Positions 1 through 58,303 of a stretch of 58,303 nt of DNA are shown here, piece after piece. Made by a program: the position numbers and the translations under genes. The DNA is from Candidatus Staskawiczbacteria bacterium RIFCSPHIGHO2_02_FULL_42_22 (GTDB lineage: Bacteria > Patescibacteriota > Minisyncoccia > Minisyncoccales > Staskawiczbacteraceae). Positions within the stretch are counted from its first letter, which is position 1. Every line of letters begins with the position of its first letter. The notes below the pieces were generated by a model. That model worked only from the letters and a program-made list of their open reading frames with translations. It was not told where the DNA came from and searched no databases. The stretch spans positions 15,401 to 73,703 of the forward strand of contig MHOT01000018.1 of the NCBI GenBank assembly GCA_001820175.1, read 5' to 3'.

Positions 1-19
1 GGGCGACGCGGCGATACCC

Positions 20-1477
20 TTATGCCTCCTTCAATAATTCCTTTTTCCGTAACTTTTTATGATAGGTAATGGCAAAGCGGTGTGCCTCATCATCAAGGTG
101 TACAATGAGGTTGTATACTTCTTGGGAAAGATTTTTTAAGGGGATATGTATTTTTTGATTTTCTATTAAAAGTTCTCGTTTTCCTTTTGCCATAGAAATT
201 ATTTTTATATTTTTAATATCTCGTACAAATCCGACGGCCGTCTGATTTGTACGAGTATTATTTTTCGCAGTTATCCCAACATTTAATTGTGCAATACCGC
301 CGTCAATAAGCATAATTTCCGGATACCCCCATTCAGGGTGCAGGAGGCGCCGCGTTAACACTTCTTTCAACATAGCAATATCATTGGGTCTGTTTTCCGT
401 TCTGATACGGAACTTTTTGTACTGACTCTTATCGGGTTTACCGCCAATAAATACGACCATGCTACCCACGGCTTGCTTGCCCTGGATGTTTGAAATATCA
501 TAGCACTCTATTTTTGAAATAGGGGTTTTAACTTGTAATAATTCCCGCAGTTTTTTTTCAGTTTTTTGCCAATACATATTTTTCCACAAATTTCCACGAT
601 CGTGGAAATTTGTGGAAAATGGATTTTTTGCTTCAGGGCTGTTTTCTATGACATTGGCGTGAGCCATGATGTTTTCCAGGGCCAATATTCTGTTTCGCAC
701 ATTTGCCGCCCCTTCGAATTTTTTTTCATCTGAAAGTTTTTGCATTTCTCTTTTTAGTGCGCGCAAAACCGTCTTTCTCTTTCCCTGTAAAATTAATATT
801 AGTTTTTTAATATTTTTTTTGTATGCCTGAATGTCCGAGTTCGGTCCGGGGCAAAGACCTAAATGGCACCAGGTACAATTTTTTTTCGAATGTCTGGGGC
901 TCGTATAAAATGGAAATATTTTGCGCAAATATTTTAAGGTTTTTTTCAAAGAAGTTCCATCCACAAATGGCCCAATATATTTTATTTTTTTCTCGTCATT
1001 GCGAGCCGCCCGCAGGCGGCGCGGCAATCTAGTTTTTAAAGAGATTGCTTCGCTGATGCTCGCAATGACGGAAAGTGTTCTTGGTTGATGAGTAATAAAA
1101 ATATACGGAAATATTTCCGCGTTGTTCTGCGTTAATTTCCGCGTAAGTCCGCGGCCGGAGGCGATCGCCACGTAAAAATAATGTTTGTCATCGCGCCACA
1201 CCGAATTAAATTTTGGTTGGTATTTTTTGATGAGTCGCGCTTCCAGTAGCAAGGCCTCAATTTCGGAATTTGTTGAAAGGAAGCGTATATTGGTAATTTT
1301 TTTTATAAAAAATGCGTCTTTATGGGTCGGCTGGAGAAAATGATTTTTAACCCGTTCTTTAATATTAATGGCCTTGCCGATATATACAATTTCTTTATTT
1401 TTACAAAACAAATACACTCCCGTCGTCACGGGAAGTCGATCGATATTTTTTCGAAGCAACACATTTTCTTTATCCAT
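20..1477 (-). CDS. uvrC: Excinuclease ABC subunit C-like (GIY-YIG + RNase H-like domain), with in-frame palindromic insertions
   Basis: GVYLF..IVYIGKAINIKERV (GIY-YIG), EALLLEARLIKKYQPKFN, IECYDISNIQG..VGSMVVF, LIDGG..Q, DEAHRFAITYH. Start placed at ATG 1477 (MDKENVLL); the longer ORF start lies in a repeat. No C-terminal HhH domain visible. Confidence 0.93.
   Translation of the reverse strand: MDKENVLLRKNIDRLPVTTGVYLFCKNKEIVYIGKAINIKERVKNHFLQPTHKDAFFIKKITNIRFLSTNSEIEALLLEARLIKKYQPKFNSVWRDDKHYFYVAIASGRGLTRKLTQNNAEIFPYIFITHQPRTLSVIASISEAISLKTRLPRRLRAARNDEKKIKYIGPFVDGTSLKKTLKYLRKIFPFYTSPRHSKKNCTWCHLGLCPGPNSDIQAYKKNIKKLILILQGKRKTVLRALKREMQKLSDEKKFEGAANVRNRILALENIMAHANVIENSPEAKNPFSTNFHDRGNLWKNMYWQKTEKKLRELLQVKTPISKIECYDISNIQGKQAVGSMVVFIGGKPDKSQYKKFRIRTENRPNDIAMLKEVLTRRLLHPEWGYPEIMLIDGGIAQLNVGITAKNNTRTNQTAVGFVRDIKNIKIISMAKGKRELLIENQKIHIPLKNLSQEVYNLIVHLDDEAHRFAITYHKKLRKKELLKEA
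580..619. repeat. 40-bp perfect palindrome TTTTCCACAAATTTCCACGATCGTGGAAATTTGTGGAAAA inside uvrC
   Basis: Exact self-complementary sequence; identical core at 16349-16390 and 17037-17078. Confidence 0.95.
994..1070. repeat. Family D REP-like palindrome (CGTCATTGCGAG...GCAATCT...AGATTGC...CTCGCAATGACG), in frame in uvrC
   Basis: 12-bp terminal inverted repeat plus internal stems; many relatives in the window. Confidence 0.92.
1113..1153. repeat. Family G (CGCGGAA-unit) half element in frame in uvrC
   Basis: Reverse complement matches 36962-37002 (CGCGGAAATTAACGCAGAAC); encodes RGLTRKLTQNNAEI. Confidence 0.8.
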
Positions 1478-1523
1478 TATGTTACCTTTAACACTAAATA
1501 AGATTTTTTCAATAGCTACGATT

Positions 1524-1673
1524 GTAACCCCCCTCCGCCTCATGCACCCACCCGTCGTCATTGCGAGGAGTCCCGACCGCAGTCGGGACGACGTGGCAAT
1601 CTAAATAAGAGTGACGATGGGATTGCTTCGGGCCTGCGGGCCCTCGCAATGACGGTGGAGGTGTGAGGGGTCA
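1524..1673. repeat. Family D palindrome with outer TAACCCC...GGTGTGAGGGG shell, between divergent uvrC and the giant gene
   Basis: GTCATTGCGAGG...CCTCGCAATGAC with internal hairpins; shell shared with 43639, 46370, ~53400 and 58255 copies. Confidence 0.9.
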
Positions 1674-1712
1674 TGTTTTATCCACAGCCAATCGTATATA
1701 TTTCCCCATTAA

Positions 1713-4700
1713 TTGTGTGGTACAATAAACAGAATTACTACTCGTAACGTTATTTTTTTAATGAAACGTAAACCAGTAACTCATTCCTTTGCTATACCTA
1801 TTAAACAGGCGAAAAAAGAGGCGCCGGTTTTTGTGAACGTGAGGATCATTGATAAGGATCGGTGGTTTTCCATCCGATCTTTTTTACGTTTCTTTGCCCG
1901 GGCAAAAAATTGGTATTGCAAACGGTTTGTTGGCTCTTTGTTGCCGTCATTGCGCGCGGCGGCGGCCGCCGCGCGGGTTGGACTTACTGTTTACAATCGT
2001 TTAAACGAGATTGCCACGGCGGCGCGCCCGCGGGCGCGCCGCCTCGCAATGACGTGTGGCAAAACGTTGCATTTGATGTACTTACACGCGTTAAAAAGAA
2101 TTTTCCCTTCCCGCCGCCTCTCCCTGCGCCAGTGGGTTGCCCTGGTACTCTTATTTGTTTCCTGCGCGACGGTTTCCGGTAATTTGCTTTTTTCGCGTGT
2201 CCAACGCTACGTGCTCGAAGGTAAAATAATTAAACAGGTGGCAACGGTGCAAACCGCTCCGGTGGTGGCCCATTTGCCCGTGCCATACACAACGCTGGTC
2301 AACCGCACCGCCATTACCAAAGACCGGTATTTAGTGGCCCTTCCCAAAGGGGCGACTAACATTACCGTCAAGCGAATTAGCCAGAAGGAAGCTCAAAAAA
2401 TTACCTCTTCAAATAATGAATTTTTAAGTGGCCAGCTAACTCTTTTAGAACGTCAGCAATTGGCGAGCGCCAACAGAAAAATTACCAGCGGTTCCCCCCT
2501 TAGCTTTATTAACTTCGGTCTTTTCGTTTCCGACGGATTAAGCGCCATGGTTGGCAGGTTTGCCAATATTTTTGCCAAAAAATTAATTGCCGCGGAAGCC
2601 AGCGCCAGCGAGGAAGCAGTTGTCCAAGAGCCGGCGCCCGAGGCGCCGGCTCCAGAAAGCGTAGCCCCCGAGCCGTCTGTCCCGGAATCTTCAGCCCCTG
2701 AACCAGTCGCACCCGAGGCGCCGCTCGTCGAAGTTCCCGTTCTGGACGAGGTCGGACCTCGTACAGCTTCCGAACTTCCCGATCCCATTGAATCGGAAAC
2801 AATTCCCGAAGTCCCGGAAAGCGAAACAATCCCCGCTGAATCCGCATCCGCCGACACCTCCACCAGCGACGATCCAACCGAATCCATCACCCCAGAAATA
2901 ATCGAAACTCCGGATGCTATTCTGGTTGATCTTTCAGAAGAAGGCCTTGATGAAAATATGCCTGACGAAACCGAAGCGCCAGCCACGGAAAACCGTGGAG
3001 GCCCGACGTCCACGGTTTCACAAGAACCTGTGTCATTTGCGCCATCAGGCGACCCCGTCTTTGAAAGTGCCGGACAGGTGCTGGGCGAATCAATTTCAAG
3101 TGCCGAGGCAATCCAAACCGTCTCTTCTTCTGACCAGCCGGTGGTTTCAAGTAATGAGATTGTCCCGATGCCAGAGCCATCAGGGATCCTCGATGAAGTC
3201 GGGACTTCGCCTTCGCCTCTGGACTCGGCTCGCAATGACGAGAGTGAGATTGCTTCGGATGCGCCTCGCAATGACGAAAGCAACGAAAGCGCGCCTGATC
3301 AAAACACAACAGACGATTCGTTATTGCCAGAAGCAGCGCAGAGTGACGAAGAGGAATTTATCCAAATTGATTACGAACTTCCCGCGCCGCAAATTACCGA
3401 GCAAGATACCGCCACTGGAAAGGAAGTAACGGTGTTTGCCGAAAACGAAGATCCAAAAAATCCTCTCACCAATGTATTGGCTTTCACTACCATACCGGAA
3501 ATTTTCAACGTGGGGCAGGAAAGTAAAATCCAAATAAAATGGGTTAATAATGACGGCCAAATAATGCCCTTTACCGCTCACGATACCGACCAAAATGGAA
3601 AACTGGATTACCTGGAATGGACTGTGCCGCATTTGTCCGAGCAAACTTTTAATATTATTTTCATTTCCAAGGCCTTCCAACTGGACCAGGATAAAAATAT
3701 TATTGCCGATATTTATGACCAGGTTTCGTTTCAAGACAATAACTATGCAACTATTGAAAACAATCAATACGTCCGAGTCACTTTTGAAATTCCCTTTACC
3801 AGCCAGAATAATATTAAATTATACGCAAAATCGGATACCATCGGCGCCATCGAAGTATATCCGGTGTACACTGATGCCGAAGGTAATCTGACCGAGGGGG
3901 ATATTATTGCCACTTCAGGCAATATTACCAATGAAGGATTTCATGAAATTTTGCTCACGAATTTGCAAACGCCAACGGAGGTTTTTGATTTGAAAATTAC
4001 GGGCGTCGCGCCGCCTGCGGGCGGCGCAGAGAGCGGCGCGACCCAAGCAATCTCCATCGACTACATCGTCTATGCCGATTTTGATTATAGTCCTAACAAA
4101 ATTCTCACCCCCACGGGCTATAAAAATATTTCAGAACTTAACATTGGTGACGAAATCATCGGTTACGAAAACGGCCAGCAAGTGGTCAATCAGGTGGAAA
4201 ACATAGAACAACGCAGACCAGAGGACTACCATTATTGGGAAAAAGATGAACAAGGAAATGAAACTAATTATACAGAAGTCCCTTTTACGTACTATTTAAT
4301 TAACGAGACATGGGAACTGTTTAAGGATCAATCCATTTTTACCAAAGATCGTTTGGTTCACGCTTCGGAACTAAATGTCGGTGACATCATCTACGATGCC
4401 AATCACCAGCCAATAAAAATTACCAGCATCCGTAATGGAGAAGATCACATCCAGTGGACTCGCTTTACGGTTTCGGGTAACCATACCTATATTGCCGATG
4501 GACTGTTAATGCACAACGCCAGCCGGTATTGGGTTGCATTGATAGATCCGTCAAACGTAAGTGAGGGTGGTTGGGGTAGCGATGCTCCGACGGGCGGCAG
4601 TTGCATGAGCCTTGTAGCCAGTGTTCCCGGCTCAAGCGATGTTGCTATATTTGATGCCGATTGTGATACATCCGCTAACATTGATGCCAACTGGAGTTTG

Positions 4701-7700
4701 GCCGGTTTTAGTATGGAAAGCGGGTACACCGGCACCGTCACCCAAAACACTACCATTACTTTGACGGTTGGCTCCAGTAATTATTCTCAATTGGGAGGAA
4801 CGTTTACCGTGGGTGATGCCGCCATTGACATTAACGGAAGTTTCACCCTTTCCAACGCCGGCACCGCTTTCACCAGCACCAGCGCCACCATGACTATTTC
4901 GGGAAGTTTAACCACTTCCAGCTCGCCGACGTTTACCCACAATTCGGGGACGGTGACCTTTGATGGAACTTCAACATCAAGCACTAGCGTTGATGCCTCT
5001 AGTGTTACGTTTAATGCAGTCACTATTAACAGGACAATTTCTACTGGTAGTTTTGCTCCGACTTTTACTGTAACCAGTAATACTACAATTCCCTTGGGCA
5101 ATTCTCCCACGCTTACATTAAATAATAGTGATACTGTTAATGGTGCCTACTATTTGACTAACAATGGTACTATTACCGTAGGAACCGGGACTTTTACCTC
5201 AACTGTAGATGGAGGTATTACTAATTCTGGGGGATCGACCATCTCCGGAAGCGTTACTTCTTGGACTCAGAACGGAAACATCACTAATAATGGAACCATT
5301 ACTCTGAGTAGTTTAGCTACCCTAGATGTTAATTCACAAACAAATGCCGCTGGAATTGCCTCAATTGGCTCGTTTACTAACGGTGCTAGTGATACCCTAA
5401 CTACTGCTTCTAGTCCCACTCTTACTATCAATGGGAGTTTAACCGTTGATAGCACCTCTACCTTTCCTACCAATGCCACCGTCACCTTTGATGGAGCCAT
5501 CGGTGCAAGTAGTACTGTCGATGCCTCAGGAGTTACCTTTACCTCGGTAACCATTAATCGTACTATCGCTACTGGCAGTTTGGCTCCCACTTTTACTGTA
5601 GCCAATGGTACTACCCTTCCCCTCGGTAACTCTCCAACTCTTACATTAAATAATACCGACACGGTAAATGGTCAGTATTACTTAACTAACAATGGTACCA
5701 TCACCGTAGGAACTGGAACTTTCACTTCAAATGTGGACGGGGGTATTACCAACTCTGTCACAACAGGAGTCATTTCAGGAAGCGTTACCGCCTGGACCCA
5801 AAATGGAAATATGACCAACAACGGCACGATTACCATGAGTAGCTTAGCCACGCTTGATGTTAATTCGGCTACCGGAACTGGTATCATTGGGTCGTTTACC
5901 AGTGGCTCCGCCTCGACATTAACCACCGCTGCCAGCCCCACAATGACTTTTAATGGGAGTTTGACGGTTACTTCTGGGGCCACCTTTCCCACCAATCCCA
6001 CCGTAACCTTTGACGGAGCCATTACTGCAAGTAGTACTGTTAATGCCTCAGGAGTTACCTTTGCCTCGGTAACTATTAACCGTAGCATTAGCAATGGTTC
6101 AGTTACCCCAACTTTCACGGTTACCTCTGGTACTACTTTGCCGTTAGGCAATTCTCCCACGCTTACATTGAATAACGCCGATACCGTAAATGGTCAGTAT
6201 TACTTAACTAACAATGGTACCATCACCGTAGGAACTGGAACTTTCACTTCAAATGTGGACGGGGGTATTACCAACTCTGTCACAACAGGAGTCATTTCAG
6301 GAAGCGTTACCGCCTGGACCCAAAATGGAAATATGACCAACAACGGCACGATTACCATGAGTAGCTTAGCCACGCTTGATGTTAATTCGGCTACCGGAAC
6401 TGGTATCATAGGATCCTTTACTGCCGGCGCAAGTTCTACCCTTACTACCGCCGCTACTCCTACGATGACTTTTAATGGGAGTTTAACGGTTACTTCTGGG
6501 GCTGTGTTTCCGGCCAGTTCAGCGGTTACTTTTGATGGCAGTACCACCAGTGGCACTTTAACTTGTGGAGGTGTGACGCTTGGCAGTTTTACGGTCAATA
6601 AAACCAGTTCGGGAACCGTTACGGTCGGTGATGATTGTACTATTTCCGGAGCCCTTACCCGAACCGATGGAGCCATTAACAATCCCGCCGCTGCCAAGGT
6701 TTGGACGGTGCAGGGAGCATTCAGCATGTCCACTACCGACACCTTTGGAGGCGCCAATCTTACCTTAACCATGGGCGGAAGCAGTGCCCAGACTATTACC
6801 CAAAACGCCGGCACGATGTCAGGCGTATTTAAAGTAGACAAAACCGGCAGCAACGCCGCCTCGCTTTCCACGAATTTTACCACCGGCACCACTTGCAATG
6901 TGGTGGAAGGGGCATTTGCTATTACCAATAAAACATTTACCTGTGGTTCGACTTTTACCGTGGAAGATGGTGGTACTTTTCAGCGCGCTGGTAGCGAAAC
7001 TACAACGGCGCCAACTCTAAACTCTGGTTCAACGGTTACCTACGTTGGGGATGGCGACGCCGCCACTGACACCATTACCATTACCGGCTCAAATACTGAT
7101 TATCATCATCTTATCCTTAACGCCACCGACGGCGCTTCAGATACTTTCCAGCTTGGAGCCGGCATTACCGTTGCCGGTAATTTTACCAATACGGCAGGTA
7201 CCTTTAATGCTAACACGCAAACGGTCACGTTGGACGGCACTGACCAGACCCTTGCAGGCAGTACTACCTTTGCCGCTTTAGTAAAACAGGAAACCACTAA
7301 CGATGCTACCAACAAAACGTTAACTTTTACTTCGGGAACTACAACGACCATTAGCAGCACCCTCATCTTAGATGGATTAGATGCCGACGATAACCTCATC
7401 ATCGCCGCTTCCGCCGCTAGTGCCGCCACCATTGACTTTACCGGATCCTCAACGTTTTCAACCACCGGCTACCTGACGGTTTCCTACAACACCGCCACCG
7501 ATAATTCAAGCGGGGTTTCGCTTCCCTTAAGCCCCGCCAATTCCACCGATTCGGGCAATACCACTGGCTGGTTTGCTCCCACGTATTCCATCGGCGGCAC
7601 CGTCTACACTGACGAAGGTGTTACCAATATAGGATCTTTAAAAACTGTGGCGATCTCTATCAACGGTGCGGCCGCAGCCGGCACCGACGACACCGATGCC

Positions 7701-10700
7701 AGCGGAGTATACTCCATCACCGGTCTTACCATCTCTGCCAACGACGTGCTCACTCTATATATAGACGGCGAAACCGAAAAGGGAGTAACGGTAACATTGG
7801 CCTCCGGGAGCGATCAAACCAGTGTTCATATTTTCCAAAACTATTTAATCACCCGTTGTGATAATGCCTGTTCGCTCACCAATACTAATTTAGACACTGG
7901 CGATAATAATGCTGATACCGATATTTCGGCAATTTATTCTGTTGTAAGTGACGATGACGGCGATCCCCTCACCATCGCCGCCGGCAAATCATTATACATT
8001 CCTGTTAGCCACACCTTCGCCCCGGGAGGTACGGTATCAGTTGGCGGCAACTTCTCCAACAACGGCACTTTCACCCACGGTTCTTCTACGGTAACTCTAA
8101 CCTCCACCTCCGCCAGCGCCACCTTAAAAACCAATGCTTCATCGTTGTATAATCTGACCCAAGACGGTTCTGAAGGCACTTACACCCTGCAGGATGCTTT
8201 AACGGTATCAAATAATCTAACCATTACCGCAGGAACTTTGGATACCAAGTCGGGCTCTAATTATGGCATTACCATCGGTAATAATTTTTTCAACGGCGGC
8301 ACCTTTACCGCTCAATCCGGCACCGTTACTTTCAATGCCACCGCCACTGGAAAAACCATCACTGATGCGGGAGGGGGGGCGCCCTTCTATAATTTAACTT
8401 TCAATGGCGTGGGAGGAGGGTGGACACTAGGAAATAATACAACAGTTAGCAATGTTTTAACCATTACGAATGGTACGTTAGCGCTAGGATTTAATATTAC
8501 CCTCACCTTATCCGGCACCACAGGTGCTCCCTTTTCGAATTCAGGCACCTTCACCGCGGGTACCAGTAGTGTCACTTATACTGGCAACAATACCGGAGGC
8601 AATACAACGATTGCCAATGTGACCTACAGCACCCTTCGGGTAAATAACGGAAGCGAAACCTACGTACTGGCCGGCGACACCACCGTCAATGCCAACCTTA
8701 CCATTTCGGCGGGAACGCTGGACGCGGTTGCCGGAAGTAATTACTCGTTGACCGTCGGCAATAACTATTCCAATGCAGGCACCTTTGCCGCACAGGAGGG
8801 TACCGTCACTTTCACCGCCACTGCTACAGGAAAAACCATTACTACTGGTGGTTCATCTTTTTACAATCTCACTTTCAATGGAGTAGGCGGCGGCTGGACT
8901 TTGCAAGATGCCGCCACGGTTTCAAATGTATTAACCATCACTAACGGAACCCTGGATGGGGGATCAGTTAATCTTACCCTTTCCGGGACCACCGGCACTC
9001 CCTTTACCAGTGCAGGTACCTTTACTGCCAACACCGGCACCGTTTTTTATACGGGCAACAACGCCGGCGGCAACACCACCATCGCCAATGTTACCTACTA
9101 CAATTTAGGTCCTGATAATGCCAGTGAAACGTTTGTTTTGGCGGGTAATACAACCGTTAACAATATTTTCGTGATGACTGCAAGCACCACTCTTGACGTC
9201 GTCAGCGGCCAGAATTATTCACTAAGTGTTGGTGGTAACTGGAATAACGCTGGTATTTTCACCGCCCGAAGCGGCACTGTCACTTTAACCTCCACCTCCG
9301 CCGGCGCCACACTCACTTCAGGCGGCTCCAGTTTTTACAACCTCACTCAAAACGGCTCGGGAGGAACGTATACGTTACAAGATGCCCTCGCCACCACCAA
9401 TAATTTGACCATCACCGCCGGAACTTTGGACACCAAGTCCGGCTCCGATTTTGGAGTAAGTATCGGTAATAATTATTCCAACTCCGGCACATTCACTCCT
9501 CGCTCCGGCACCGTCACCCTCACCGCCACCGCCACCGGCAAAACCATCACCTCGGGAACCGGGGGTTTCTACAACCTCACCTTCAATGGTTCCGGCGGCG
9601 GCTGGACTTTGCAAGATGCGACAACCGTCAGCAACGTATTAACGATTACCGCCGGCACCCTGGACGCCGGCTCTCAGACCCTCACGCTTTCCGGCACCAC
9701 CGGAACCCCCTTTAGCATTGCAGGCACTTTTACCGAATCCACCTCAACCGTAAGTTTTACCGGCAACAATGCTGGTGGTAATACCACCATTCCCGCCGAC
9801 ACCTACTATAACCTAACCGTCAATAATGCTTCGGAGGCCTATACTCTGGCAGGAGACATTACCGTCAGCCGCGTACTTACGGTCACCGCCGGCACCCTTG
9901 TTAGTACTTCGAAAACCATCACGCTTTCCGGCACCACCGGCACGCCATTTTCTGTTTCAGGCAGCTACAGCGTAACCACGGGAACCGTCACCTACACCGG
10001 CAACAATTCCATCGGCAACACCATCGTCGCCAATGTTATCTACAATAACTTGACGCTCAATAATGCATCGGAGACATTTGACTTGGCCGGAAATACCACT
10101 GTCGCCGCCAACCTCACCATCACCGCCGGAACCTTGGACGCGGTTTCGGGAAGCAACTATACATTAAATGTCGCCGGTAACTGGTCAAACTCCGGAACCT
10201 TTACCGCCCAAAATGGCACCGTCACCTTGGACGGCACCAATCAGTCAATCACCGGCACCACCACGTTTTACAATCTCTCCAAAACAGAAGGATTAAATGA
10301 CAGCACCGACGAAACCCTTACGTTCACGGCCTCCACCACCTATACCGTCAGCAACACATTAACCCTCGACGGCCGCGATGCCAACGACCGCATCAATATC
10401 GTTTCCAGTGCTGGGGGAACCAAGTTTACCCTAGACCTAACGGGCGCCGCCCAAACCGCCGACTTCCTCGATGTCATTGATTCCCAGACCTCAACCAACA
10501 ATAATACTTGCACCAGTTGTGTAAATTCGGGCAACACCGACAGCGCCGAGTCCGCCCCTCACTGGGTGTTTTCAGCGGGAACGGTCACCTGGACCGGCAC
10601 CACCTCAACGGTTTGGTCAACCGGTACCAATTGGGATTCGGGCTCAGCACCCAACGACACCGATAACGTGGTGATTGCCGATGTTACCAATGACCCCATT

Positions 10701-13700
10701 TTAGATGGCAACAAAACGGTTAATGATTTGACGATTAATACTGGGGGTGTGCTGGATGCCAATACCACCAGCAATTACGGTCTGACGCTGACGGGCAATT
10801 GGAGTAATGCTGGCACTTTTACCGCGCGGGCAGGGACGGTTAATTTAACTTCTACTTCTTCAAGCGCCACCCTCACCAGCGGAAGTTCTTCTTTCTACAA
10901 CCTCACCCAAAATGGTTCGGGAGGTACCTACACCCTGCAGGATCACTTAACTACTGCTGCTACCCTCACCCTTACCCAGGGAATCTTTGCTGCTAATGAC
11001 AAAAATGTAACAGTGAACGTATTTAGTTCTTCTAACTCCAATACAAGAACTATCACCATGGGAACAGGAACCTGGACGTTAACTGGTAATAATACTACCA
11101 TCTGGAATACTTCAACTAATACCAACTTAACGCTTAATAGAGGCAATGCGATTGTTTCTAATTATAGTGGCTCTACGGGAACTAGAACTATAACAGGGTC
11201 TTCCATAGATGAAGCCACGAGTGCTGATTTTAATATTACCGCAGGATCAGATTCGGTCTTTATTACCGATGGAACTTCCGTACGCAATTTAGATTTCACG
11301 GGGTTTACTGGAACACTGTCTTCAAGTGACTGGCATATCTACGGTAATTTGGTTCTAGCTTCGGGCATGACGATAACGGGAGCAGGCAACAATATTACAT
11401 TTCGTGCAACTTCAGGTCCAAAAACGATTACCAGTAACGGAAAAACCCTTGGATATTCCCTTATCTTTAATGGCACTGGAGGCAGTTGGCAGCTTGTCGA
11501 TGACCTTAGTCTTGATTCCGGCAGTACTTTAACGATTACCCGAGGCACCTTTGACGCTAATAACCAGAACCTAACGACAGGACGACTCTCTTCTTCAAAC
11601 TCGAATACCCGTACTATCACCATGGGAAGCGGCACATGGACGTTAGCTGGCACCACTGGCACGCCTTGGGATACTTCTACTAGTACCAATCTGACACTCA
11701 ATGTTAATACCTCTACGGTGGCCTACGCGGGTAATAATGCGGGTGGCAATACCACCGTCGCCAATGTCACCTACAATAACCTGACGCTCAACAATTCTTC
11801 TGAAACGTTTGACTTGGGCGGAAACACTACCGTCAATAATAATGTCACTATCACCGCGGGAACGCTGGATGCCGTATCTGGCTCAAACTACACCATGAGC
11901 GTCGGAGGCAACTTTGCCAACTCCGGAACCTTCACCGCCCGCAGCGGCACCGTCACCCTCACTTCAACCTCCGCCAGCGCCACACTCACTTCCGGCGGCT
12001 CCAGTTTTTACAATCTCACCCAAAACGGCTCGGGCGGCACCTACACGTTGCAGGATGCGTTAACCGCTTCAAATAATCTAACCATTACCGCCGGAACTCT
12101 GGACACCAAGTCCGGCTCCGATTTTGGAGTAAGTATCGGTAATAATTATTCCAACTCCGGCACCTTTACCGCCCGATCCGGCACCGTCACCCTCACTTCA
12201 ACCTCCGCCAGCGCCACACTCACTTCCGGCGGCTCCAGTTTTTACAATCTCACCCAAAACGGCTCGGGAGGAACTTATACATTGCAAGATGCCCTCGCCA
12301 CCACCAATAATTTAACCATCACCGCCGGCACGCTCGACACCAAATCGGGCAGCAATTTTGCAATTTCCGTCGGCGGCAACTTTGCAAACTCGGGAACGTT
12401 TACCGCCCGCGAAGGCACCGTCACCCTCACCTCAACCTCCGCCAGCGCCACGCTCGACCCCGGAGGAACCACCTTTTACAACCTCACCCAAAACGGCTCA
12501 GGCGGCACCTACACCTTGCAGGGCGGCCTTGGTACGAGCAACAATCTAACCATCACTGCCGGCACCCTCGACACCAAGTCCGGTTCAAACTACGGTGTCT
12601 CGGTCGGAGGCACCTGGTCACGATCGGGAACGTTTACCGCGCGCTCCGCCAATTTCACCCTTACCGGAACTTCCACCTTTTCAGATACCATGTCGTTTTA
12701 CAATTTCATCATTAATGGTTCGGGCATCACCGCCACGCTGGGAGCCGACCTGACTGCCACGGGTACCTTAACCGTCACTCAGGGAACCTTAACTGCGGTT
12801 ACCTACAATGTAACTGCCGCCAATGTTGCCTCCGCCAACACCAACACCCGAACTATTTCCATGGGCACGGGCACTTGGACCTTATCGGGCACGGGAACCG
12901 TGTGGGATACTTCAACGACTACTAACCTTACCTTAAACGAAAGCACCTCCACTATTTCTTTGACTGACACTTCTTCTACTGTCAAAACCTTTGCCGGCGG
13001 CGGTGAGACATTTTACAATGTAAGTATTACTGCCTCCGGCACTGGGGCAATTATCGTAAGCGGAAGCAACACTTTCAACAACTTCACCATCAATCCGCCC
13101 AAGACCGTCACCTTTACTTCATCAACGACGCAAACCATCGGTGGGACGTTTTCCTGTACGGGAACTTCAGGTAACGTCATCACCATTAACGCTTCAACGG
13201 GCGGAACCGCCGCTACGCTTTCTAAGTCCTCGGGCACCGTATCTTGCGACTACCTACACTTAACTGATTCGGCCGCTACGGGGGGAGCTACTTGGGACCC
13301 GGGAGACAATTCCACCGACAACGGCGGCAACAGCGGCTGGGTGTTTAACACTGCCCCCTCTATTTCCGCCGGTCCTTCGGACCTTGGGGCCCTGTCGTCT
13401 CCCGCCAACGCCGGCTCGAACGTGACGTTCACCGCCACCGCCACCGATACCCAATCAGACAATTATTATTTAGCCGTTTGTAAAACCAATAGCATCACCG
13501 CTGCCAATAGCGCCGCCCCTACCTGCGGCGGAGGCAGTTGGGCCATTTCCAGCGCCACCGCTGCGGGGAGCCAGGCCTCGGTAACCTATGCCACGGTAGC
13601 AGGCGACAGCGAATCAAACGTTTGGTACGCATTTGTCTGTGATCAAAATAGCAACTCCTTCTGTTCTTCTTCCAGCCAGGGTTTGGGCAGCAACGGCTCG

Positions 13701-15590
13701 CCTTTTGAGGTCAACCACGTTCCTGCTTTCACGGCCGTCTCTAATACCTCCGGGGCCGTTACCACGGGTAACGCGGTTTCGTTTACTTCAACGGCCTCTG
13801 ATTCCGACACCGATTCCTCTGCCGATACCGTCACATTATATATCTGCAAATCCAACGATTTCGCTTCCGGCGTCTGCGGCTCGGCCGGCACCTGGTGCAG
13901 TTCATCAGCCAGTTCCTCTGATCCCTCGTGCAATTACACCATTGTCCAAGACGACGGCGACAGCGACCACTCCTACTATGCTTATATCGTTGATAACCAC
14001 AGTTTTGAATCAACTTCCAATCCCCGCACCGGCACCTTCACCTCTGATGTCATCGTTTCGTTTGGCGGAGGTGGTGGTGGTGGTGGAGGAGGAGGCGGAG
14101 GAGGTGGTGGTGGCGGCGGCGGCTCCGGCGGCGGTGGCTCAACCACGCCCCCCGAAGAATCCACCCCGGCCAGCCCCATCACCCCTATTATTGACATCAT
14201 CTCGGGGCCCATCAGCCAGGCCGGAGAAATCATCCAGGATATCGGCCAGGAAATCATCGATATTATTTTACCAAAGCCCAAACCATTGTCCCTTCCTCCC
14301 ATTCAAGAAGTGGTTGACACAAAACCACCGTTGGCGCTTACGGGCGATTGGGATCTGCTCTTTGGAGCCCAGATCAGAGAGTTCCTCTTCCATCCGTTGC
14401 CCTCTGACTTGAGCACTCTGGCCCAAAAGTTGCCCGAGGTAAAAAAGACCTTCACCGACACAGGGGTATCCACTCTGAATATGGTGGTGCAAAAATTACA
14501 GGGAGTGGAGTTGGCTATTCCGGGGATAAACCAGCGAATTGCGGCCCAAGAAATCGCTCTGCAAAAAATCGCCGATTCCCCAATATTGCCAGGAACCGAA
14601 CTGGCGGCTCCGGCATTGCCTGATAAAAAACTGCCAGCCGGCCAGCTTGGTCTAAACCAGCTTACCCTGCCCAAGAACATTCCTCTGGCCGAACTTCCGG
14701 CCATCGTTAAAACCTCCCTCCCTGGCGAGGTGGTCTTTGCCAGAACCCAAAATGAACTGATTGATTTTAATATCATTGTTTCCTTAAACGACCGCGGGCA
14801 GGCCGAGCAAAGGATTAACGCGGTTTCCGGCACCAATTTAAAGTTTGCCGTAAAGCCCTTAGCTCCGGTCGAAAGCGTTAAAGGGTACCTGGTGCTTTTG
14901 TCGGCTCAAACCAAAAAAACTGTATTTGAAGCACCGCTCAAGTTCCTGAAGGCCTCACTGGCCTTTGCTAATCCGCAGTTTGCCAAAAATCTCGAGGGCG
15001 AACCCGCCATTGAAAAAAAGTTCCTCTTAGCCGAATTTGACTATGCCGATCCCGATGAAGATGGCATCTGGACTGCCGAGGTTACGGCTCCCGCAGTTGA
15101 GGGAGAGTACGAGGTGATTACCATTATGAATTACAAGGACGTTACCATTGGTAACAGGGAAGTGCGGCTGATTGTGGTGGTAGATCCCGAGGGCTATGTG
15201 TATAGTAATATCATGGGCGGAGAATTACGAATTAACCAAGCCGAGGTTTCTTTGTATTGGCTCAACCCCGTGACAAAAAATTATGAGCTTTGGCCCGGTG
15301 ATGGCTTCCAGCAAAAAAACCCCCAGGTAACTGATAAAACCGGACGCTACGCCTTTTTGGTGCCGGAGGGAATGTACTACCTGACCGCCACCGCCCAAAA
15401 CTACCAGAAATTCCAATCAGAGGAATTTGGGGTCAGTGAAAACAACGGTGTCCACATTAACATTGAGATGGAAAGCAAGCTGTGGTGGTGGCTTAAATAT
15501 CTAGATTGGAAAACCTTGGCCGTGGTGGGGATGTTTGTATTATTGTCTTATATTATTATTAGTGGTAAAATGAGGAAAAGAAATCGGTAA
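1713..15590 (+). CDS. Giant (~4,600 aa) surface/adhesin-like protein: N-terminal TM, Pro/Glu-rich linker, Hint domain, ~3,000 aa of Thr/Ser/Gly/Asn-rich beta-helix-like repeats, Cys-containing Ig-like domains, poly-Gly linker, carboxypeptidase-regulatory-like domain, C-terminal TM
   Basis: Uninterrupted ORF; hydrophobic segment WVALVLLFVSCATVSG; repeat TFTARSGTVTLTSTSASATLTSGGSSFYNLTQNGSGGTYTLQD; C-terminal hydrophobic helix followed by KMRKRNR. True start uncertain (GTG 1713, ATG 1761 or ATG 2076). Confidence 0.9.
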   Translation: MCGTINRITTRNVIFLMKRKPVTHSFAIPIKQAKKEAPVFVNVRIIDKDRWFSIRSFLRFFARAKNWYCKRFVGSLLPSLRAAAAAARVGLTVYNRLNEIATAARPRARRLAMTCGKTLHLMYLHALKRIFPSRRLSLRQWVALVLLFVSCATVSGNLLFSRVQRYVLEGKIIKQVATVQTAPVVAHLPVPYTTLVNRTAITKDRYLVALPKGATNITVKRISQKEAQKITSSNNEFLSGQLTLLERQQLASANRKITSGSPLSFINFGLFVSDGLSAMVGRFANIFAKKLIAAEASASEEAVVQEPAPEAPAPESVAPEPSVPESSAPEPVAPEAPLVEVPVLDEVGPRTASELPDPIESETIPEVPESETIPAESASADTSTSDDPTESITPEIIETPDAILVDLSEEGLDENMPDETEAPATENRGGPTSTVSQEPVSFAPSGDPVFESAGQVLGESISSAEAIQTVSSSDQPVVSSNEIVPMPEPSGILDEVGTSPSPLDSARNDESEIASDAPRNDESNESAPDQNTTDDSLLPEAAQSDEEEFIQIDYELPAPQITEQDTATGKEVTVFAENEDPKNPLTNVLAFTTIPEIFNVGQESKIQIKWVNNDGQIMPFTAHDTDQNGKLDYLEWTVPHLSEQTFNIIFISKAFQLDQDKNIIADIYDQVSFQDNNYATIENNQYVRVTFEIPFTSQNNIKLYAKSDTIGAIEVYPVYTDAEGNLTEGDIIATSGNITNEGFHEILLTNLQTPTEVFDLKITGVAPPAGGAESGATQAISIDYIVYADFDYSPNKILTPTGYKNISELNIGDEIIGYENGQQVVNQVENIEQRRPEDYHYWEKDEQGNETNYTEVPFTYYLINETWELFKDQSIFTKDRLVHASELNVGDIIYDANHQPIKITSIRNGEDHIQWTRFTVSGNHTYIADGLLMHNASRYWVALIDPSNVSEGGWGSDAPTGGSCMSLVASVPGSSDVAIFDADCDTSANIDANWSLAGFSMESGYTGTVTQNTTITLTVGSSNYSQLGGTFTVGDAAIDINGSFTLSNAGTAFTSTSATMTISGSLTTSSSPTFTHNSGTVTFDGTSTSSTSVDASSVTFNAVTINRTISTGSFAPTFTVTSNTTIPLGNSPTLTLNNSDTVNGAYYLTNNGTITVGTGTFTSTVDGGITNSGGSTISGSVTSWTQNGNITNNGTITLSSLATLDVNSQTNAAGIASIGSFTNGASDTLTTASSPTLTINGSLTVDSTSTFPTNATVTFDGAIGASSTVDASGVTFTSVTINRTIATGSLAPTFTVANGTTLPLGNSPTLTLNNTDTVNGQYYLTNNGTITVGTGTFTSNVDGGITNSVTTGVISGSVTAWTQNGNMTNNGTITMSSLATLDVNSATGTGIIGSFTSGSASTLTTAASPTMTFNGSLTVTSGATFPTNPTVTFDGAITASSTVNASGVTFASVTINRSISNGSVTPTFTVTSGTTLPLGNSPTLTLNNADTVNGQYYLTNNGTITVGTGTFTSNVDGGITNSVTTGVISGSVTAWTQNGNMTNNGTITMSSLATLDVNSATGTGIIGSFTAGASSTLTTAATPTMTFNGSLTVTSGAVFPASSAVTFDGSTTSGTLTCGGVTLGSFTVNKTSSGTVTVGDDCTISGALTRTDGAINNPAAAKVWTVQGAFSMSTTDTFGGANLTLTMGGSSAQTITQNAGTMSGVFKVDKTGSNAASLSTNFTTGTTCNVVEGAFAITNKTFTCGSTFTVEDGGTFQRAGSETTTAPTLNSGSTVTYVGDGDAATDTITITGSNTDYHHLILNATDGASDTFQLGAGITVAGNFTNTAGTFNANTQTVTLDGTDQTLAGSTTFAALVKQETTNDATNKTLTFTSGTTTTISSTLILDGLDADDNLIIAASAASAATIDFTGSSTFSTTGYLTVSYNTATDNSSGVSLPLSPANSTDSGNTTGWFAPTYSIGGTVYTDEGVTNIGSLKTVAISINGAAAAGTDDTDASGVYSITGLTISANDVLTLYIDGETEKGVTVTLASGSDQTSVHIFQNYLITRCDNACSLTNTNLDTGDNNADTDISAIYSVVSDDDGDPLTIAAGKSLYIPVSHTFAPGGTVSVGGNFSNNGTFTHGSSTVTLTSTSASATLKTNASSLYNLTQDGSEGTYTLQDALTVSNNLTITAGTLDTKSGSNYGITIGNNFFNGGTFTAQSGTVTFNATATGKTITDAGGGAPFYNLTFNGVGGGWTLGNNTTVSNVLTITNGTLALGFNITLTLSGTTGAPFSNSGTFTAGTSSVTYTGNNTGGNTTIANVTYSTLRVNNGSETYVLAGDTTVNANLTISAGTLDAVAGSNYSLTVGNNYSNAGTFAAQEGTVTFTATATGKTITTGGSSFYNLTFNGVGGGWTLQDAATVSNVLTITNGTLDGGSVNLTLSGTTGTPFTSAGTFTANTGTVFYTGNNAGGNTTIANVTYYNLGPDNASETFVLAGNTTVNNIFVMTASTTLDVVSGQNYSLSVGGNWNNAGIFTARSGTVTLTSTSAGATLTSGGSSFYNLTQNGSGGTYTLQDALATTNNLTITAGTLDTKSGSDFGVSIGNNYSNSGTFTPRSGTVTLTATATGKTITSGTGGFYNLTFNGSGGGWTLQDATTVSNVLTITAGTLDAGSQTLTLSGTTGTPFSIAGTFTESTSTVSFTGNNAGGNTTIPADTYYNLTVNNASEAYTLAGDITVSRVLTVTAGTLVSTSKTITLSGTTGTPFSVSGSYSVTTGTVTYTGNNSIGNTIVANVIYNNLTLNNASETFDLAGNTTVAANLTITAGTLDAVSGSNYTLNVAGNWSNSGTFTAQNGTVTLDGTNQSITGTTTFYNLSKTEGLNDSTDETLTFTASTTYTVSNTLTLDGRDANDRINIVSSAGGTKFTLDLTGAAQTADFLDVIDSQTSTNNNTCTSCVNSGNTDSAESAPHWVFSAGTVTWTGTTSTVWSTGTNWDSGSAPNDTDNVVIADVTNDPILDGNKTVNDLTINTGGVLDANTTSNYGLTLTGNWSNAGTFTARAGTVNLTSTSSSATLTSGSSSFYNLTQNGSGGTYTLQDHLTTAATLTLTQGIFAANDKNVTVNVFSSSNSNTRTITMGTGTWTLTGNNTTIWNTSTNTNLTLNRGNAIVSNYSGSTGTRTITGSSIDEATSADFNITAGSDSVFITDGTSVRNLDFTGFTGTLSSSDWHIYGNLVLASGMTITGAGNNITFRATSGPKTITSNGKTLGYSLIFNGTGGSWQLVDDLSLDSGSTLTITRGTFDANNQNLTTGRLSSSNSNTRTITMGSGTWTLAGTTGTPWDTSTSTNLTLNVNTSTVAYAGNNAGGNTTVANVTYNNLTLNNSSETFDLGGNTTVNNNVTITAGTLDAVSGSNYTMSVGGNFANSGTFTARSGTVTLTSTSASATLTSGGSSFYNLTQNGSGGTYTLQDALTASNNLTITAGTLDTKSGSDFGVSIGNNYSNSGTFTARSGTVTLTSTSASATLTSGGSSFYNLTQNGSGGTYTLQDALATTNNLTITAGTLDTKSGSNFAISVGGNFANSGTFTAREGTVTLTSTSASATLDPGGTTFYNLTQNGSGGTYTLQGGLGTSNNLTITAGTLDTKSGSNYGVSVGGTWSRSGTFTARSANFTLTGTSTFSDTMSFYNFIINGSGITATLGADLTATGTLTVTQGTLTAVTYNVTAANVASANTNTRTISMGTGTWTLSGTGTVWDTSTTTNLTLNESTSTISLTDTSSTVKTFAGGGETFYNVSITASGTGAIIVSGSNTFNNFTINPPKTVTFTSSTTQTIGGTFSCTGTSGNVITINASTGGTAATLSKSSGTVSCDYLHLTDSAATGGATWDPGDNSTDNGGNSGWVFNTAPSISAGPSDLGALSSPANAGSNVTFTATATDTQSDNYYLAVCKTNSITAANSAAPTCGGGSWAISSATAAGSQASVTYATVAGDSESNVWYAFVCDQNSNSFCSSSSQGLGSNGSPFEVNHVPAFTAVSNTSGAVTTGNAVSFTSTASDSDTDSSADTVTLYICKSNDFASGVCGSAGTWCSSSASSSDPSCNYTIVQDDGDSDHSYYAYIVDNHSFESTSNPRTGTFTSDVIVSFGGGGGGGGGGGGGGGGGGGGSGGGGSTTPPEESTPASPITPIIDIISGPISQAGEIIQDIGQEIIDIILPKPKPLSLPPIQEVVDTKPPLALTGDWDLLFGAQIREFLFHPLPSDLSTLAQKLPEVKKTFTDTGVSTLNMVVQKLQGVELAIPGINQRIAAQEIALQKIADSPILPGTELAAPALPDKKLPAGQLGLNQLTLPKNIPLAELPAIVKTSLPGEVVFARTQNELIDFNIIVSLNDRGQAEQRINAVSGTNLKFAVKPLAPVESVKGYLVLLSAQTKKTVFEAPLKFLKASLAFANPQFAKNLEGEPAIEKKFLLAEFDYADPDEDGIWTAEVTAPAVEGEYEVITIMNYKDVTIGNREVRLIVVVDPEGYVYSNIMGGELRINQAEVSLYWLNPVTKNYELWPGDGFQQKNPQVTDKTGRYAFLVPEGMYYLTATAQNYQKFQSEEFGVSENNGVHINIEMESKLWWWLKYLDWKTLAVVGMFVLLSYIIISGKMRKRNR
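1945..2054. repeat. Family D palindrome in the 5' end of the giant ORF
   Basis: CGTCATTGCG...CGCAATGACG termini with GC-rich internal hairpins. Confidence 0.85.
4077..4517 (+). other. Hint (intein-like/BIL) domain within the giant protein, aa ~789-935
   Basis: KILTPTGYKNISELNIGDEI (block A-like), ASELNVGDII, FTVSGNHTYIADGLLMHN (blocks F/G with terminal His-Asn). Confidence 0.88.
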
Positions 15591-15629
15591 TTTTTAAAGT
15601 AAAAAATTACGATATTTTTCTTGTCAATT

Positions 15630-15983
15630 ATGAATCTCATAAAAATTATCGTTATCATCGTTCTCGTGCTTTCTTTGGCGGCCAATGTGGTGCTGGGAAT
15701 GCAATTATATTCGGCCGGTAAAAAGAATCAAGATTTAGGTTCTGCCATTCGTCTTAACGATACGGTGGCCAATTTTGCCGACCTTTTTATTGCCAAGGTT
15801 TTGCGAGCCAACGGTGAAATTTCATTTGAAGACCGTCTAAAAATTGAAAACGCGGTTCGGGATACCGAAGACAAAGATATTTATGACCAATGGCAAAAAT
15901 TTGTGGGAGCCGGAACCGAAGCAGAGGGCAGGGAAGAAATTAAAAACCTTCTGCAGTTGATTGTTGATAAACTCTCTCGGTAA
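15630..15983 (+). CDS. Hypothetical membrane-anchored protein
   Basis: N-terminal hydrophobic helix, then helical acidic domain; ATG at 15630, 40 bp downstream of the giant gene stop. Confidence 0.75.
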   Translation: MNLIKIIVIIVLVLSLAANVVLGMQLYSAGKKNQDLGSAIRLNDTVANFADLFIAKVLRANGEISFEDRLKIENAVRDTEDKDIYDQWQKFVGAGTEAEGREEIKNLLQLIVDKLSR

Positions 15984-16008
15984 TTTTTTTATTTTTCTAT
16001 TTACGTAA

Positions 16009-16285
16009 TAGACCTGTTGCGTATTAAGGATTTACTGCAAATTGCATATTTCGGCCACAAATTTGCTATACCTAGTATAATGTGTCGCTCGTTCGGAAAG
16101 GAATAATTGCGATTTTTCCTTTCCTCTCTCGCTTAGCACATTATAATTTTTCGGTCAAGATGTGGGTAAATTTGTAGCAACAAATTTCCCCATCTCCGGG
16201 CCTGGAGGCAAGCCGAAAAATTCTATCAAATTTCTGCCACAAAATCTTCAATTTTCGTAACAATCCTTAATACGCAACAGGTCTA
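16009..16285. mobile_element. Family A MITE-like palindromic element (277 bp; TIR TAGACCTGTTGCGTATTAAGGA)
   Basis: 22-bp perfect TIRs, no ORF, near-identical copies elsewhere in either orientation. Confidence 0.9.
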
Positions 16286-16348
16286 ATCTTTAAAATTAGA
16301 AGGCCTCGGCCTTCTTTTTTTTGCCTAATTTCGCCCGAGAAATTATTC

Positions 16349-16390
16349 ATTTTCCACAAATTTCCACGATCGTGGAAATTTGTGGAAAAT
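16349..16390. repeat. 42-bp perfect palindrome upstream of the PaaX-like gene
   Basis: ATTTTCCACAAATTTCCACGATCGTGGAAATTTGTGGAAAAT, ending 18 bp before the ATG. Confidence 0.95.
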
Positions 16391-16407
16391 AATGGTACAA
16401 TTTAAAT

Positions 16408-16998
16408 ATGAAAAAAACAAAACTCAGAAAAAAAATAAAAAGAGTCAAGAATACGAACAAAGAAACTCTGTCTAAAAAAATCTTATTATATCTTGGGGAA
16501 AAATCAAAAGAAATGTTAGATTTAAGCGTAAGGATTATGTTTGATTTTAAGAGTATTCGGTCGGAATTTGGAGTAAATTTGTATGGAAACTCTTATTATT
16601 TGCCTCGGGAATTTTATCGCTTAAAAAAGAGTCCTTATTTCTCTTATAGTCCTACCGAAGAAAAATTCTACCTTACAGAAAAGGGGCGCATTAAGATCAT
16701 AGAAAGTGTTCTAAGAAATAAAAAAATGAATCAAAAAAGGTGGGATGGTTTCTGGCGGGCGATTATTTTTGATATTCCCGAGGCAAGCCGAAACGACAGA
16801 GACTTTTTAAGAAAAGAATTGCGTTGGATTGGCTGCAAAGAAATACAAAAGAGCGTCTGGGTAACGCCTTTTGATTTTGAAAAGGAACTTATGGCAATTC
16901 TCACGTTATGGAAGCGGGATTTTAGAGGGAATATCCAATTTTTAAAAATAGAAAAAATATCTGGCGAAGAAGAAATAAAACAGTATTTTAACATATAG
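16408..16998 (+). CDS. PaaX-like / Cas2-like-fold putative regulator
   Basis: FYLTEKGR wing motif, then WDGFWRAIIFDIPEASRNDRDFLRKELRWIGCKEIQKSVWVTP, typical of PaaX C-terminal/Cas2-like CPR proteins. Confidence 0.8.
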   Translation: MKKTKLRKKIKRVKNTNKETLSKKILLYLGEKSKEMLDLSVRIMFDFKSIRSEFGVNLYGNSYYLPREFYRLKKSPYFSYSPTEEKFYLTEKGRIKIIESVLRNKKMNQKRWDGFWRAIIFDIPEASRNDRDFLRKELRWIGCKEIQKSVWVTPFDFEKELMAILTLWKRDFRGNIQFLKIEKISGEEEIKQYFNI

Positions 16999-17036
16999 CC
17001 ATAACTTCATTAATCTCGATTATTTTATTTAAATTT

Positions 17037-17078
17037 ATTTTCCACAAATTTCCACGATCGTGGAAATTTGTGGAAAAT
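17037..17078. repeat. 42-bp perfect palindrome downstream of the PaaX-like gene
   Basis: Identical to 16349-16390. Confidence 0.95.
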
Positions 17079-17242
17079 GGAAATTTCAGCGGCATTTCTT
17101 TTATCGCCCTCCGCATCTTTCTTTAGTGGATAGCCGTGGGTAGCATGGATAGATAGAAACGTATGCTAGAACGTATGATTGAAATAATACCTAAAAAAAT
17201 GTACAATCAAGTGCAACCATAAAACATGCGCAACTATAAAAT

Positions 17243-20122
17243 ATGAAACTCGATGTTATTAAAATTCGCGGGGCCAGGGTGCATAACTTAAAAAATATTG
17301 ACCTGGACATCCCCAAAAATAAATTGGTGGTGATTACCGGGCTTTCGGGCAGCGGTAAATCATCATTAGCATTTGATACGTTGTATGCCGAAGGCCAGAG
17401 GCGCTATGTGGAAAGTTTATCGGCTTATGCCCGGCAATTTTTGGGGGTTATGGATAAGCCCGACGTTGATAAAATAGAAGGCATCAGTCCGGCTATTTCT
17501 ATTGACCAGCGCAAGTCAGTGCACAATCCCCGTAGTACCGTGGGGACTACCACGGAAATTTATGACTACCTGCGGCTTTTGTTTGCGCGTATCGGCAAGC
17601 CCCATTGCCCGAATTGCGGCAAACTAATTTCAAAGCAAACCGTGGATCAAATTGTTGACCAGGTATTAACCATTAAAGAAGGCGCGGAAATTTCAATACT
17701 GGGCCCCGTTATACGAGGAAAAAAGGGTGAACACACCGCAGTTTTGCAAGAAATTCAGCGGGCGGGTTTTGTGCGGGTAAGAATTGATAAAGATATGTAT
17801 CTAATAGAAGAAGCACTGCAAAAGCTACTAGATAAGCAAAAAAAACATGACATTGAAGCCGTTGTTGATCGGTTGGTATTGGTAAATGACTTGGATAGGT
17901 CTCGGTTAGTGGATTCCCTGGAAACCGCTTTAAAGTTAGGAAAAGGCATTGTCATACTTAATACCCAATACAAACCACCTAATACTAAAATTAAATCAGA
18001 AGATTTAATTTTTAGCGAACACTTCGCCTGTGAGGATTGCGGCATTTCCCTGGCCGAACTTGAACCCCGCATGTTTTCGTTTAATAATCCGTATGGCGCT
18101 TGCCCCGAATGCACGGGTCTTGGAGAAAAATTGGAGGTTTCGGCTGACTTGGTTATGCCCAATAAAAATTTGACGCTGGCTGAAGGCGCTATTTTTGCCT
18201 GGTCGAATGCCAGCCATAAAGTGGGTCGGCAGGGGTATTATCATTGGAATCTTTCGGAATTGGCACGTGCATACCACTTTTCTTTAGATGTGCCGGTCAA
18301 GAATTTACCCCCAAAAATTATTGATATTATCTTGCATGGAGATAATGCGGGTTTTGAGGGAGTCATTGCAAACTTGGAAAGACGATACCATGAAACTGAT
18401 TCCGAATGGACGCGTCAGGAAATTGACCAGTATATGGTAATTAAACAGTGCCCCATGTGTCAGGGAAAACGATTAAAACCGGAAGTGCTGGCGATTACCG
18501 TAGCCAGTGTTTCTGTTGATGTTATTGTCAAGATGCCCGTCGATGATTTGCAGAAATTTTTTTCCGCCTTGCCGAAACAACTGAGTGCTAATGATGTAAA
18601 AATCAGCACGCCGATTACCAAAGAAATTAATGATCGGCTTCAATTTTTGGTTGATGTGGGACTCGGGTATTTGAATTTAGACAGAAAGGCGGTTACCTTA
18701 GCGGGGGGAGAAGAACAACGGATACGCCTGGCCACCCAAATTGGATCAAAATTATCCGGAGTGCTATATATTTTAGACGAACCGTCAATTGGATTGCACG
18801 CGCGCGACCAGCACCGGTTAATTCATACGTTATTGCAACTGCGCGATTTAGGAAACACGGTGATTGTGGTAGAACACGATCCACAGACCATGATGGCGTC
18901 GGATTGGATTGTGGATATTGGGCCCGGTGCCGGCAAGCACGGGGGACGAGTTATCTTCCAGGGAACACCAGGGGCACTCCTCAAATCTAATACATTGACC
19001 GGACAATATCTATCAGGGAGGAAAACAGTTTCTGGAGAGGTATTAAGTAGTAAGTATAAAGTATTAAGCAAAGGCCAAAAAGTTGGTTTAAATACTAAAT
19101 ACCCAATACCAAATACCAAATACTTAACCGTCAAGGGTGCCAAAGAGCATAATTTAAAAAACATTGATGTGGCTTTTCCTTTGGGTAAATTTATTTGTGT
19201 GACCGGTGTTTCGGGCAGCGGCAAGTCGTCGCTTGTAAATGACATTCTGGCCCGCGCATTGCTAAAGCAATTTTACCGAGCAAAAGATGAACCTGGAATG
19301 CATACAAAAATTACCGGAACCGAACACATTAATAAGGTGGTCTTGGTTGACCAGTCGCCCATTGGTCGGACTCCGCGGTCAAACCCCGCAACTTATACTG
19401 GCGCATTTTCATTTATTCGTGATATTTTTACCCAAACGAAAGAATCGCGGATTCGCGGATATTTAGCGGGCCGTTTTAGTTTTAATGTAAAAGGCGGCCG
19501 GTGCGAGGCCTGTGAAGGACAGGGTACCAAAAAAGTAGAAATGTATTTTTTGCCGGATATTTATGTAGAATGCGAGGAGTGTCGCGGTAAGCGTTACAGC
19601 AAGGAGGTGCTGGAAATTACTTATAAAGATAAAAATATTGCCGACGTGCTCAAAATGACCATTGAAGAAGCCGGTGAGTTTTTCGAACATATCCCGGGGG
19701 TGTACGATAAAATGAAAACGTTAAAAGAGGTGGGGCTTTCTTACGTTGAACTCGGCCAGGCGGCCACTTCACTGTCGGGCGGAGAGGCCCAGCGGATAAA
19801 ACTGGCTACCGAACTTTCACGCCGCGACACCGGTAACACATTATATATTTTAGATGAACCAACCACCGGTTTGCACTTTGAAGATATTAAGAAACTGATT
19901 TCAGTATTAAGAAATTTGGTCGATAAAGGAAATACAGTATTAGTTATTGAACACAATATTTCGCTTATTGCTGTTTCGGATTGGATTATAGATTTAGGGC
20001 CAGAGGGAGGAGAAAAAGGTGGCGGGATTGTTGTCGAGGGAATTCCACAAGATATTGCAAAAAATAAAAAATCTTATACTGCCAAATTCTTAAGAGATGT
20101 TTTTTTTGGCAAGATTATATAA
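17243..20122 (+). CDS. uvrA: Excinuclease ABC subunit A
   Basis: [10 protein letters not shown], two Walker A motifs (GLSGSGKSS; GVSGSGKSS), zinc fingers, [12 protein letters not shown] and [12 protein letters not shown] signatures. Confidence 0.98.
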
Positions 20123-21290
20123 TTCTGTTATTTCTTTTAATAATATTTTTTTCTGCTTTTTTTAAATCTCTTAATCTTTTTGAATGCTTTAATAAAGGTT
20201 TTAACATTTTCAATAATTTTAATAAAGGTTTCTTTTTGCTTATGTATAAGTACCAGTGGTTTTGCTTATACATGGTTCCATCGTTTTTGACGTGACCTTT
20301 TTTAACTCGAATTTTTGGCGGATTGCAAGGGATCCCTATTTCTAATAAATTCTTGTAAATATACCACAGGATGTTTTTATCGTAAGAAGCTAGCGTAAAA
20401 CCGGCAACATTGCTTTTTGCGATAAAGATAGCACCTTCTGCATCTGTGTAACCTGCTAAAAAAGATAAAAAGTGGGCCTTATTTTTTTTAACCCAATCGG
20501 GCATCGAATCTTTTTTCAATAAAAGGAAGTCGAAAGACCTATTTAATAAAACTGTAAAAACTCTGTTGTTATCTTCCCTTGCCTTACTTACCCATACATG
20601 GCCATATTTCTCAAACAATTTTTTAAATAAATGAATTTGTTGGATTTTTGTAGAGGTTGTGCTAATTACAATTAATTTTTTAGAGGGTAATAGTTTTGCA
20701 TAAAGATCCCCCAATTTAAAGCCGATTAGATAAGCTTTTTCATGTAAATCATTTGAGAAATCATATTTTTTATACTTAGTATGATAAAAATCAGCACTTC
20801 TAGTTTTTAATCCATAATCTTTCATTAATTTTGAGACATAGACATGGTGGGTATTAAGTTTTTTCGCAATTTGTTTTTGGGTTAATTTGTTCTTATAGTA
20901 AAGATTAACCAACACCGTCCTCTTTATTCTTTTTTCCTGCCAACCAAGCTTTATCGATTCCAATATTGTTCTAAGGGGAATATCTTGTTTGATCATTTCT
21001 CTCCTTATAGTTTCTCTAGAATAATGTAATTTTTTAGCAATGACAATGATAGATAATTTATCTTCAAGGTATAACTTCTTGAGAATTCCTTTTGGTATAG
21101 ATATTATTTTCTTTTGACTCGCTATTCTTACTGCTACTTTTTGTTTTCTTGGAGTAATACCAAATTTTTCCATTCTTTTGTTTATGGTGGTTATATTACA
21201 ATTTAATAGAGAAGCGATTTCTTTTCTAGAAAGAAGATTTTGATTATAGAGTTCCTCAAGAATTTTTTTAGAAATATCATTTCTTCTCAT
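20115..21290 (-). CDS. Free-standing LAGLIDADG-type endonuclease-like protein with N-terminal HTH repeats
   Basis: [12 protein letters not shown] and [14 protein letters not shown] motifs; three L.xLY...LS..xIA..L units in the N-terminal half. Confidence 0.8.
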
Positions 21291-21378
21291 AGCTTTATTG
21301 TAACATAATACAGAGTTAATAAAAATAGTATAAAGTATTATTTATTTTAACCGGCGCTGTTTTTTAACTCCCTGATTT

Positions 21379-21461
21379 CGTCATTGCGAGAAGTCCCGAG
21401 CCGCAGCGAGGGGCGACGAAGCAATCTAAAAGTGGAGGAGATTGCTTCGGTTGCGGCCTCG
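21379..21461. repeat. Family D palindrome, right arm truncated
   Basis: CGTCATTGCGAG...GCGACGAAGCAATCT...AGATTGCTTCGG...CCTCG. Confidence 0.85.
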
Positions 21462-21475
21462 AAAAGCGATATCTA

Positions 21476-21504
21476 TTGACAAAGGTTTTTAAATTTTATA
21501 GATT
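21476..21504 (+). promoter_or_regulatory. sigma70-type promoter of groES-groEL
   Basis: TTGACA-17 bp-TAGATT. Confidence 0.6.
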
Positions 21505-21617
21505 GTAGTATCTTAACGAATTTTTAATTTCCAAATTTTTAATTTTTAAATAATGCGTTAATGTTTAAATTTTGAGAAATTAAGAAATTATTTACAAAAT
21601 TAAAAATTACAAAAATT

Positions 21618-21908
21618 ATGATAATAAAACCCCTTGCAGATCACATTTTAATAGAACCCATTAAGGAAGAAGAAAAAACCAAGTCGGGAATTTTTTTGCC
21701 CGACACCGCTCAAAAAGAAAAACCCGAACAAGGGTTGGTTATTGCCGTGGGCCAGGGCAGGAAAACCGATGATGGAAAAATAGTTCCCGTGTCGGTAAAA
21801 GCAGGGGACAAAGTGCTGTTTACCAAGTACGGCCCCAATGAAATAAAAATTGATGGGAAAGAATATTTAATTGCCCAAGAAAGCGATATTCTAGCAATTA
21901 TTGAATAA
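21618..21908 (+). CDS. groES: Co-chaperonin GroES
   Basis: IKPLADHILIEP, KTKSGIFLPDTAQKEKPEQGLVIAVG, ESDILAII. Confidence 0.98.
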   Translation: MIIKPLADHILIEPIKEEEKTKSGIFLPDTAQKEKPEQGLVIAVGQGRKTDDGKIVPVSVKAGDKVLFTKYGPNEIKIDGKEYLIAQESDILAIIE

Positions 21909-21912
21909 GGAA

Positions 21913-22020
21913 TGCGATGCTAATATACTAATTCATACTAATCATACCAATACGATACTAATCCGTCGTGCGTAGACTTTTATTAGTATTATTAGTATGC
22001 ATTCGTATATTGGCATCGCA
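21913..22020. repeat. Family F (ATACTAA-unit) palindrome between groES and groEL
   Basis: TGCGATGCTAATAT...ATATTGGCATCGCA; inverted relative at 36389-36477. Confidence 0.85.
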
Positions 22021-22024
22021 CTAA

Positions 22025-23668
<1,644 letters not shown>

Positions 23669-23719
23669 GGTCAGTAGGTACTGGGTAGTGAGTAGTTGGT
23701 AGTGAGTAGAAAAAAATAG

Positions 23720-23752
23720 AAAAAATCTTCCTTGATTCAAGGAAGATTTTTT
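23720..23752 (+). terminator. Intrinsic (likely bidirectional) terminator after groEL
   Basis: AAAAAATCTTCCTTGA-T-TCAAGGAAGATTTTTT. Confidence 0.8.
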
Positions 23753-23808
23753 GTTACATTAAGTGCAGAGTATAAGCAGCCCTTTGTAAAATATCCAGGA
23801 GGCGACCT

Positions 23809-24279
23809 ATGGCTAAGGAAATTCTTGGTTTGGGTATACGGGGCATTATTGCTTCAAGTATGTGCGATGACCAAGGGAAATATGAGGAAATTCCTGGTGC
23901 TTTTAAAATGTTGGCAAGGTTGCAACGGGAGAGATTTTCTGAAGGCATCTTTCTTGTTTCTTATGCCTGGGGGGAAACGCATCCAAAAATACTTCATTGG
24001 TTGTTTGATCATATATTCCATAAAGTAACCGGTATACCGGCTGGTAATGTTTACCTATTTCGTCACAAGGTTCAAGAAGTCGCAATCTGCCGCGAATTAG
24101 AAATTACCCATTTTATTTCCGATAGCACAGAACTTCTCGTAGCCCTTAATGACGCAGGTATAGAAAATCTATATCTTTTTCATGGGCCTGATCAAGAGCA
24201 GTCCTGTTCTGGAAGTATCTTGCGCCATGTCACGCAGGTTACCTCTTGGCAGGAAATTGCCAAAAACCTGCTTGGTTAG
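23809..24279 (+). CDS. HAD-fold-like hypothetical protein, catalytic motifs degenerate
   Basis: Resembles HAD-like proteins (PGAF..L..L, FLVS, WL, ICRELEITHFI), but the DxD and DD positions read GLG and SD. Confidence 0.55.
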   Translation: MAKEILGLGIRGIIASSMCDDQGKYEEIPGAFKMLARLQRERFSEGIFLVSYAWGETHPKILHWLFDHIFHKVTGIPAGNVYLFRHKVQEVAICRELEITHFISDSTELLVALNDAGIENLYLFHGPDQEQSCSGSILRHVTQVTSWQEIAKNLLG

Positions 24280-24479
24280 CCCTCTATGTCCGATGCTTTG
24301 CACCGGACTTTTTTTACTTACCCTTGTTTTTGCGTTAATTTTTAGGTAGAATGAAGTTGAATTTAAAAACCTAAATTTAAAATTCAAAAACAATTTAAAA
24401 GCACTAATTTAAAAACACGTTTTGAAATTTGATATTTAAAATTGTTTTTAAATTTATCATTTTAAATTTTAAATTCACT

Positions 24480-25013
24480 ATGTTCTGTCCTAACCATCAT
24501 AAAAATCCCTTAGAAAAGGTTTTATTCCATCACGTTGAGGTTGACTATTGCCCCGAGTGTCTTGGGGTCTGGTTTGATAAAGACGAATTGCGCCTGGCCA
24601 AAGATGATAATGATGCCAATCTTCAATGGCTCGATTTTGATATTTGGCGGGACAAGGGAAAATTTGCCGTGATGCGAATTGATAAGCGCTGTCCGGTGTG
24701 CAGAATTCCTTTTATGGAAGTAAACTACGACGACTCAAAGGTGAAGATTGATTTTTGCAAACGTTGCCAGGGGATTTGGCTGGACCGCGGGGAATTCAAG
24801 CAAATCATGATGTATTTGATACGAAAATCCGATTACGAATTACTGCACCAATATGCCAAGAATTTAGTAGTACAGTTATGGGAGGTGTTTTCAGGGCCCG
24901 AAAAATTCAGGGAAGAATTAGAGGATTTTCTTATATTATTAAAATTATTTAATTATAAATTTGTGGTGCAACATCCGCATATTAATAGTTTAATTGAGGA
25001 GTTACCAAAGTAA
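24480..25013 (+). CDS. Double zf-TFIIB-type zinc-ribbon protein
   Basis: CPNH..VDYCPECLGVWFDKDEL and CPVC..IDFCKRCQGIWLDRGEF. Confidence 0.85.
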   Translation: MFCPNHHKNPLEKVLFHHVEVDYCPECLGVWFDKDELRLAKDDNDANLQWLDFDIWRDKGKFAVMRIDKRCPVCRIPFMEVNYDDSKVKIDFCKRCQGIWLDRGEFKQIMMYLIRKSDYELLHQYAKNLVVQLWEVFSGPEKFREELEDFLILLKLFNYKFVVQHPHINSLIEELPK

Positions 25014-25136
25014 TAAAACTTGAATCTTGAATTTTGTATCTTGTAGCTTGAATAAAAAACGGAATCTGGAATTCCAGATTCATAGTTCTTTATTCTATTC
25101 CAGCTTCCAGCTACAAGATTCCAGATTCACAACATT

Positions 25137-25694
25137 ATGGCTTTATTAACCATCATCATCTTAGTCGTTTTAGTGGGTACCCTGCTTTGGGCCATCGGGG
25201 TCTTCAATGGTTTGGTGACTCTAAAAAACCGGGCCAAAGAGGCCTGGGCCGACATTGATGTGCAGTTAAAACGGCGATACGATTTAATTCCCAATTTAGT
25301 GGAAACGGTAAAGGGATATGCCACCCACGAAAAAGAATTATTTGAAAAGGTAACCCTAGCCCGAGCCAATGCCATGGGGGCTTCCGGAGTTGCCGCAAAA
25401 GCCGATGCGGAAAATATGCTTTCAAGTACACTAAAAAGTTTATTTGCTGTGTCTGAAAATTATCCTGATTTAAAGGCCTCGGTTAATTTTCTGGAATTAC
25501 AGCGGGAGCTTACCGATACGGAAGACAAAATCCAGGCCGCCCGAAGGTTTTACAACACTAACGTACGAGACCTGAACATTAAGATTGAAAGCTTTCCGGA
25601 CAACATGCTGGCCGGCGCCTTTGGTTTTACCAAAATGGACTTGTTCGAAATCACCACAGAGGCAGAACGCAATGCTGTGCCGGTTAAGTTTTAA
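25137..25694 (+). CDS. lemA: LemA family protein
   Basis: AWADIDVQLKRRYDLIPNLVETVKGYA, ENYPDLKA, ARRFYN. Confidence 0.97.
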   Translation: MALLTIIILVVLVGTLLWAIGVFNGLVTLKNRAKEAWADIDVQLKRRYDLIPNLVETVKGYATHEKELFEKVTLARANAMGASGVAAKADAENMLSSTLKSLFAVSENYPDLKASVNFLELQRELTDTEDKIQAARRFYNTNVRDLNIKIESFPDNMLAGAFGFTKMDLFEITTEAERNAVPVKF

Positions 25695-25707
25695 AAAAAT
25701 CCCAATA

Positions 25708-26700
25708 ATGTTAATGGAAAATAATTTTAGATCAAATGAAAGTGAAATAGGTCCACCTATTTTAGTTGAAAAAAAATCTAAGGGAAAGGAAAGTAGGAAG
25801 AGGAAATGGATGAATCTTGATGAATTTTGTGCCGCTCGTGGTTTTCGTCAGGAACCCCAAGCATGGAATCCTCCAGTACCTACACATCCCGACTATGTTG
25901 AAAATATTTATGAATACCATGAAGTATCCGGGCAGTTAATAGAAGGGGCTCGTAGCACCGATTGGATTGGGGTAGAATTGGAAATTGTACCCACTATTGA
26001 TAGGTATGAGTTAGCTGAGAAAATCTATCTTGCTGGTAGTGGTAAGTTATTTCTTTCAGAAGATAGAAGCCTTAAATATGCAACAGATCGTTATGGTTAT
26101 CCAGTAGGTAGTTCTGATGGATTTGAAATTGTGACTGATTATGGTGATTTATCACAGGTTATTCATGTCTGTGAAAATGTATCAAAAACAATTGAAGGAA
26201 AGGCGGTCAGTGAGGAAACTGAATGTTGTGGTTTGCATGTGCATCTTTCAAGAAATGAGGCGCCTCAATTAAACGTGGGCAGGATGGTTATTTTTTGGAA
26301 TTCTAAAAAAAATAAAGATTTTCTAAATTTATTTACACGCAGAAGTGATAGCAATTTTGCTAAAAGTAAAGATGTTGAAGGTAAAAGCGCTTTTGACCTT
26401 GACTTGTCATGGGGTGATAGGTATGAGCTTGTTAACTTGACTAATCCGCGTACTTTAGAATTACGAGGATTTCGTGGTGCAACCGATAAAGAAACTTTAT
26501 TAGCCTGCATCGAACTGGCATCAGCAACATGGTCTTTTGCTCGTGATAATAATGTTGCAGATACTGAGTTAACCCATGAAAGATTTATTCGGTGGCTAGT
26601 TGACCAACCAACCAGTAAGACGTATTATATTTGGCAATATTTATGGAAAGAAAAACCTGATTATTTACCCGCTTCTATTAGAGTTGCTATGGAAGAATAA
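25708..26700 (+). CDS. Putative amidoligase (COOH-NH2 ligase type 2-like)
   Basis: IGVELEI, EDRSL, GFEIVT, CCGLHVHLS, RYELVNL, TLELRGFRG. Start placed after the lemA stop. Confidence 0.75.
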   Translation: MLMENNFRSNESEIGPPILVEKKSKGKESRKRKWMNLDEFCAARGFRQEPQAWNPPVPTHPDYVENIYEYHEVSGQLIEGARSTDWIGVELEIVPTIDRYELAEKIYLAGSGKLFLSEDRSLKYATDRYGYPVGSSDGFEIVTDYGDLSQVIHVCENVSKTIEGKAVSEETECCGLHVHLSRNEAPQLNVGRMVIFWNSKKNKDFLNLFTRRSDSNFAKSKDVEGKSAFDLDLSWGDRYELVNLTNPRTLELRGFRGATDKETLLACIELASATWSFARDNNVADTELTHERFIRWLVDQPTSKTYYIWQYLWKEKPDYLPASIRVAMEE

Positions 26701-26780
26701 GCTGTTAAACTTTAATGGTATCAATTTTAGGTCGATAGAATCAGAGTGTCAATAATTATTTTTTATCATGACCAATATAT

Positions 26781-26990
26781 TTGCTTTTACCAAAATGGAT
26801 CTACTTGAAATCTCTGCTGGGATTCTGGCTGGTATTTGCTTCGCCCGTGTGGCTGATTCTTTTGCTGACCATTGTGTTTGAAATCATGGTGCTGGTGAAC
26901 ATCCGCGACGGATTGGTGCTGGGCACCCTTATGTTTTTACGCCCATTGTCGTCGGTTTTGAATTGGCAAGCAGCGTTAAGTATCCCTTAA
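26781..26990 (+). CDS. Small two-helix membrane protein (uncertain)
   Basis: Hydrophobic 69-aa ORF with TTG start, ending 4 bp before htpX. Confidence 0.4.
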   Translation: MLLPKWIYLKSLLGFWLVFASPVWLILLLTIVFEIMVLVNIRDGLVLGTLMFLRPLSSVLNWQAALSIP

Positions 26991-26994
26991 TTTT

Positions 26995-27897
26995 ATGCCA
27001 AGTATTTATACTCACGCTGATTCAAATAACAAAAAAACGTGGTTCCTTATCACGTTCTTTTTGGTTTTCGTTATCGCCGTTGGCTGGATTTTCAGCCAGG
27101 CCTTGCAAAGTGATGCCATTTTATATATCGCGGTATTTTTGAGCATTGCCATGAGCGTGGGCAGTTATTGGTTTTCAGATAAATTAGTGCTTTCCATGGC
27201 TCATGCCAAGTTGATACAAAAAAGCGATAGCCCCGAATTATATCGATTGGTGGAAAATTTGTGTATTACGGCTGGGCTTCCCTTGCCTAAAATATACATT
27301 ATTGAAGAAATGCAGTTGAATGCTTTTGCCACGGGGCGCGATAAAAACCATGCGGTGGTGGCAGTTACCCGCGGGCTTTTGGAAAAATTAAACAAAGTAG
27401 AACTGGAAGGAGTGATAGCTCATGAATTAAGTCATATCGGAAACAAAGATATGCTTTTGGGAACTGTAGTGGTGGTGTTGGCAGGAATCGTTTCTCTTTT
27501 GGCAAATTTCTTTTTGCGAATCAGTTTTTTTGGAGGGAGAGGCCGCAATTCAGACGACAATAGAGTAGGCGCATTATTGATGGTGCTGGGACTTGCCGCC
27601 GCTATTTTGGCGCCCATTGCCGCCACCTTAATTAAATTAGCCATTTCCCGAAAGCGAGAATTTTTAGCCGATGCCGACGGAGCGCTTTTAACCCGCTACC
27701 CGGAAGGTCTGGCCAGTGCCCTGGAAAAAATTTCCGCCGATATGACACCCATGAAAGTCGCTAACGCCGCTTCGGCTCATTTATATATTGATTCTCCGTT
27801 TAACGAAAAGCAAAGCAAGAATTGGTTTGTGGCGCTATTTCAAACCCACCCACCCGTGGAAGAAAGAATAAAAGCATTGCGTGATAAGGAGGTTTAA
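26995..27897 (+). CDS. htpX: Zinc metalloprotease HtpX (M48)
   Basis: NAFATG, ELEGVIAHELSH, SRKREFLADADG, THPPVEERI. Confidence 0.96.
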   Translation: MPSIYTHADSNNKKTWFLITFFLVFVIAVGWIFSQALQSDAILYIAVFLSIAMSVGSYWFSDKLVLSMAHAKLIQKSDSPELYRLVENLCITAGLPLPKIYIIEEMQLNAFATGRDKNHAVVAVTRGLLEKLNKVELEGVIAHELSHIGNKDMLLGTVVVVLAGIVSLLANFFLRISFFGGRGRNSDDNRVGALLMVLGLAAAILAPIAATLIKLAISRKREFLADADGALLTRYPEGLASALEKISADMTPMKVANAASAHLYIDSPFNEKQSKNWFVALFQTHPPVEERIKALRDKEV

Positions 27898-27912
27898 GTA
27901 ATATACCAATTT

Positions 27913-28776
27913 ATGAATGAGTCAGAATCAAAAAAAGTGGAAAACATTGTCTCTGAGCGAAAGTTTGAATTGTCCGTGAGTCCAGAAGGTAGAAAAATAA
28001 GGGAGCGCTTGGAAATGGAATGCGATAAAAGGGCGGATGTTTTGAGGGATGCATTAGTTGATTTAAAAATTCCAAATGAGTTAGTTAGTTTAAAGCCACC
28101 AGTTTTTGATAGAACGGATTTTGGGTATACTTCTGATATTGATTTAGTTTTTTTTGGTACCGACAAGCAAAAAGAAGAGCTATATGAAAAGCTATATAAT
28201 TCTTCAGTTCACCCATTTATCGTTCAAATTGATTTAGCCAGGTTGGGAGAAATTCAAGTAAAATTGCCAGAATTATATGAGTATTTAACACAGAGAAGAG
28301 GCAATTTCCCAATGAAAAAGCTAGAAACAGGAAATCCTATAACAGATTTTTGGGAAGAGGAACCTGAATTGGATAAGAGTGCAAGAGCGATTTTATCAAG
28401 TGAAGATAAACTTGTATTGAAAGAGCAGAGGTTGGAAATTGGCCGCAGATTTGTAGAAGAAGTGAAACAGAGGGTTCCAGTGGTTGGGTATAGTTTTTCG
28501 GGTTCAACGATGGGTGATATGAAAAGGTTTGGAATTAATTCCGATTTGGATATCGAACTTTTAGTTGATCCCAAGGACGAGGAAGATGAAAAGGATATCC
28601 AAGATTGGATTCATTTATATTTAAATTGGAAGTATGCAGAGCAATTTAGTATCAAGGTGGATGCAATGGAAATAAGCTTAGATTTTGCGAGACAAATGAT
28701 TTCCCGAGATCCAAAGACGGTCGTTTGGTATGAGAAAAAATTTGGTATTAATGCGTCTGAGTTAAAAGAAAAATGA
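27913..28776 (+). CDS. Protein with two Pol-beta-like nucleotidyltransferase domains
   Basis: Motifs DFGYTSDIDLVF and FSGSTMG....NSDLDIELLV, each followed by a third acidic strand (IVQIDL; IKVDAM). Confidence 0.6.
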   Translation: MNESESKKVENIVSERKFELSVSPEGRKIRERLEMECDKRADVLRDALVDLKIPNELVSLKPPVFDRTDFGYTSDIDLVFFGTDKQKEELYEKLYNSSVHPFIVQIDLARLGEIQVKLPELYEYLTQRRGNFPMKKLETGNPITDFWEEEPELDKSARAILSSEDKLVLKEQRLEIGRRFVEEVKQRVPVVGYSFSGSTMGDMKRFGINSDLDIELLVDPKDEEDEKDIQDWIHLYLNWKYAEQFSIKVDAMEISLDFARQMISRDPKTVVWYEKKFGINASELKEK

Positions 28777-28881
28777 TCAAATATATAGTAATAATGTAAG
28801 CCACTATTTTAGGAGTTATTGGGGGTGCGTGACAGAATTTTTACCTATTTTTATTCAGCGTTCAGTTTTAAAAATTTAACT

Positions 28882-29229
28882 ATGAAAATTATAAAAGATA
28901 CCATTACAATTTCCGAATTAAAAGAGCTTTGCGAGAAAGGCTTTTTTGTGAATGTGTTAAAGGCGGTCGTGGACATAGATAAAAAGGTTGTGGCAGTTGA
29001 CGCAGAGGTTCATGCTGAACTTATGGAGTTTTTGATAAAAGAAGAGCAGAGTGAGCCAAAAAATGTATGGGGCATTAATCTTGTTCCTTCCGAAGAAGAT
29101 GAAAAATTTATTGTTTTTGATTCACTTATCAATCTAAAACCAGGTTTAGGAAACAGAACAAGGGGGGTTGAAAGTCCAGAAATAAGACAAAAAATTACCG
29201 ATATTATTAATGTATTAGTAAAAAAATGA
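28882..29229 (+). CDS. DUF5674-like protein
   Basis: KAVVDI...VAVDAEVHAE, VWGINL.P, FDSLINLKP...NRTRGVESPEIR; family assignment from memory. Confidence 0.75.
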   Translation: MKIIKDTITISELKELCEKGFFVNVLKAVVDIDKKVVAVDAEVHAELMEFLIKEEQSEPKNVWGINLVPSEEDEKFIVFDSLINLKPGLGNRTRGVESPEIRQKITDIINVLVKK

Positions 29230-29561
29230 ACTATCAACATACGGGATTAGCGGCAGGTAAATGGAAAACATTTTCCTTTTTAGATCAAATGGGGAATGTT
29301 GGTTCAGAAATTTCAAGGACCGTCCATTGGCGTAAGAATGATCAATTACGAAGCAAAGAGGCTTTTGAGCGATCATTAGAACTGTTGGATATGACTATTG
29401 AGGATTCAAAAAATAAAAGCAAGTTAAAAGAATTATGCTTGTTGAGAGAAATGCTGGCAGATCATTTTTATTTTGATAACGAATATGCTTCTTCGGATCA
29501 GGGATGGGATGATTATTTCTATAATTTTGCGTACGCCTCTGCGATTGCTAAAGGATATTAA
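29226..29561 (+). CDS. Conserved all-helical hypothetical protein, coupled to the DUF5674-like gene
   Basis: ATGA overlap; QMGNVGSEISR, AFERSLELLD, LREMLAD. Confidence 0.75.
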   Translation: MNYQHTGLAAGKWKTFSFLDQMGNVGSEISRTVHWRKNDQLRSKEAFERSLELLDMTIEDSKNKSKLKELCLLREMLADHFYFDNEYASSDQGWDDYFYNFAYASAIAKGY

Positions 29562-29564
29562 CTC

Positions 29565-30350
29565 ATGACCATTATTCAAGCCATTATTTTAGGGGTTATT
29601 GAAGGCGTAACTGAATTTTTGCCCATTTCCTCTACAGGACATTTGATTTTAACCAGTAAGTTACTGGGGGTCAGCGACTCAAATTTTTTAAAAAGTTTTG
29701 AAATTACCATCCAATTTGGAGCGATTTTGGCGGTGGTGGTATTATACTGGAAAAGAATTATTTCCAGTAAGCAAATTTTCAAAAAAGTTTTTATTGCTTT
29801 TTTACCAACAGCGATTATTGGTTTTTTGCTCTATAAAATTCTAAAGCAGTACTTGCTTTCAAATGTGTATTTGGTGCTTTGGTCATTATTGGTTGGTGGC
29901 GCACTGCTTATTTTGTTTGAACTTTGGCACAAAAAGTACGGTCGCGTCGGCCTGGCTGAAGTTAGCCAGATTAGCGATAAAAAATCTTTTTTAACCGGAG
30001 TTTGGCAATCATTAGCTATTATTCCTGGGGTATCGCGCTCTGGCGCCACTATTGTCGGAGGATTGCTTATGGGAATCAGCCGCGAGGCCATTGTTGAATT
30101 TTCTTTTTTATTGGCTATTCCTACCATGGCCGCGGCCACCGGATATGATTTATTCAAAAGCGCCGGAAGCTTTTCTTTTAATGAATTCCATTTGCTGGCA
30201 ATAGGATTTATCACCTCTTTTTTGGTGGCCATGCTTGCAATCAAATGGTTTATTGGTTACATTAAAAACCACTCATTTATTTCATTTGGAATTTACCGTA
30301 TTATTATCGCTTTAGTTTTTTATCTCTTAATTTTTCAATTTAAGATTTAA
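29565..30350 (+). CDS. uppP: Undecaprenyl-diphosphatase
   Basis: GVIEGVTEFLPISSTGHL, IQFGAILAV, IPGVSRSGATI, EFSFLLAIP. Confidence 0.98.
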   Translation: MTIIQAIILGVIEGVTEFLPISSTGHLILTSKLLGVSDSNFLKSFEITIQFGAILAVVVLYWKRIISSKQIFKKVFIAFLPTAIIGFLLYKILKQYLLSNVYLVLWSLLVGGALLILFELWHKKYGRVGLAEVSQISDKKSFLTGVWQSLAIIPGVSRSGATIVGGLLMGISREAIVEFSFLLAIPTMAAATGYDLFKSAGSFSFNEFHLLAIGFITSFLVAMLAIKWFIGYIKNHSFISFGIYRIIIALVFYLLIFQFKI

Positions 30351-30354
30351 TTTT

Positions 30355-30438
30355 GGAGAGGTCGTATAGTGGCCATTACAATAGCTTGGAAAGCTATGAC
30401 CCGCAAGGGTCTCGTGGGTTCGAGTCCCACCCTCTCCG
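30355..30438 (+). tRNA. tRNA-Ser (GGA)
   Basis: Acceptor GGAGAGG/CCTCTCC, anticodon arm ATAGC-TTGGAAA-GCTAT, long variable arm GACCCGCAAGGGTC, T-loop GGTTCGAGTCC; CCA not encoded. Confidence 0.95.
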
Positions 30439-30458
30439 CAATTGAAAAGATATAAATA

Positions 30459-31118
30459 ATGATGAACTACCTAAAAATTTTATCATTCTTTAATAAGAGA
30501 AATAAGAGAAAATTTTTAAGAATAAATTACCAAGAAAAATTTGCTGGGGGAGTTTCAACATCTCCATTATTAATAGAAAGTGCGAAATTACTTTTAGAGC
30601 AATCTCGGCTCGAAAGTTCGACTACTTTTAAAGTAAAGAATAATCATTACTCTGAACATTTATTGGGTTGTATTATTTTAGCAACAGTTGCATTTGAAGC
30701 TTGGTTAAATGAACTTATCATTTCCCTATCTCAAGGGGATCAAGTTGAAAATATCAAGATAGATGATTTGGGATTAGATATTTTAGAAAAATACAGAAAA
30801 ATTTGTAAAAATTTTGAGATTGAATTTAATTCTATTAAAGTTCCTATTGTGCTGGTGGAGATAGTAAGCGCAAGAAATGAAATCACGCATTCTTATCTTT
30901 ACAATATGTTAAGAAATCCAAAACTAGAAAAACTTTCTAAATACATGGTTAACAATGGAAGGGTTTTAGGCAATCTCCTCGCCTCTTATGAGTTAGTCCA
31001 AAATATCTGTGTTTCGATAGCTAGATATGTTGAAGTGTTGAGAGAAGTAATACCAAAAAAAAGGGTATTCGGATTCTATGCTGCCGAAGTCGGGAAAAAT
31101 TTTTCAAATCTGCTTTAA
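30459..31118 (+). CDS. HEPN-like domain protein
   Basis: Helical pattern IILATVAFEAWLNE and an Rx4H motif RNEITH; AT-rich; 21 bp after the tRNA. Confidence 0.6.
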   Translation: MMNYLKILSFFNKRNKRKFLRINYQEKFAGGVSTSPLLIESAKLLLEQSRLESSTTFKVKNNHYSEHLLGCIILATVAFEAWLNELIISLSQGDQVENIKIDDLGLDILEKYRKICKNFEIEFNSIKVPIVLVEIVSARNEITHSYLYNMLRNPKLEKLSKYMVNNGRVLGNLLASYELVQNICVSIARYVEVLREVIPKKRVFGFYAAEVGKNFSNLL

Positions 31119-31275
31119 TCTTCATATTTTTAACTCTCGCCCTAGCCATTTCGGTATGAAAATTGTCGGCAATGCCGAATTTGTTCCTGAATTCTTAGTT
31201 CTAGTCATATATACAGCGGTATATAAAAAACCACGCGGTGAACTCTTGCCGCGTGGTATGTCTGATGACTACTTG

Positions 31276-32082
31276 TCATCCTGGGGGGATGGCCTTGGTC
31301 ATGTCAATCTGTTCGATTAATGTCCAGAGCTCATCGGTGCGGATTGCGATCGGGATGACGGCAATAAGTTCTGTCGTCCCCGTTTTTGTGAACCGTCGGA
31401 CTCCAACCTGAATTCCGATGACTTTGCCTGACGGACTTGCCATGATTGGCGCTCCGCTCTCGCCGTTGAGGACGGCAAGGTCGTGCTCGAACATCGGGCG
31501 CTTGGGAGTTTTTGATGTTGTACTGCCGTCGTAATCAAGCAGGCGGCGAACCACTCCGTGCCGGGTGACTGCCTCCGGGCTTTGTTGCTCACCGCCGAAC
31601 GTTGTGTAGTTGGGGAATCCCATCAAGATGATCTTCGCTCCCCTGAAATCCTCACCTGTATTGTTTTTTAGTAGGCGAAGCGGCGGAGCGAGTACATCCT
31701 TGGATGCCTCAAGTTCGAGCAGGGCGATGTCGGTGCTGTACGGATTTTTTCCGCCCTGGTCGGATTTGAAACCCTTGTGGATGTGTACCGATTTGACTTT
31801 CCTTAAAGTCCCTGTTTCGTTCTCCTGCACGATGATGGTTTCGGGTTTTTCCGCTTTTGAGGCGATGTGTGCCACAGTTGCCACCAGGGGCGGGTCGCGG
31901 CTGATGAGAAAACCCGTGCCATGCTCCCCGCCGACTCGGACCAGGAAAAGTGCCTTCTGGCTGCGCTCGCTGATCGTTTGGGTCTCGTCGGCACAGGCGA
32001 GATTCTCTGGTGTGTTTGCGGTGATGATGAGTGCCACCACCACGATTCCCACCGTCACGAAAGCCACTTTCTTGTGCGTCAT
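31276..32082 (-). CDS. Secreted trypsin-like (S1) serine protease
   Basis: Signal peptide; GTGFLI, TVAHI (His), DIALLEL (Asp), GESGAPI (Ser); visibly GC-richer than flanks. Confidence 0.88.
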   Translation of the reverse strand: MTHKKVAFVTVGIVVVALIITANTPENLACADETQTISERSQKALFLVRVGGEHGTGFLISRDPPLVATVAHIASKAEKPETIIVQENETGTLRKVKSVHIHKGFKSDQGGKNPYSTDIALLELEASKDVLAPPLRLLKNNTGEDFRGAKIILMGFPNYTTFGGEQQSPEAVTRHGVVRRLLDYDGSTTSKTPKRPMFEHDLAVLNGESGAPIMASPSGKVIGIQVGVRRFTKTGTTELIAVIPIAIRTDELWTLIEQIDMTKAIPPG

Positions 32083-32291
32083 AGAAATTCCCCTTTTGAC
32101 AGGTGTTTTTGAGGTCTGCTATCTCACTTCAGTGAGACGAGCATTTTAGAAACCAACTATTTGGCATCCAAAATGCTCGTCTCAGTTATCTCGGTTATTG
32201 TTAAGGAGCAATTGGGTCGTGTTTATTCTAATGCATAATTGTTATATGTCAATGAATAGTATTATGAATTTGGTGAATAATAACTCTTCCG

Positions 32292-32365
32292 TGTCATCCC
32301 CGCCAAAGCCCAGGATCCAGGATTTCACGTAAAAACGCTAGATTCCCGCTTTCGCGGGAATGACA
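32292..32365. repeat. GTCAT(T)CCCGC/GCGGGAATGAC palindrome containing an exact dRS3-type 20-mer
   Basis: ATTCCC-GCTTTCGC-GGGAAT at 32342-32361. Confidence 0.75.
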
Positions 32366-32466
32366 ATAAGAGTGGCATTTGGTGTTATTTACCAATCTTA
32401 TTGTATAATATTGGTTTGGAAAGAGATTAGTTTTTCTTATTCTATTTTTTAGGTTATTATGGAAAT

Positions 32467-32895
32467 ATGGAACATCAAAAAGAACTACGCCCTAAAGTTG
32501 GTATTGGGGTTATTGTGGTCAAGGATGGTAAAATTCTTTTGGGTAAGCGGAAAAATTCGCATGGTGATGGGGAATACGCAGGAACCGGCGGGCATGTGGA
32601 ATACATGGAATCATTTGAGGAATGTGCCAAGCGCGAGACCCTGGAAGAAGCCGGCATTGAAATTGAAAATATCCGGTTTTTGTGTTTGGTGAATGTAAAG
32701 GACTATGCACCAAAACACTATGTTGATATAGGGCTAGTCGCTGATTGGAAAAGCGGCCAACCAACGGTATTGGAGCCAGACAAATTAGAGGGTTGGGATT
32801 GGTATGATGTTGATAACTTGCCAAGTCCGTTGTTTGGCATGATTCCAAATTACATTGAGGCCTACAAGACCGGCCGACATTTTTGGGATAACTGA
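32467..32895 (+). CDS. Nudix hydrolase (NUDT15/MutT-like)
   Basis: Nudix box GGHVEYMESFEECAKRETLEEAG. Confidence 0.93.
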   Translation: MEHQKELRPKVGIGVIVVKDGKILLGKRKNSHGDGEYAGTGGHVEYMESFEECAKRETLEEAGIEIENIRFLCLVNVKDYAPKHYVDIGLVADWKSGQPTVLEPDKLEGWDWYDVDNLPSPLFGMIPNYIEAYKTGRHFWDN

Positions 32896-32908
32896 AAATC
32901 ATTATTCT

Positions 32909-32998
32909 GTCATTGCGAGGAGCCCTAAGCCGCGCCGAAGGGCGACGAAGCAATCTAAAGTTGTCAGGGGATTGCTTCGGTTGTGACCTCGCAATGAC
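32909..32998. repeat. Family D palindrome
   Basis: GTCATTGCGAGG...CCTCGCAATGAC. Confidence 0.92.
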
Positions 32999-33017
32999 GA
33001 AGAAAAGAGATTGAAAT

Positions 33018-33584
33018 ATGAAAAAAATTTTCAAAATTCTCTACGCCATATTTTTTATCCTCTTGGCCTTAGTGTTGTTTAAGTTTTTTATTATTTTGCT
33101 GGCGATAGCGCTGCTTTTGCTATGGTTGCGCACTTTTCAAATGAAAAAAGAACCAAACCAGCAAGAGTTTTTACTGGGTAAATTGCCTAATCCGAGGCCC
33201 GATGGATTTTACCGGGGCGATGTGGGATTTAAAACTTCTTGGGTTGGTAAAACATTTAATGCAGAAAACTTAACCGGGATTAATGTATTTGAGGGCAAAA
33301 AGAAATCCTTTTTTGCGTCTATCTTTGCCCATTCTTTCGAAAATCAAACAGTTAAGATAGAAAAGGAAAAATACCCCTTTAAAACCTACGTTAGTAATGG
33401 GTTATTTGACCAGCACTTGTTGGTGTTAAAAATTGATTATAATGTGAAGAGCAATCCCTTCTGGATTAAATGGGTATTGGATGAAATTGTGGAAGTCGCT
33501 CCTAATACCTTTTTAGGAAAGGCACATCTTAGAATTATTCCCGGTTTTCCGTTTAGTGTATTGTATTTTGAGCTTAAAAGATAA
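33018..33584 (+). CDS. Hypothetical membrane-anchored protein
   Basis: Two N-terminal hydrophobic segments; soluble domain with WVGKTF, KIDYN...NP, DEIVEV.P..FLGK. Confidence 0.75.
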   Translation: MKKIFKILYAIFFILLALVLFKFFIILLAIALLLLWLRTFQMKKEPNQQEFLLGKLPNPRPDGFYRGDVGFKTSWVGKTFNAENLTGINVFEGKKKSFFASIFAHSFENQTVKIEKEKYPFKTYVSNGLFDQHLLVLKIDYNVKSNPFWIKWVLDEIVEVAPNTFLGKAHLRIIPGFPFSVLYFELKR

Positions 33585-33712
33585 GCGATCCGAATAATCC
33601 GAATTTGCATCCGAATGTTCCGAATAACGAGATTGCTTCGGGCCTGTTGGCCCTCGCAATGACGGCGTAAATTCGGATTATTCGGATGAAGATTCGGATT
33701 ATTCGGATCGCT
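33584..33712. repeat. Family E (TCCGAAT-unit) palindrome with a nested family D right half
   Basis: AGCGATCCGAAT...ATTCGGATCGCT; D half at ~33628-33664; relative at 48085-48177. Confidence 0.85.
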
Positions 33713-33720
33713 CTATAAAA

Positions 33721-35262
33721 ATGATTTTAACCAAAACTGACTATCTTATCTGGCGGGAGTGCAAGAAAAATGTCTGGCTGAAACTTCACAAGCCCGAGAT
33801 TTATGATGCAAAGGAACTTTCTGAATTTGAACAGCAAATCATTGAAACGGGAAACGAAGTTGAATTGGTGGCCCGTAAATTATTCCCCAGAGGGTTTTTG
33901 GTTGAGGGTAGGGGAGATGAGGCCCGGCAAATAACCCAGGATTTAATTGCTAAAAAGAAAGAGGCAATTTTTCAGGCAAATTTTTTGCGTGACAATCTAA
34001 ATGCCGCTGTGGACATATTAGAATTAAATTCCGATGGCAGTTATACTATTTACGAAGTAAAATCCACCACCGATGTTGATAAGAAAACTCACTACCATGA
34101 TTTGGCGTTTCAAGTAAATTTACTGGAGAAATTTGATTTGGATATTACCAAGGCGTACGTCATTCATTTAAATTCCGAATACGTTCGCCAGGGGCCCATT
34201 GAAATATCTAAGCTTTTTCATGTAGAAGACGTTACTGAAACTGTGAAAGCAATTGCCTGGACGGTGGGAAAGGAAATGACGTTTGCATTAAAATATATAG
34301 AGCAAGAAAATGAACCCTTTGGCCACTGTGATTGCGTATATAAAGGTAGGTCAAACCACTGTGCCACCTTTGCCTATTCAAATCCCGGTGTGCCCGAGTA
34401 CGGCGTGCATGATATTTCTAGGATCGGACTCAGTAAGCTAAAGCTTCAAGAAATGATTGATGTGAACATCTTTGAATTTAAAGATATCCCCAGCCATATT
34501 GAATTTTCTCTGACTCAAAAAAACCAGATTGAAGTATATAGGGAAGATAAAACGCTCATTGATCCGCCAACTATTAAAAAAGAACTGGACTCGCTTATTT
34601 TCCCCTTATATTTTTTGGATTACGAAACGTTTCCCTGCGCCATTCCGCGCTTTGACGGGTTTTCGCCCTACCAGCAAATTCCGTTTCAATATTCGCTATA
34701 TGTTTTAGAGTCATCCGAGGCCCGACGTCGGATAGCTATCCGACGTCGGGCCTCGGATGACTCGGATGATTTACGTGATGAATTAAAGCACTTCGAATTT
34801 ATATTTACCGAAAAAACCGATCCAACGGCGGACTTTGTAAATTCCTTGAAAAAAGATATTGGCGACGAGGGCAGTATTATTGTTTGGAATAAAGGGTTTG
34901 AATGTAAAATAAATAACGAAATTGCCGCGCGTTTGCCGGAATACAAATTATTCATCGATGCGGTAAATAGCAGGGTGTATGATTTAATGAATATATTTTC
35001 AAAACAATTATATGTTCACAGGGACTTTCGGGGCAAGGTCTCCATCAAAAATGTGTTGCCGGTGCTGGTTCCGGAATTAAGTTATAAAGATTTGGAAATT
35101 AAAGAAGGGGGGAGCGCCAGTCGGAAGTGGAACGAAATGATTCAAGGTGGGTTAAGCCCAGAGCAAAAACAAAAAATTATTCAAGATCTAAAGACGTATT
35201 GCGGACTCGATACGTATGCGATGTACGCCATCTGGAAACATTTATATGAATTAATCCATTAA
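33721..35262 (+). CDS. DUF2779-family protein (PD-(D/E)xK nuclease-like + RNase H-like domain)
   Basis: VDILEL...IYEVKS; LYFLDYETF..AIPRFDGFSPYQQIPFQYSL; YCGLDTYAM. Confidence 0.85.
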   Translation: MILTKTDYLIWRECKKNVWLKLHKPEIYDAKELSEFEQQIIETGNEVELVARKLFPRGFLVEGRGDEARQITQDLIAKKKEAIFQANFLRDNLNAAVDILELNSDGSYTIYEVKSTTDVDKKTHYHDLAFQVNLLEKFDLDITKAYVIHLNSEYVRQGPIEISKLFHVEDVTETVKAIAWTVGKEMTFALKYIEQENEPFGHCDCVYKGRSNHCATFAYSNPGVPEYGVHDISRIGLSKLKLQEMIDVNIFEFKDIPSHIEFSLTQKNQIEVYREDKTLIDPPTIKKELDSLIFPLYFLDYETFPCAIPRFDGFSPYQQIPFQYSLYVLESSEARRRIAIRRRASDDSDDLRDELKHFEFIFTEKTDPTADFVNSLKKDIGDEGSIIVWNKGFECKINNEIAARLPEYKLFIDAVNSRVYDLMNIFSKQLYVHRDFRGKVSIKNVLPVLVPELSYKDLEIKEGGSASRKWNEMIQGGLSPEQKQKIIQDLKTYCGLDTYAMYAIWKHLYELIH

Positions 35263-35355
35263 AAAAGTTATGCACTCTATTTATTTTTTTGACGGTTGTT
35301 ATAATAAAGTAAAGGCCGAAGAAAAAATAAAAATAAAAATAATTTTACTAATACC

Positions 35356-35406
35356 ATGCCAGCAAAAAAGAAAAAAGCAAAAGCAGGAAAAAAGAAAAAG
35401 AGATAA
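35356..35406 (+). CDS. Candidate 16-aa Lys-rich peptide MPAKKKKAKAGKKKKR
   Basis: ATG..TAA in frame, followed by a hairpin; below the ORF-track cutoff. Confidence 0.45.
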   Translation: MPAKKKKAKAGKKKKR

Positions 35407-35464
35407 TTTCTTTGTCAAAGAATCGGCTTTCTTTGAATGACCGATTTTTTGATGAAAAAAGTAT

Positions 35465-36388
35465 ATGAAAGCAATTCAAATAAATAAACATGGCAATAGT
35501 GATGTGCTGGAAATGGTAGATATTGAAAAACCAAAGCCGGGGCCAGGCCAGGTGCTTATTGAAGTACATGCTTCGTGCGTTAACCCTATTGATATTAAAA
35601 TTATGGAAGGCGCCATACCCGTAAAGTTTCCTTTTACATTGGGAAGTGATGTATCGGGGGTGGTAGTAGAAATTGATGAAGGTGTGGAAAATATAAATGT
35701 GGGGGATAAGGTGTATGGTTCGGCCATTGTCTTGGCGGGGGCCACTGGCGCCTTTGCAGAATTTACGGCAGTGCCGGCTGCGCTGGTGGCTCCCATACCG
35801 AAGAATACGAGCTTTAATGAAGCGGCCGCGGCGGTGTTAACTGGGGCTAGCGCCCTGCAGGCCTTGGCAGAGCACATGAATTTGCAGGCGGGCCAACGAT
35901 TATTAATTCATGGCGGCGCCGGCGGCATCGGCACCATGGCCATTCAAATTGCTAAAAAATTGGGGGCATACGTGGCAACCACGGCAGCCGAAGATGAAGT
36001 GGATTATGCAAAGAATTTGGGAACCGATTACGTCATTAACTATAACACTCAATCATTCGAGGATATGATTTCCGGTTACGATGCGGTGCTTGATACCGTG
36101 GGGCAAGAAACCTATAAAAAATCATTTCAGGTTCTAAAAAAGGGAGGCATGATTGTTTCTATGATTGAAAAACCTAATGAAGATTTAATGAAGCAATATG
36201 GCGTAACCGCCATTTCACAGTTTACTAAAGTAACAACAGAGCATCTTATGATGCTAAGTAAATATATTGAAAGGGGCGACGTAAGGGTGTATATTGATAG
36301 AGTATTTCCTTTGGACAATATTAAAGAGGCCTTCTTGGCAAAAGAACAAGGGCGTGTAAAAGGAAAAATCGTTATTCAAATTAAGTAA
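35465..36388 (+). CDS. NADPH:quinone reductase / MDR-family oxidoreductase
   Basis: VLIEVHASCVNPID, TLGSDVSGVV, LIHGGAGGIGTMAIQIAK, GKIVI. Confidence 0.92.
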   Translation: MKAIQINKHGNSDVLEMVDIEKPKPGPGQVLIEVHASCVNPIDIKIMEGAIPVKFPFTLGSDVSGVVVEIDEGVENINVGDKVYGSAIVLAGATGAFAEFTAVPAALVAPIPKNTSFNEAAAAVLTGASALQALAEHMNLQAGQRLLIHGGAGGIGTMAIQIAKKLGAYVATTAAEDEVDYAKNLGTDYVINYNTQSFEDMISGYDAVLDTVGQETYKKSFQVLKKGGMIVSMIEKPNEDLMKQYGVTAISQFTKVTTEHLMMLSKYIERGDVRVYIDRVFPLDNIKEAFLAKEQGRVKGKIVIQIK

Positions 36389-36477
36389 TGCGATGCCAAT
36401 ATGCAAATGCATACTAATGATGCGAATAACGTTTCCGCATTAGTATTATTAGCATGAATTAGTATATTAGCATCGCA
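36389..36477. repeat. Family F palindrome
   Basis: TGCGATGCCAATAT...ATATTAGCATCGCA. Confidence 0.85.
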
Positions 36478-36484
36478 CTCAACC

Positions 36485-36679
36485 ATGGAACCGGAAACCC
36501 AAAAAATTATATCATTGCTTGAAGATCTAGTACAATCACAAAAGGCCAACCAGGCCGCTATGGTAGAAATGACTCGCAAGGATAAAAAATATAAAAAAGT
36601 TATCGGAGGATTGCTTATTGTTGTGTTAGTGTCTTTTTTGTATGCAATCGTGATATCATTGTTGTATTATTATAAATAG
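36485..36679 (+). CDS. Small C-terminally anchored hypothetical protein
   Basis: 64 aa with one TM; stop codon TAG coincides with the first bases of a family A element. Confidence 0.6.
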   Translation: MEPETQKIISLLEDLVQSQKANQAAMVEMTRKDKKYKKVIGGLLIVVLVSFLYAIVISLLYYYK

Positions 36680-36954
36680 ACCTGTTGCGTATTAAGGATT
36701 GTCGCGAAAATTACAGATTTTGAGCTGGAAATTTGATAGAATTTTTCGGCTTGCCCTCTGGGCCCGGAGATGGGGAAATTTGTTGCTACAAATTTACCCA
36801 CATCTTGACCGAAAAATTATAATTTGCTAAGCGAGAGAGAAAAAGAAGAATAGCAATTATTCTTTTTCGAACGAGCGACAAATTATACTAGGTATAGCAA
36901 ATTTCTGGCCAAAATATGCAATTTGCAGCAAATCCTTAATACGCAACAGGTCTA
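36677..36954. mobile_element. Family A element (278 bp), opposite orientation to the 16009 copy
   Basis: Same TIRs and internal modules. Confidence 0.9.
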
Positions 36955-36960
36955 ATAAAT

Positions 36961-37090
36961 CCCGCGGAAATCCGCGGAAATTAACGCAGAACCGCGCGGA
37001 AAGATTCCGCGTTATTCCGGAGACGGAGCGAATTGGTTGTGACCAATTACGCTTCGCGTCTTAACGTAATATTCCGCATAATTCTGCGAT
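36961..37090. repeat. Family G (CGCGGAA-unit) palindrome carrying the 45-bp hairpin module at 37020-37064
   Basis: CGCGGAAA units left, TTCCGC units right; module visible inside. Confidence 0.8.
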
Positions 37091-37097
37091 CAAAACC

Positions 37098-37958
37098 ATG
37101 GAACAGGAAAATAAAACAACACATACTATAGAAGTCGCTCCCTCGCTGGAAACTACCCATACGTTAGATTTATCGGACAAGTTGTACAAAGTAATGCTCG
37201 GATTGATTGCCCTGGCCGTCGTGTTTGGCGCAGGGGAATTATTGTATCAATTCAGGTCGCTTCCCCAAAATATGCCGCGAGAAATCATGGTAAGCGGAGA
37301 GGGCAAGGCCTATGCCAAGCCCGATGTTGCTATGGTGAATTTTGGCGTGACGACGGAGGCCAAAAAGAGCCAGGATGCGGTTAATCAAAACAATGAAAAA
37401 ATGAATACGGTCATAAAAGCAATAAAGGACTTAGGGGTGGTAGACCAAGATATCCAAACCACCCTGTATAATTTAACTCCCATGTATGACTATCCAGGTG
37501 TTGCCTTGCCTATGGATTCCGGAAGGGGAGAAGGCGCTTCTTTTCCGGTGTATGGCAGTGGTAGCAGGGTGTTAACCGGTTATTTATTAGAGCAACAGGT
37601 ATCGGTGAAAATACGGAATTTCGATAGCATTAATGCCATCATAGACCAGGCAACGGCCAAGGGCGCCACCAACGTTGGCAGCTTATGGTTTACTATTGAT
37701 AATCCGGAAAAAGTGCAAGCCGAGGCGCGGGCCATGGCTATTGCTAAAGCCAAAGAAAAATTACAGAACATGGCAAAGGCATCGGGCTTGAGTGTCGGTA
37801 AATTAGTGAATATTTCCGAGGGCTATAATAACTACCCACAGCCCATGTATGCCGAAGGTTTTGGCGGCGCCAAGGACTCGACAAGCGTTGCTCCCCAAAT
37901 AGAGGCTGGCCAGCAAGAAGTGAACGCGACAGTGACGTTAACGTACCAGATAAGATAA
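37098..37958 (+). CDS. SIMPL domain (DUF541/BP26) protein
   Basis: IMVSGEGKAYAKPDVAMVNFGV, AIAKAKEK, GQQEVNATVTLTYQI. Confidence 0.92.
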   Translation: MEQENKTTHTIEVAPSLETTHTLDLSDKLYKVMLGLIALAVVFGAGELLYQFRSLPQNMPREIMVSGEGKAYAKPDVAMVNFGVTTEAKKSQDAVNQNNEKMNTVIKAIKDLGVVDQDIQTTLYNLTPMYDYPGVALPMDSGRGEGASFPVYGSGSRVLTGYLLEQQVSVKIRNFDSINAIIDQATAKGATNVGSLWFTIDNPEKVQAEARAMAIAKAKEKLQNMAKASGLSVGKLVNISEGYNNYPQPMYAEGFGGAKDSTSVAPQIEAGQQEVNATVTLTYQIR

Positions 37959-38044
37959 CGAAATCCTAAACTCTAAATCCTAAACTCTAAACCTTTTAGA
38001 ATTTAGTGTTTTGAATTTAGAATTTCTTTTGCTTCGCAAAAGCT

Positions 38045-38452
38045 ATGGATTGCATATTCTGCAAAATTGTAAGCGGCGAAATTGACTCGGCCAAGGTTTT
38101 TGAAGACGAACACGTTTTGGCATTTTTGGATGTAAATCCCAATACCCGTGGGCATTGCCTGGTTATTCCCAAGATACATGTTGAGGATATTTTTGATATC
38201 AGTGAAGATGTGTTGCAAAAAGTTATTGTTGTGGGCAGAGCCCTCGCTATAAAAATGAAAGATGCTTTAAATGCAGACGGAGTGCATTTGAGTAATAATA
38301 ACGGTATCCATGCCGGACAAATTGTTCATCATTTTCACTTGCATGTGATCCCGAGGTATAAAGACGATGCTTTGGTGATGTATGGCCCTCGCCCCGACAA
38401 TAGCGCAGACATGGAAGAGCTCAAAAAACTGGCAAAAGAAATTAGCGGTTAG
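38045..38452 (+). CDS. HIT family protein
   Basis: DCIFCKI, AFLDVNP..GHCLVIPK, HFHLHVIPR. Confidence 0.95.
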   Translation: MDCIFCKIVSGEIDSAKVFEDEHVLAFLDVNPNTRGHCLVIPKIHVEDIFDISEDVLQKVIVVGRALAIKMKDALNADGVHLSNNNGIHAGQIVHHFHLHVIPRYKDDALVMYGPRPDNSADMEELKKLAKEISG

Positions 38453-38761
38453 GTTTTCTATTCAAAACCAAAAAATCAGCGCACGCTGATTTTTGGTTTT
38501 AGGAAATCGATGAGGTTTGATTTTTCAGGGATTTGTGGTAATATACAGTTAATTTGAAATTTTAAATTTATCCCGATGGCAAGCCATCGAGGACCCACGA
38601 TAAAATCGAGGCAATTTGAAATCAATTTAAATTTGTTAAATATTTAAAAACGTCAACATTTTGCGTTGTCGAAATATTGACACTTACTTATTGAAAATTG
38701 AAAATTGAAAATTGAAAATTCAATTTTAAACTAAGTTTAAAATTGCTATGGACTTTCAACC

Positions 38762-39032
38762 AGTTCCTCATTCATATAATTTTAAATCCCTAGTAGCATT
38801 CCCATGGCTTGCCTTCTAGGCGCGAGGAGCGGCGCGTACCCTCTGTGGTACGAGAGCGACGAGCAACAACGAAGACAGGCCATGGGAATGCTACCCATTG
38901 GGAACCCAAAAATTACTCCATTTTCTTCTTTGCTCCTCCTCAAGGTGGCGCAAGGCCACCCTTCGTTGTCGCGCATCGAAACTGAAGCAATTTTTAGGTT
39001 CTAGGGGTTTAAAATTATATGAATGAGGAACT
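38762..39032 (+). promoter_or_regulatory. Structured dnaG leader closed by a 32-bp inverted repeat overlapping the dnaG start codon
   Basis: 38762-38793 is the reverse complement of 39001-39032 (one T.G); inner 16-bp IR at 38793-38808/38879-38894. Confidence 0.6.
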
Positions 39033-40833
39033 TGAAGAAATTAAAAACAAGCTCAATGTGGTTGATGTGGTTGGCAGCTATGTTAAATTAACCAAAACAG
39101 GAGCTAATTTGCGGGGCATTTGCCCTTTTCATTCAGAGAAAAGTCCATCGTTTTTTGTAAATCCCGCCCGCCAACTATGGCATTGTTTTGGGTGCGGATC
39201 CGGTTCATCTATCTTTGACTTTGTCATGAAAATTGAAGGCGTCGAATTTGGGGATGCCCTTCGAATCCTGGCCGCCAAAGCGGGGGTTCAGTTAAAACGG
39301 GAAAATGTTCAGTTGCGCACCGAGCGCCAGCGTTTGTACGAAATTTGCGAACTGGCCTGTAAGTTTTTTGAAAAGCAATTAGAGGGGAGCGCCATGGGCA
39401 AGGAAGCCGAGGCCTATTTATTAAAACGCGGCATTAGTAAAGAAAGCATCAAAAAGTGGCGCCTGGGCTATTCTCCTGATACCTGGAATGGCTTGACGGA
39501 TTTTTTGATTGGTAAAGGATATGCTCGCCAGGAAATTGTAAAAACAGGACTTGCCATTGAAAAAGAGAACAATAAAAATGATTCCTATGACCGGTTTCGC
39601 GGCCGAATCATGTTTCCGGTGTTTGGCTTAAATTCTGAAGTGGTGGGTTTTGGCGGCAGGGTGTTTAAGCAGGCCGATAATAAAGAAATTGCAAAATATA
39701 TCAATACGCCCCAGACCTTGCTATACGATAAAAGCGGTATTCTCTACGGACTTAATTATGCAAAACTTGCCGTGCGGAAACAAAATCAGTGTGTGGTGGT
39801 AGAAGGATACACCGATGTGATTATGTGCCATCAGGCCGGATATGAAAATACGGTAGCCGCTTCAGGAACCGCATTGACGGCGCACCATTTAACTATTTTA
39901 AAACGGTATTCTGAAAATTTAGTGTTGGCCTTTGATATGGATATTGCCGGGGATTCGGCCACCAAACGGGGAATCAACGGGGCCCAGGAACAGGGTTTTA
40001 ATATTAAGATTATTGAAAGCTATGGTTTTGGCAATGAAAAGTCCGACCCGGCCGATATTATTTTAAAAGATCCAAAGCAGTGGGAAGAATCCCTTGCAAA
40101 AGCAAAATCAATCATGGATTACTATATTGATTCCGCTTTTTTGCATTTTGATGCCAAGACCCCTGAAGGGAAAAAAGAAATCGGTAATGTAGTTTTGCCG
40201 GCTATCAAGCGCCTGGCAAACAAAATAGAACAATCATTTTGGGTGCAAACATTATCACAAAAATTAGGCGTAAAAGAGGAAGCCATTTTAGAGGAATTAT
40301 CTAAAATAAAGTTCCAGCAAAGGGCGTCAGAAGTTGCGCCGCCGGCCCCAATATCTGGTTTTGAAAATAAGGAAATATTAGGCCAGGAGGGCCGAAAAAA
40401 GTTAATTGAAGAAAAAATAATTTCTCTCATTTTAAAAAATCCAGGATACATAACATTAATACCGGAAGCGGACTACGGAATATTTTCCCATAAAATCCGG
40501 CAGTTTATTGAAGAGATAAAAAAAGTGGTCCAGCTTCAAAAGCCGGCCGAGGAAGGCCGGTTAAAAGAAGATTTTAAAATTATTTTTAATAGCGAAGAAT
40601 TGAATGTTGAGTTAAAAAATTTTTTGGCGGCGCTAGCTTTAAGCGCTGAACTGCAATACCAGGAAGATGGCCAAGAAGAAGTGCTTTTGTGCCTGCTTCA
40701 ATTAAAAAATATAGCATTAAAAAATAACCTTAACGTTGTTTCGGACGATATTAAAAAAGCGGAGGGGGAAAGCGATTCAAAAAAAGTAGCTGAATTAATT
40801 GCCAAATTTAATCAATTAACTAAAGAGTTATAA
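39019..40833 (+). CDS. dnaG: DNA primase
   Basis: CPFHSEKSPSF..WHCFGC zinc finger, DRFRGRIMFP, KYINTP, VVVEGYTDVI, FDMDIAG. Confidence 0.98.
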   Translation: MNEELEEIKNKLNVVDVVGSYVKLTKTGANLRGICPFHSEKSPSFFVNPARQLWHCFGCGSGSSIFDFVMKIEGVEFGDALRILAAKAGVQLKRENVQLRTERQRLYEICELACKFFEKQLEGSAMGKEAEAYLLKRGISKESIKKWRLGYSPDTWNGLTDFLIGKGYARQEIVKTGLAIEKENNKNDSYDRFRGRIMFPVFGLNSEVVGFGGRVFKQADNKEIAKYINTPQTLLYDKSGILYGLNYAKLAVRKQNQCVVVEGYTDVIMCHQAGYENTVAASGTALTAHHLTILKRYSENLVLAFDMDIAGDSATKRGINGAQEQGFNIKIIESYGFGNEKSDPADIILKDPKQWEESLAKAKSIMDYYIDSAFLHFDAKTPEGKKEIGNVVLPAIKRLANKIEQSFWVQTLSQKLGVKEEAILEELSKIKFQQRASEVAPPAPISGFENKEILGQEGRKKLIEEKIISLILKNPGYITLIPEADYGIFSHKIRQFIEEIKKVVQLQKPAEEGRLKEDFKIIFNSEELNVELKNFLAALALSAELQYQEDGQEEVLLCLLQLKNIALKNNLNVVSDDIKKAEGESDSKKVAELIAKFNQLTKEL

Positions 40834-40867
40834 TTTACCTTCACATCAAACAGGTGGGGTAATATAA

Positions 40868-41144
40868 TAGACCTGTTGCGTATTAAGGATTGTCGCGAAA
40901 ATTGAAGATTTTGGATCAGAAATTTGATAGAATTTTTCGGCTTGCCCATAGGCCCGGAGATGGGGAAATTTGTTGCTACAAATTTGCCCACATCTTGACC
41001 GAAAAATTATAATGTGCTAAGCGAGAGAGAAAAAGAAGAATATCAATTATTCTTTTTCGAACGAGCGACACATTATACTAGGTATAGCAAATTTCTGGCC
41101 AAAATATGCAATTTGCAGTAAATCCTTAATACGCAACAGGTCTA
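40868..41144. mobile_element. Family A element (277 bp) between dnaG and rpoD
   Basis: TIRs and modules as above. Confidence 0.9.
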
Positions 41145-41170
41145 ATAATACAAACAAGTAAAAGTTTAAA

Positions 41171-41343
41171 AACCTTGAGTTACGAAATGCTTTCGCGGGA
41201 TTTTCTCTAAATTCCAGAGCGAAAAATTGATAGAAATCCGAGGCATAGCGCGCTATGCCGAGGATTTATAGCAATTTTGCAGCTGGAATTTAGAGAAAAG
41301 ACCCGAAAAGTCCTTTAAAACGGGCATTTCGTAATTCAAGGTT
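41171..41343. mobile_element. Family B palindromic element (TIR AACCTTGAGTTACGAAATGC)
   Basis: 20-bp TIR with one G.T; relatives at 57584-57757 and 57825-58000. Confidence 0.85.
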
Positions 41344-41358
41344 TAAAAAACAATACAC

Positions 41359-42555
41359 TTGTTTGGTGTGGGGGTGAAAAAAAATAAAAAACCGGTAAAA
41401 GGGGCAAAAATCCACAAAAAAATCCCGAAAAAGAAGGTGGTAAAAAAGCAAAAGAAAGCTAAAAAAATGCGAGTTTTAAGCCCCAAGGTAAAAATTACCC
41501 AGGCCCAAATTGACGCTCTCTTACAAAAAGGCCATGAGCGTGGTTTTATCACCACCTCAGAAATTTTATACGCTTTTCCTTATATCGAAAATAACGTAGA
41601 TGACTTGGAAAACATTTACGACCAGTTAAAAGAGAGTGGAGTTGAGGTAAAAGATGTCCGTGAATTTTTAGAAGTAAAAAGTAAAAAGACCAAAAAAGAT
41701 AAAAAAGTGCTGCAAAGCAAAATTGACCCTATCCAGATGTATCTACGAGAAATTGGGAAATCAAGCTTTTTATCTGCTAAAGAAGAAAAGGAGTTAGCCA
41801 AAAAAATCGAACATGGGGACGAGGAAGCCAAAAATCGCCTGGCGCTGGCTAACTTGCGTCTCGTGGTTTCTATTGCTAAAAAATATGTGGGTCGGTCGCC
41901 TAATTTGACGTTGCTGGACTTAATTCAAGAAGGAAATTTAGGCCTTTTTAAAGCAGTTAAAAAATTTGACTGGCGCCGGGGATATAAATTTTCCACCTAT
42001 GCTACTTGGTGGATCCGTCAATCCATTACGCGCGCCTTGGCCGACCAGGCCAGGACTATTCGGATTCCCGTGCACATGATTGAAACTATTTCAAAGTATA
42101 CCAAAGTTAGGAAATCCCTTTTGCAGGAACTTGGCAGAGAGGCGCTGGCCGAAGAAATTGCCGCGGAAATGGGTTTGGACGTCGACAAAGTGCACCACAT
42201 CAGAAAAATTGCCCAAAAAGCGGTATCGCTTGAAACGCCGATTGGCGAAGATAAAGATAAGCAGGATAGCGTACTGGCAGAATTTATTAAAGACGATAAA
42301 ACCGTTGCTCCCAATACCGAGGCGGCCAGGAAAATGTTGAAAGAACGGTTTCGGGAAATTTCAAGCGAGCTGACTCCGCGGGAATTAAAAATTCTTGGTA
42401 TGCGTTTTGGTTTAGACGATGGCGTTATGCATACCCTAGAAGAAACCGGGGAAGAATTCGGTGTTACCCGCGAAAGAATCCGGCAAATCCAGGCAAAGTC
42501 ATTGGAAAAATTACGAAAGCACGCCGATTTAAAGAAGGTGAAGGATTATTACTAG
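41359..42555 (+). CDS. rpoD: RNA polymerase primary sigma factor
   Basis: [64 protein letters not shown]; exact start uncertain. Confidence 0.97.
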
Positions 42556-42710
42556 ACAACTAATTTGAAATTTACAATTTGAAATTTGAAATCAATGCTT
42601 GAATTTTAAATGACTAAATTTTAAAACGTGACGGCGTGTTTCAATTATTTTAAATTCGCTTTTTTTCAAATTGAATTCAAATTGTAAATTTCAAATTTCA
42701 AATTAAAAAT

Positions 42711-43184
42711 ATGGCACTGAAAATAGGCGACTCTGCCCCTAACTTTACTCTGCCCGACCAGGATAATAAAATCCATTCATTGTCTGAATATCAGGGCGCA
42801 TGGCTCTTATTGTATTTTTACCCAAAAGATAATACCACGGGCTGCATAAAGGAGGCGTGTGAATTACGGGATGATTTTTTGGGTTTTAAGAAGTTAAAAG
42901 TAGCAGTGGTTGGGGTAAGCATAGATTCTCCAAAAAGCCATAAAAAATTTGCCGATGAATACAATTTGCCATTTACCTTATTGTCGGATGAACAAAAGGA
43001 AGCGGTAAATAAGTATGGCGTTTGGCAAGAAAAATCCATGTATGGCAAAAAATACATGGGTACGTTCAGGATATCGTTTTTAATTAATCCAAAAGGCGTT
43101 ATCGAAAAAATATACGAAGCCGTAAAACCGGCGGAACACAGCAAAGAGGTGTTAAGGGATTTAAAAAAGATACCGCGATATTAA
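42711..43184 (+). CDS. bcp: Thioredoxin-dependent peroxiredoxin BCP/PrxQ
   Basis: YFYPKDNTTGCIKEAC, VGVSID, RISFLINPKG. Confidence 0.94.
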   Translation: MALKIGDSAPNFTLPDQDNKIHSLSEYQGAWLLLYFYPKDNTTGCIKEACELRDDFLGFKKLKVAVVGVSIDSPKSHKKFADEYNLPFTLLSDEQKEAVNKYGVWQEKSMYGKKYMGTFRISFLINPKGVIEKIYEAVKPAEHSKEVLRDLKKIPRY

Positions 43185-43200
43185 GGGCTCTTCCATGAGT

Positions 43201-43244
43201 ACAAAAAAACAACCCCGAGTTTTATCAAGGGGTTGTTTTTTTGT
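43201..43244. terminator. Bidirectional terminator between bcp and the cold-shock gene
   Basis: ACAAAAAAACAACCCC-loop-GGGGTTGTTTTTTTGT. Confidence 0.85.
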
Positions 43245-43257
43245 AATACAGCAAAAA

Positions 43258-43488
43258 CTACATTTTTACTATATCAACGGCGTTTGGTCCTTTTGGAGAA
43301 TCGGCTTCCTCGAATGAAACCATATCATCAACCTTAAGATCATTGAATAATCTCAATTTTTCATCTTGATCCTCCGGATTTTCGGTTTTCATTGAATTTT
43401 TGTGAAAGAAAAGATCTTTTTCTCGTCCTTCAACTTTAATGAAACCAAAAAATTTATCGCCAACCAAATTCTTAATTGTTCCTTCCAT
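43258..43488 (-). CDS. Cold-shock domain protein
   Basis: MEGTIK, FFGFI (RNP1), DLFFHKN (RNP2), KGPNAVDI. Confidence 0.92.
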   Translation of the reverse strand: MEGTIKNLVGDKFFGFIKVEGREKDLFFHKNSMKTENPEDQDEKLRLFNDLKVDDMVSFEEADSPKGPNAVDIVKM

Positions 43489-43638
43489 GTGAATGCGTAA
43501 ATTAAATTTTATTTTTATAAAGTATAGTGTGCAATTAACAAACTCGACCAATGGAGCTTTACAATAAAACCCCCTTTGAAGCAACTAACTTAGTTTACAG
43601 TATAGCATGTAATGGTCTGCAAGTCAATAGACCTCTAA

Positions 43639-43799
43639 TAACCCCTCACACCTCGTGCGCCTTTCTGCCGTCATTGCGAGGAGTCCCGATCGCAATCGTG
43701 GACGACGCGGCAATCTCAAATTAAACGAGATTGCTTCCCGCCACGCTTCGCTCGCGGCTAAAGGCACGGGCTCGCAATGACGGAAGGTGTGAGGGGTTA
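43639..43799. repeat. Family D palindrome with TAACCCCTCACACCT shell
   Basis: 15-bp outer TIR plus D core. Confidence 0.9.
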
Positions 43800-43804
43800 C
43801 ACCC

Positions 43805-44782
43805 CTAAATCACTGCCACGGTTTTTTCTTTTATAATTTCGTTAAGCATCTTTTTAACGCCATCCAAACTTTCCGGATTAATGATGGAAATTTCAGTGAT
43901 GTCTTTTTTAATGCTGGCAAAGTCCTTTTTTATCTGTTCAATTTTTTCTTGGCTTGCCGTATCACTCTTACTTAAAAATAGGTATTCTTTTTTTGCCAAA
44001 AGCAGGGGATTGTACTCTTGCAATTCTTTCTTTACGATAGCATAATCTTTCATGGGGTTTTGTGAGTCAGTGGAAATTAAATGAAACAGTACGCGGGTGC
44101 GTTCCACATGGCGCAAGAATTTTATACCAAGGCCTTTCCCTTCTGATGCACCTTCAATTAACCCGGGAATATCGGCTAAAATTAATTCAAAGTACACCCC
44201 CAAATTTGGCTCAAGGGTGGTAAACGGGTAATTGGCCACTTTGGCGCTGGCCCGGGTTAATTCGTTTAGTAAACTGGATTTGCCGACATTGGGCAGTCCG
44301 ATAAATCCCACATCAGCGATCATTTTTAGTTCAAGGCGCATGGAAAATGCGTCTCCTAATACTCCCTTGCCCGCTTGCAGGGGAGTGGTGTTGGTGGCTG
44401 ACCTGAATAAAAAGTTTCCCTTGCCCCCCTTACCACCGCGGGCAATTAATTCGGTCTGGCCAATTTGGTTAATTTCTAAAGATCCACCTTGTTTTAGGTT
44501 GTGGGCAATAGTGCCAACGGGTACTAGCAATATCGTATCTTTTGCATTAGCGCCATCGTGAAGTTGGTTTCTGCCGGTCTCCCCATTATCTGCTTGTATG
44601 TCTTTCCTGAAACGAAACTGCTTAAGTGCAGTTAAGTCAGAAACGCCTTGTAAATAAACATCGCCGCCGTTTCCGCCGTTTCCGCCCGTAGGTCCCAAAG
44701 ACATTTTGGTTTTATTGAATCTTACGATTCCATTGCCGCCATTTCCGGCAGTGACCGTGATGGTTACGTCGTCGATAATCAT
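43805..44782 (-). CDS. obgE: GTPase ObgE (short form)
   Basis: AGNGGNG, GGNGGNGGDV, ADVGFIGLPNVGKSSLL, YPFTTLEPNLG, ADIPGLIEGA. Confidence 0.97.
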   Translation of the reverse strand: MIIDDVTITVTAGNGGNGIVRFNKTKMSLGPTGGNGGNGGDVYLQGVSDLTALKQFRFRKDIQADNGETGRNQLHDGANAKDTILLVPVGTIAHNLKQGGSLEINQIGQTELIARGGKGGKGNFLFRSATNTTPLQAGKGVLGDAFSMRLELKMIADVGFIGLPNVGKSSLLNELTRASAKVANYPFTTLEPNLGVYFELILADIPGLIEGASEGKGLGIKFLRHVERTRVLFHLISTDSQNPMKDYAIVKKELQEYNPLLLAKKEYLFLSKSDTASQEKIEQIKKDFASIKKDITEISIINPESLDGVKKMLNEIIKEKTVAVI

Positions 44783-44787
44783 GGATG

Positions 44788-46290
44788 TTACTTTTCTAAA
44801 AACTTCCCCAAATCCAGGATCTGGTCAATTCGAATTTGTTCGACAAAATCCTGTGAGTGGCTGACTAATATTATCGCCCCTTCAAATTCATTGATGGCCT
44901 TGGCGATAATGGGGATGTGGCGGAAGTTAATGTGGTTAGTCGGTTCGTCTAAAATGAGTAGTCCGGGCCGCTCGAGCGATATGGCGGCAAATGCCACCAA
45001 ACCCTTTTGACCTTCAGAAAGTGAACCGATTGTGGCTTTTAGAATTTCGGCGTCTATCAAAAAGCCGGCGGCATGAGCCCGTAAATTTTGTTCGGTGCCT
45101 CGGTTTTCCATGGCTCTTTGCAGGACTTGATACACGGTGGCGTTAAAATCCAGGTTGCTAAAATCCTGCCGGTAGTAACTGATATGGGTGTCTTCCTTGA
45201 CGTGTTCGCCCTTGGCGTGTCCAGCCGCCCCTTTTGGGGCGAGCCTCGCCTCTTGGCGGGATGCCAGTTTTTCTAGTAAGGTGGTTTTACCAATGCCATT
45301 GGGGCCTTGTAGTAATAATCGTTCTTTTTTAGTAAGCCGAATATTTACTTTTTTATCAATGAATTTGTGGTTTTTAGCTATGGTAACCGAGTCCAAGACC
45401 AAAATATCTCCGCCAGAATTCTCTTGGCAGATAATCTGAAAATTCCTGATGGTCTTATCTTCCCTTCGAACTTCCACAATATCTTCTTCCAGGGCCGCAA
45501 TTTGCTTACGCATTTTACTGGACACATCCCGCAAGTGACCGCCTTTTTGGGCAAAGAAATTGGCCTGCTCTTTTCTATGGGAAATATCTTTTTCTAAACG
45601 CGCATTTTTCATACGTTCCCGTTCTAAACGGTTTTGAATTTCCTTAACTACCGTGAAATAATCACCCGTATATTGTTCTACTTTTTTGGTAAAAATATCC
45701 AAGTACAAAACGCCTTCCGTAAATGAATTCAAAAAGTCGGCATCGTGACTGATAACAATGCAGGTCTTTTGGTAGTCCTTAATAAACTGAGTCAAGTGGG
45801 CGATGCCGGCCTTGTCTAAATTATTAGTTGGTTCGTCTAATAACAATACGTCGGGGTTTTGAATTAACGCCGAGGCCAGCGATATTCGGGCCTGCTGTCC
45901 GCCCGATAAACTTTTGATAATTCTATCCAGTGGTACGCTTAAATTGGTAATTTCCAGCGTCTCTTTTATTTTAACATCAATATCATATACTTTTTTTGCA
46001 AAACACTTTTCAAAAAATTCTCGTACGGTAAGTTCCAATTCCGGGCGGGGGATAACCTGGCGGGCCGTGGCAATGGTGATATTTTGGGAAAGGTTTATGG
46101 CCCCCGATTCGGGCTGCGCGCCACTCATAATTAACTCAAAAATGGTGCTTTTACCGGCACCATTTTGCCCCATGAGGGTAATTTTTGATCCTCTACGCAC
46201 CGCAAAATTGGCCTCATCCAAAATGGGTTTGCCCGATTCCCATTGAAAGGAAACATTGTTGAATTTTATGATGGTTTCATTTGACGACAT
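44788..46290 (-). CDS. ABC-F family ATPase
   Basis: Two ABC cassettes (GQNGAGKST/LSGGQQ/LLDEPTN; GPNGIGKTT/LSEGQK/ILDEPTN); no TM. Confidence 0.93.
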   Translation of the reverse strand: MSSNETIIKFNNVSFQWESGKPILDEANFAVRRGSKITLMGQNGAGKSTIFELIMSGAQPESGAINLSQNITIATARQVIPRPELELTVREFFEKCFAKKVYDIDVKIKETLEITNLSVPLDRIIKSLSGGQQARISLASALIQNPDVLLLDEPTNNLDKAGIAHLTQFIKDYQKTCIVISHDADFLNSFTEGVLYLDIFTKKVEQYTGDYFTVVKEIQNRLERERMKNARLEKDISHRKEQANFFAQKGGHLRDVSSKMRKQIAALEEDIVEVRREDKTIRNFQIICQENSGGDILVLDSVTIAKNHKFIDKKVNIRLTKKERLLLQGPNGIGKTTLLEKLASRQEARLAPKGAAGHAKGEHVKEDTHISYYRQDFSNLDFNATVYQVLQRAMENRGTEQNLRAHAAGFLIDAEILKATIGSLSEGQKGLVAFAAISLERPGLLILDEPTNHINFRHIPIIAKAINEFEGAIILVSHSQDFVEQIRIDQILDLGKFLEK

Positions 46291-46369
46291 AATAAAAATA
46301 ATACCTTATTTTTTGAAAAATAGCCAGCCCTAATTTGGCGACGTCAGACGTCGCCAAAGCGTCGCCAAA

Positions 46370-46742
46370 GTAACCCCGCGCGTCCCGTCATTGCGAGGAA
46401 TGCGTATAGAACAAACATTATCACTTTGCACTAAAGTCGCCGGCGGTTTGGCAATATTGGGCGGATTGGAGCAAAAAATATGTTTGGCGTAGCCGTAGCT
46501 ACGGCAAACATATTTTTTGTGAAAACTGCCCAAGATTGGCAAAGCCGCCAAGACCTTGGAGTGCAAAGTGATAATGTTTGTTCTATAGATGACGAAGCAA
46601 TCTCTGGATGAAATGACGAGATTGCCGCGTCGCCCTTCGCTGTCCAGACGCGAGGCGCAATTTATCGCAACAAATTCGCCCCGTCTCTAGCTCAGGGCTC
46701 CTTGCAATGACGGTGGTGAAAAAGGAAGGTGTGAGGGGTTAC
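46370..46742. repeat. Composite: GTAACCCC shell containing a family D palindrome, itself containing a family C element and the 45-bp module
   Basis: See the nested-element finding. Confidence 0.85.
46405..46587. mobile_element. Family C element (TIR TATAGAACAAACATTATCACTTTGCACT), 183 bp
   Basis: 28-bp perfect TIR; longer inverted copy at 52932-53235. Confidence 0.9.
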
Positions 46743-46753
46743 TCGCCAAATAA

Positions 46754-46864
46754 TTGACTATTTGTAATTAATATGGTAAATTACTGATAGTTCTTTTACC
46801 CTACCTCATAGTTCAGTCATAACCAAAAGCCCTTTGCATTGCCGAGGATTTCTGGCTATGACTG
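46754..46864 (+). promoter_or_regulatory. Promoter, boxA-like motif and leader hairpin
   Basis: TTGACT-17-TAAATT (TG extension), GTTCTTTTAC at 46790-46799, hairpin at 46814-46864. Confidence 0.55.
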
Positions 46865-46908
46865 CTACTTTGGAGCAAGCACTCTCTTTACAGGAAAGGG
46901 ATGACGCC

Positions 46909-47520
46909 ATGACCAAGATCATGATCGCATCGCAACCGATGACCGACGGTCAGATGGAGAATCTGGTCGACAAGTTCCGCGCCGCGGTGCGCAGGCATCG
47001 TGCGGAGTTTTCGCTCGATGCCGTCCAACAGGTTCTTGGAATCGAGAACCTTGGCATGGAGTGCCTGGCTCCTTTCCGTGCACGCGTGGAGGCGATCAGC
47101 AACCTGATTGTCCGCCGCGTCACCGTCAACCGCACCTGCACTCCACAGGAGGCAATCGACGCCACCGGCCGCACGCAGTACACCGACCGCACGATCGTGG
47201 ACGCCATGCCCCGCGGCGAAGGCGAAGAGACGGAGGTCATCTTCTTCAACCTTGGCCGCTATGTCAGCGACGACAACCTCGACAAGGAGTACGAACTGTG
47301 CGGCCTCATACCCGCCGATCCGTACTCGCTCGCGGCCGTCAACGAAGCCGACCCGACCTTCGCGGACGATCACCCCAATGCCACTCACTGGAAAGATTCC
47401 AGTGGCAAGTGGTGTTACGCCGCTTTCGACCGCTTCGACGATGACGAGCGCGGCGTGTTCGTCAGCCGTAGCGGCGACGGTTGGCATGACGCCTGGTGGT
47501 TCGCCGGCCTTCGCAAGTAA
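46909..47520 (+). CDS. GC-rich hypothetical protein
   Basis: AGGAAAGGG SD before ATG 46909; strongly C/G-ending codons; terminator at ~47587-47628. Confidence 0.8.
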   Translation: MTKIMIASQPMTDGQMENLVDKFRAAVRRHRAEFSLDAVQQVLGIENLGMECLAPFRARVEAISNLIVRRVTVNRTCTPQEAIDATGRTQYTDRTIVDAMPRGEGEETEVIFFNLGRYVSDDNLDKEYELCGLIPADPYSLAAVNEADPTFADDHPNATHWKDSSGKWCYAAFDRFDDDERGVFVSRSGDGWHDAWWFAGLRK

Positions 47521-47801
47521 GTTCTTGGTGCTTAGAACCTTGGGTTGTTTGACCCTTGGGAACTTTGCACTTTGAATCGTCGTTTTAAACCCCGCATTTG
47601 CGTTTGCAAATGCGGGGGTATTTTTTTGTACTATTTTTTTAATGTAGTATAATAATACTAAATCCGAAATCCGAATAGGAACAAGTTCGGCTCCGGCCAC
47701 GAAATTCGAAACAATTCGCCAGCTGGCGAACGAATTTTCAAAATCCAAATTTTCAAAATATGTTTAGAATTTAGAGTTTAGGATTTAGGATTTCATACAT
47801 T

Positions 47802-48086
47802 ATGGACACTACCATTATTACCAATATTTTGTTTTCACTGCTCAGTATTTTTATAATACTTATTATTATTGTTTTTTTGATGGCAATAGTATATGCTATT
47901 AAAATTGCTAAGCGGCTCCAGGAAATTTTGTCCATTATTAAAGAAGAAACAGAAAAAATTACCCATGACGTTGATGCGGTTCGTGAAAGAATAAAAAACG
48001 GCGGCAGCCAGTTTGTTTCGTTTGTGTCGTACCTGTGGTCGTTTTTTAATAAAAGTAACAAAAAAAGTCGAAAAAACAATAAATAG
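47802..48086 (+). CDS. Hypothetical membrane protein (TM + coiled coil)
   Basis: Long hydrophobic N-terminus, then amphipathic helix. Confidence 0.7.
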   Translation: MDTTIITNILFSLLSIFIILIIIVFLMAIVYAIKIAKRLQEILSIIKEETEKITHDVDAVRERIKNGGSQFVSFVSYLWSFFNKSNKKSRKNNK

Positions 48087-48177
48087 CGATCCGAATTATC
48101 CGAATCCGCATCCGAATGTTCCGAATAGCGTTACCGTATTAGGATCATTCGGATGATATTCGTAAATTAGGATTGCA
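48085..48177. repeat. Family E palindrome
   Basis: AGCGATCCGAAT-type heptamer arms like 33584-33712. Confidence 0.75.
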
Positions 48178-48183
48178 TAATAC

Positions 48184-48549
48184 ATGCAAAAGAAAAATAA
48201 TTTAGTTAAGGATGTGGTGATTGGAGCGGGGATTGCAGCAGCGGTAGCTGCAGCTGCGGGCGTGTATTTTTTGTACGGTTCAAAAAATGCCGCGAAAAAT
48301 CGTAAAATGGTAAAGGGTTGGATGTTGAAAGCCAAGGGCGAAGTATTGGAGAAACTGGAAAATGTAAAAGAGGTAAATGAAGAAATTTACCACAAAATCA
48401 TAGACCAGGTGTCAAAGAAGTACCAGGCAATGAAAAGCGTTGACCGCAAGGATATTGCCGAATTTGTCCGCGAATTGAAGAGCCATTGGCAGGGCCTTGC
48501 TAAGGAAATTGCGGCCTTCCATAAAGCAAAGAGCAAAGGGAAAAAGTAA
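48184..48549 (+). CDS. YtxH-like hypothetical protein
   Basis: GAGIAAAVAAAAGVYFLYG followed by a Lys/Glu-rich helical region. Confidence 0.7.
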   Translation: MQKKNNLVKDVVIGAGIAAAVAAAAGVYFLYGSKNAAKNRKMVKGWMLKAKGEVLEKLENVKEVNEEIYHKIIDQVSKKYQAMKSVDRKDIAEFVRELKSHWQGLAKEIAAFHKAKSKGKK

Positions 48550-48555
48550 TCTTGT

Positions 48556-48598
48556 AATAAAAAATCGCTCTTCGACTTCGCTCAGAGCGATTTTTTAT
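48556..48598. terminator. Bidirectional terminator
   Basis: AATAAAAAATCGCTC-loop-GAGCGATTTTTTATT between convergent genes. Confidence 0.85.
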
Positions 48599-48978
48599 TA
48601 CAAGATTACTTTTTTAAATTGCTTTCTTATTGCCCTATAGTTTGGCATAGATTTGGCGACTATGTTCCAAAAATGAGGGGAGTGATTAAATTCTCCCAAG
48701 TGGCACAGTTCATGCAGGATAACGTAGTCCGATAATTTCTGGGGTAGTAGGGCGATTTTATAGTTAAAATTTAAGTTCCCTTTTTTAGAACAGCTACCCC
48801 AGCGGCTTTTTTGGTTTTTAATGGTAATTTTATTTACCTTAAATTGATAGAAGGTATTGAAATAGGTAATGCGGTTTTTTGCAAGTTCCATGGCTTCATT
48901 TTTGTAGCGGAGAAATTCGACACGGTTGCCCTTTTTTCTTTTTACTTTTACTCTGCGCCAAACGATTTTATATTTCAT
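48598..48978 (-). CDS. YgjP/DUF45-like metallopeptidase (short)
   Basis: KSRWGSCS, LNFN, DYVILHELCHL..FNHS..FW. Confidence 0.88.
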   Translation of the reverse strand: MKYKIVWRRVKVKRKKGNRVEFLRYKNEAMELAKNRITYFNTFYQFKVNKITIKNQKSRWGSCSKKGNLNFNYKIALLPQKLSDYVILHELCHLGEFNHSPHFWNIVAKSMPNYRAIRKQFKKVIL

Positions 48979-49098
48979 TAAAATCAACTATACCATAAAA
49001 TTCGCGGTCGCGAATTTTATGGTATCAGTGCACTAGTGACAATATTCTAAAAATATCATACGATGAGACAGGTTCTTTAACCTATCAAGGAGGTGGTT

Positions 49099-49839
49099 AT
49101 GCGCCAGTCGGTCAAGCGTGCGGTCCTTAGGCAGTTGAAAAAACGAGAAAAGAAAACCCTTATTAATGCCGATCGCATAAACCAATTTACAGTACTCATT
49201 CCAATGGGCCACAGAAAATATCGGTGGTCGGCCCGGCCAGAAAAATTGTATGGAGATGCCAGAAATATTCGGGGTGATGCTTCAAAGATCTGGGGTGATT
49301 GTTCTCATATTTCTGGCAATGTTTCCGAAATTAGGGGTAATGTGAGCCGTATCCGGGGAGATGTTACCAATCTTTCCGGAGATGTAAGCCGCTTATTTGG
49401 CGATGTCACCGATATACACGGAGATGTTACCAATCTTTCGGGAGACGCCAGTGGATTATGGGGAGACGTCACGCGGCTCCGGGGAAACATCACCGCTATC
49501 ATTGGAGATGTAAGCAACCTCCGAGGCGATTGTTCAGGAATTGAGGGCGATATCTCTAAAATTACCGGAGATTTGTCGGGAATTTTAGGGGATTTTTCCC
49601 ACATCACCGGCGATGTCACCAATATTTACGGTGATGTAACTCACATCCAGGGAGATGTTTCCTGTATTTCTGGCGATGTTTCAGGGCTGCGAGGCAACAT
49701 TTCTTCTATTTGCGGTGATGTCACCAAGATTTGGGGAGATGTTTCAGGTATTAAAGGTGACGTTTCGGAAATTTGCGGCGACATGACGGGAATTAAGGCA
49801 ATCGCCCAAGAAATACTGCTGGTGCTTCAGAATCGTTAA
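49099..49839 (+). CDS. Heptad-repeat protein, 26 x G[DN]xxxxx
   Basis: AAGGAGGT SD; perfectly phased 7-aa units at 49252-49797. Confidence 0.85.
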   Translation: MRQSVKRAVLRQLKKREKKTLINADRINQFTVLIPMGHRKYRWSARPEKLYGDARNIRGDASKIWGDCSHISGNVSEIRGNVSRIRGDVTNLSGDVSRLFGDVTDIHGDVTNLSGDASGLWGDVTRLRGNITAIIGDVSNLRGDCSGIEGDISKITGDLSGILGDFSHITGDVTNIYGDVTHIQGDVSCISGDVSGLRGNISSICGDVTKIWGDVSGIKGDVSEICGDMTGIKAIAQEILLVLQNR

Positions 49840-49938
49840 TGCAACTGTTTGACTGAGGTGTTCAAACGCCTATCATCAGGGCCCTTTGGTTTGCCAAGGG
49901 GTCTTTTTTAAATTCACTGCGACCTGAACTTGGGCGCG

Positions 49939-50334
49939 CTATATTTCCATTACCAAACTTGCTATTAGGACTGCCAAAGATAGTATAAATATAAATGCAG
50001 AGTTAAATCGTGCCTTAGAGGTGAGGGTGGTTTTAGTTAAATACACCAGAGCTAATTTTTTATCTTCTTCTATATCGCTTGCTCGCAGCGCTTGAACTAA
50101 TCGAAGGTTTTTTACCAGGTTAGCTCTTTTTGTTTCAATGTGGGTCCGGTGGCCGAAGTATAAAACAAATCCAATGGTTCCGATATACCAGGCCACTTTA
50201 ATTCAAAAGGGATCCAGTAAAAAAATAATCCGGTAGGCGATGGTGGCTGCGAGGCCAGATAAAAAGAAAAACCAGCGCCAAAAAGGGGCGCTCGCCTCAA
50301 TTTTTTCCCCTGCGGTATCTTTTTTTGATTTCAT
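49939..50334 (-). pseudogene. Membrane-protein gene interrupted by one in-frame TGA (codon 44)
   Basis: Single frame from ATG 50334: ...GLAATIAYRIIFLLDPF*IKVAWYIGTIGFVLYFGHR...; stop at 50203-50205. Confidence 0.6.
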
Positions 50335-51034
50335 TTTTTGAACGTAAATAATATTTTCTTTTTTGGGGTGAGAATTTTTCAATGGCGTAACGCAGCATCG
50401 TTCTTGGCATGCTCCGGTAGTGTTTATTTAAAAACATTATTTCCGTTTTTGGTGAGCGTTTTCCTACTTCGCGCAACATCCATCCGGTTGCTTTGTGGAT
50501 TAAATCATGTTGGTCACCAAGCAAAATGTTTGCAATTTTTAAGGTTTCGTTAAATTTGTTTTTCTTGATGAAATGAAATGTTGCAACGATTGCCATTCTC
50601 CGTTCCCATAGATTTTTTGACCGCGCCATCTTTAAAAGTATTTTTTTGCTTCTACCAAAAAAACAATCCCCCAATATATATTCTGCTGAAGTATCAACCA
50701 GATCCCAGTTATTAACGCATTTTTTATTTTTCAGATAAGAATGAACAATTTCTTTTTTAATTTTTTGGTCGCCCTTTTCATATTTGGCGACCAGAATTTC
50801 AAGGCCCACAAATCGGTATTCGTGAATAGGGCTTTTTAGTAGTTTCTCAACATCGTTTAAGGGTAAAGACACAAATGCATGAGATATGTTTCGCTGCACA
50901 GGAACCGTAATGCCTAAAAATATATCGCCGTAACCGTACTGGCCCTCGCCGGTCTTAAAAAACCGCGACGAAGTTTTAGCCCTCTTGGGATCAGCCAATT
51001 TTTTAAGCTCATCAATTAATGCTTTTATTTTCAT
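50297..51034 (-). CDS. AlkD-like DNA alkylation repair protein
   Basis: FFKTG.GQYG.GD.FLGITVP, NNWDLVD, LWERRMAIV, DLIHKA.GWMLREVGK, MPRTMLRYAIEK. Confidence 0.9.
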   Translation of the reverse strand: MKIKALIDELKKLADPKRAKTSSRFFKTGEGQYGYGDIFLGITVPVQRNISHAFVSLPLNDVEKLLKSPIHEYRFVGLEILVAKYEKGDQKIKKEIVHSYLKNKKCVNNWDLVDTSAEYILGDCFFGRSKKILLKMARSKNLWERRMAIVATFHFIKKNKFNETLKIANILLGDQHDLIHKATGWMLREVGKRSPKTEIMFLNKHYRSMPRTMLRYAIEKFSPQKRKYYLRSKNEIKKRYRRGKN

Positions 51035-51077
51035 ATGGTTGAATTGTTTAAAAATATCCTAAACCAAAAAATCTTCG

Positions 51078-52187
51078 TTACCTGGTAGTTTCTTTAAGCT
51101 CGATTTTTTCTTTTACCCTCTTTACCTGGAATGTTATTCTGCCCAGCACTTGTCCGCGTTCATTTTCCACGTATATTCGCCACGCCCCCGCTTCCAGGTC
51201 GCTTTCAAAAGAATATCCCTTGTAACCCTCTTTCCGTCCGCCGACAATGGCAAATGACAGCAATCCTCGGTCTACCCAGTCCTTTTTGATTGGGTCGTAA
51301 TATTGCCAATGGTGAACGATGGTAGTTTGCAATTTTGCGGGAGCAAAAATAGCCGTGTATAAATATATTTTTTCGCCCGACTTTGTGTGTACCGTTTGGC
51401 CGGGAATCAATCGTTGCCATAACGTTTCCGGTTCGCCTTGCATAATGTAAGATCCGCGGGAAACCATGATGCCATGGTAAAGCCCTGCTTCCCTAAGCGA
51501 TAGGGGAATTGGCGGAATAATGTTGGTAAAATATAATACATTCATTAATAGTAAGACGGCAAAAATTCCAATGAGCATTTTTTGTTTTACGCGCCTTTCT
51601 TTTATTGGCAGCAAAAACACAATAAATGGGTAAAAAATACCAATGCTCAAAACGCCGGCCAAAAGGAAAACCCAGGACCCAAGCGAGTTAAACATAAACG
51701 GCAGCATCAAAGAAAGCAACGACAGGGTGGTAAAAAAATAAATGCCGATTTGGATGATCGGATTTAAAAAATAATGCCGGAAAATATCGTTTGATGCCAT
51801 TAGCACCACCACAATAGTGATAATCGGCCAACTGACCGACAGGGTTCCGGAAAGCCAGTAGAAAACCAGGGAACTTCCCAGGAGCGCGCCGAAGGTAAAT
51901 TGGATTGCCAGGGGGGCAAACAGCCGGAGGTACTTTAATTTTTGAGGCAGTGCGCCGGCATCAAAGAAGTGTATAAAAACAATGGTGGCACCTAAAACCA
52001 GCCAGTATAGCAGAAGTAGAGCAAAAGTAGTGGTGAGGCGAATACTGGTAAAGGTGAAATAATCAATCAAAAAACCCACCACCAAAGTGACTGGCATCAG
52101 CAACCTTTCGTAGCGCATATAAAAGGATTTAATTTGCCGGTAGTGCGATGAAAAATCTAAGAGTCGTTGCATATGATTCAAATTCAT
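51078..52187 (-). CDS. Multi-TM protein with a C-terminal DUF2914-like domain
   Basis: About 7 hydrophobic helices; YTAIFAP..L.T.I.H.W, GGRKEGYKGYS, GAWRIYVENERGQVLGR. Confidence 0.8.
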   Translation of the reverse strand: MNLNHMQRLLDFSSHYRQIKSFYMRYERLLMPVTLVVGFLIDYFTFTSIRLTTTFALLLLYWLVLGATIVFIHFFDAGALPQKLKYLRLFAPLAIQFTFGALLGSSLVFYWLSGTLSVSWPIITIVVVLMASNDIFRHYFLNPIIQIGIYFFTTLSLLSLMLPFMFNSLGSWVFLLAGVLSIGIFYPFIVFLLPIKERRVKQKMLIGIFAVLLLMNVLYFTNIIPPIPLSLREAGLYHGIMVSRGSYIMQGEPETLWQRLIPGQTVHTKSGEKIYLYTAIFAPAKLQTTIVHHWQYYDPIKKDWVDRGLLSFAIVGGRKEGYKGYSFESDLEAGAWRIYVENERGQVLGRITFQVKRVKEKIELKETTR

Positions 52188-52210
52188 TATACCAAATAAA
52201 ATTTAAACAA

Positions 52211-52370
52211 TAGACCTGTTGCGTATTAAGGATTGTTACGAAAATTGAAGATTTTGAGCCAGAAATTTGATAGAATTTTTCGGCTTGCCTCCAGGCCCGC
52301 CGAAAAATTATAGCAAATTTCTGGCCGAAATATGCAATTTGCAGTAAATCCTTAATACGCAACAGGTCTA
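52211..52370. mobile_element. Family A short form (160 bp; lacks both internal modules)
   Basis: Same TIRs; equals the long form minus the 42-bp and 75-bp inserts. Confidence 0.9.
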
Positions 52371-52417
52371 ATAAAAATACCTGCAAAAATATAAAATATC
52401 TTTGCAGGTACTGGTTA

Positions 52418-52840
52418 TTAGTGGGTCGTTGCTATTTTGGCGCGGCGCTGTCTTTGATAGCATACCCAACAAAGCGGTGGATGAGATGTTGTAATAATCT
52501 TCGTCTTTTTGCACTGGTTGCAACATCCAACCCTACTTTTGTTGTGGCAGTTCGAGCAGATGGGACCGTCTTCAGTCCGCTTTCGCACTTGCTTGACCTC
52601 CTTGCACCGAGAGCACTGCTCGCGTTTGGAAGGGTCCTTGTTGTAGCAGTTCGAGCAGACGGGACCATCTTTAGTCCGCTCCGCCACTCGCTTGACCTCC
52701 TTGCACCGAGAGCACTGCTCGCGTTTGGAAGGATCGTGGTAACGATCCTTGTCGTAGCAGCTCGGGCAGATCAATTTTTTGGTCTTGCGACTGCGATGAA
52801 CGGTTTTCCATTTCTTGCAAACATTGCAAATGTCCAGCAT
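52418..52840 (-). CDS. Cys-rich repeat (multi zinc-finger-like) protein
   Basis: Eight CxxC motifs; 99-bp tandem duplication; AGAGGAGGT SD. Confidence 0.8.
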   Translation of the reverse strand: MLDICNVCKKWKTVHRSRKTKKLICPSCYDKDRYHDPSKREQCSRCKEVKRVAERTKDGPVCSNCYNKDPSKREQCSRCKEVKQVRKRTEDGPICSNCHNKSRVGCCNQCKKTKIITTSHPPLCWVCYQRQRRAKIATTH

Positions 52841-52931
52841 TTATCACCTCCTCTTGGTTGAAGTTTTGTGAAAGAACGAGTTGATCAATGTTACTTTAAA
52901 CTATTATTTATTATTTGTCAAAAAACGGTGG

Positions 52932-53235
52932 TATAGAACAAACATTATCACTTCGCACTCCAATTCTTGACGGATTTGCCAATCTTGGGCAGTTTTCGCA
53001 AAAAATATGTTTGCCGTAGCTACGGCTACGCCAAACATATTTTTTGGAGACGGGGCGAATTTGTTGTGACAAATTACGCCTCGCGTCTTGACTCCAAGCC
53101 GCCCAATATTCGAGGATAGCGAAGGGAGTAAATATGCCGCAGTATATTTACTCCCAAGCGACGCAGAATATATGCTTATCATATATTGCCAAACCGCCGG
53201 CGACTTTAGTGCAAAGTGATAATGTTTGTTCTATA
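52932..53235. mobile_element. Family C long form (304 bp) with two inserted hairpin modules
   Basis: Inverted copy of 46405-46587 plus inserts at 53047-53091 and 53111-53187. Confidence 0.9.
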
Positions 53236-53264
53236 GATTCCGTGTCAATCTTTTGTAAAGTTTA

Positions 53265-53430
53265 ACGAGATTGCTTCGTCGCCCTTCGCTGTCCAGACAC
53301 GAGGCGTAATTTGTCGCAACAAATTTAACCGTCTCTGGCTCAGGGCTCTAAAGTCGCGAGATTTTTCTCGCCTTTCGGGCGGGAAAAATCTGGCGACTTT
53401 ACGTAATGACGGTGGGGCGCGAGGGGTTAC
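53265..53430. repeat. Family D right arm with two inserted modules and GGGGTTAC shell end
   Basis: Modules at 53292-53335 and 53349-53401. Confidence 0.8.
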
Positions 53431-53476
53431 AAATTAAAAAATTGATATCATGCAATAAAAATTGTACAATGAACAC

Positions 53477-54646
53477 ATGAAAATAGAAAACATCTCTTTG
53501 GGGATATGGATACCCCGGGCATCAATGCATCTAAAAGAAATGTATCACTTTTTCAGTGGAGAAAAGATGCCGATCGCGGGTCTTGGCGCCCAGAAATTAG
53601 CAAAATTAAGAGAATCATTGGGAATTATAAAAGTTGATTTTATCACCAAGGCCGAGTTTGACGAAGTCCATGTGCTATGCCAAGCGATCTATATTACCAT
53701 ATCGTCAGAAGGGACCATTATTTTGCAATTAAGGAAAGATGACAAAGGGGATTTGGCTTTTGAAAATGCGGCAATGCTCGAGCATTTTTTTATTGAAAAA
53801 CTTTCTCCGGCGGTTAATTATCTTTTTAGTTTGGGGGCGCCTTTGCCCAAGGAATTGCAGAATATACGAGAGGCGTATCCCACCATTGTCATCGTAAAAG
53901 ATGCTTTTGAACAAGAACTAAATCAATTTATTAAAACCCAAAAGATTGAAATCTATTCCAGGGATATTTCTGAAAAATTGGATTTCTTTTTCGGGGAAAA
54001 AACTAGCATTATTAATGTGAAGCATGACGCGGTTCCTAAAGATATTTTGCTGCAAGAGATGATATTTCTAAAGGAATTTCCCATGCAGCTTAAAAATTAC
54101 CTTGCGGTACACCGGATGGTATGGGAAAAAGTAGATAACATCAGGGAAGTAAAAAGCATTGCATACAAGGATTTTACCCGCATCAGGGAGCAAATGAACG
54201 GTTTCCTAAAAACACTTTCACTCATGAAAGCCCGACTGGCGCAAATGGAGGATATTATAGAAACCAAAAAGGAAATAAACAATGCGATGTCTCAAGAAGG
54301 GTTGAAAGATATCAATATCCATAGAATTAATAATTTCATCGGGGACGTCAAATATGTTAAGGATTTATGGGAAATGACCATTGACTATGTCAAAGATACT
54401 TTAAATTTGATAGAATCAGTGTCGCGAGAAAATATCCAGCGAGAACTGAGCGCATTGAAGTTCGTTGCCTTAATCGGCGCCATTACCAGTTTCTTTGGCA
54501 TGAATATTGCATTTCCCTGGGAAGACCGTTGGGATGCGATTTTTTTGAGTTCCCTGGCCGTCATTGGTATTATTATTTTTGTTTCATTTACCTTCTATTA
54601 TTTTTTAAAGATATTTATTTACAACAGAAAATTTAACATGAAGTAG
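53477..54646 (+). CDS. CorA-like divalent cation transporter (divergent)
   Basis: Long helical region followed by two C-terminal TMs with the GMN signature (FFGMNI). Confidence 0.6.
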   Translation: MKIENISLGIWIPRASMHLKEMYHFFSGEKMPIAGLGAQKLAKLRESLGIIKVDFITKAEFDEVHVLCQAIYITISSEGTIILQLRKDDKGDLAFENAAMLEHFFIEKLSPAVNYLFSLGAPLPKELQNIREAYPTIVIVKDAFEQELNQFIKTQKIEIYSRDISEKLDFFFGEKTSIINVKHDAVPKDILLQEMIFLKEFPMQLKNYLAVHRMVWEKVDNIREVKSIAYKDFTRIREQMNGFLKTLSLMKARLAQMEDIIETKKEINNAMSQEGLKDINIHRINNFIGDVKYVKDLWEMTIDYVKDTLNLIESVSRENIQRELSALKFVALIGAITSFFGMNIAFPWEDRWDAIFLSSLAVIGIIIFVSFTFYYFLKIFIYNRKFNMK

Positions 54647-54650
54647 ATAT

Positions 54651-54971
54651 TAGACCTGTTGCGTATTAAGGATTTGCTCGAGACGCGAGGGTTACCGGCT
54701 CAGCCGGAACCCCCGTCTGTAGCAAATTGCATATTTTGGCCAGAAATTTGCTATACCTAGTATAATGTGTCGCTCGTTCGGAAAGGAATAATTGCGATTT
54801 TTCCTTTCCTCTCTCGCTTAGCACATTATAATTTTTCGGTCAAGATGTGGGTAAATTTGTAGCAACAAATTTCCCCATCTCCGGGCCCTCTAGGCAAGCC
54901 GAAAAATTCTATCAAATTTCTGATCCAAAATCTTCAATTTTCGTAACAATCCTTAATACGCAACAGGTCTA
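54651..54971. mobile_element. Family A element (321 bp) with an extra 43-bp hairpin
   Basis: Long form plus insert at ~54678-54721. Confidence 0.9.
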
Positions 54972-55029
54972 TTCAAAATATGGCAAAGGTCGAGTTATAA
55001 TATGCAAAAATATATTTAAATTTAAAAAA

Positions 55030-55190
55030 TAGACCTGTTGCGTAATAAGATTATATGCGAAACGCAGCAATTTTTAGGTAAAAAATCAGAAAAATCTGGA
55101 GGTTTGCCCAAGGGCAAGCCGACAGATTTTTATGGTTTTTGAACGAAAATTGCAAGTTGCAGCGTAAATCCTTATTACGCAACAGGTCTA
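55030..55190. mobile_element. Divergent family A element (161 bp)
   Basis: TIR TAGACCTGTTGCGTAATAAG / CTTATTACGCAACAGGTCTA; different but still palindromic interior. Confidence 0.85.
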
Positions 55191-55195
55191 ATATC

Positions 55196-56674
55196 ATGGA
55201 AAAAATAAATAAGTTATTGAACATTAAAAACATTTTATTGCTTTCAGTGTTGGTTTTTTCTTTGCTGGTATTTGTTAATCCCGGTATTCTTTTTGGACAA
55301 GCTGCGCCGCAAAAAGAAATCTGCAATGGTGTGGACGACAATGGCGATGGACGGGTTGATGAAGGGGTAAATTGCGACCATTATCTAAGTTATCTTATCG
55401 ACAAATCTATTAATCCGGTTAACGTTGTTTTGCGCGATCAATTTATTCAACCCACGGATTTTCAGGCGGTTTCCATTGAGCGGCTCTTTAATCCGGCGGT
55501 AAAAACTCACGGAGGCATAAAATTCAAAGCAAGCAGACCAGACCTTCACTACTTGGCCTATAGAGTCAAAACCCCTGCTACATTCACGCCGCGCTCCGTG
55601 ATTATAGAAAACCAATTTGAGCGTAATGTTATATCAGTCACCAATCCTCGGTACTTATTGACTCCAACCGGTAAACGGAAAATAGGCATTACCGACCAAA
55701 CACTTTCTTTAATGCCCGTATCAGCGGCTAAGAAATTACTTGAAGCAGTTGCGCCATCGATTCCGAAAAATGCCAATCATTACCTTTGCTATGATATAGA
55801 GCCCTACGATGTTTCTTTGGCGGCGTCTGTGAAAGATCAATTCCAAAATAGGGGATTTGAAGTGGTCCGGGCGCGTTATTTTTGCAACCCCGTAGAAAAA
55901 ATGCATAATGGAAAGGTGAGTGAGATTATTGATAGAAATAACCATTTGACCTGTTATGAAGTGATTCCCCATAACAAGGTGAACCGAAAAGTGGTGACCC
56001 GCGATCAATTTGGGGCGAAATTACAGACCGCAATTAGGACGGAAGAAATCTGTGTTCCAACCATTAAAACCCACATAGATGAACCCGTCTGCGTCCAGCC
56101 CGATGATCAGGGTACGGCCGTTATTTTTGCCAGTGACAAAAAATTCCAAACCACCGACGGCCACTTGGTTGTTATTCAACCATCAATGGGATCAAATGGC
56201 CTGACGGCCGACGGCATCCTCATGAGTGGTCCCGATACGGTTATTAATCGAGGTGGCAGTCCATCTGAAGGGGAAACATATACATTTGAAACCGAAATAC
56301 TCCAAATGTCGCTTTCAAGCGGACGTGTTTTGAATGTTCCCATGAACGGGCAAATAACCACAGAGCCGCGTACGCCCGGCGAGGCAATTCAGTCCTTTGA
56401 TACTGAAATGTTGCAACTGCAAGGGCAATTACCTCCAGGCGACCCTGACTTTGATTTGCTGCGCATTACCGCAGGGAGCGGCTTTGGCCTGCCAAGCCCT
56501 GGCCACACGACGCTCACGCGTAGCGGCACCAAGTACTGGCATGTGGACAGCTTTTTTGACATCACCTACCGCATTGATTTTGTCGGCGCTCCTGGCGGAG
56601 CATACGCGGGTATGAGCGGCTCAACCACCGCCACCATCAGAATGCAGGGCTCTTGCTCAATGCCGAATTCATAA
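55196..56674 (+). CDS. Secreted multidomain protein
   Basis: Signal peptide; EICNGVDDNGDGRVDE motif; repeated HY/HL-x-CY and (N/D)QF units; distinct C-terminal domain. Confidence 0.8.
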   Translation: MEKINKLLNIKNILLLSVLVFSLLVFVNPGILFGQAAPQKEICNGVDDNGDGRVDEGVNCDHYLSYLIDKSINPVNVVLRDQFIQPTDFQAVSIERLFNPAVKTHGGIKFKASRPDLHYLAYRVKTPATFTPRSVIIENQFERNVISVTNPRYLLTPTGKRKIGITDQTLSLMPVSAAKKLLEAVAPSIPKNANHYLCYDIEPYDVSLAASVKDQFQNRGFEVVRARYFCNPVEKMHNGKVSEIIDRNNHLTCYEVIPHNKVNRKVVTRDQFGAKLQTAIRTEEICVPTIKTHIDEPVCVQPDDQGTAVIFASDKKFQTTDGHLVVIQPSMGSNGLTADGILMSGPDTVINRGGSPSEGETYTFETEILQMSLSSGRVLNVPMNGQITTEPRTPGEAIQSFDTEMLQLQGQLPPGDPDFDLLRITAGSGFGLPSPGHTTLTRSGTKYWHVDSFFDITYRIDFVGAPGGAYAGMSGSTTATIRMQGSCSMPNS

Positions 56675-56716
56675 TGGTTTATCGCCAATAGTATCGATAA
56701 AATTAATAAAGGATAC

Positions 56717-56956
56717 CAGTGCCTCACTAATATAATTTTGAACCCTGGTTCAAAATTATATTAGGGCGCTTCCGTAAATACCTTCCCCAAAATTAGGTTC
56801 AATGCGCCCTGAATATCAGTACTGTAATTGAGCAAAATCTTGAGCCCTACCTTGGGTAGGGCGAAGGACTTTGCGATTGAGTAGTGCTGATAGTCAGGGA
56901 TGCGGTGGGCGTAAGATGGGGAAGCTATTTACGGAAGCGCCCTTAGTGAGGCACTG
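56717..56956 (+). ncRNA. Candidate rod-shaped structured RNA
   Basis: Nested inverted repeats with several G.U-compatible pairs on the + strand and a central unpaired bubble. Confidence 0.5.
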
Positions 56957-56992
56957 ACTCGAGGCACAGACTTCTTGAGTAATCCTGTGCAA

Positions 56993-57037
56993 TAGATCTG
57001 TTGCACAATATGTTTTGCATATTTCGCAACAGGTCTA
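56993..57037. mobile_element. Minimal family A relic (45 bp)
   Basis: TAGATCTGTTGC...GCAACAGGTCTA. Confidence 0.75.
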
Positions 57038-57045
57038 ATAAATAT

Positions 57046-57498
57046 ATGGAAAAACTTCGTATGCAACCGTGGATTTGGGTGCTCGTTGCCCTTTTTGCGG
57101 TTGCGGCTATTATTTTTTTTGTTTTTAACAATAAATCAGCGTCAAATCCGGTAACAACCGAAAGCGAATCAGTCCAAGATATTAGTCCCCAGGACACCGG
57201 TGTTATGGCTAGCGCAATTTCGTATGCCAATGCATTGGTAAAATACGCGGATCGAAGAATCCAACTTGATACCATGTGTCAAGCGCATCCCAGTAACGTA
57301 ACCTACAAAGATAATACCGGTATCATGATTGACAACCGGTCTCCGCAAACCCGCACCGTTAAAATCGGCACTACATTCACCATAAAGCCATGGGGATTTA
57401 AAATCGTCGTTTTACCCGATGTTTACCTAAAATCAAACACCATTTTAGTGGATTGTGATAATTCCCAAAACGTAGCCACCATTTTGGTTCAAGAATAA
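57046..57498 (+). CDS. Membrane-anchored hypothetical protein
   Basis: N-terminal TM; C-terminal beta-rich domain with two Cys; terminator hairpin at ~57525-57566. Confidence 0.75.
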   Translation: MEKLRMQPWIWVLVALFAVAAIIFFVFNNKSASNPVTTESESVQDISPQDTGVMASAISYANALVKYADRRIQLDTMCQAHPSNVTYKDNTGIMIDNRSPQTRTVKIGTTFTIKPWGFKIVVLPDVYLKSNTILVDCDNSQNVATILVQE

Positions 57499-57583
57499 TA
57501 TCAAGCGCATTGGTAACACTTTGCCGCAAAAAGAAAATCCCCACTATCGGGGATTTTCTTTTTGCGGTAAATGAATTTTTTTC

Positions 57584-57757
57584 AACCGTGAATTACGAAA
57601 TGCCTTCGCAAGATTTTTTCTTAATTTTGAGCGAAAATTCGATAGAATTTTTTATCGTGGCCAAGGGCTACGATAAAAAATTATTGCGAATTTGCAGCCA
57701 AAATTAAGAAAAAAGATGCGAAAGTTATTTTATACGGGCATTTCGTAATTCACGGTT
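57584..57757. mobile_element. Family B element
   Basis: TIR AACCGTGAATTACGAAATGCC / GGCATTTCGTAATTCACGGTT. Confidence 0.85.
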
Positions 57758-57824
57758 CATAAAAAACCTCAGTTGTTTGAACTGAGGTCTGCCGTAATGA
57801 AAATTCCTTTCCAAGCATTCTTGT

Positions 57825-58000
57825 AGCTGTGAATTACGAAACCCCTCGGAGCTATTTTTTTCAGATTTTGAGCTAGAAATTTGATAGAATTTTTCGGCTT
57901 GCCCAAAGGGCCCGCCGAAAAATTATAGCAAATTTGTGGCCAAAATCTGGAAAAAAGAGCCCGAAACTCTTTTAACATGGGGGTTTCGTAATTCACAGCT
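57825..58000. mobile_element. Family B element carrying a family A-type core
   Basis: TIR AGCTGTGAATTACGAAACCCC / GGGGTTTCGTAATTCACAGCT; interior nearly identical to 52253-52330. Confidence 0.85.
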
Positions 58001-58075
58001 TGTAGGAGAAACCAGTAATGAAGGTGTTTCCGGAAAGTGCCGTTGTTTCTGGCGCTGTTCGGAAAGGGTCTTTAT

Positions 58076-58215
58076 CGTCATTGCGTAAAGTCGCCAGATT
58101 CATCCCGCCCGAAAGGCGGGAAAATCCCGACTCAGGATCCAGTAGGCGACGTGGCAATCTCTACTTTTGTGCGGGGATTGCTTCGCCCCGCCTGCTGGCG
58201 GGGCTCGCAATGACG
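58076..58215. repeat. Family D palindrome with a TAAAGTCGCC hairpin module
   Basis: CGTCATTGCG^TAAAGTCGCC...CTCGCAATGACG. Confidence 0.85.
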
Positions 58216-58254
58216 GTGGAGGAGATTGTTCTTGAACAGCGCCGTTGTTTCAGT

Positions 58255-58303
58255 GTAACCCCTCACACCCCACCGTCATTGCGTCAAGTCGCGAGAATTT
58301 CTA
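58255..58303. repeat. Shell plus family D left arm, cut by the window edge
   Basis: GTAACCCCTCACACC..CCGTCATTGCG^TCAAGTCGCGAG. Confidence 0.75.

Follow-up and report, generated by a model that had tools for sequence, protein, structure and literature searches.

The Rickettsia palindromic elements RPE-1 to RPE-10 have been described as in-frame insertions (Ogata et al. 2000 Science 290:347; reviewed in PMC10969869). CGTC-tagged REPs are found mostly as head-to-head dimers and are without a dedicated transposase, and two of their families are RPE-4 and RPE-6 (Di Nocera et al. 2013, PMC3733652). Their intragenic copies encode 20–30 amino acids and are concentrated in genes of replication and excision repair; for GTAG REPs and RPEs as well as CGTC REPs, an accumulation of intragenic copies in repair genes such as uvrA and uvrB has been described (PMC3733652). 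CPR bacteria lie outside the phyla surveyed in that study, and a search of the literature on REP, MITE, REPIN, or similar elements yielded no published description of them in CPR.

In this study, we analyzed a uvrC gene that carries palindromic repeats in frame. The gene lies in a window of 58,303 nucleotides, corresponding to positions 15,401 to 73,703 of contig MHOT01000018.1 of Candidatus Staskawiczbacteria bacterium RIFCSPHIGHO2_02_FULL_42_22. The kind of behavior found is already known from Rickettsia RPEs and intragenic REPs, and the new part is the CPR host. Our main reading, to which we assign a probability of roughly 80%, is that short interspersed repeats that form hairpins and resemble REPs and RPEs have colonized uvrC, where they are carried in frame at permissive sites.

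Palindromic repeats in the open uvrC frame

The initial annotation had placed three palindromic repeats, called here the D element, the G element, and P40, in one open uvrC frame. This was borne out by our analysis, and both the coordinates and the peptide translations were right (Table 1). In the genome self-BLAST, sharp repeat edges were observed in uvrC at about 580–626, 987–1072, and 1105–1155, and no repeat signal was detected in the gene beyond these three intervals. The GC contents of D and G were 57% and 51%, respectively, vs 37% for the remainder of uvrC.

Table 1. Positions of uvrC, its palindromic repeats, and related features in the window.
Feature	Position (nt)	Strand	Description
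uvrC coding sequence	20–1477	minus	485 aa from MDKEN; based on the ORF list, translation, and Pfam
Fourth in-frame palindrome	~220–256		CTCGTACAAATC-(C)GACGGCCGTC(T)-GATTTGTACGAG; the coding frame gives TRTNQTAVGFVRD; lies in an RNase H-like domain loop
P40, perfect 40-bp palindrome	580–619		The coding frame gives (P)FSTNFHDRGNLWK(N); lies in the linker that joins the UVR helices to the RNase H-like domain
Complete D element	994–1070		Inverted doublet with CGTC tags, CGTCATTGCGAG...CTCGCAATGACG; the coding frame gives VIASISEAISLKTRLPRRLRAARND; lies in the short linker that follows the GIY-YIG region
G palindrome, one arm (four CGCGGAA-type units)	1113–1153	minus	In frame as RGLTRKLTQNNAEI; beta-hairpin loop after the GIY-YIG domain
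Second complete D element	1556–1654		Upstream of uvrC, ~80 bp from its start codon; C18:16957-17053; fold z = -6.3
Two further identical P40 copies	16350–16389, 17038–17077	plus (region 16350–17077)	Bracket the 196-aa PaaX_M gene
PaaX_M (Cas2-like) domain gene	16408–16998	plus	196 aa; PF20803, 73 bits
uvrA	17243–20122		

According to Pfam, the uvrC product contains GIY-YIG, UVR, and UvrC_RNaseH domains, and the C-terminal (HhH)2 domain is absent from it. The catalytic residues of the GIY-YIG domain (Y22, Y32, K35, R42, E79, and N91) and those of the RNase H-like domain (D327, D392, and H466) were invariant or nearly so among 46 orthologs. With its open frame and preserved catalytic residues, the gene looks functional as judged from its sequence, and a pseudogene reading was rejected on the same grounds. 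The 513-aa uvrC ORF is an over-call; its 28-codon N-terminal extension is spurious because it is made by the end of the upstream D element. All three inserts were carried by eight of eight sequence variants in the 90%-identity protein cluster, and these variants were assembled independently, which excludes an assembly artefact.

Properties of the repeat families

At least 81 paired copies of the D element were found in the genome, and its 12-nt terminus occurred 192 times, compared with 0 occurrences of the reversed control. The closest other copy of the uvrC D element was 85% identical over 88 bp. The single strand of the uvrC copy was predicted to fold into a cruciform (z = -6.8). The D arm starts with CGTC-AT. 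The base before GTCATTGCG was C in 71 of 82 D elements, and the base after CGCAATGAC was G in 76 of 82. The arms are composite and about 30–40 nt long, a 13-bp outer stem is formed between both arms, and the interior consists of a GCAATC/GATTGC stem plus variable side hairpins. Frequently, D elements lie within other palindromes or are broken up by them. Because the right end of D contains TGA in one frame, it is without exception read as ...RND or ...LAM in intragenic copies. No stop occurs in any of the three frames at the left end, which, in a small sample of real genes, was read as SLR or VIA and never as HCE.

The distribution of D termini across the genus was patchy, with counts of 192, 111, 42, 32, 16, and 14 and otherwise 0–4, and the source genome had the highest D-element load among 41 related genomes. 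D termini were absent from 16 other genera of the order. Such a patchy distribution is the pattern typical of recently expanding elements.

Complete copies of the G element are palindromes of about 80 bp, and about nine matches with up to 8 mismatches were found in the genome. The folding of the G arm in uvrC as a single strand was not significant (z = -1.2), which fits the presence of a single arm only. The three repeats had been described in the initial annotation as members of unrelated families. They are indeed three different repeats, but the G and P40 families have a common 10-bp TTTCC(A/G)CG-type unit, so these two may not be wholly unrelated.

Repeats in the genome and in other genes

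The assembly consists of 30 contigs with a total of 821 kb and is 95% complete, and interspersed repeats account for 9–12% of the genome, an unusually high repeat content. Inside crude ORF calls, 47 of the 556 repeat segments were found, and about 92% lay outside. Full D elements occur in frame in MurC and RsmA. UvrB contains a D half with a nested element and a second repeat, and TsaD contains two repeats, all in frame. Further genes with in-frame copies encode ValRS, SecA, GyrA, LeuRS, TopA, GatA, GatB, GAPDH, PGI, and others. UvrA has two small inserts relative to the solved UvrA, one of which is of the KYKVLS...NTKY type.

uvrC is one of three genes with three repeat segments. The probability of three segments in uvrC was about 1e-4, or 0.03 when corrected for 264 genes, given that about 26 intragenic segments were considered credible among genes of 300 aa or more. 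The three excision-repair genes make up 1.6% of the long-gene sequence and hold about 5 of the 26 intragenic segments, with a post hoc binomial P of about 5e-5.

Absence of a mobilizing enzyme in the assembly

Terminal inverted repeats are present at the D ends. Direct repeats in the flanks of 82 D elements were not above the shuffled expectation, and hence no target-site duplication was found. Neither Y1/RAYT (PF01797) nor rve nor TnpB was detected in the 95%-complete genome. The genome also contains no intact transposase, the sole DDE_Tnp_1 match being a fragment with an internal stop. Because this metagenome-assembled genome is 95% complete, a mobilizing enzyme could sit in the missing part.

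Y1 transposases were found in 24 of 41 relatives, and the two genomes richest in D elements had none. In four relatives, the Y1 genes were inspected, and no D or G motifs flanked them. RAYT was therefore rejected as the mobilizer of D, as it is absent here and, in the relatives, has no visible link to the load or the flanks of D elements.

Comparison of loop lengths among UvrC orthologs

Alignments were made with 19 UvrC genes from related genomes and then with 120 database orthologs. Site 1, the loop after the GIY-YIG domain that holds the G insert, is 19 aa long here vs 6 or 8 aa in 109 of the 120 orthologs, and is the second longest of the 120. Site 2, the linker before YIGPF that holds the D insert, is 35 aa long vs 6–7 aa in 76 of 120, and site 3, the linker from the UVR helices to the RNase H-like domain that holds P40, is 25 aa long vs 8–11 aa in 73 of 120; each is the third longest of the 120. 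The median length of the site 3 linker among the orthologs was 10 aa. Since this linker varies naturally in all orthologs, the P40 insert is less clear-cut.

A maximum-likelihood tree was built without the insert columns. The source uvrC fell into a six-member clade with an SH-aLRT support of 95. Sites 1 and 3 were short in the five other members of this clade, and site 2 was also short except in one member, which has a different repeat family there. The short forms in the sister clade indicate that all three inserts arose on the terminal branch. The comparison with orthologs that the initial annotation had proposed as a check thus gave the expected indels: the three sites were short in most of the 120 orthologs, and the inserts were missing from the sister clade. 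Among 5.8 billion proteins, no insert-free close relative was found; the 90% cluster was entirely insert-bearing, and the next homologs were about 60% identical. As no near-identical genome with empty sites was available, the insertion events are read from the phylogeny rather than from a direct before/after pair.

D-type peptides (SLRG...RND) were present at site 2 in five other orthologs. To account for this distribution, the tree needed five changes, and well-supported branches forced at least three of them. When any insert was considered, at least 23 gains or losses were counted at site 2, and the long forms of sites 1 and 3 required 10 and 15, respectively. Elsewhere, these sites hold other families, namely, the KYQVLS...NTKYKIQNT, FDYAQGKP, and IMDGRPLL types. 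One non-sister species has a three-unit G-type insert with an identical codon position and frame, which is explained either by shared ancestry with losses or by re-insertion at a preferred site. From these sequence comparisons, we read sites 1–3 as permissive linkers that have been hit repeatedly. The view put forward in the initial annotation, that a high insertion rate is filtered for frame preservation, fits the roughly 92% of the 556 segments that lie outside ORFs and the at least 23 changes at site 2.

The segments could instead be ancestral variable loops, an assembly artefact, or parts of a decaying pseudogene, as the length of site 3 varies in all orthologs and all orthologs are without the HhH domain. 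We consider the probability of this explanation close to negligible, because the segments correspond base by base to multi-copy repeats of the genome, the loops of the sister clade are short, eight independent assemblies agree, and the gene has an open frame and intact catalytic residues.

Location of the inserts in the predicted structure

An AlphaFold model of UvrC was built with 46 sequences, and its mean pLDDT was 80. In this model, the G insert forms the loop of a beta-hairpin with strands at residues 101–107 and 124–129, and residues 111–117 had pLDDT values below 50. The D insert was predicted to lie between strands 124–129 and 165–171; the averages of the 10-residue blocks in 131–160 were 55–58, and the insert was modeled as two weak short helices, 135–146 and 153–164. 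P40 was placed between helices 254–278 and 296–314, with pLDDT values below 50 for residues 275–299. UvrC domains in the PDB align to residues 7–100 and 308–483, and accordingly sites 1–3 are outside the solved catalytic cores. The mapping onto a structure that had been suggested in the initial annotation, carried out on the predicted model only, thus put all inserts in low-pLDDT segments between secondary-structure elements. The loop location of the inserts is shown here at the level of this model.

The two short helices predicted for the D insert would be compatible with a recruitment of the inserted peptides for protein function, such as interaction surfaces or the tuning of linker length, in which case they would be kept by protein-level selection. 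The reading of D as SLR... or VIA... and never as HCE... could likewise reflect peptide selection, the bias being that of a small sample. We give this explanation a very low probability, because the pLDDT block averages are about 37–58 over D and P40 and values fall below 50 at residues 111–117 of G, the same sites hold unrelated peptides in other lineages and none in most orthologs, and it is the DNA palindrome that determines the peptide sequence. Whether the repeats supply new peptide, as had been proposed in the initial annotation, can be affirmed only in the sense that residues are added to the frame, and not as a gain of function.

P40 copies and the fourth palindrome

Six copies of P40 were found in the genome, four of which were 100% identical over 40 bp, and the single strand was predicted to form an 18-bp hairpin (z = -8.4). 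The exact P40 sequence was absent from 40 relatives and confined to the source genome. The P40 copy at 17038–17077 lies about 165 bp upstream of uvrA. The remaining three copies adjoin unrelated genes, and none is close to uvrB. The arrangement of one pair around the PaaX_M gene, with one copy upstream of uvrA, raises the possibility that P40 is a protein-binding site.

A palindrome at about 220–256, which was missing from the initial annotation, surfaced as a generic hairpin in an Rfam scan. The scan gave only sub-threshold generic hairpin matches and no family above the threshold. The palindrome consists of two arms and a middle part (CTCGTACAAATC-CGACGGCCGTCT-GATTTGTACGAG), and its GACGGCCGTC core also forms the apex in four further long hairpins of the genome. 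The 24-aa form of this loop was found in 17 of 120 orthologs, which were scattered over the tree, and was always 10 codons longer than the common form. In 14 orthologs for which DNA was available, equal-length hairpins were present at the site, and the stem differed in each. All 16 stem pairs covaried, with changes on both sides, and 86.6% of the cells were paired, vs 61.5% in shuffled sequences and 29–40% when the pairing was slid. Three explanations could account for this covariation: the structure may be under selection, different members of the family may have inserted repeatedly, or template switching may have perfected an inverted repeat. The fourth palindrome is older than the other three inserts.

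These results bear on the question of whether the intragenic palindromes are functional nucleic-acid elements rather than tolerated passengers. P40 would then be an operator of the PaaX_M protein, and the hairpin at 220–256, possibly together with D, would work through its structure in RNA or DNA. P40 might tie uvrC, by its intragenic copy, and uvrA, by its upstream copy, into a regulon, or it might act as a roadblock, and the hairpins could serve translation pausing, RNase processing, or protein binding. The identical P40 pair that brackets the PaaX_M gene, the complete identity of four of the six copies, the covariation of the 16 stem pairs in 14 orthologs, and the post hoc excess of segments in the excision-repair genes are in line with this explanation. 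It is nevertheless quite improbable, because the other three P40 copies lie by unrelated genes and away from uvrB, the same families occur in many unrelated housekeeping genes, and covariation can arise unselected, through independent insertions of family members or template-switch perfecting. The absence of P40 from the 40 relatives also speaks against it and would make any regulon species-specific.

The palindromy kept at 220–256 and the identity of the four P40 copies hint that some elements may be constrained and not neutral. That some of the coding palindromes are kept as nucleic-acid signals, with P40 as the operator of a PaaX_M/Cas2-like protein and 220–256 as a selected structure or the footprint of a site-specific mechanism, is a tentative reading that we regard as unlikely. 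Within the same reading, the candidate mechanism for 220–256 is a hairpin-primed inverted copying of the local flank, repeated at the same uvrC codon across Staskawiczbacteria, and we hold it to be equally doubtful.

Probable colonization of uvrC by interspersed repeats

In our main reading, colonization by REP/RPE-like repeats, the elements would land anywhere, and copies that break genes would be purged. The surviving intragenic copies would be those with a length that is a multiple of three bases, a stop-free frame, and a position in a permissive loop or inter-domain linker. UvrC appears to offer at least three such sites: the loop after GIY-YIG, the linker between GIY-YIG and the Cys region, and the linker between UVR and RNase H. 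Each of these would have been filled by a different family after the split from the nearest sequenced relatives. The inserts would add about 54 surface residues, probably disordered ones, to an otherwise intact enzyme, and they are presumably translated and tolerated rather than useful. Movement probably depends on hairpins and would proceed without target duplication.

These findings extend the known range of selfish DNA within protein-coding genes, so far Rickettsia and some Proteobacteria, to the very large radiation of CPR/Patescibacteria. The hits of different families on the same three UvrC linkers, many times among 120 orthologs, amount to a natural experiment that maps permissive sites, and such recurrent hits help to explain lineage-specific loop insertions in CPR proteins. 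The concentration of intragenic palindromes in nucleotide excision repair genes, which has been published but not explained, recurs here in an independent phylum. For annotation, the repeats inflate and mis-start ORFs, as in the case of the 513-aa uvrC call.

Comparison with RPEs, CGTC REPs, and other known elements

The repeats share with RPEs the occurrence of several palindromic families in a small genome, many of them in frame in housekeeping genes that are unrelated to one another, where they would be read as extra peptide; in UvrC, the positions are predicted by the model to suit the fold of the protein. As in the RPE class, they are multi-copy palindromes with in-frame copies in conserved genes that are absent from the orthologs; this likeness is one of functional class, namely, in-frame coding palindromes, and a sequence relation is not expected. 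The elements are 40–80 bp long here, compared with about 100–150 bp for RPEs, and the intragenic share is about 8% of the segments, compared with nearly half for some RPE families. Unlike RPEs, they have a CPR host, and one gene carries three or four different families.

In comparison with REPIN-RAYT systems (Bertels and Rainey 2011, PMC3116915), D is similar in its inverted doublet, long hairpin, and high copy number, its patchy occurrence among relatives, and its lack of target-site duplication, and differs in that the genome has no Y1/RAYT gene. Terminal inverted repeats are common to D and MITEs, but D differs from MITEs in having neither a target-site duplication nor an intact transposase.

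The CGTC REPs match D more closely than the RPEs do. Like them, D has an outer CGTC/GACG followed by AT and forms a head-to-head doublet with a variable spacer and one large hairpin. As with CGTC REPs, no dedicated transposase was found, and the intragenic copies encode 20–30 aa and are concentrated in excision-repair genes. In contrast to CGTC REPs, D is without a simple 8–9 bp stem, a 4–5 nt loop, and a CCA tail, and each of its arms, about 30–40 nt long, encloses a variable side hairpin rich in GC and has inner blocks, GCAATC/GATTGC, that are conserved. The longer and composite arms place D outside the four CGTC REP families.

Palindromes in uvrC and layering of the repeats

A fourth in-frame palindrome was found in uvrC, and its apex, GACGGCCGTC, recurs in four further long hairpins elsewhere in this genome. 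A hairpin of the same length was present at this site in 14 orthologs, with covariation in 16/16 stem pairs. The orthologs carrying a 24-aa form at the site were scattered over the tree. The 40-bp palindrome P40 and the G arm, which also lie in uvrC, each consist of approximately 10-bp-phased units with the pattern (A/T)TTTCC(A/G)C(G/A); the two may be distant relatives or targets of similar proteins. D elements (CGTC-tagged inverted doublets) are found in many copies genome-wide, frequently sit within an outer pyrimidine/purine inverted repeat of the CCCTCACACC...GGTGTGAGGG type, and are frequently interrupted by other small palindromes, GGAGACGGGGCGAATTTGTTGCGACAAATTACGCCTCGCGTCTGG and CAGGGTGCAGTACTGTACCCTG. 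The repeats of this genome are a layered, modular system.

Coordinates of repeats and repeat-associated genes
Feature	Location	Detail
uvrC	window 20-1477	
Fourth in-frame palindrome of uvrC	window 220-256	uvrC residues ~408-420
P40 in uvrC	window 580-619	
G in uvrC	window 1113-1153	
D element nested in outer repeat	window 1556-1654	flanks 1525-1550 and 1655-1680
PaaX_M (Cas2-like) domain gene with its two P40 copies	window 16350-17077	gene of 196 aa, flanked by two identical P40 palindromes
uvrA	window 17243-20122	
uvrB	C12:46041-48140	in-frame repeat insertion
murC	C8:10852-12306	in-frame repeat insertion
rsmA	C27:22218-23174	in-frame repeat insertion
tsaD	C4:3690-4967	in-frame repeat insertion
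secA	C1:27187-29805	in-frame repeat insertion
C numbers denote contigs of the same genome.

The clade's UvrC (uvrC and all 120 aligned orthologs) stops directly after the RNase H-like domain and has no C-terminal (HhH)2 DNA-binding domain. Two population variants of the UvrC protein, P0002 and P0124, have a G34C change within YIGKA, a GIY-YIG domain motif that is invariant apart from this; either a sequencing error or a deleterious allele could account for the change.

P40 copies around the PaaX_M gene

Because P40 copies flank the PaaX_M gene and uvrA starts about 165 bp beyond the downstream one, P40 may be a binding site of the neighbouring PaaX_M protein.

In-frame insertions in other genes

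Many housekeeping genes contain in-frame insertions of D, G, or low-complexity repeats (ENPKSQILNPK, KFQISNF-type), and all three excision-repair genes carry in-frame repeat insertions. Compared with solved UvrA structures, UvrA has two small insertions: TQYKPPNT and a 16-residue segment of the KYKVLS...NTKY repeat type, which is also found in other species at UvrC site 2, the linker before YIGPF.

What the first reader, a model, noticed from the sequence alone, without database searches (positions are those of the whole stretch)
4077..4520. Giant surface protein with a Hint domain wired for C-terminal cleavage only
Seen: the Hint domain lacks the N-terminal Cys/Ser nucleophile (ADFDYSPNKILT instead of CFxxGTxVxT) and the block B TxxH histidine (FKDQSIF). 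It keeps the block F His (GNHTY) and terminal His934-Asn935, followed by Ala936 rather than Cys/Ser/Thr; the block F Asp position appears to be Arg. Established: Asn cyclisation can cleave without splicing in BIL and pretoxin-HINT domains. Inference: autocatalytic cleavage at N935|A936 separates a ~935-aa N-anchored pro-region (TM, acidic Pro/Glu linker, globular VPHLS-motif domain) from a ~3,690-aa C-anchored adhesin starting ASRYWV. That would be a self-maturing adhesin, plausibly for host attachment in an episymbiont, rather than a toxin-release system.
Basis: partly seen in the sequence, partly recalled or inferred. Interest (0 to 1): 0.82.

Follow-up and report, generated by a model that had tools for sequence, protein, structure and literature searches.

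The report
Hint domain with C-terminal cleavage residues only
A giant surface protein of an ultrasmall bacterium carries a real intein-like (Hint) domain that keeps only the residues needed to cut the bond behind itself. The same stripped-down domain opens phage tail-fibre-like proteins, so it is probably a self-removing maturation module of a type I found no description of.

Summary
Residues 795-935 of the 4625-aa ORF (nt 1713-15590) form a genuine Hint fold. A family profile hits the gp41-1 intein at E 6e-6. The AlphaFold model matches BIL domains and inteins at Foldseek E 2e-7 and TM up to 0.78.

The domain belongs to a rare subfamily; I collected 30 distinct members.
- **Lost:** there is no conserved residue-1 nucleophile, and phage members start at intein position 6. 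The block B His is an invariant Gln.
- **Kept:** block F His in 29/30, terminal His-Asn in 30/30, followed by Ala (29/30)-Ser/Thr-Arg-Tyr/Phe-Trp. This holds down to about 26% identity, in a search that did not use the junction.

The module occurs after the conserved "VPHLS" head of CPR giant proteins, directly after signal peptides, and at the first Met of phage proteins encoded beside tail-fibre genes. A homolog, P0004, has the same head and the same passenger but no Hint.

Best reading (about 0.6): Asn935 cyclises and cleaves the N935|A936 bond. No splicing, N-terminal cleavage or toxin release is involved. Cleavage itself is untested. The upstream 935 aa is a widespread Hint-independent module, not a dedicated pro-region. 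I rate it a new variant of a known kind.

The parts
1713..15590 (+). Giant surface-protein ORF, 4625 aa from TTG 1713 (alternative ATG start at 1761)
   Evidence: 44 giant homologs
2136..2192 (+). N-terminal TM helix (aa 142-160, VALVLLFVSCATVSGNLLF), preceded by a basic cytoplasmic tail
   Evidence: hydropathy scan; same layout in homologs
2580..3392 (+). Acidic Pro/Glu/Ser-rich linker (aa ~290-560), carrying in-frame repeat-element translations
   Evidence: composition; sequence
3390..4076 (+). Conserved 'VPHLS' domain (aa ~560-788), ending ...ISIDYIV. It is the last part of the conserved N-terminal head module.
   Evidence: 1125 representatives at E<=1e-10. Most homologs end it with IDYIVDP and then diverge.
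4077..4517 (+). Hint domain. Linker DFDYSPN is aa 789-795; the folded core is K796-N935.
4329..4334 (+). Q873-S874, at the block B His position. Gln is invariant and Ser nearly invariant in the family.
4359..4361 (+). H883, a family-specific invariant His (VxHA) with no counterpart in canonical inteins or BILs
4482..4484 (+). H924, the block F His (F:13), conserved in 29/30 members
4512..4520 (+). H934-N935|A936, the predicted scissile bond cleaved by Asn cyclisation
4518..4667 (+). Start of the passenger: ASRYWV plus a degenerate copy of the GGGSSxNWxATxNTNW...ASVPxSxDDVFFD cap motif
   Evidence: The second model gives low confidence for the first ~30 residues, then beta strands.
4518..14012 (+). 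Thr/Ser/Gly/Asn-rich repetitive beta-strand passenger (~3,200 aa)
   Evidence: 47% identical to the passenger of the Hint-less P0004
15327..15473 (+). CarboxypepD_reg-like domain, below the Pfam threshold
   Evidence: 25.8 bits against a cut-off of 32.3; conserved in homologs
15516..15572 (+). C-terminal TM anchor (aa 4602-4620)

Best explanation
Residues ~795-935 form a Hint domain specialised for one reaction. Asn935 cyclises to a succinimide, helped by His934 (block G) and His924 (block F). This breaks the N935-A936 peptide bond (inferred). There is no thioester step, no splicing and no N-terminal cleavage, because the residue-1 nucleophile and the block B Thr/His are absent (shown by alignment).

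In this protein, cleavage would separate two fragments. One is an N-terminally anchored fragment: TM helix, acidic linker, VPHLS domain, and the Hint ending in a succinimide or Asn. The other is a ~3,690-aa beta-rich passenger that begins ASRYW and stays attached through its own C-terminal TM helix. A protein tethered at both ends would thus become a free-ended fibre (inferred).

The module is a portable unit. It always sits directly in front of a passenger that starts A-S/T-R-Y/F-W-V-G-G. It occurs after the VPHLS head, after signal peptides, and at the initiator Met of phage fibre-like proteins. Its general job is therefore probably to mask or chaperone the N-terminal cap of that passenger and then remove itself (speculative).
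For: 1. The Hint fold and homology are established.
2. Residue loss and retention are selective. In 30 distinct members HN is 30/30, F:13 His 29/30, +1 Ala 29/30 (Pro once), +2 Ser/Thr 30/30 and +5 Trp 30/30. In the 27-row alignment of these members (A3), mean column identity is 37%. The 17 metagenome and 3 related viral loci were retrieved with patterns from inside the domain, not from the junction, so the invariance there is not an ascertainment artefact.
3. The N-terminal junction is physically missing in phage members. Proteins start M-[KQ]-I-L-T-P-x-G-Y, which aligns to positions 6-14 of a canonical intein that begins CIDLDSKILTPSGY.
4. Canonical Hints in the same phylum keep GGCF...T-x-x-H...VHN, so the losses are specific to this subfamily.
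5. Established chemistry fits. Asn cyclisation uncoupled from steps 1-2 gives C-terminal cleavage, and type A BILs cleave their C-terminus through the terminal Asn (PMC4031507, PMC7765530). Removing the block F Asp of Npu DnaE (D118G) accelerates C-terminal cleavage (PMC7765530). Here that position is R/S/K/E.
6. All five members in the VPHLS context keep the full set of residues.
Against: No biochemical or proteomic evidence exists for any member. The block B His, although assigned to the N-terminal step, is replaced here by an invariant Gln, and a new invariant His883 appears, so the active site is not simply half an intein and its chemistry may differ. One member has Ser at F:13 (L007) and one has Pro at +1 (L051). 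The Hint-less homolog P0004 shows the architecture works without cleavage. In phages an N-terminal domain is usually the virion-docking part, which argues for retention rather than removal. AlphaFold gives low confidence at the junction.
Confidence: 0.6

Rival explanations
1. The Hint domain is non-catalytic. It has been reused as a structural, docking or binding module, for example a virion-attachment domain in phages or a spacer in the CPR protein. The HN-ASRYW junction is conserved because it forms a rigid neck between the Hint and the beta-rich passenger.
For: The N-terminal catalytic residues are gone. Phage receptor-binding proteins usually dock through their N-termini, and the gene sits directly after a tail-fibre gene. 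RYWVGG-like caps occur without a Hint in paralogs P0012 and P0015, so part of the junction motif belongs to the passenger. A Hint-less homolog is viable.
Against: The residues that stay invariant are precisely the Asn-cyclisation set: F:13 His, G:6 His and G:7 Asn, plus a small +1 residue. They persist at 26-35% overall identity. From my own knowledge, Hint domains that do not cleave at their C-terminus, such as Hedgehog and type B BILs, do not keep a terminal His-Asn.
Confidence: 0.27
2. Asn cyclisation occurs, but the product matters more than the cut. The C-terminal succinimide on the Hint, or the new alpha-amine of Ala936, is used for a further covalent reaction, such as cross-linking to another surface or virion component.
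For: Family-specific invariant residues with no role in standard intein chemistry (Q873, H883, N826, N864) hint at additional chemistry. Type A BILs ligate through the free amine released by Asn cyclisation (PMC4031507).
Against: There is no thioester donor in the domain, no partner is identified, and the idea is purely speculative.
Confidence: 0.08
3. It is an intein or BIL that still splices by a non-canonical route (class 2, class 3, or type A BIL aminolysis), or it is a decaying selfish intein.
For: It has the Hint fold with a terminal HN. The nearest Pfam family is PT-HINT.
Against: The +1 residue is Ala, not Cys/Ser/Thr. F:4 is R/S/K/E, not Cys. There is no residue-1 nucleophile. Phage members have no N-extein. 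There is no homing endonuclease. The module sits at a variable domain boundary rather than in a conserved host motif, and it is under strong purifying selection across unrelated contexts.
Confidence: 0.03

Closest known systems
Type A bacterial intein-like (BIL) domains (Amitai 2003; Dassa 2004; C. thermocellum BIL, PDB 2lwy)
   Same: Mini Hint fold. Terminal His-Asn with no +1 nucleophile. Located in variable regions of secreted or surface proteins. C-terminal cleavage by Asn cyclisation is documented for the type (PMC4031507, PMC7765530). 2lwy is among the best sequence and fold hits.
   Different: Type A BILs start with Cys/Ser and keep block B T-x-x-H, so they form an N-terminal thioester, cleave at both ends and can ligate. 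This family has neither feature, and phage members lack positions 1-5 altogether. It also has its own invariant Gln and His and a fixed downstream partner motif, ASRYWVGGG.
Pfam PT-HINT (PF07591), the pretoxin Hint of polymorphic toxins
   Same: Best-scoring Pfam family: 23 of 27 members hit at E<=0.01, best 1.7e-9. It is predicted to release what lies downstream by autoproteolysis.
   Different: The window's copy is below the gathering score (19.8 vs 27.7 bits). No toxin domain follows it; the downstream part is a 3,690-aa structural passenger or a phage fibre. No immunity gene is present. The canonical N-terminal Cys is absent.
Engineered C-terminal-cleaving inteins (C1A variants of the Ssp DnaB and Mxe GyrA mini-inteins; Npu DnaE D118G)
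   Same: Same end state: the N-terminal nucleophile is removed, the block F Asp is removed or replaced, Asn cyclisation is uncoupled, and only the C-extein is released (PMC7765530).
   Different: Those are laboratory constructs derived from splicing inteins. This is a natural, conserved lineage.
Other asparagine peptide lyases in surface or virion maturation: SPATE autotransporter intra-barrel cleavage and viral capsid maturation cleavages (my own knowledge, Rawlings et al. 2011)
   Same: Single-turnover Asn cyclisation matures a surface passenger or a virion protein.
   Different: The folds are unrelated. The analogy is functional only.
C-terminal intramolecular chaperone domains of phage tailspikes and fibres (peptidase S74; my own knowledge)
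   Same: A self-removing terminal domain on a phage fibre or spike.
   Different: Those sit at the C-terminus, use Ser-Lys chemistry and have a different fold. Here the module is N-terminal and a Hint.

Membership tests
Hint (Hedgehog/intein) superfamily | Hint beta-fold with blocks A, B, F and G in order | tested here: met
   AF2 pLDDT is ~90 over the domain. Foldseek top hits are BIL2 6y75, gp41-1 6qaz, BIL 2lwy, DnaB, RecA and Hedgehog 1at0, at E 2e-7 to 1e-4. The family profile hits gp41-1 at E 6e-6.
Class 1 intein | Cys/Ser/Thr at intein position 1 | tested here: not met
   The position-1 equivalent is F/F/F/T/P/S and is absent in phage members.
Class 1 intein | Block B Thr-x-x-His | tested here: not met
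   It aligns to [FY]-x-[DN]-Gln; the Gln is invariant.
Class 1 intein | C-terminal His-Asn | tested here: met
   30 of 30 members.
Class 1 intein | Cys/Ser/Thr at +1 | tested here: not met
   Ala in 29/30, Pro in 1/30.
Class 1 intein | Inserted in a conserved motif of a housekeeping host protein, often with a homing endonuclease | tested here: not met
   It sits at a domain boundary of hypervariable surface or phage proteins, spans about 141 aa, and has no endonuclease.
Class 2 / class 3 inteins | +1 Cys attacking the N-junction directly, or Cys at F:4 with the W-C-T triad | tested here: not met
   +1 is Ala and F:4 is R/S/K/E.
Type A BIL | N-terminal Cys/Ser nucleophile forming a thioester | tested here: not met
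Type A BIL | Terminal His-Asn without a +1 nucleophile, in variable regions of secreted proteins | tested here: met
Type B BIL | No similarity to intein block G | tested here: not met
   Block G is clearly present: TIGR01443 passes its cut-off, and the C-terminus aligns with gp41-1 ...NDILTHN.
Pfam PT-HINT (PF07591) | Score at or above the gathering threshold of 27.7 bits | tested here: not met
   The window scores 19.2-19.8 bits. Of the members scanned one by one, one relative (L043, 28.7 bits) passes.
Pfam PT-HINT (PF07591) | Immediately upstream of a C-terminal toxin domain, with an adjacent immunity gene | tested here: not met
   The downstream part is a repetitive passenger plus a CarboxypepD_reg-like domain and a TM helix. 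The neighbours are uvrC, a PaaX-like gene and uvrA.
Asparagine peptide lyase (mechanistic class) | Demonstrated peptide-bond cleavage by Asn cyclisation | not testable with these tools
   This needs expression and mass spectrometry. Only the residue inventory is shown here.

The most novel reading that the evidence does not exclude
This is a distinct natural class of Hint domain: a dedicated single-cut asparagine lyase with no N-terminal junction. It is shared between phage receptor-binding fibres and the giant adhesins of ultrasmall bacteria. It acts as an N-terminal self-removing cap that controls when the ASRYWVGGG tip of a beta-rich fibre becomes free. It would also be a ready-made, about 130-aa, thiol-free C-terminal-cleaving tag.
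Probability: 0.35. Interest if true: 0.75.

Novelty: new variant of a known kind. Interest (0 to 1): 0.62.

Why it matters
Hint domains are textbook single-turnover enzymes, and the natural types described so far (inteins, Hedgehog, BIL A and B, PT-HINT) all start from an N-terminal nucleophile. A conserved natural lineage that discarded that half and kept only the Asn-cyclisation half would show the two half-reactions can evolve apart.

It would also give a simple maturation step for the enormous, otherwise unannotated surface proteins of CPR bacteria, and for a group of uncultured phage fibres. It could further provide a compact natural self-cleaving tag. Finally, the same module sits on phage fibres and on CPR surface fibres.

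Tried and rejected
1. **Splicing intein or decaying selfish intein:** rejected. There is no +1 nucleophile, no Cys1, no endonuclease, and conservation is strong across unrelated contexts.
2. **Toxin release of the PT-HINT type:** rejected. There is no toxin or immunity gene.
3. **Junction invariance in L007-L009:** set aside as evidence, because the search for related loci retrieved them with the pattern HNASRYWV. I repeated the search with interior-only patterns.
4. **Search of 400 other genomes of the same phylum with the interior HMM:** it found only canonical Cys1/T-x-x-H Hints and no further member.
5. **tblastn of a phage member against 50,697 deposited phage genomes:** no match. PHROGs gave no family for the phage protein. 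NCBIfam gave only the generic intein C-terminal motif.
6. **Second AlphaFold model (Hint plus 245 aa of passenger):** it did not resolve the junction, with pLDDT below 50 for residues 143-174.
7. **Literature searches:** Hint plus tail fibre, and Hint plus CPR/Patescibacteria, returned nothing on this subfamily.

Full report
**What is in the window.** One open frame runs from 1713 to 15590 on the + strand and gives 4625 aa from a TTG. An ATG at 1761 is an alternative start and would lower all residue numbers by 16. The protein has these parts, in order:
- a basic N-terminal tail;
- a TM helix (aa 142-160);
- a small conserved domain;
- an acidic Pro/Glu/Ser linker (aa ~290-560);
- a conserved domain with the motif WTVPHLS (aa ~560-788);
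- the region in question (aa 789-935);
- a ~3,200-aa Thr/Ser/Gly/Asn-rich repetitive beta-strand passenger;
- a conserved C-terminal region with a sub-threshold CarboxypepD_reg match;
- a final TM helix (aa 4602-4620).

The neighbours are uvrC, a PaaX-like gene, uvrA, an HTH-LAGLIDADG protein and groEL. There is no toxin or immunity gene. The genome is 821 kb in 30 contigs and 95% complete, which fits a CPR/Patescibacteria bacterium. It holds a single copy of the module.

The region is a real Hint domain, on four lines of evidence:
- Four Hint-type Pfam models hit below threshold, and TIGR01443 passes its cut-off.
- A small family profile hits the gp41-1 intein (E 6e-6) and the C. thermocellum BIL (E 1.6e-3) among PDB sequences.
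- 23 of 27 relatives hit PT-HINT, the best at 1.7e-9.
- An AlphaFold2 model built on 27 relatives is confident over the domain (pLDDT ~90). Its best Foldseek matches are BIL2 of Tetrahymena, gp41-1, the C. thermocellum BIL, class 3 DnaB inteins, Mtu RecA and Hedgehog, with E down to 2e-7 and TM up to 0.78 on the target.

I aligned the region to gp41-1, to a canonical intein found by chance in a giant-virus contig (CIDLDSKILTPSGY...), and to six canonical BILs from genomes of the same phylum. These alignments fix the block correspondences:
- The intein position-1 residue falls on Phe790 here, and on F, F, T, P or S in relatives.
- Block B T-x-x-H falls on F-K-D-Q873.
- Block F:4 falls on Arg917.
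- F:13 is His924.
- G:6 and G:7 are His934 and Asn935.
- The +1 residue is Ala936.

**The family.** Most homologs of the giant protein share only the upstream head. In the word-index search, 44 giant proteins matched. In the exhaustive search, 1125 representatives matched at E<=1e-10, almost all over the VPHLS domain alone.

In nearly all of them the head ends ...IDYIVDP and is followed at once by a different passenger. Only the window, P0002, P0046, P0047 and a few metagenome loci have the Hint after IDYIV.

P0004 is a natural control. It has the same head, a passenger 47% identical to this one (E 8e-89), and no Hint.

The Hint module also occurs in quite different N-terminal contexts:
- after a TM helix plus linker;
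- directly after a cleavable-looking signal peptide (...FASA|D-SVSQILTPTGY in Staskawiczbacteria MAGs);
- at the very first residues of proteins without any signal peptide (MKILTPTGY, MQILTPTGY, MAQIKTPTGY).

The last group is viral. On IMG/VR contigs the gene follows a collagen-like tail-fibre gene and precedes a glycosyltransferase and an endolysin. A cluster of 508-aa proteins forms tandem paralogs on a 50-kb contig with a terminase.

The subfamily is rare:
- none of 400 other genomes of the phylum carries it; their Hints are canonical, with GGCF, T-x-x-H and VHN;
- 9 loci turned up among 185,579 species genomes;
- no deposited phage genome has it.

In a tree of the domain, the window, the four other VPHLS-context copies and one Saccharibacteria copy form a supported clade (98/93). 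This points to a single fusion to the VPHLS head.

**What is conserved.** I collected 30 distinct members. His-Asn is 30/30, +1 Ala 29/30 (Pro once), +2 Ser/Thr 30/30, +3 Arg 29/30, +5 Trp 30/30, and the block F His 29/30. In the 27-row alignment of these members (A3), mean column identity is 37% and the most distant members are 26-35% identical to the window.

Three genome loci (L007-L009) were retrieved with the junction peptide itself, so they do not count as evidence for junction conservation. The 17 metagenome loci and 3 related viral loci were retrieved with interior patterns only, and all show the junction.

Other invariant positions are Gln873 (at the block B His position), His883 (specific to this family), Asn826, Asn864 and Asp891.

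No residue is conserved at the position-1 equivalent. In the phage proteins, positions 1-5 do not exist.

**Mechanism.**
- *Shown:* the fold; the absence of the N-terminal nucleophile and of block B Thr/His; the presence and strong conservation of the three residues that inteins use for step 3; and a small, non-nucleophilic +1 residue.
- *Established knowledge:* Asn cyclisation uncoupled from steps 1-2 releases the C-extein. Type A BILs cleave at their C-terminus through the terminal Asn (PMC4031507, PMC7765530). Removing the block F Asp of Npu DnaE accelerates C-terminal cleavage (PMC7765530).
- *Inferred:* the module cuts N935|A936 and does nothing else.

For this protein, that cut would turn a chain tethered at both ends into two pieces. 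One is a short N-anchored stalk that ends in the Hint. The other is a C-anchored fibre of ~3,690 aa with a free ASRYW tip.

The module is found in front of the same passenger start in secreted, membrane-tethered and phage proteins. Its role is therefore most likely linked to folding, capping or timing of that passenger's N-terminal cap, not to export or to symbiosis specifically. This last step is speculative.

**Rivals.** The main alternative is a non-catalytic docking or neck domain, which I put at about 0.27. Phage biology gives it some weight. Part of the junction motif (RYWVGG) also belongs to the passenger, since it occurs without a Hint in P0012 and P0015. But this alternative does not explain why exactly the Asn-cyclisation residues survive.

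A variant in which the succinimide or the new amine is used for a further covalent step cannot be excluded (about 0.08). Splicing, or a decaying selfish intein, is excluded by several failed defining features (about 0.03).

**Comparison with known families.** The module works most like the C-terminal half-reaction of type A BILs or PT-HINT, and like engineered C1A / F:4-mutant inteins. It is not a member of any intein class, nor of type A or type B BIL, because a defining feature fails in each case (see the membership table). The window's copy is below the PT-HINT gathering score and lacks the toxin context.

Searches of the open literature for Hint plus tail fibre, and for Hint plus CPR, found no description of it. 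PHROGs and NCBIfam have no specific model. I therefore rate it a new variant of a known kind.

**Limits.**
- No experiment or proteome supports cleavage.
- The second structural model left the junction unresolved.
- Counts of the family rest on pattern-seeded scans and are lower bounds.

Noticed in passing
window 3390-4076 (aa ~560-788): The 'VPHLS' domain is a very common, Pfam-less N-terminal head of CPR giant surface proteins: 1125 representative clusters match at E<=1e-10. It nearly always ends IDYIVDP and is followed by unrelated passengers (LamG, BspA-like repeats, PATR, FN3 and others). It looks like a conserved base carrying swappable passengers.
   Followed up: partly
window ~3205-3275 and ~4008-4050: There are in-frame short repeat-element translations inside the giant gene. 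One is the duplicated ...ARNDESEIASDAPRNDESNES... in the linker. The other is an extra 'VAPPAGGAESGATQA' just before the end of the VPHLS domain, which homologs lack. Similar RNDE / VIPAEAGIQ-type insertions are visible in the linkers of homologs P0004, P0011, P0019 and P0021.
   Followed up: no
window 2001-14000 vs the rest: The giant gene has 46-55% G+C and negative GC skew, against 31-44% G+C for the rest of the window. This may reflect Thr/Ser/Gly/Ala codon content or foreign origin.
   Followed up: no
L001:6442-6444: In a Saccharibacteria MAG the closest relative of the window's Hint is followed by a TAG exactly at the invariant Trp codon of the NTNW motif, and the frame continues open for 553 aa. 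This is either a nonsense mutation (pseudogene) or an assembly error.
   Followed up: partly
L016:~1000-1900 (genome G372) and L021/L034 (genome G211): Canonical BIL-type Hints of the same phylum occur as two tandem copies separated by GGG in one 568-aa secreted protein. They also occur as two neighbouring small paralogs with a Cys-rich stretch (CECGGCACGGCSGGCF) just before the Hint.
   Followed up: no
L057:1610-4679: Phage contigs carry two tandem 508-aa paralogs of the Met-Hint-ASRYWVGGG protein. Two glycosyltransferases follow, and a terminase lies ~9 kb downstream.
   Followed up: partly
L011, L022 (genomes G020, G245): Canonical Cys1 Hints sit inside ~1,750-1,860-aa proteins of other CPR genomes. 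The flanking sequence resembles alpha-2-macroglobulin-like proteins, matching earlier notes of this scan.
   Followed up: no
window 20115-21290 (-): A free-standing 391-aa protein has several HTH motifs and a LAGLIDADG_3 domain. It lies next to uvrA.
   Followed up: no
L056:3589-5637: A giant-virus MAG contig holds a canonical intein (CIDLDSKILTPSGY...). Its central part looks like a homing-endonuclease-type insert (judged by eye, no domain search run). The host gene's upstream sequence resembles a sugar-nucleotide dehydratase. I used it here only as an alignment yardstick.
   Followed up: no

What the first reader, a model, noticed from the sequence alone, without database searches (positions are those of the whole stretch)
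16155..54881. A 42-45 bp hairpin module inserted, without target duplication, into four unrelated palindromic repeat families
Seen: one hairpin (type TCAAGACGCGAGGCG-AATTTG-loop-CAAATT-CGCCCCGTCTC) occurs at 16155-16196, 36767-36808, 40957-40998 and 54840-54881 (host A), 53047-53091 (host C), 46643-46687 and 53292-53335 (host D) and 37020-37064 (host G). A loop-swapped variant sits at ~54678-54721. Empty sites in the window (short A at 52211, short C at 46405, the ACG^CGGAA unit of G, CGCTG^CGGCTC of D) fix the ends as T(C/T)NAGA...TCTC, with insertion at G^C/T and no duplication. Of 5 differences between the 37020 and 53047 copies, 4 form two compensatory pairs (G-C to A-T; T-A to G-C). A-hosted copies show AGACG/CGTCT changed to AGATG/CATCT. 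Inference: a structure-selected micro-element that targets other hairpins. Lack of a duplication fits ssDNA peel-and-paste chemistry of HUH enzymes (IS200/IS605 TnpA, RAYT), but no such gene is in the window. The four A-hosted copies may be a single event.
Basis: partly seen in the sequence, partly recalled or inferred. Interest (0 to 1): 0.92.

Follow-up and report, generated by a model that had tools for sequence, protein, structure and literature searches.

The report
Tiny nested mobile DNA hairpin
A 42-45-base hairpin-forming piece of DNA has been pasted precisely, with no duplication of its target, into at least six other repeat families of a tiny (0.8 Mb) groundwater Patescibacteria genome, and in a relative into a ribosomal RNA hairpin loop. 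It looks like an ultra-small selfish element, and no enzyme to move it is encoded in these genomes.

Summary
All nine window copies are at the stated coordinates. The 0.82-Mb genome (Ca. Staskawiczbacteria, CPR) holds about 43-50 copies.

- **Insertion sites.** Six host repeat families have exact filled and empty paralogues. They fix the insert as [T/G]NN-AGACG...CGTCT-C, placed at G^C(G) with no target duplication.
- **Structure.** The hairpin covaries strongly: 12 of 16 pairs show double changes, 98.6% of cells are paired, and 0 of 500 shuffles reach this.
- **Modularity.** A conserved shell (AGACGCGAGG...CCCCGTCTC, two bulged bases) encloses a swappable inner hairpin. The exact shell occurs patchily in 10 of 401 genomes of the class (six families), in many groundwater metagenome contigs, and once in the apical loop of a 23S rRNA hairpin.
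- **Enzyme.** The "mobile, structure-selected micro-element" reading is supported. The HUH/RAYT guess is not. This genome and the next richest have no Y1 gene, only 4 of 10 shell-bearing genomes have one (16 of 18 matched controls do), and no module lies within 3 kb of 24 Y1 genes. No gene recurs beside 60 metagenome copies.

The closest analogues are REP/REPIN elements, cyanobacterial small dispersed repeats and rRNA intervening sequences. The mover is unknown.

The parts
16155..16196 (+). Module copy, A-type (TCAAGATGTGGGTAAATTTGTAGCAACAAATTTCCCCATCTC), in a 'long A' host between TTTTTCGG and CGGGCC
36767..36808 (-). Module copy, A-type, in a 'long A' host
40957..40998 (-). Module copy, A-type with one substitution, in a 'long A' host
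54840..54881 (+). Module copy, A-type, in a 'long A' host
53047..53091 (-). Module copy, main type (45 nt), in host C at CTTGGAG^CAAAAAAT
46643..46687 (+). Module copy, main type, in host D at CGCTG^(C/T)GGCTC
53292..53335 (+). Module copy, main type, slightly decayed (44 nt), in host D
37020..37064 (-). Module copy, main type with two compensatory pair changes, between units of the CGCGGAAT-type tandem array (host G), 34 nt upstream of the next ORF
54679..54721 (+). Same shell with a different inner hairpin (CGAGACGCGAGGGTTACCGGCTCAGCCGGAACCCCCGTCTGTA), inserted in the left arm of a host A element at GGATTTGCT^GCAAATT
   Evidence: unique prefix/suffix parse against empty A copies
58086..58133 (+). 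Sibling module M2: same shell architecture with outer stem AGTCG/CGACT and inner hairpin CCCGCCCGAAAGGCGGG, inserted at CGTCATTGCG^AGGA
58284..58303 (+). Start of another M2-type copy at CGTCATTGCG^, cut by the window end
52294..52309 (-). Empty site of host A (AATTTTTCGG^CGGGCC)
57909..57924 (-). Empty site of host A
46463..46478 (+). Empty site of host C (GGATTGGAG^CAAAAAA)
32924..32937 (-). Empty site of a D-type host (CGGCG^CGGCTTAGG)

Best explanation
The module is a non-autonomous, selfish mobile element of 42-45 nt.

**Anatomy.** Its functional part is a conserved 'shell'. This is a 5-bp outer stem (AGACG/CGTCT, which may covary), two bulged bases on the 5' arm (C and A of CGCGAGG), and a short GC stem. 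The shell encloses an inner hairpin whose sequence and length are free. A trans-acting protein that recognises the folded shell moves it as a discrete unit. The unit goes into exposed single-stranded DNA, often the loop or centre of another palindrome, at G^C(G), in one orientation relative to that motif, and with no target duplication.

**Spread.** Copy number then rises mainly by hitch-hiking when the host repeat itself multiplies, plus recurrent hits or gene conversion at the same host site.

**Shown:**
- discrete insertion with exact ends
- no duplication
- many unrelated hosts
- selection for pairing
- a conserved shell with a swappable interior
- patchy distribution across families
- absence of any linked gene

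**Inferred:**
- that the moving form is a folded single strand
- that a protein reads the shell
- the identity of that protein. It is unknown and is probably not a Y1 HUH transposase encoded in these genomes.
For: - **Exact filled and empty paralogues in six host families**, each with a unique parse and no duplication. The same junction rule (G before, CG after) holds in five other families of the class and in metagenome copies.
- **Recurrent gain in host A.** 'Long A' has 10 filled and 1 empty copy. Three 'short A' copies of different subfamilies are filled with the identical 42-mer.
- **Covariation.** 12 of 16 pairs show changes on both sides, 98.6% of cells are paired, 0 of 500 shuffles reach this, and slid controls give 30-46% pairing. 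G-U pairs are rare, as expected if both strands, or DNA, must pair.
- **Shared fold.** The same two-bulge DNA fold appears in the main type, the A-type, M2 and a 31-nt short form.
- **Conserved shell, free interior.** The shell is identical over 19 nt with 42 different inner segments among 48 metagenome contexts.
- **Patchy distribution.** The exact shell is in 10 of 401 genomes of the class, 9 genera and 6 families, with 0 hits for the reversed-pattern control. It is in 14 of 25 genomes of the genus and 0 of 16 other families of the order under the full model.
- **Position.** All 43 copies are intergenic with no orientation bias relative to genes (13 sense, 19 antisense).
- **rRNA copy.** One copy sits in the apical loop of a 23S rRNA hairpin in another family.
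- **No linked gene.** No gene recurs within 2.5 kb of 60 metagenome copies.
Against: - No mobilising enzyme was identified, and the obvious candidate class (Y1 HUH) fails the co-occurrence and linkage tests.
- No orthologous filled/empty pair between strains and no read-level polymorphism could be examined.
- Most copies within one host family may descend from one insertion, so the number of truly independent events in this genome is about 8-12, not 43.
- The 5' three bases and the 3' base differ between subfamilies. One variant has its ends reversed relative to the internal bulges, so the ends are less uniform than for a classical transposon.
- Enrichment of insertion sites at hairpin apices is modest.
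Confidence: 0.6

Rival explanations
1. The module is a REP-like partner of a Y1 HUH transposase (RAYT or IS200/IS605 TnpA) that peels it out and pastes it in as single-stranded DNA. The enzyme is supplied in trans, was lost recently, or lies on an unbinned replicon.
For: - There is no target duplication, the shape is a hairpin with bulged bases, and orientation is fixed relative to a short target.
- RAYT-like genes of 230-255 aa occur in 16 of 26 genomes of the genus. Each is flanked on both sides by short REP hairpins, several with (C/T)AGACGT...ACGTCT(G/A) stems that resemble the module's outer stem.
Against: - PF01797 and RAYT tblastn searches find nothing in this genome (95% complete) or in G013, the two richest carriers.
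- There are 0 modules within 3 kb of 24 Y1 genes.
- There is no association in the genus (10/14 against 6/11, p = 0.43).
- Only 4 of 10 shell-bearing genomes across the class have Y1, against 16 of 18 matched controls. G279 has 7 copies, four of them identical, is 98% complete and has no Y1.
- There is no RAYT in 476 kb around metagenome copies.
- There is no GTAG tag.
Confidence: 0.15
2. The module is a functional cis-element, such as an RNA processing or stability hairpin or a protein-binding DNA site. It is kept by the host, and its apparent 'insertions' arise from recombination or gene conversion among repeats.
For: - There is strong selection for pairing and invariant unpaired bases.
- All copies are intergenic.
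- One copy lies inside 23S rRNA, where hairpin extensions are tolerated or processed.
- Identical copies within host families could reflect conversion.
Against: - It is present in only 10 of 401 genomes of the class, and in 14 of 25 of the genus with copy numbers from 1 to 50.
- Both orientations occur relative to transcription, although the bulges make the two strands different.
- It sits inside unrelated repeats rather than at fixed positions next to particular genes.
- Conversion cannot carry it between unrelated hosts.
- No Rfam family matches.
Confidence: 0.1
3. No dedicated enzyme is involved. Palindromes extruded during replication are cut at or near their loops, and the break is repaired by short-homology template switching that copies a hairpin from elsewhere. 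The G / CG junction bases would serve as microhomology.
For: - Junctions share G on the left and CG(G/A) on the right in most hosts.
- Many sites are palindrome centres.
- The 5' three bases vary like filler.
- No enzyme was found.
Against: - The same exact 3' end (…GTCTC) is seen in all main-type events across six families of bacteria.
- The 19-nt shell is strictly conserved while the interior is free, which points to recognition of the shell rather than copying of arbitrary hairpins.
- No donor-flank carry-over longer than about 3 nt was seen.
Confidence: 0.1
4. The pattern is an assembly or binning artefact of a metagenome-assembled genome.
For: The genome is a MAG of 30 contigs. One contig is identical to a contig of its source metagenome. 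Reads could not be checked.
Against: The same element with the same junction rule occurs in MAGs and contigs from many independent projects and families. Copies lie inside long contigs between ordinary genes.
Confidence: 0.01

Closest known systems
REP / REPIN elements with RAYT (Y1 HUH) transposases (PMC3116915); CGTC-tagged REPs (PMC3733652)
   Same: - Short intergenic hairpins in high copy, with no target duplication reported.
- Structure is conserved by compensatory change.
[quoted passage not shown]
- The module has CGTC at the foot of its stem.
   Different: - There is no GTAG tag and no doublet (REPIN) organisation.
- No flanking or co-occurring RAYT was found.
- The stem-loop layout differs from CGTC families 1-4, which have 8-9 bp stems starting with AT and 4-5 nt loops.
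- It has a conserved shell with a swappable inner hairpin.
- It occurs in CPR bacteria.
Small dispersed repeats SDR4-6 of Nostocaceae (Elhai et al. 2008, Genome Res 18:1484). The paper is not held in the library and is known here only through PMC4390886 and PMC5861425.
   Same: - Very small (21-27 nt) repeat modules.
- Inserted precisely into other short palindromes (SDR5 sits between bases 3 and 4 of HIP1) and nested in other repeats.
- Mechanism unknown.
   Different: - Different phylum and no sequence relation.
- About twice the size.
- PMC5861425 states that no SDR-like repeat was found outside the Nostocaceae.
- The detailed features of SDRs could not be compared because the paper was not available.
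IS200/IS605 family (single-strand 'peel and paste')
   Same: - No target duplication.
- Orientation-specific insertion next to a short motif.
- Imperfect hairpins with bulged bases serve as recognition sites (my knowledge of the family).
   Different: - Those elements have two subterminal hairpins and carry tnpA and/or tnpB.
- This element has one hairpin and no gene, and Y1 genes are absent from the main carriers.
Integron attC sites (folded bottom-strand hairpins read by a tyrosine recombinase)
   Same: By my knowledge of attC, the architecture is alike: conserved paired boxes at the foot, extrahelical bases on one arm, and a variable terminal structure of free sequence and length. Insertion occurs at a G^ position without duplication.
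   Different: - attC sites end gene cassettes in arrays next to intI.
- There are no arrays, no cassettes and no RYYYAAC/GTTRRRY boxes here.
- Each genome has only one Xer-like tyrosine recombinase.
Intervening sequences and other insertions in CPR rRNA genes (PMC11270868)
   Same: One shell module extends the apical loop of a 23S rRNA hairpin. CPR rRNA genes are known to be full of insertions.
   Different: The insertions described in that paper are mostly intron-like and often encode LAGLIDADG endonucleases. This one is 45 nt, has no gene, and is otherwise intergenic.

Membership tests
REP/REPIN-RAYT system | A cognate RAYT (PF01797) gene in the same genome | tested here: not met
   There are 0 hits in G000 and G013, and tblastn with 10 RAYT-like proteins of the genus finds nothing. 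Only 4 of 10 shell-bearing genomes have Y1.
REP/REPIN-RAYT system | The RAYT gene is flanked by copies of its own REP | tested here: not met
   RAYT-like genes of the genus are flanked by other short hairpins. No R1 match at E<=1 was found in 24 Y1 loci, 127 kb in all.
REP/REPIN-RAYT system | Conserved GTAG (or CGTC) tag at one end of an imperfect palindrome | tested here: inconclusive
   There is no GTAG. CGTC is present as part of the paired outer stem (CGTCT), not as an unpaired tag, and it covaries to CATCT, CGTCC and CGACC.
IS200/IS605 and derived non-autonomous elements | Two subterminal hairpins (left and right end), with insertion 3' of a fixed tetra- or pentanucleotide | tested here: not met
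   There is a single hairpin. The only constant flank base is G at -1, and the right flank is CG in most cases.
IS200/IS605 and derived non-autonomous elements | No target-site duplication | tested here: met
   Unique parses in six host families.
MITE of a DDE transposon | Terminal inverted repeats flanked by a target-site duplication, with a parent element carrying the same ends | tested here: not met
   There is no duplication. Every 5' or 3' arm in the genome belongs to a complete module, and no arm pair brackets a gene.
Integron attC | Position at the end of a gene cassette in an array near an intI gene, with R/L boxes | tested here: not met
   Copies are dispersed singly in intergenic repeats. 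There is one Xer-like integrase-family gene per genome. No GTTRRRY box is present (sequence).
Cyanobacterial SDR elements | Sequence families SDR1-8 and their Nostocaceae-specific contexts (HIP1) | not testable with these tools
   The defining paper (PMC2527708) is not held. Only secondary descriptions were read.
TIGR arrays (tigRNA) of Staskawiczbacteria | Tandem units next to a tas gene, with box C/D motifs | tested here: not met
   Copies are dispersed rather than tandem. There is no box C/D in the sequence. The description comes from bioRxiv 10.64898/2026.09.09.750476.
Known RNA families (Rfam 15) | A match at or near the gathering score | tested here: not met
   The whole window gives only one tRNA. 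A permissive search of 52950-53420 gives only sub-threshold microRNA look-alikes on other hairpins.

The most novel reading that the evidence does not exclude
The shell hairpins are a class-wide family of the smallest known autonomous-looking mobile units in bacteria. In this reading they are moved not by a transposase of their own but by a housekeeping or still unrecognised enzyme that acts on folded single strands. They enter any exposed hairpin loop, including loops of rRNA genes. This would give a concrete origin for gene-less rRNA intervening sequences and for the Russian-doll palindromes that fill CPR intergenic DNA.
Probability: 0.25. Interest if true: 0.85.

Novelty: new variant of a known kind. 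Interest (0 to 1): 0.66.

Why it matters
CPR bacteria have genomes of under 1 Mb and are assumed to be streamlined, yet this one carries dozens of nested selfish hairpins and has no recognisable transposase for them.

- **A tractable element.** It is 45 nt long, with exact ends, a 19-nt recognition shell conserved across bacterial families, and a freely exchangeable interior. That makes it a small, workable system for finding a new way of moving DNA, or for finding which host enzyme is being exploited.
- **A possible link to old puzzles.** It may also connect three unexplained phenomena: REP-like repeats without RAYTs (the 'CGTC' class), cyanobacterial small dispersed repeats, and hairpin insertions in rRNA genes.
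- **A practical point.** The shell is a simple marker for annotating these repeats in metagenome-assembled genomes, where they can break assemblies and create spurious ORFs.

Tried and rejected
1. **HUH/RAYT mover.** Tested by a family search in the genome, the genus and matched genomes of the class, by tblastn, and by linkage. Not supported.
2. **Parent element with the same ends.** No solo arms bracket a gene.
3. **Linked gene.** Clustering 224 ORFs within 2.5 kb of 60 metagenome copies gave no recurrent family.
4. **Reverse transcriptase link.** DGR-type RT genes are in nearly all genomes whether or not they carry the module. In G013, 3 of 4 RT genes have a module within about 1 kb, but RT genes in G000, G018 and G021 do not. 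Treated as regional clustering.
5. **Tyrosine recombinase.** There is exactly one Xer-like gene in every genome tested, so it is uninformative.
6. **Multi-copy proteins of the genome.** These are a PaaX/Cas2-like family, four-helix-bundle IVS-type proteins and a large serine recombinase. None is linked to modules. A weak RAYT-like hit at C8:14201-14356 is a 2H-phosphoesterase (LigT-like) gene.
7. **TIGR arrays and Rfam families.** No match.
8. **Phage carriage.** The narrow pattern has 0 matches in IMG/VR.
9. **Terminator or RNA role.** No orientation bias relative to genes.
10. **Hairpin-apex targeting.** Enrichment over controls is only modest.
12. **Independent assembly.** The only near-identical metagenome contig is the genome's own source.


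Full report
**1. What is there**

The window comes from contig C18 of a 0.82-Mb, 30-contig genome that is 95% complete. An exact-pattern scan of 185,579 species genomes hits only MAGs titled Candidatus Staskawiczbacteria, plus auto-named 'uncultured Saccharibacteria' MAGs that correspond to genomes of the same genus. The window carries ordinary housekeeping genes: uvrA, groEL, dnaG and rpoD. This is therefore a CPR/Patescibacteria genome, not a cyanobacterium as the repeat style first suggested.

An HMM scan finds 43 clear copies in the genome, and the covariance model R1 finds 50 matches.

**2. Discrete insertion with exact ends**

For six host repeat families the genome holds both filled and empty paralogues:

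| Host | Site |
|---|---|
| A | AATTTTTCGG^CGGGCC |
| C | GGCTTGGAG^CAAAAAAT |
| D | CCCTTCGCTG^CGGCTCAGG (some empty sites read ^TGGCTC) |
| E | GCCACGCCTG^CGGGCTCGCAATGACG |
| G | CGGAATnTTACG^CGGAAT |
| I | GTTTAGG^CGTAGC |

In each case the longest common prefix and suffix add up exactly to the empty sequence. The parse is therefore unique and nothing is duplicated.

- The insert is [T/G]NN-AGACG…CGTCT-C, 45 nt in the main type.
- The A-hosted type is 42 nt, with the outer stem changed in a compensatory way to AGATG/CATCT.
- Empty sites inside the window lie at 52294, 57909, 46463 and 32924.
- D and E share an outer shell (GAGATTGC…CTCGCAATGACG), so they are related to each other. A, C, D/E, G, I and a further 'TTTGG^AGAAAAGAC' family seen in other species are unrelated.

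**3. More than one event per host**

Host A is a MITE-like element of about 170 nt. Its terminal inverted repeats read TAGACCTGTTGCG… or TAGACCTGTCCCT….

- A 'long A' subfamily carries an extra block of about 70 nt. It has 10 filled copies and 1 empty copy.
- Three 'short A' copies with different terminal-repeat subtypes are also filled with the identical 42-mer, beside about 24 empty copies.

So the module was gained at the same site several times, or lost precisely, or moved by gene conversion. Much of its copy number comes from hitch-hiking on host amplification. I estimate 8-12 independent events in this genome.

**4. Structure under selection**

- On 17 distinct copies from this genome, 5 of 16 pairs show changes on both sides.
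- On 40 distinct copies from ten genomes of the genus, 12 of 16 pairs do. Here 98.6% of cells are paired, 0 of 500 shuffles reach any of the five measures, and slid controls give 30-46% pairing. That alignment was fitted to the model, which favours the structure, but the margin is large.
- G-U pairs are rare, which fits pairing on both strands or in DNA.
- DNA folding gives the same architecture for the main type, the A-type, a sibling module and a 31-nt short form. It has a 5-bp outer stem, two single bulged bases on the 5' arm, a short GC stem, and then a variable inner hairpin.

**5. A conserved shell with a swappable interior**

A looser search exposed several relatives.

- **Sibling family M2.** It reads TAAAGTCGCGAGA…CCCGCCCGAAAGGCGGG…TCCCGACTC. 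It is always inserted at CGTCATTGCG^AGGAG, a position that is uninterrupted in many D/E copies. One copy lies at window 58086-58133.
- **Inner-swapped copy at 54679-54721.**
- **Short 31-nt form** at G000 C17:7192.

The exact shell AGACGCGAGG-N16-34-CCCCGTCTC behaves as follows.

- It occurs in 10 of 401 genomes sampled across the class, in 9 genera of 6 families, each with its own inner hairpin. The reversed-pattern control gives zero.
- It gives more than 117 stretches in metagenome contigs. About 55-60 of these are true hairpins and the rest are chance matches. There are 42 different inner segments among 48 contexts.
- Flanks in these other lineages follow the same rule: G before the three variable bases, and CG after …GTCTC.
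- In G216 the 45-nt unit sits in the apical loop of a 23S rRNA hairpin. cmscan shows a 45-nt insertion where the model has a 2-nt loop remainder.

A 19-nt shell that stays identical across families, together with patchy occurrence, points to horizontal spread and to a protein that reads the shell.

**6. Where it lands**

All 43 copies are intergenic. Apparent overlaps are with spurious ORFs of about 100 aa that run through repeats. Orientation relative to flanking co-directional genes is 13 sense to 19 antisense, which argues against a terminator-like RNA role.

Of 27 independent contexts, about 10 place the junction in the apical loop of a strong palindrome. As a whole the set is only modestly richer in junction-spanning pairs than controls: 59% have at least 4 pairs, against 42% of random and 54% of shifted positions. 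The firm regularity is sequence. G is at -1 in 24 of 27 contexts, usually with C/T-G after the junction.

**7. The enzyme question**

The tests gave these results.

- PF01797 is absent from this genome and from G013, the second-richest carrier with 21 copies. tblastn with ten RAYT-like proteins of the genus finds nothing. One weak recurrent hit is a LigT-like gene.
- RAYT-like genes of 230-255 aa do occur in 16 of 26 genomes of the genus. Each is bracketed by its own short REP hairpins, some with AGACGT…ACGTCT stems. That is a classical RAYT layout and a real lead.
- However, none of 24 such loci has the module within 3 kb.
- Module and Y1 presence are unrelated in the genus (10/14 against 6/11, p = 0.43).
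- Across the class only 4 of 10 shell-bearing genomes have Y1, against 16 of 18 matched controls (p = 0.011). This is probably a lineage effect, but it is certainly not a positive link.
- G279 is 98% complete, has seven copies of which four are identical, and has no Y1.
- No RAYT and no other recurrent gene lies near 60 metagenome copies.
- The narrow pattern is absent from IMG/VR.
- Every genome tested has one Xer-like tyrosine recombinase, and nearly every one has DGR-type reverse transcriptases, so neither discriminates.

The mover is therefore unidentified.

**8. Interpretation**

I rank the readings as follows.

| Reading | Confidence |
|---|---|
| Selfish, non-autonomous hairpin element recognised through its folded shell and inserted into exposed single strands, mover unknown | about 0.6 |
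| The same, but moved specifically by a Y1 HUH enzyme supplied from elsewhere | 0.15 |
| Host-useful structured motif spread by recombination | 0.1 |
| Enzyme-free break repair or template switching at extruded palindromes | 0.1 |
| Artefact | 0.01 |

**9. Relation to known systems**

- **What it works like.** It most resembles REP/REPIN elements. In particular it resembles the 'CGTC' REPs, which 'apparently lack a dedicated transposase' and are sometimes found inside longer palindromes (PMC3733652). It also resembles the small dispersed repeats of Nostocaceae, which insert precisely into HIP1 (PMC4390886, PMC5861425).
- **Membership.** It fails membership tests for the RAYT system, IS200/IS605, DDE MITEs, integron attC sites and TIGR arrays.
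- **Architecture.** By my knowledge of attC sites, its layout of foot boxes, extrahelical bases and a variable terminal structure is strikingly attC-like.
- **rRNA.** The rRNA copy links it to the many insertions known in CPR rRNA genes (PMC11270868), although those are mostly intron-like and protein-coding.

I found no paper describing such repeats in CPR bacteria. Other notes of this scan report similar tiny palindromic inserts in other Patescibacteria. These are unverified leads, not support.

**10. Limits**

- No reads, strains or closed genomes were available.
- E-values of model R1 are rough.
- The metagenome pattern fixed the shell, so shell conservation in that set is by construction. 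The class-level patchiness and the genus-level covariation are the unbiased parts.
- The ORF map is a crude longest-ORF call.

Noticed in passing
window 58086-58133, 58284-58303, about 53348-53400; G000 C1, C12, C13, C16, C19, C21, C27: A sibling module M2 (TAAAGTCGCGAGA…CCCGCCCGAAAGGCGGG…CCCGACTC) has the same shell architecture. It has about 10-12 copies, always at CGTCATTGCG^AGGAG of the D/E host. Eight empty targets lie in the window.
   Followed up: partly
L224 (G216:C4:98420-99060), about positions 295-340: A 45-nt shell module is inserted in the apical loop of a 23S rRNA hairpin in a genome of another family. The same rRNA gene also has an insert of about 120 nt, built of short-word repeats, near LSU model position 583.
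   Followed up: partly
L052, L053, L056, L058, L061, L064, L065, L067, L070, L071 (genus relatives): RAYT-like Y1 genes of 230-255 aa (motifs YHI..RG and NHIHLL) are each bracketed by their own short REP hairpins. Examples are CAGACGTTTAACGTCTG, TAGACGTCCAACGTCTA and GGAGGTCTGACCTCC. These are apparent classical RAYT/REP units in CPR bacteria.
   Followed up: partly
G000 C17:7192-7222; L073:4898-4927: Short forms of 30-31 nt (GCCAGACGCGAGGCGCGAAGCGCCCCGTCTC) have the shell but almost no inner hairpin. This suggests the inner hairpin is itself an add-on.
   Followed up: no
L072:3157-3201, L073:4898-4927, L074:4759-4801 (G013): Three of the four DGR-type reverse transcriptase genes of G013 have a shell module within about 1 kb. 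One lies in a GC-rich perfect palindrome just after an Avd-like four-helix-bundle gene. This is not seen in G000, G018 or G021.
   Followed up: partly
window about 52211-52370 and genome-wide (39 copies): Host A is a MITE-like element of about 170 nt with terminal inverted repeats TAGACCTGTTGCGTATTAAGGATT… or TAGACCTGTCCCTAAATAAGATTT…. A 'long' subfamily carries an extra block of about 70 nt. No transposase for it was looked for.
   Followed up: no
window 16408-16998 and G000 C12:36638, C16:25980, C21:173, C23:14338: There are five paralogues of a PaaX/Cas2-like protein in a 0.8-Mb genome. The C21 copy lies next to a perfect palindrome, AAAAGTAGACGGCCGTCTACTTTT.
   Followed up: no
G000 C13:2388-4043: A 551-aa large serine recombinase gene lies about 1 kb from a C-hosted module.
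   Followed up: no
window 1713-15590: A single 4625-aa ORF fills a quarter of the window. It was not analysed.
   Followed up: no
window 20115-21290: A 391-aa protein has several HTH domains and a LAGLIDADG_3 domain, making it a free-standing homing-endonuclease-like gene.
   Followed up: no
whole genome G000: Crude longest-ORF coding density is only about 81%. Intergenic DNA is crowded with several interlocking palindromic repeat families, which also generate spurious ORFs of about 100 aa.
   Followed up: no

What the first reader, a model, noticed from the sequence alone, without database searches (positions are those of the whole stretch)
16009..57037. Family A: seven copies from 45 to 321 bp that grow by whole-hairpin steps and show compensatory mutations
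Seen: copies at 16009 (277 bp), 36677 (278), 40868 (277), 52211 (160), 54651 (321), 55030 (161) and 56993 (45). Long = short + 42 bp + 75 bp; longest = long + 43 bp. Compensatory pairs: GGAAAGG/CCTTTCC vs GAAAAAG/CTTTTTC (two pairs); TAATGTG/CACATTA vs TAATTTG/CAAATTA; TIR GTATTAAG/CTTAATAC vs GTAATAAG/CTTATTAC. The 55030 copy matches the short form in length and fold but not in interior sequence. Terminal TA may be a target duplication, as in IS630/Tc1 or IS5-ISL2-type elements (family not established). Inference: selection acts on secondary structure, which suggests a transcribed or ssDNA-folded function.
Basis: partly seen in the sequence, partly recalled or inferred. Interest (0 to 1): 0.78.

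Follow-up and report, generated by a model that had tools for sequence, protein, structure and literature searches.

The report
Hairpin mini-transposons of an IS5-type element
The seven repeats are copies of a small non-coding jumping element (a MITE) in a tiny groundwater bacterium, and I found the roughly 1-kb transposase-carrying parent with the same ends in related samples, so the element is an ordinary kind, though unusually modular.

Summary
All seven copies, their sizes, the arithmetic 160 + 75 + 42 (+43) and the listed compensatory pairs are in the sequence.

Family A is a MITE family.
- The true ends are AGACC...GGTCT.
- The genome (a roughly 95% complete, 821-kb Parcubacteria/Staskawiczbacteria MAG) holds 55 such elements, 1.2% of its DNA.

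Autonomous partners exist.
- Two insertion sequences of 1,046 and 1,062 bp lie on metagenome contigs. One has both ends identical to family A over 23-25 bp; the other matches well at one end only.
- A 1,100-bp one with the sister "B" ends lies in a congener.
- Each encodes a DDE_Tnp_4 (IS5/PIF-Harbinger type) transposase of about 300 aa.
- None is present in this assembly.

The MITE interior is not derived from the IS. It is an 89-bp palindromic core that also sits in MITE shells making a 5-bp duplication, in several CPR lineages.

Hairpin pairing in the core and in module X covaries strongly and favours one strand. Selection on fold is therefore plausible but unproven, because recombination and template switching are live alternatives.

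Verdict: new member of a known kind, moderate interest.

The parts
16010..16284 (-). Long MITE-A copy (275 bp between AGACC and GGTCT); 3-bp duplication AAT at 16007-16009 and 16285-16287. It lies between a stop codon (15983) and a terminator-like hairpin (about 16297-16321).
16067..16141 (-). Module X (75-bp hairpin block, allele GTG/CAC + GGAAAGG/CCTTTCC)
16155..16196 (-). Module Y (42-bp hairpin TCAAGATGTGGGTAAATTTGTAGCAACAAATTTCCCCATCTC), no flanking duplication
36678..36953 (+). Long MITE-A copy (276 bp), duplication AAT; Y at 36767-36808, X at 36818-36892 (allele TTG/CAA + GAAAAAG/CTTTTTC)
40869..41143 (+). Long MITE-A copy (275 bp), duplication AAT; Y at 40957-40998, X at 41008-41082 (allele GTG/CAC + GAAAAAG/CTTTTTC)
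52212..52369 (+). Short MITE-A copy (158 bp), duplication AAT. It folds end to end into one hairpin (-87.2 kcal/mol, z -15.8).
52249..52337 (+). Palindromic core cassette (about 89 bp) inside the short copy. It has invariant AAATTTGATAGAATTTT ... AAAATTATAGCAAATTT around a covarying apical stem, and is 90% identical to the core of the E-type element at 57824-58001.
54652..54970 (-). Longest MITE-A copy (319 bp), duplication ATT; Z at 54679-54721, X at 54752-54826, Y at 54840-54881. Z, X and Y fold as side hairpins off the main stem.
55031..55189 (.). MITE with GTAATAAG-type ends and a second kind of interior (159 bp), duplication AAT. It ends 6 nt before the probable start codon ATG 55196.
56994..57036 (.). 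Mini-element (43 bp: the two ends plus a small loop), duplication AAT. It ends 9 nt before ATG 57046.
41170..41344 (.). E-family MITE (ends ACCTTGAGTTACGAAA...) that carries the same kind of core; flanked by TTAAAA on both sides
57582..57759 (.). E-family MITE with the same kind of core
57824..58001 (.). E-family MITE whose core is 90% identical to that of the short A copy; 5-bp duplication TTGTA

Best explanation
[quoted passage not shown] They are moved in trans by the transposase of an IS5/PIF-Harbinger-type insertion sequence of about 1.05 kb that has the same ends.

Proposed mechanism:
- The transposase has an N-terminal helix-turn-helix and a DDE_Tnp_4 catalytic domain.
- It binds the roughly 24-bp terminal inverted repeats and cuts at AGACC/GGTCT.
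- It joins the element into an A-N-T site with a 3-base stagger. Repair of the stagger leaves the 3-bp duplication.

The sister B ends (AGACCTGTCCCTAAATAA) have their own, 39-41% identical transposase.

The MITE interior was not cut out of the IS. It is an 89-bp palindromic core cassette that also occurs in MITE families with other ends.

The size classes arise from three small hairpin modules (X 75 bp, Y 42 bp, Z 43 bp). Each is present or absent at a fixed site. They are re-assorted, like the A and B ends, by recombination between copies.

Shown: the ends, the duplication, the partner ISs, the module anatomy, the recombinants and the covariation.
Inferred: that these transposases actually move the MITEs, and why the hairpin is kept.
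For: - Ends and copies: 12 end matches in the window against 0 in shuffles. There are 55 AGACC-type elements in the genome.
- Duplication in the genome: the flanking 3-mers are identical in 44 of 55 elements. Shuffled partners give a mean of 14.3 and a maximum of 24, with 0 of 20,000 shuffles reaching 44; the random genome rate is 2.1%.
- Duplication elsewhere: 44 of 52 elements on independent metagenome contigs show it (ATT 20, AAT 19).
- The non-A-N-T duplications CTT, TTT and AAC show that all three bases are duplicated.
- Partner L184:932-1993 has ends identical to MITE-A for 23-25 bp. Its 305-aa ORF matches PF13359 DDE_Tnp_4 (E 6.6e-22), PF13613 HTH_Tnp_4, and NF033581 (IS5 family) below its cut-off.
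- Partner L167:789-1834 has a 62% identical transposase and duplication AAT/AAT.
- In congener G020, L219:1261-2360 has B-type ends, duplication ACT/ACT and a DDE_Tnp_4 transposase.
- D142, D195 and E263 are invariant in the three proteins.
- IS5 and PIF/Harbinger elements are reported to make 3-bp duplications in AT-rich targets (PMC4122938).
- Distribution in the genus is patchy: the exact 13-mer end occurs in 11 of 25 congeners, with copy numbers from 1 to 45.
- Recombination: hybrid A/B ends, and a crossover inside the 54651 copy in a strain that is otherwise 100% identical.
Against: - No transposase of this kind is in this assembly. Its only transposase genes are an IS630-type one with other ends and a decayed IS5-like one.
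- The hosts of the L184 and L167 contigs are unknown. The L167 flanks are only 50-60% identical in protein to this genome.
- The L184 copy has an imperfect duplication (ACT/ATT).
- In L167 only the right end matches family A well; the left end diverges after 12 bases.
- No partner was found for the GTAATAAG-type ends of the 55030 copy.
- The plain MITE model does not explain why the interior core is shared with families that make a 5-bp duplication. It also does not explain why wobble pairs pile up on one strand.
Confidence: 0.85

Rival explanations
1. The hairpin itself is under selection. The core (and perhaps X) would work as a folded single strand, either an RNA made from one particular strand or single-stranded DNA, and the MITE shells merely carry it around. 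This adds to the MITE reading rather than replacing it.
For: - Core alignment of 38 distinct sequences from several CPR lineages: 15 of 25 pairs change on both sides, and 108 such cells against 32.6 +/- 4.5 in shuffles (0 of 500 shuffles reach it). Slid controls drop from 91% to 31-51% paired.
- Module X: 5 of 24 pairs are compensatory, with 0-3 of 500 shuffles as high.
- The mismatches A.G and G.A in GATAG/TATAGC are invariant, and a TT/CC internal loop persists while neighbouring stems covary.
- On the GATAGAAT-first strand there are 49 G.T cells at 10 pairs, against 7 A.C cells at 4 pairs.
- That strand folds better in 69 of 76 unique elements, in all three end families.
Against: - There is no orientation bias relative to flanking genes (23 co-oriented against 20 anti-oriented). 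Read-through transcripts would therefore carry the favoured strand only half the time.
- There is no Rfam match.
- Copies are related by descent, so cell counts overstate the number of independent events.
Confidence: 0.3
2. The pairing is kept without selection on function. Palindromic DNA is repaired arm against arm by template switching during replication, and copies exchange blocks by recombination. Changes on both sides therefore arise in one step and spread as haplotypes.
For: - Template switching is documented to create and maintain perfect hairpin stems, with apparent compensatory changes arising in one event (PMC8794818).
- Recombinants are seen here: A/B hybrid ends, a crossover within the 54651 copy, and the unmatched X haplotype TTG/CAC in C17 and L206, which looks like a cross between the two matched alleles.
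- All four X/Y combinations occur in both A and B shells.
Against: - Arm-against-arm copying should erase mismatches. Yet the same mismatches (A.G/G.A, TT/CC) and the same left-arm/right-arm differences persist across families and lineages.
- It does not predict the strand asymmetry of wobble pairs.
Confidence: 0.3
3. The core is a cassette of two face-to-face promoters. TGATAGAAT on one strand and TGCTATAAT on the other are extended -10 boxes that fire across the apex and out of the element.
For: - Both boxes fit TGnTATAAT and are the most conserved letters of the element.
- Ordinary genes of this genome carry the same kind of box just before their start codons, for example C1:9300 and C4:14119.
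Against: - There is no orientation bias towards downstream genes.
- The consensus scan finds no good -35 partner in the short form.
- Module X splits the TGCTATAAT box in long copies.
- There are no expression data.
Confidence: 0.12
4. One reading: an IS630/Tc1-type MITE that duplicates TA, moved by the IS630-family transposase present in this genome.
For: - One intact DDE_3 transposase lies on contig C30.
- Its ends begin TAGCCTGTT, a little like TAGACCTGTT.
Against: - The base between the flanking A and T is the same on both sides (A/A, T/T, G/G, C/C), which TA duplication cannot give.
- The C30 ends share only about 9 bases with family A.
- G020 has 28 family-A ends and no DDE_3 gene.
Confidence: 0.02

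Closest known systems
Tourist-type MITEs and their PIF/Harbinger or IS5-family parents (for example mPing with Ping/Pong in rice; recalled from my own knowledge, with PMC4122938 and PMC12730594 for the superfamily and its 3-bp duplication)
   Same: - Short non-coding element with terminal inverted repeats.
- 3-bp duplication in an AT-rich target.
- Moved in trans by a DDE transposase of the IS5/PIF-Harbinger superfamily (Pfam DDE_Tnp_4).
- Parent and MITE share only the ends.
   Different: - The target consensus here is A-N-T (AAT/ATT) rather than TAA/TTA.
- The parent has a single ORF and no second Myb-like gene.
- The host is a CPR bacterium.
- The interior is a conserved palindromic cassette shared with other MITE families.
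Correia repeat-enclosed elements (CREE/NEMIS) of Neisseria (PMC2649163, PMC2229807)
   Same: - Intergenic element of about 100-160 bp with inverted ends and a conserved core.
- Size classes that differ by an internal block.
- Sub-types of the left and right ends that occur in mixed combinations.
- Sits inside operon spacers and close to start codons, so it is probably co-transcribed as a long hairpin.
- Contains a promoter-like box and an IHF-like box (WATCAANNNNTTR against TATCAAATTTTTA).
   Different: - Correia elements duplicate TA and have no known transposase. Here the duplication is 3 bp and parent ISs were found.
- RNase III cutting, IHF binding and promoter activity are shown for Correia elements and are untested here.
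ERIC/IRU elements of enterobacteria (recalled from my own knowledge: 127-bp imperfect palindromes with longer forms made by insertions of about 70 bp at fixed internal sites)
   Same: An imperfect palindrome whose longer forms arise from blocks inserted at fixed internal positions; intergenic and transcribed with neighbouring genes.
   Different: ERIC has no defined transposase partner. Here the inserted blocks are themselves hairpins that also occur in unrelated repeat families.
REP/REPIN elements with RAYT transposases
   Same: Abundant hairpin-forming intergenic repeats; nested and mosaic arrangements.
   Different: REPINs make no target duplication and depend on a Y1 (RAYT) transposase. 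No Y1 gene is in this genome, and a 3-bp duplication is present.

Membership tests
MITE (non-autonomous terminal-inverted-repeat transposon) | Terminal inverted repeats | tested here: met
   The ends are identical over 23-25 bp in six of seven window copies. All 55 genome copies were paired with at most 4 mismatches in 18.
MITE (non-autonomous terminal-inverted-repeat transposon) | Target-site duplication of fixed length | tested here: met
   3 bp: 44 of 55 in the genome (shuffled partners 14.3 +/- 2.7, 0 of 20,000 reach 44) and 44 of 52 on other contigs.
MITE (non-autonomous terminal-inverted-repeat transposon) | Small, many dispersed copies, no transposase gene of its own | tested here: met
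   Elements of 26-319 bp, 55 copies on 22 contigs, 1.2% of the genome. They are too short for a transposase.
MITE (non-autonomous terminal-inverted-repeat transposon) | An autonomous element with the same ends exists | tested here: met
   L184:932-1993, L167:789-1834 and L219:1261-2360 (B ends). None is in this assembly.
IS5 / PIF-Harbinger superfamily (for the parent IS) | DDE transposase of the DDE_Tnp_4 / DDE_Tnp_1 type with conserved D, D, E | tested here: met
   PF13359 at E 6.6e-22, 1.7e-21 and 1.2e-25, all above the cut-off. D142, D195 and E263 are invariant in the three proteins. The triad was assigned by alignment only.
IS5 / PIF-Harbinger superfamily (for the parent IS) | 3-bp duplication in an AT-rich target | tested here: met
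   the property of the family is taken from PMC4122938.
IS5 family, named subgroup (NCBIfam NF033581 transpos_IS5_4; ISL2-like) | Score above the curated equivalog cut-off | tested here: not met
   61.5 bits against a cut-off of 140. The subgroup is left open. That the ISL2 group targets A-N-T is my recollection and was not verified.
IS630 / Tc1-mariner MITE | TA duplication and a DDE_3 parent with the same ends | tested here: not met
   The duplication is 3 bp. The only DDE_3 element (C30) has other ends.
REP / REPIN with RAYT, or IS200/IS605-derived palindromic elements | Y1 (HUH) transposase in the genome; insertion without duplication | tested here: not met
   No PF01797 match; a duplication is present.
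Correia (CREE) elements | TA duplication; 26-bp Correia repeat; IHF binding and RNase III processing | tested here: not met
   Duplication and ends differ. Protein binding and RNA cutting are not testable with these tools. It may work like one in operon spacers.
Known structured RNA family (Rfam) | Match at the gathering score | tested here: not met
   Only a tRNA is found in the window. On the elements, only far sub-threshold hairpin look-alikes appear.

The most novel reading that the evidence does not exclude
The 89-bp core may be an evolutionary unit of its own, an exchangeable palindromic cassette found across CPR lineages.
- It occurs in Staskawiczbacteria, Nomurabacteria, Kaiserbacteria and MAGs labelled Saccharibacteria.
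- It has an invariant GAUAG/UAUAGC internal loop, covarying stems and wobble pairs on one strand only.
- It has been captured by at least two unrelated transposition systems, one making a 3-bp and one a 5-bp duplication.

It would then be either a functional single-stranded fold (RNA or DNA) or a DNA-bending and end-pairing module that makes any shell around it transpose better.

Modules Y, Z and W would be still smaller mobile hairpins that insert without duplication at fixed sites.
Probability: 0.25. Interest if true: 0.7.

Novelty: new member of a known kind. Interest (0 to 1): 0.42.

Why it matters
- It gives CPR/Patescibacteria, whose mobile DNA is little described, a clean MITE-and-parent pair. 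I found no paper on MITEs in these phyla.
- The pair has defined ends, a defined target and a defined transposase, and it could be tested in E. coli.
- MITE copies mark a rearrangement breakpoint between near-identical strains.
- Copies sit 6-9 nt from start codons, so they probably shape operon transcripts in genomes with almost no spare DNA.
- The core shared between families with different duplication lengths is a tidy natural experiment on what a MITE interior is for.

Tried and rejected
- IS630 as the mover: rejected on duplication length and ends.
- RAYT/Y1 transposase: none in the genome.
- DDE_Tnp_1 in the genome: only a decayed IS with other ends on C3.
- DDE_Tnp_1_2 in 36 relatives: none.
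- IS630 homologues in the class: 4 of 401 genomes, unrelated to MITE load.
- Lone ends in relatives (11 loci): all were short elements with a diverged partner end.
- Long-range end pairs in the loci held before the metagenome scan: none was an IS. L082 is two MITEs bracketing two ordinary genes.
- Half-cores followed by a transposase gene: none.
- Viral contigs: no end or core match.
- A metagenome pattern built to exclude MITEs: no hit. The plain 20-mer then found the parents.
- Orientation bias: 21:8 among AGACC-type elements and 16:7 among core-bearing elements in this genome. It did not replicate elsewhere (7:13) and was dropped.
- Clean empty sites in congeners: coding DNA is only 65-70% identical, so spacers cannot be aligned.
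- A parent for the E family: none found.
The count of structure pairs was used instead of R-scape.
Full report
**The observation.**
- The 23-nt end TAGACCTGTTGCGTATTAAGGAT, allowing up to 3 mismatches, matches 12 times in the window as six inverted pairs. Shuffles give none. The 45-bp copy is read directly.
- Aligning each copy to the short one gives exactly a 75-bp block (X) and a 42-bp block (Y) in the three long copies, and a further 43-bp block (Z) in the 54651 copy. The backbone is 150-157 of 160 identical.
- The listed compensatory pairs are all present.
- The short copy folds end to end into one hairpin (-87.2 kcal/mol, z -15.8). In the longest copy X, Y and Z fold as side hairpins off that stem.

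**The genome.** The window is contig C18:15401-73703 of an 821-kb, 30-contig MAG that is about 95% complete. Its congeners are named Candidatus Staskawiczbacteria, a Parcubacteria/CPR lineage from groundwater.
- The genome holds 55 elements with AGACC...GGTCT ends, 9.8 kb or 1.2% of the DNA.
- 21 have the A ends (AGACCTGTTGCGT), 18 have B ends (AGACCTGTCCCTA), and the rest fall into rarer types.
- Sizes run from 26 to 319 bp, with a main class at 158-160 bp.
- Elements with an A end on one side and a B end on the other exist.

**The duplication is 3 bp, not TA.**
- The bases flanking AGACC...GGTCT are direct repeats of three: ATT, AAT, AGT, ACT, and also CTT, TTT, AAC, TAT and TAA.
- They are identical in 44 of 55 elements. 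Re-dealing the right flanks among elements gives 14.3 +/- 2.7, never more than 24, and 0 of 20,000 shuffles reach 44. The random rate in the genome is 2.1%.
- The same holds for 44 of 52 elements on independent metagenome contigs.
- A 3-bp duplication excludes IS630/Tc1. The single IS630-type element of this genome (contig C30) has other ends.

**The parent elements.** Searches of this genome and 36-60 relatives for DDE_3, Y1, DDE_Tnp_1 and DDE_Tnp_1_2 transposases found no partner. A scan of public metagenome contigs for the 20-nt end then gave 56 stretches.
- L184:932-1993 (1,062 bp). Both ends are identical to MITE-A over 23-25 bp. It has one 305-aa ORF with PF13359 DDE_Tnp_4 (E 6.6e-22) and PF13613 HTH_Tnp_4. 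Its best NCBIfam match is an IS5-family model, below that model's cut-off.
- L167:789-1834 (1,046 bp). It encodes a 62% identical protein and is flanked by AAT/AAT. Its right end matches family A well; its left end diverges after 12 bases.
- L219:1261-2360 (1,100 bp), in congener G020, which carries 28 A-type ends. It has a 39-41% identical transposase between B-type ends and is flanked by ACT/ACT.
- Three acidic residues (D142, D195, E263) are invariant in the three proteins.
- IS5 and PIF/Harbinger elements are reported to make 3-bp duplications in AT-rich targets (PMC4122938).
- No copy of the transposase is in this assembly.

Family A is therefore a MITE family of an IS5/PIF-Harbinger-type IS. 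The concerted differences between the ends of subfamilies are best read as co-evolution with their transposases.

**The interior does not come from the IS.** Beyond the ends, IS and MITE share nothing.
- The middle of the MITE is an 89-bp palindromic core (window 52249-52337).
- The core recurs at 90% identity inside elements with quite different ends, such as the E family at window 57824-58001.
- E-family elements (ends ACYKTGAATTACGAAA) make a duplication of about 5 bp. 34 of 55 have abutting repeats of 4-6 bp, against 2.6 in shuffled partners (0 of 5,000 shuffles reach 34). A different enzyme must move them.
- The core also occurs in other Staskawiczbacteria, in Nomurabacteria, in Kaiserbacteria and in several MAGs labelled Saccharibacteria.
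- Its invariant letters are AAATTTGATAGAATTTT and AAAATTATAGCAAATTT. Between them lies an apical stem-loop of very variable sequence, with 52 distinct versions.

**The modules.**
- X and Y always sit at the same two sites of the core.
- All four combinations (none, X, Y, X+Y) occur with both A and B ends.
- X also occurs in E-family elements.
- Y also sits at the apex of an unrelated palindromic family, always just after TTT(A/C)GG.
- Y and Z have no flanking duplication. X is flanked by TATA on both sides, which fits either a duplication or loss by slippage.
- A GC-rich 31-bp hairpin (W) sits in other copies.

**Recombination between copies is real.** A metagenome contig (L206) is 100% identical to window 54972-57437. 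Yet its version of the 54651 element lacks Z, differs at five sites in its left 120 bp, and has an unrelated left flank. That is a crossover inside the MITE. The unmatched X haplotype TTG/CAC in C17 and L206 looks like a cross between the two matched alleles.

**Is the fold selected?**
- In X, 5 of 24 pairs change on both sides, and 98% of cells pair. Only 0-3 of 500 shuffles reach these values.
- In the core, across 38 distinct sequences, 15 of 25 pairs change on both sides. There are 108 such cells against 32.6 +/- 4.5 in shuffles. Sliding the partner drops pairing from 91% to 31-51%.
- Two mismatches (A.G and G.A in GATAG/TATAGC) are invariant. A TT/CC internal loop persists while its neighbouring stems covary.
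- On the strand that reads GATAGAAT first there are 49 G.T cells at 10 pairs, against 7 A.C cells at 4 pairs.
- That strand is the more stable fold in 69 of 76 unique elements (-67.5 against -59.7 kcal/mol), in all three end families.

These points favour a constraint on one folded strand. Against it:
- Orientation relative to flanking genes is even (23:20). A bias seen in this genome did not replicate elsewhere.
- Copies share ancestry, so counts are inflated.
- Template switching can produce matched changes in one step (PMC8794818).
- No Rfam family matches.

**Context.**
- The elements lie in spacers, mostly between co-directional genes, at about the background frequency of such spacers.
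- One lies between a stop codon and a terminator-like hairpin.
- Two end 6 and 9 nt before start codons.
- They are therefore probably transcribed with their neighbours, as Correia and ERIC elements are (PMC2649163, PMC2229807).

**Verdict.**
It is a transposon family of the IS5 type and not the IS630 type. The autonomous parent exists outside this assembly. The end changes are a matter of transposase binding. Selection on the interior fold is plausible but unproven.
- It is a new member of a known kind. The open oddity is a palindromic core shared by MITE families that use different transposition chemistry.

Noticed in passing
window 41170-41344, 57582-57759, 57824-58001 (19 copies genome-wide): A second MITE family (E; ends ACYKTGAATTACGAAA) carries the same kind of core but makes a duplication of about 5 bp (34 of 55 against 2.6 expected). 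No parent IS was found.
   Followed up: partly
L206:2760-3115 against window 54600-55000: In a strain 100% identical downstream, the 54651 element lacks module Z, differs in its left part and has an unrelated left flank. This is a crossover inside the MITE, hence a rearrangement breakpoint between strains.
   Followed up: partly
G000 contig C30, about 1877-2985 (locus L001): An intact IS630-family insertion sequence (341-aa DDE_3 transposase, ends TAGCCTGTTAAAAACAAAATGTCGC, TA flanks). Homologues occur in only 4 of 401 genomes of the class.
   Followed up: partly
G000 C22:25554-25792, C13:57660-57900, C19:40380-40632: An unrelated palindromic family (ends AATGCGAATCTCGTTTGGCAA) has a Y-like module exactly at its apex, after TTTAGG. 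The 18-nt palindrome AATTTGT(A/C)GCAACAAATT occurs at about 20 further places.
   Followed up: no
window about 990-1080 and 1560-1660; also G000 C27:16406-16660, C3:1-90: GC-rich nested palindromic repeats containing CGTCATTGCGAGG ... CCTCGCAATGACG. One holds a sub-hairpin with the same stem as module Z but a different apex.
   Followed up: no
G000 C6:8110-8137 and 8675-8700: Two near-perfect 26-28-bp palindromes, TAGACCTGTGGACCG(A/G)TCCACAGGTCTA, bracket one small gene. They have no matching flanking repeats.
   Followed up: no
L082:4990-6190: Two direct copies of a MITE with nested B-type and F-type right ends bracket two ordinary genes (148 and 116 aa), between two paralogous membrane-protein genes. 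The arrangement resembles a composite transposon or a segmental duplication.
   Followed up: partly
window 1713-15590: A single open reading frame of 4,625 codons on the + strand, in a stretch of higher G+C (0.46-0.55) than the rest of the window.
   Followed up: no
G000 C3:1040-1985: A decayed IS5-like element (DDE_Tnp_1 match with an internal stop and frame breaks) with ends GGCGCTGTTCGGAAACC.
   Followed up: partly
window 55189-55198 and 57036-57048: Two elements end 6 and 9 nt before probable start codons (ATG 55196, ATG 57046). The terminal CAGGTCT may therefore lie where a ribosome-binding site would be.
   Followed up: no

Follow-up and report, generated by a model that had tools for sequence, protein, structure and literature searches.

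In REP/RAYT systems (REPtrons and REPINs), a single gene lies between palindromic repeats that are cognate to it; paralogs differ in their repeat class, solo copies occur and the repeats are lineage-specific. Rickettsia palindromic elements (RPEs) lie in frame within conserved genes and are tolerated as extra surface loops. PaaX, known from E. coli and Pseudomonas, is a repressor that responds to phenylacetyl-CoA. The PaaX operator, TGATTC-N27-GAATCA, spans roughly 39 bp and PaaX represses its own promoter (PMC9493321). Here, we describe a gene of an ultra-small bacterium (CPR/Patescibacteria), found in a 58,303 nucleotide stretch of DNA (the window), that recalls each of these systems.

The locus is like a REP/RAYT system in that the gene is bracketed by cognate repeats, which are also dispersed, and in that each paralog has its own class. 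The partner in REP/RAYT systems is an HUH/Y1 (IS200/IS605-like) transposase, whereas the protein here is PaaX_M/Cas2-like. Further differences are the number of copies per class (1–6 here compared to tens to hundreds), the form of the repeat (loop-less perfect CG-NN-CG palindromes rather than GTAG/CGTC-tagged imperfect hairpins) and the presence of copies inside coding regions. The in frame copies resemble RPEs, and the conserved genes that carry them are uvrC (twice), a holB-like gene and argS. However, RPEs are ~100–150 bp in length and the palindromes here are 36–42 bp. Most of the latter are intergenic and they have a candidate cognate protein gene.

The locus beside uvrA

The features of the window are as follows.

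20–1477, reverse strand: uvrC (GIY-YIG, UVR and UvrC RNase H domains), host of two in frame palindromes and ancestrally divergent neighbour of uvrA
220–255, no strand: second in frame uvrC palindrome (CTCGTACAAATCCGACGGCCGTCTGATTTGTACGAG), of another class with a CGGCCG centre, encoding roughly TRTNQTAVGFVRD
580–619, no strand: solo exact 40 bp palindrome, inserted in frame in uvrC, where it separates the UVR motif from the RNase H-like domain
16298–16315, forward strand: terminator-like GC hairpin and T-run immediately before the cassette, which would shield it from transcripts that arise further upstream
16349–16390, no strand: upstream palindrome copy, 42 bp and perfect (40 bp core 16350–16389), ending 18 nt before the start codon
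16373–16401, forward strand: predicted promoter, TGGAAA-N17-TACAAT with a TG extension, from a consensus scan only
16408–16998, forward strand: short PaaX-family ORF of 196 aa; winged helix ~20–108, Cas2-like PaaX_M ~110–196, FDIPE 121–125, no PaaX_C
17018–17165, no strand: 148 bp segment (20 bp inner flank, palindrome and 88 bp outer flank) that recurs on contig C10 (9173–9028) with 88% identity
17037–17078, no strand: downstream palindrome copy, 42 bp, beginning 39 nt past the stop codon
17243–20122, forward strand: uvrA, directly downstream of the cassette, with its own promoter-like TTGAAA-N17-TACAAT at 17179–17207

The 40 bp perfect palindrome TTTTCCACAAATTTCCACGATCGTGGAAATTTGTGGAAAA is found exactly at window positions 580–619, 16350–16389 and 17038–17077. 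No match was found in 100 shuffles. The two copies flanking the gene extend to 42 bp, with an outer A...T, and the uvrC copy is 40 bp. An initial annotation of this DNA had described the bracketing palindromes, 18 bp upstream and 39 bp downstream of the gene, and the third copy in uvrC; all three were recovered as exact matches. The word TTTCCAC, which it reported twice per arm with a 10 bp spacing, was confirmed, as was the FDIPE motif (residues 121–125) of the encoded protein. The palindrome is loop-less, with perfect symmetry around a CGATCG centre. As single-stranded DNA, the upstream copy has a predicted fold of −19.3 kcal/mol (z = −7.4).

Six copies of this palindrome are present in the whole genome (821 kb). 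Four are exact, one has a single mismatch and one has two mismatches that are mirror-symmetric. Hence, the palindrome is neither high-copy nor randomly scattered. The mirrored double change is in the solo copy on contig C2, which is nested in a longer palindrome of 62 bp; the chance of two random changes being both mirrored and complementary is ~1 in 117. The solo copies on C2 and C10 are 165–178 bp upstream of ORFs, and that on C29 abuts a stop codon between convergent ORFs. No target-site duplication was evident around the six copies. For the 88 nt outer flank in common with C10, neither a significant fold nor an Rfam family at threshold was found. A known RNA family for the palindrome or flank was rejected, Rfam having returned only sub-threshold matches to generic hairpins (miRNA). 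We also rejected DnaA boxes. Although TTTTCCACA fits a relaxed DnaA box, dnaA is on another contig, such boxes are barely enriched (120 versus 87 expected) and form no clusters, and the word does not occur in palindromes of the other classes.

The uvrC copy is translated in frame as FSTNFHDRGNLWK, an insert of 13–14 residues. In 11 homologous UvrC proteins, all of which lack the insert, the equivalent position is a linker of 0–9 residues. The uvrC palindrome is therefore an insertion. Palindromes of the same type (CGATCG-centred, class B') are in frame in the holB-like and argS genes, and the Pfam matches of the two products are ~13–20 residues longer than the profile spans.

The right arm of the upstream palindrome contains the predicted −35 element of the gene. 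Since the upstream copy overlaps this element, the protein most likely represses itself. The predicted −10 element ends 7 nt before the ATG, which would leave the mRNA with little or no leader. A near-identical strain has GACAAT in place of TACAAT, a weaker −10. Contig L168, which is near-identical, shares the context of the cassette and differs by two SNPs. The downstream copy is ~100 bp upstream of the uvrA promoter and does not overlap it.

Twelve genomes of the genus have uvrC and uvrA as a divergent pair, and the cassette is there in two (this genome and G012, in which it separates uvrA and uvrC). In some relatives the spacer is 37–47 bp and empty. By comparison of these loci, the gene and its palindromes are shown to be an apparent gain-or-loss unit, missing from the uvrC–uvrA spacer in most relatives. 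The annotation had also suggested looking for empty sites that retain one palindrome. None was found at this locus; in 12 relatives, the uvrC–uvrA spacers contain no palindrome of this kind. Another paralog is located between fpg and holA.

A short PaaX-family protein

The encoded protein is a member of the PaaX family, by its PaaX_M domain and winged helix fold, but is short and has no PaaX_C. Residues 110–167 match Pfam PF20803 (PaaX_M) with E = 1.8e-20 and 73.2 bits (cut-off 24). The N-terminus had no Pfam match and its winged helix is recognisable at the fold level only. In the AF2 model (pLDDT 78.9), helices 21–32, 47–54 and 62–74 and a beta hairpin at 78–89, the wing, precede a beta-alpha-beta-beta-alpha-beta domain. 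The best Foldseek match was E. coli PaaX 8a39 (178 columns, E = 4e-3). Cas2 chains followed, including 5zyf, 8ia4 and 2ivy, with a TM on target of ~0.6 and a probability of about 1.0 for several chains.

PaaX (PDB 8a39 and 3l09) also has both the winged helix and the Cas2-like domain. The initial annotation had called the latter the C-terminal region of PaaX. This was mistaken; it is the middle domain. No match to the true PaaX_C effector (phenylacetyl-CoA) domain was found and the protein ends at residue 196. It scores 32.6 bits with the full-length equivalog TIGR02277, far under the cut-off of 264.55, and no paa genes are present. The long two-fold PaaX operator, with its distal half-sites, fits the size of the 40 bp palindrome and the position of the outer words (PMC9493321). 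Conversely, the site here is perfect through its centre, flanks the gene on either side and also occurs elsewhere in solo form.

The Cas2-like domain has the ferredoxin-like fold of Cas2, and its FDIPE...R...LR...QKSVW aligns with YDV...R...L...QRSAF of 3exc. All 23 homologs compared have Asp122, Arg131, Gln147 and Ser149. In the alignment, Asp122 coincides with the conserved Asp at the end of beta-1 in 3exc, whereas PaaX-like Rv0674 (3kfw) has no Cas2-type Asp. A weak profile match to VapD 3ui3 was also obtained. A further similarity to Cas2 is the association with repeats that are partly palindromic and surround an insert. However, the protein here has a winged helix fusion, no Cas2 Pfam match and only weak PADLOC matches to Cas2 (E = 0.003). 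With PHROGs returning nothing, we rejected a defence system or phage origin. Cas1 (PF01867) was not found anywhere in the genome and there is no CRISPR context. The Y1/RAYT transposase profile (PF01797) also had no match in the genome.

Palindrome classes across the family

In the species-level genome collection, the family has at least 578 loci. We surveyed 70 distinct Patescibacteria homologs with enough flank and profiled 87 palindromes. A strong palindrome adjoins 54 of the 70 genes, and 33 have one on both sides. In comparison, 9 of 410 control ORFs were flanked by a shared palindrome. Across 69 loci, CG-NN-CG-centred palindromes occur at 1.41 per kb within 300 bp of the gene and at 0.0147 per kb elsewhere (~96-fold). 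Solo copies do not cluster near cassettes; their density in the 3 kb flanks, 0.0147 per kb, is about the genome background. The median distance is 18 bp from palindrome edge to ATG, 6 bp from the stop codon to the downstream copy and 636 bp between the centres of the two palindromes. The apparent exceptions (L001, G012 and G006) have degenerate palindrome copies. The G006 paralogs are accompanied by no solo copies in the 140 kb sampled.

Paralogs number 0–8 per genome within one genus and their distribution is patchy. This genome has five paralogs, every one of them flanked on both sides by palindromes of a private class. Every class has one cassette per genome and 1–4 solo copies. For the class described above (class A), no match to the core within two mismatches was found in 25 other genomes of the genus. 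The proposal of a compact cassette with lineage-specific flanking palindromes, also found as solo copies, is thus borne out by the 54 of 70 flanked homologs, the six copies in this genome and their absence from 25 relatives. The two sequence patterns that the initial annotation held to be incompatible with its proposal were a lack of association with homologs and random scatter at high copy number. Neither was observed, given the 96-fold enrichment and the six copies.

The genome is rich in palindromes, with 124 having arms of at least 12 bp (0–4 in shuffles). The flanking palindromes are AT-rich and have no T-tract, unlike GC-rich terminator hairpins. The relative G007 has no paralog. Its 660 kb contain one AT-rich CG-NN-CG-type palindrome, compared to 25 in 821 kb here, and that one is a CCATGG-centred, terminator-like hairpin. 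The suggestion that the protein is the trans-acting factor for the palindromes of this genome therefore stands for its own class, for which it is a candidate. It does not extend to all palindromes, because GC-rich hairpins occur in G007 without the gene.

Protein and palindrome vary together. Distances between proteins correlate with distances between palindromes (Mantel r = 0.29, reached by 0 of 500 permutations), and sister proteins have palindrome centres and arms in common. In the half-site profile (n = 87), position 3 is C in 83 cases and position 2 is G in 76. Positions 5–8 are variable, 9–12 are A/T-rich and 13–20 are again variable. In 75 of the 87 palindromes, self-complementarity extends through the central 4 nt, where hairpin pairing is impossible (~5 expected by chance); this favours a two-fold reading of duplex DNA. 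Upstream and downstream copies can differ and yet each be perfect. Mirrored differences numbered 65 (20 ± 3 under the null); this excess is partly due to ascertainment, as only well-preserved palindromes were compared, and the C2 copy is the unbiased case. The orientation of flanking copies is ambiguous (18 direct, 12 inverted and 3 ties); inversion is consistent only for the few asymmetric centres (3 of 3).

Self-repression, mobility and other explanations

The explanation we favour, with a probability of roughly 0.55, is that the protein, as a symmetric dimer, recognises its own palindrome and acts as a repressor of its gene's promoter. The gene and palindromes would form a gain-or-loss unit and the palindromes would be copied as solo REP-like DNA. 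The proposed mechanism, drawn from sequence comparison, is as follows. The Cas2-fold domain, as in PaaX, would pair two chains and the winged helix would be the DNA reader. The resulting two-fold symmetric dimer would bind the cognate 40–42 bp palindrome in duplex DNA. The conserved part of the protein would sit over the conserved CG-NN-CG centre, and the variable winged helices would read the variable outer words (TTTCCAC, 13–20 bp from the dyad). The E. coli PaaX operator has the same geometry as these outer words. Self-repression would occur via the upstream copy, which overlaps the −35 of the predicted promoter. The solo copies, including that in frame in uvrC and, for class B', those in holB and argS, are observed, and so the palindrome behaves as a low-copy REP-like repeat with this protein gene as its partner. 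The copying mechanism is conjectural; cutting or nicking via Asp122 may drive it.

Some observations sit uneasily with self-repression. An autorepressor needs an upstream site only; here, conservation is as strong for the downstream copy, which lies very close to the stop codon. Perfect symmetry over 30–60 bp is more than a dimeric reader should constrain. Mirrored changes, such as the C2 double change, suggest more than reading by a protein, such as pairing in a hairpin or cruciform or templating of one arm by the other. The degenerate palindromes of the G006 paralogs, with no solo copies in the 140 kb sampled, also fit poorly. The promoter is a consensus match only.

A tentative alternative is an autonomous mini mobile element, REPtron-like but with a Cas2 fold. 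Here, the protein would nick or cut the CG-NN-CG centre with Asp122, and excise, insert or copy the palindromes and gene. Tight bracketing, with strong palindromes on both sides of 33 of the 70 homologs, is consistent with such an element, as are a spacer that is cassette-free in most of the genus and the 0–8 paralogs. So too are the solo copies exact at 40 of 40 positions, some of them in frame inserts, the C2 copy inside a 62 bp palindrome and symmetry that is perfect through the centre. The genome has no Y1/RAYT transposase to explain the repeats, and four residues of the protein are invariant, among them the Asp that is matched in Cas2 3exc and absent from Rv0674. However, a structural role or contacts with DNA could account for the conserved acidic and basic residues, and the domain is a dimerisation module in PaaX. 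To our knowledge, Cas2-fold proteins do not catalyse strand transfer. Typical transposon or MITE features are also missing; each class has one cassette per genome and 1–4 solo copies, the six copies show no duplication and flank orientation is ambiguous. With a low copy number (six), a single cassette per class and no target-site duplications, active transposition is therefore not shown. It is doubtful that the protein is an active enzyme of an undescribed minimal mobile or repeat-generating class in Patescibacteria, binding and cutting at the CG-NN-CG dyad. Were it so, palindromes that are perfect through the centre, and kept so by mirrored changes, would be regenerated via a hairpin or fold-back, or by full-site duplication when the gene integrates. 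Duplication of the repeat during CRISPR spacer integration is formally like such a repeat–insert–repeat layout.

An ordinary transcription factor regulon, in which the palindromes are operators, solo copies mark regulated genes (e.g. uvrA/uvrC, for DNA repair) and nothing is mobile, is improbable. PaaX is a repressor with an operator of similar length (PMC9493321), the cassette adjoins uvrA here and lies between uvrA and uvrC in G012, another paralog separates fpg and holA, and the C2 and C10 copies are upstream of ORFs. Conversely, one solo copy is within the uvrC coding region and the C29 copy abuts a stop codon between convergent ORFs. The downstream copy is not over the uvrA promoter, the protein has no ligand-sensing domain, and many genomes of the genus retain uvrA and uvrC but lack the gene. 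Of ~100 homolog loci, only the two already named are near uvrA/uvrC, and a DNA repair regulon was rejected on this basis. It is very unlikely that the palindromes act as RNA hairpins, in 5' and 3' UTRs and in the uvrC mRNA, bound or cleaved by a VapD/Cas2-like RNase domain. The fold family does include RNases, with VapD 3ui3 a weak profile match, the hairpin is stable and pairing is kept by mirrored changes. However, most palindromes (75 of 87) are self-complementary even in their central 4 nt, which are unable to pair in a hairpin, and no Rfam family reached threshold. Furthermore, the terminator is upstream of the upstream palindrome and the predicted −10 downstream, so this copy would be outside the gene's own transcript. 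Coincidence, with generic terminators or genome-wide repeats merely near the gene, is scarcely credible. Although this genome has many kinds of palindrome (124 with arms of at least 12 bp), coincidence is contradicted by the 96-fold enrichment beside the gene, by co-variation with the protein and by private classes for paralogs of one genome. The AT-rich flanking palindromes, with no T-tract, are also unlike GC-rich terminator hairpins.

Our search found no published description of such a system and no literature joining PaaX with Cas2, with or without a palindrome. As a layout, the palindrome-bracketed gene recalls REP repeats and their partner genes by analogy, yet the protein is unrelated. 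An uncharacterised Patescibacteria family is thus linked to a specific DNA partner, with a candidate site beside each gene. A recognition code could therefore be derived from hundreds of natural pairs. The protein is also a candidate trans-acting factor for palindromic repeats that litter tiny genomes, even inside essential genes. If only a self-bracketed autorepressor, its twin-site cassette layout and rapid turnover would still be undescribed. If the Cas2-like domain is catalytic, this would be a new repeat-handling system and might connect Cas2 with palindromic repeats in evolution. Such an enzyme would give the Cas2 fold a sequence-specific repeat-handling role outside CRISPR, and would bear on how Cas2 was recruited to palindromic CRISPR repeats.

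A PaaX-like gene between identical palindromes

The 40-bp perfect palindrome TTTTCCACAAATTTCCACGATCGTGGAAATTTGTGGAAAA occurs three times in the window: once in uvrC and on either side of a PaaX-like gene next to uvrA. Each arm contains TTTCCAC twice, with a spacing of 10 bp. These were the central observations of the initial annotation and both are correct. No match was found in any of 100 shuffles. The two gene-side copies extend to 42 bp if the flanking A/T is counted. The features of the locus are as follows.

Features of the uvrC-uvrA locus (window coordinates)
220-255: second in-frame uvrC palindrome, of another class, with a CGGCCG centre
580-619: uvrC copy of the 40-bp palindrome
1713-15590: 13.9-kb gene, a repetitive 4625-aa ORF containing a long poly-Gly run and many repeats of 78-residue period
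16006-16297: MITE-like repeat (~280 nt, ends TAGACCTGTTGCGTATTAAGGAT / ATCCTTAATACGCAACAGGTCTA), directly upstream of the cassette; further copies at 36658-36957, 40866-41147, 52199-52373, 54722-54980 and 55011-55194
16298-16315: GC hairpin and T-run upstream of the cassette
16350-16389: upstream palindrome, ending 18 nt before the ATG of ORF 16408-16998
16373-16401: promoter-like site TGGAAA-N17-TACAAT with a TG extension (consensus match)
17038-17077: downstream palindrome, starting 39 nt past the stop of the same ORF
17179-17207: uvrA promoter-like site

In addition to those in the window, the 821 kb assembly (30 contigs) has an exact copy on contig C29, a copy on C10 that differs at one position and a further copy on C2, making six in all. 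Hence, the high-copy random scatter that would have argued against the initial annotation was not found. The C2 copy has two changes but, because these are mirror-symmetric, is still a perfect palindrome. It is the exact middle of a longer, nested palindrome of 62 bp (GACACGGATAA ... TTATCCGCGTC; C2:9872-9933). Allowing up to three mismatches, the core was found six times in this genome and, among 25 other genomes of the genus, only as one three-mismatch match in G001.

The sole Pfam match of the 196-aa protein was PaaX_M (E = 1.8e-20), which is the Cas2-like central domain of PaaX. The score against the full-length PaaX equivalog model was far under the cut-off. In the AF2 model (pLDDT 78.9) the N-terminal half is helical, includes a beta hairpin and is followed by a beta-alpha-beta-beta-alpha-beta domain. 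The top Foldseek match was E. coli PaaX (8a39, 178 columns), with numerous Cas2 chains next in rank, and a profile of 23 homologs gave weak matches to VapD, PaaX-like Rv0674 and Cas2 SSO8090. Taken together, these results identify a short member of the PaaX family in which a winged helix is joined to a Cas2-like domain. Residue Asp122, of the FDIPE motif, is invariant in the 23 homologs. In the weak profile matches it aligns with the beta-1 Asp of Cas2, the catalytic residue, and with a Ser in Rv0674. Whilst PaaX is the closest known protein, the effector-binding PaaX_C domain that defines it is absent. Similarly, REP/RAYT is closest in system logic but the genome has no Y1/RAYT transposase, the defining feature. 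Cas1 is also absent from the genome, and the gene is in neither a paa nor a CRISPR context. No published description of a bracketed PaaX-like cassette was found in the literature.

The bracketed layout across the family

A pattern scan, using one genome per species, identified at least 578 homolog loci, nearly all labelled Patescibacteria. We surveyed 70 distinct homologs for which 230 bp or more of flank was available. A strong palindrome was found upstream of 43, downstream of 44 and on both sides of 33. Thus, 54 of the 70 had a palindrome on at least one side, which is the association that the initial annotation had proposed to look for. For control ORFs of the same loci, 9 of 410 were flanked by a shared palindrome. 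In 69 loci we counted CG-NN-CG-centred palindromes with arms of 10 bp or longer and no more than two mismatches; their density was 1.41 per kb within 300 bp of the gene, compared with 0.0147 per kb elsewhere. Seeming exceptions (L001, the closest database homolog, genome G012 and one G006 paralog) have degenerate palindromes that keep the centre and outer words. The unit is compact; median distances are 18 bp from palindrome edge to ATG, 6 bp from stop to palindrome edge and 636 bp between centres. In this genome there are five paralogs, and the palindromes bracketing each of them form a class of their own, with a CGATCG, CGGCCG or GAAGCTTC centre. The twin-palindrome layout is a trait of the PaaX-like family.

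Some centres are asymmetric (CGACCG / CGGTCG). At all three informative loci (L001, L072 and L076) the upstream and downstream copies have opposite orientations, which looks like a flip/flop pattern.

Cassette turnover and solo palindromes

Members of the genus have uvrC and uvrA as divergent neighbours, with a spacer of 37-47 bp in G007 and G031 that reaches ~1 kb in other genomes. These spacers contain no palindrome of the cassette kind, so the empty sites with one palindrome envisaged by the initial annotation were not found. A PaaX-like cassette precedes uvrA in this genome and in G012 only; in this genome the two uvr genes are further separated by the 13.9-kb gene, a 120-aa ORF and the MITE-like repeat. 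Across genomes of the genus, the number of paralogs ranges from 0 to 8. We read the gene plus its palindromes as one self-bracketed cassette, subject to gain and loss.

Among ~100 homolog loci, uvr genes are nearby only in this genome and G012. Hence, we rejected a DNA-repair regulon as a feature of the family. Part of the window is bracketed by two sets of inverted repeats, ~6.5 kb apart: 46405-46457 / 53183-53235 (53 nt, 100%) and 46472-46553 / 52965-53046 (82 nt, 96%).

The uvrC copy encodes FSTNFHDRGNLWK and falls in a linker that joins the UVR motif to the RNase H domain and has 0-9 residues in 11 homologs. A TAVDFG insert resembling that of palindrome 220-255 is found at the corresponding site in UvrC of G002, and UvrC of G012 carries yet another palindrome, NFPLTNSYELVSGK, at a different position. 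Palindromes of the same type as those of the cassette are read in frame in two further genes, argS and a holB-like one (DNA_pol3_delta2), and each adds ~13-20 residues relative to the Pfam profile.

Palindromes of other classes elsewhere in the assembly
C5:24400-24437 and C12:64406-64443: in-frame palindromes of class B' (CGATCG-centred), with TATACTC arms and GCGATCGC centre
C14:1796-1855, C19:14828-14885, C19:18979-19024 and C27:4903-4958: class ..TTTTGCAGAAAAATGGACGATCGTCC.., 46-60 bp, four copies; the assembly lacks a cognate PaaX-like gene

Two remaining solo copies of the cassette class are 165-178 bp upstream of ORFs, and one, located between convergent ORFs, directly adjoins a stop codon. 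A 148-bp segment (17018-17165), comprising the downstream palindrome and 88 bp of flank, recurs at C10:9028-9173 with 88% identity. Both times it is ~80-90 bp upstream of a gene: uvrA in the window and an MBL-fold hydrolase gene on C10. This genome has 25 AT-rich palindromes with a CG-NN-CG-type centre in 821 kb, compared with one in 660 kb for G007. The latter genome has no paralog, and its palindrome is CCATGG-centred and terminator-like. Copies per class are few (1-6), with one cassette per class, and no target-site duplications were seen at palindrome copies. We conclude that copying of the cassette palindromes has also given rise to solo, REP-like units. It is unlikely that the PaaX-like protein itself catalyses this copying.

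Proposed palindrome recognition and repression

Comparison of the sequences indicates that protein and palindrome change together. The correlation between protein and palindrome distances (Mantel r = 0.29) was reached by none of 500 permutations. Sister proteins have common centres and arms (CGTACG for L010/L011, GACGGCCGTC for L008/L089/L081 and TGCGATCGCA for L020/L022/L035). In a half-site profile of 87 palindromes, numbered outward from the dyad, 83 have C at position 3 and 76 have G at position 2. Variable stretches at positions 5-8 and 13-20 flank a segment, positions 9-12, that is >90% A/T. The outer TTTCCAC of the cassette palindrome occupies positions 14-20. The E. coli PaaX operator, TGATTC-N27-GAATCA, has its half-sites at the same distance (PMC9493321).

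In 75 of 87 palindromes (~5 expected) self-complementarity extends through the central 4 nt. Since these bases cannot pair in a hairpin, the symmetry suggests either that duplex DNA is read in a two-fold manner or that some process generates perfect palindromes. The arms pull the opposite way. At L047, L034, L042 and L096 the upstream and downstream copies differ at several positions, each remaining a perfect palindrome. Mirrored differences numbered 65, against a null of 20 +/- 3, in a test that is partly circular because it took in well-preserved palindromes only. The changes in the C2 solo copy, which is free of this bias, are mirrored and complementary (chance ~1 in 117). Therefore, some force past plain half-site reading keeps the arms complementary. 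Candidates are pairing within a cruciform or hairpin, and templating of one arm on the other. We read the protein as a putative binder of duplex DNA that recognises the sequence of its own palindrome.

The upstream palindrome contains, in its right arm, the predicted -35 element of the PaaX-like gene; the predicted -10 element (GACAAT rather than TACAAT in a near-identical strain) ends 7 nt before the ATG. Because this consensus-match -35 falls inside the arm, we propose that protein bound to the upstream palindrome would shut off its own gene, as PaaX does at its own promoter. The downstream palindrome is ~100 bp upstream of the uvrA promoter-like site and so is not placed like a classical uvrA operator. 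The alternatives of the initial annotation, autoregulation or a mobile or repeat-propagating unit, hold up. Most likely, the PaaX-like protein represses itself.
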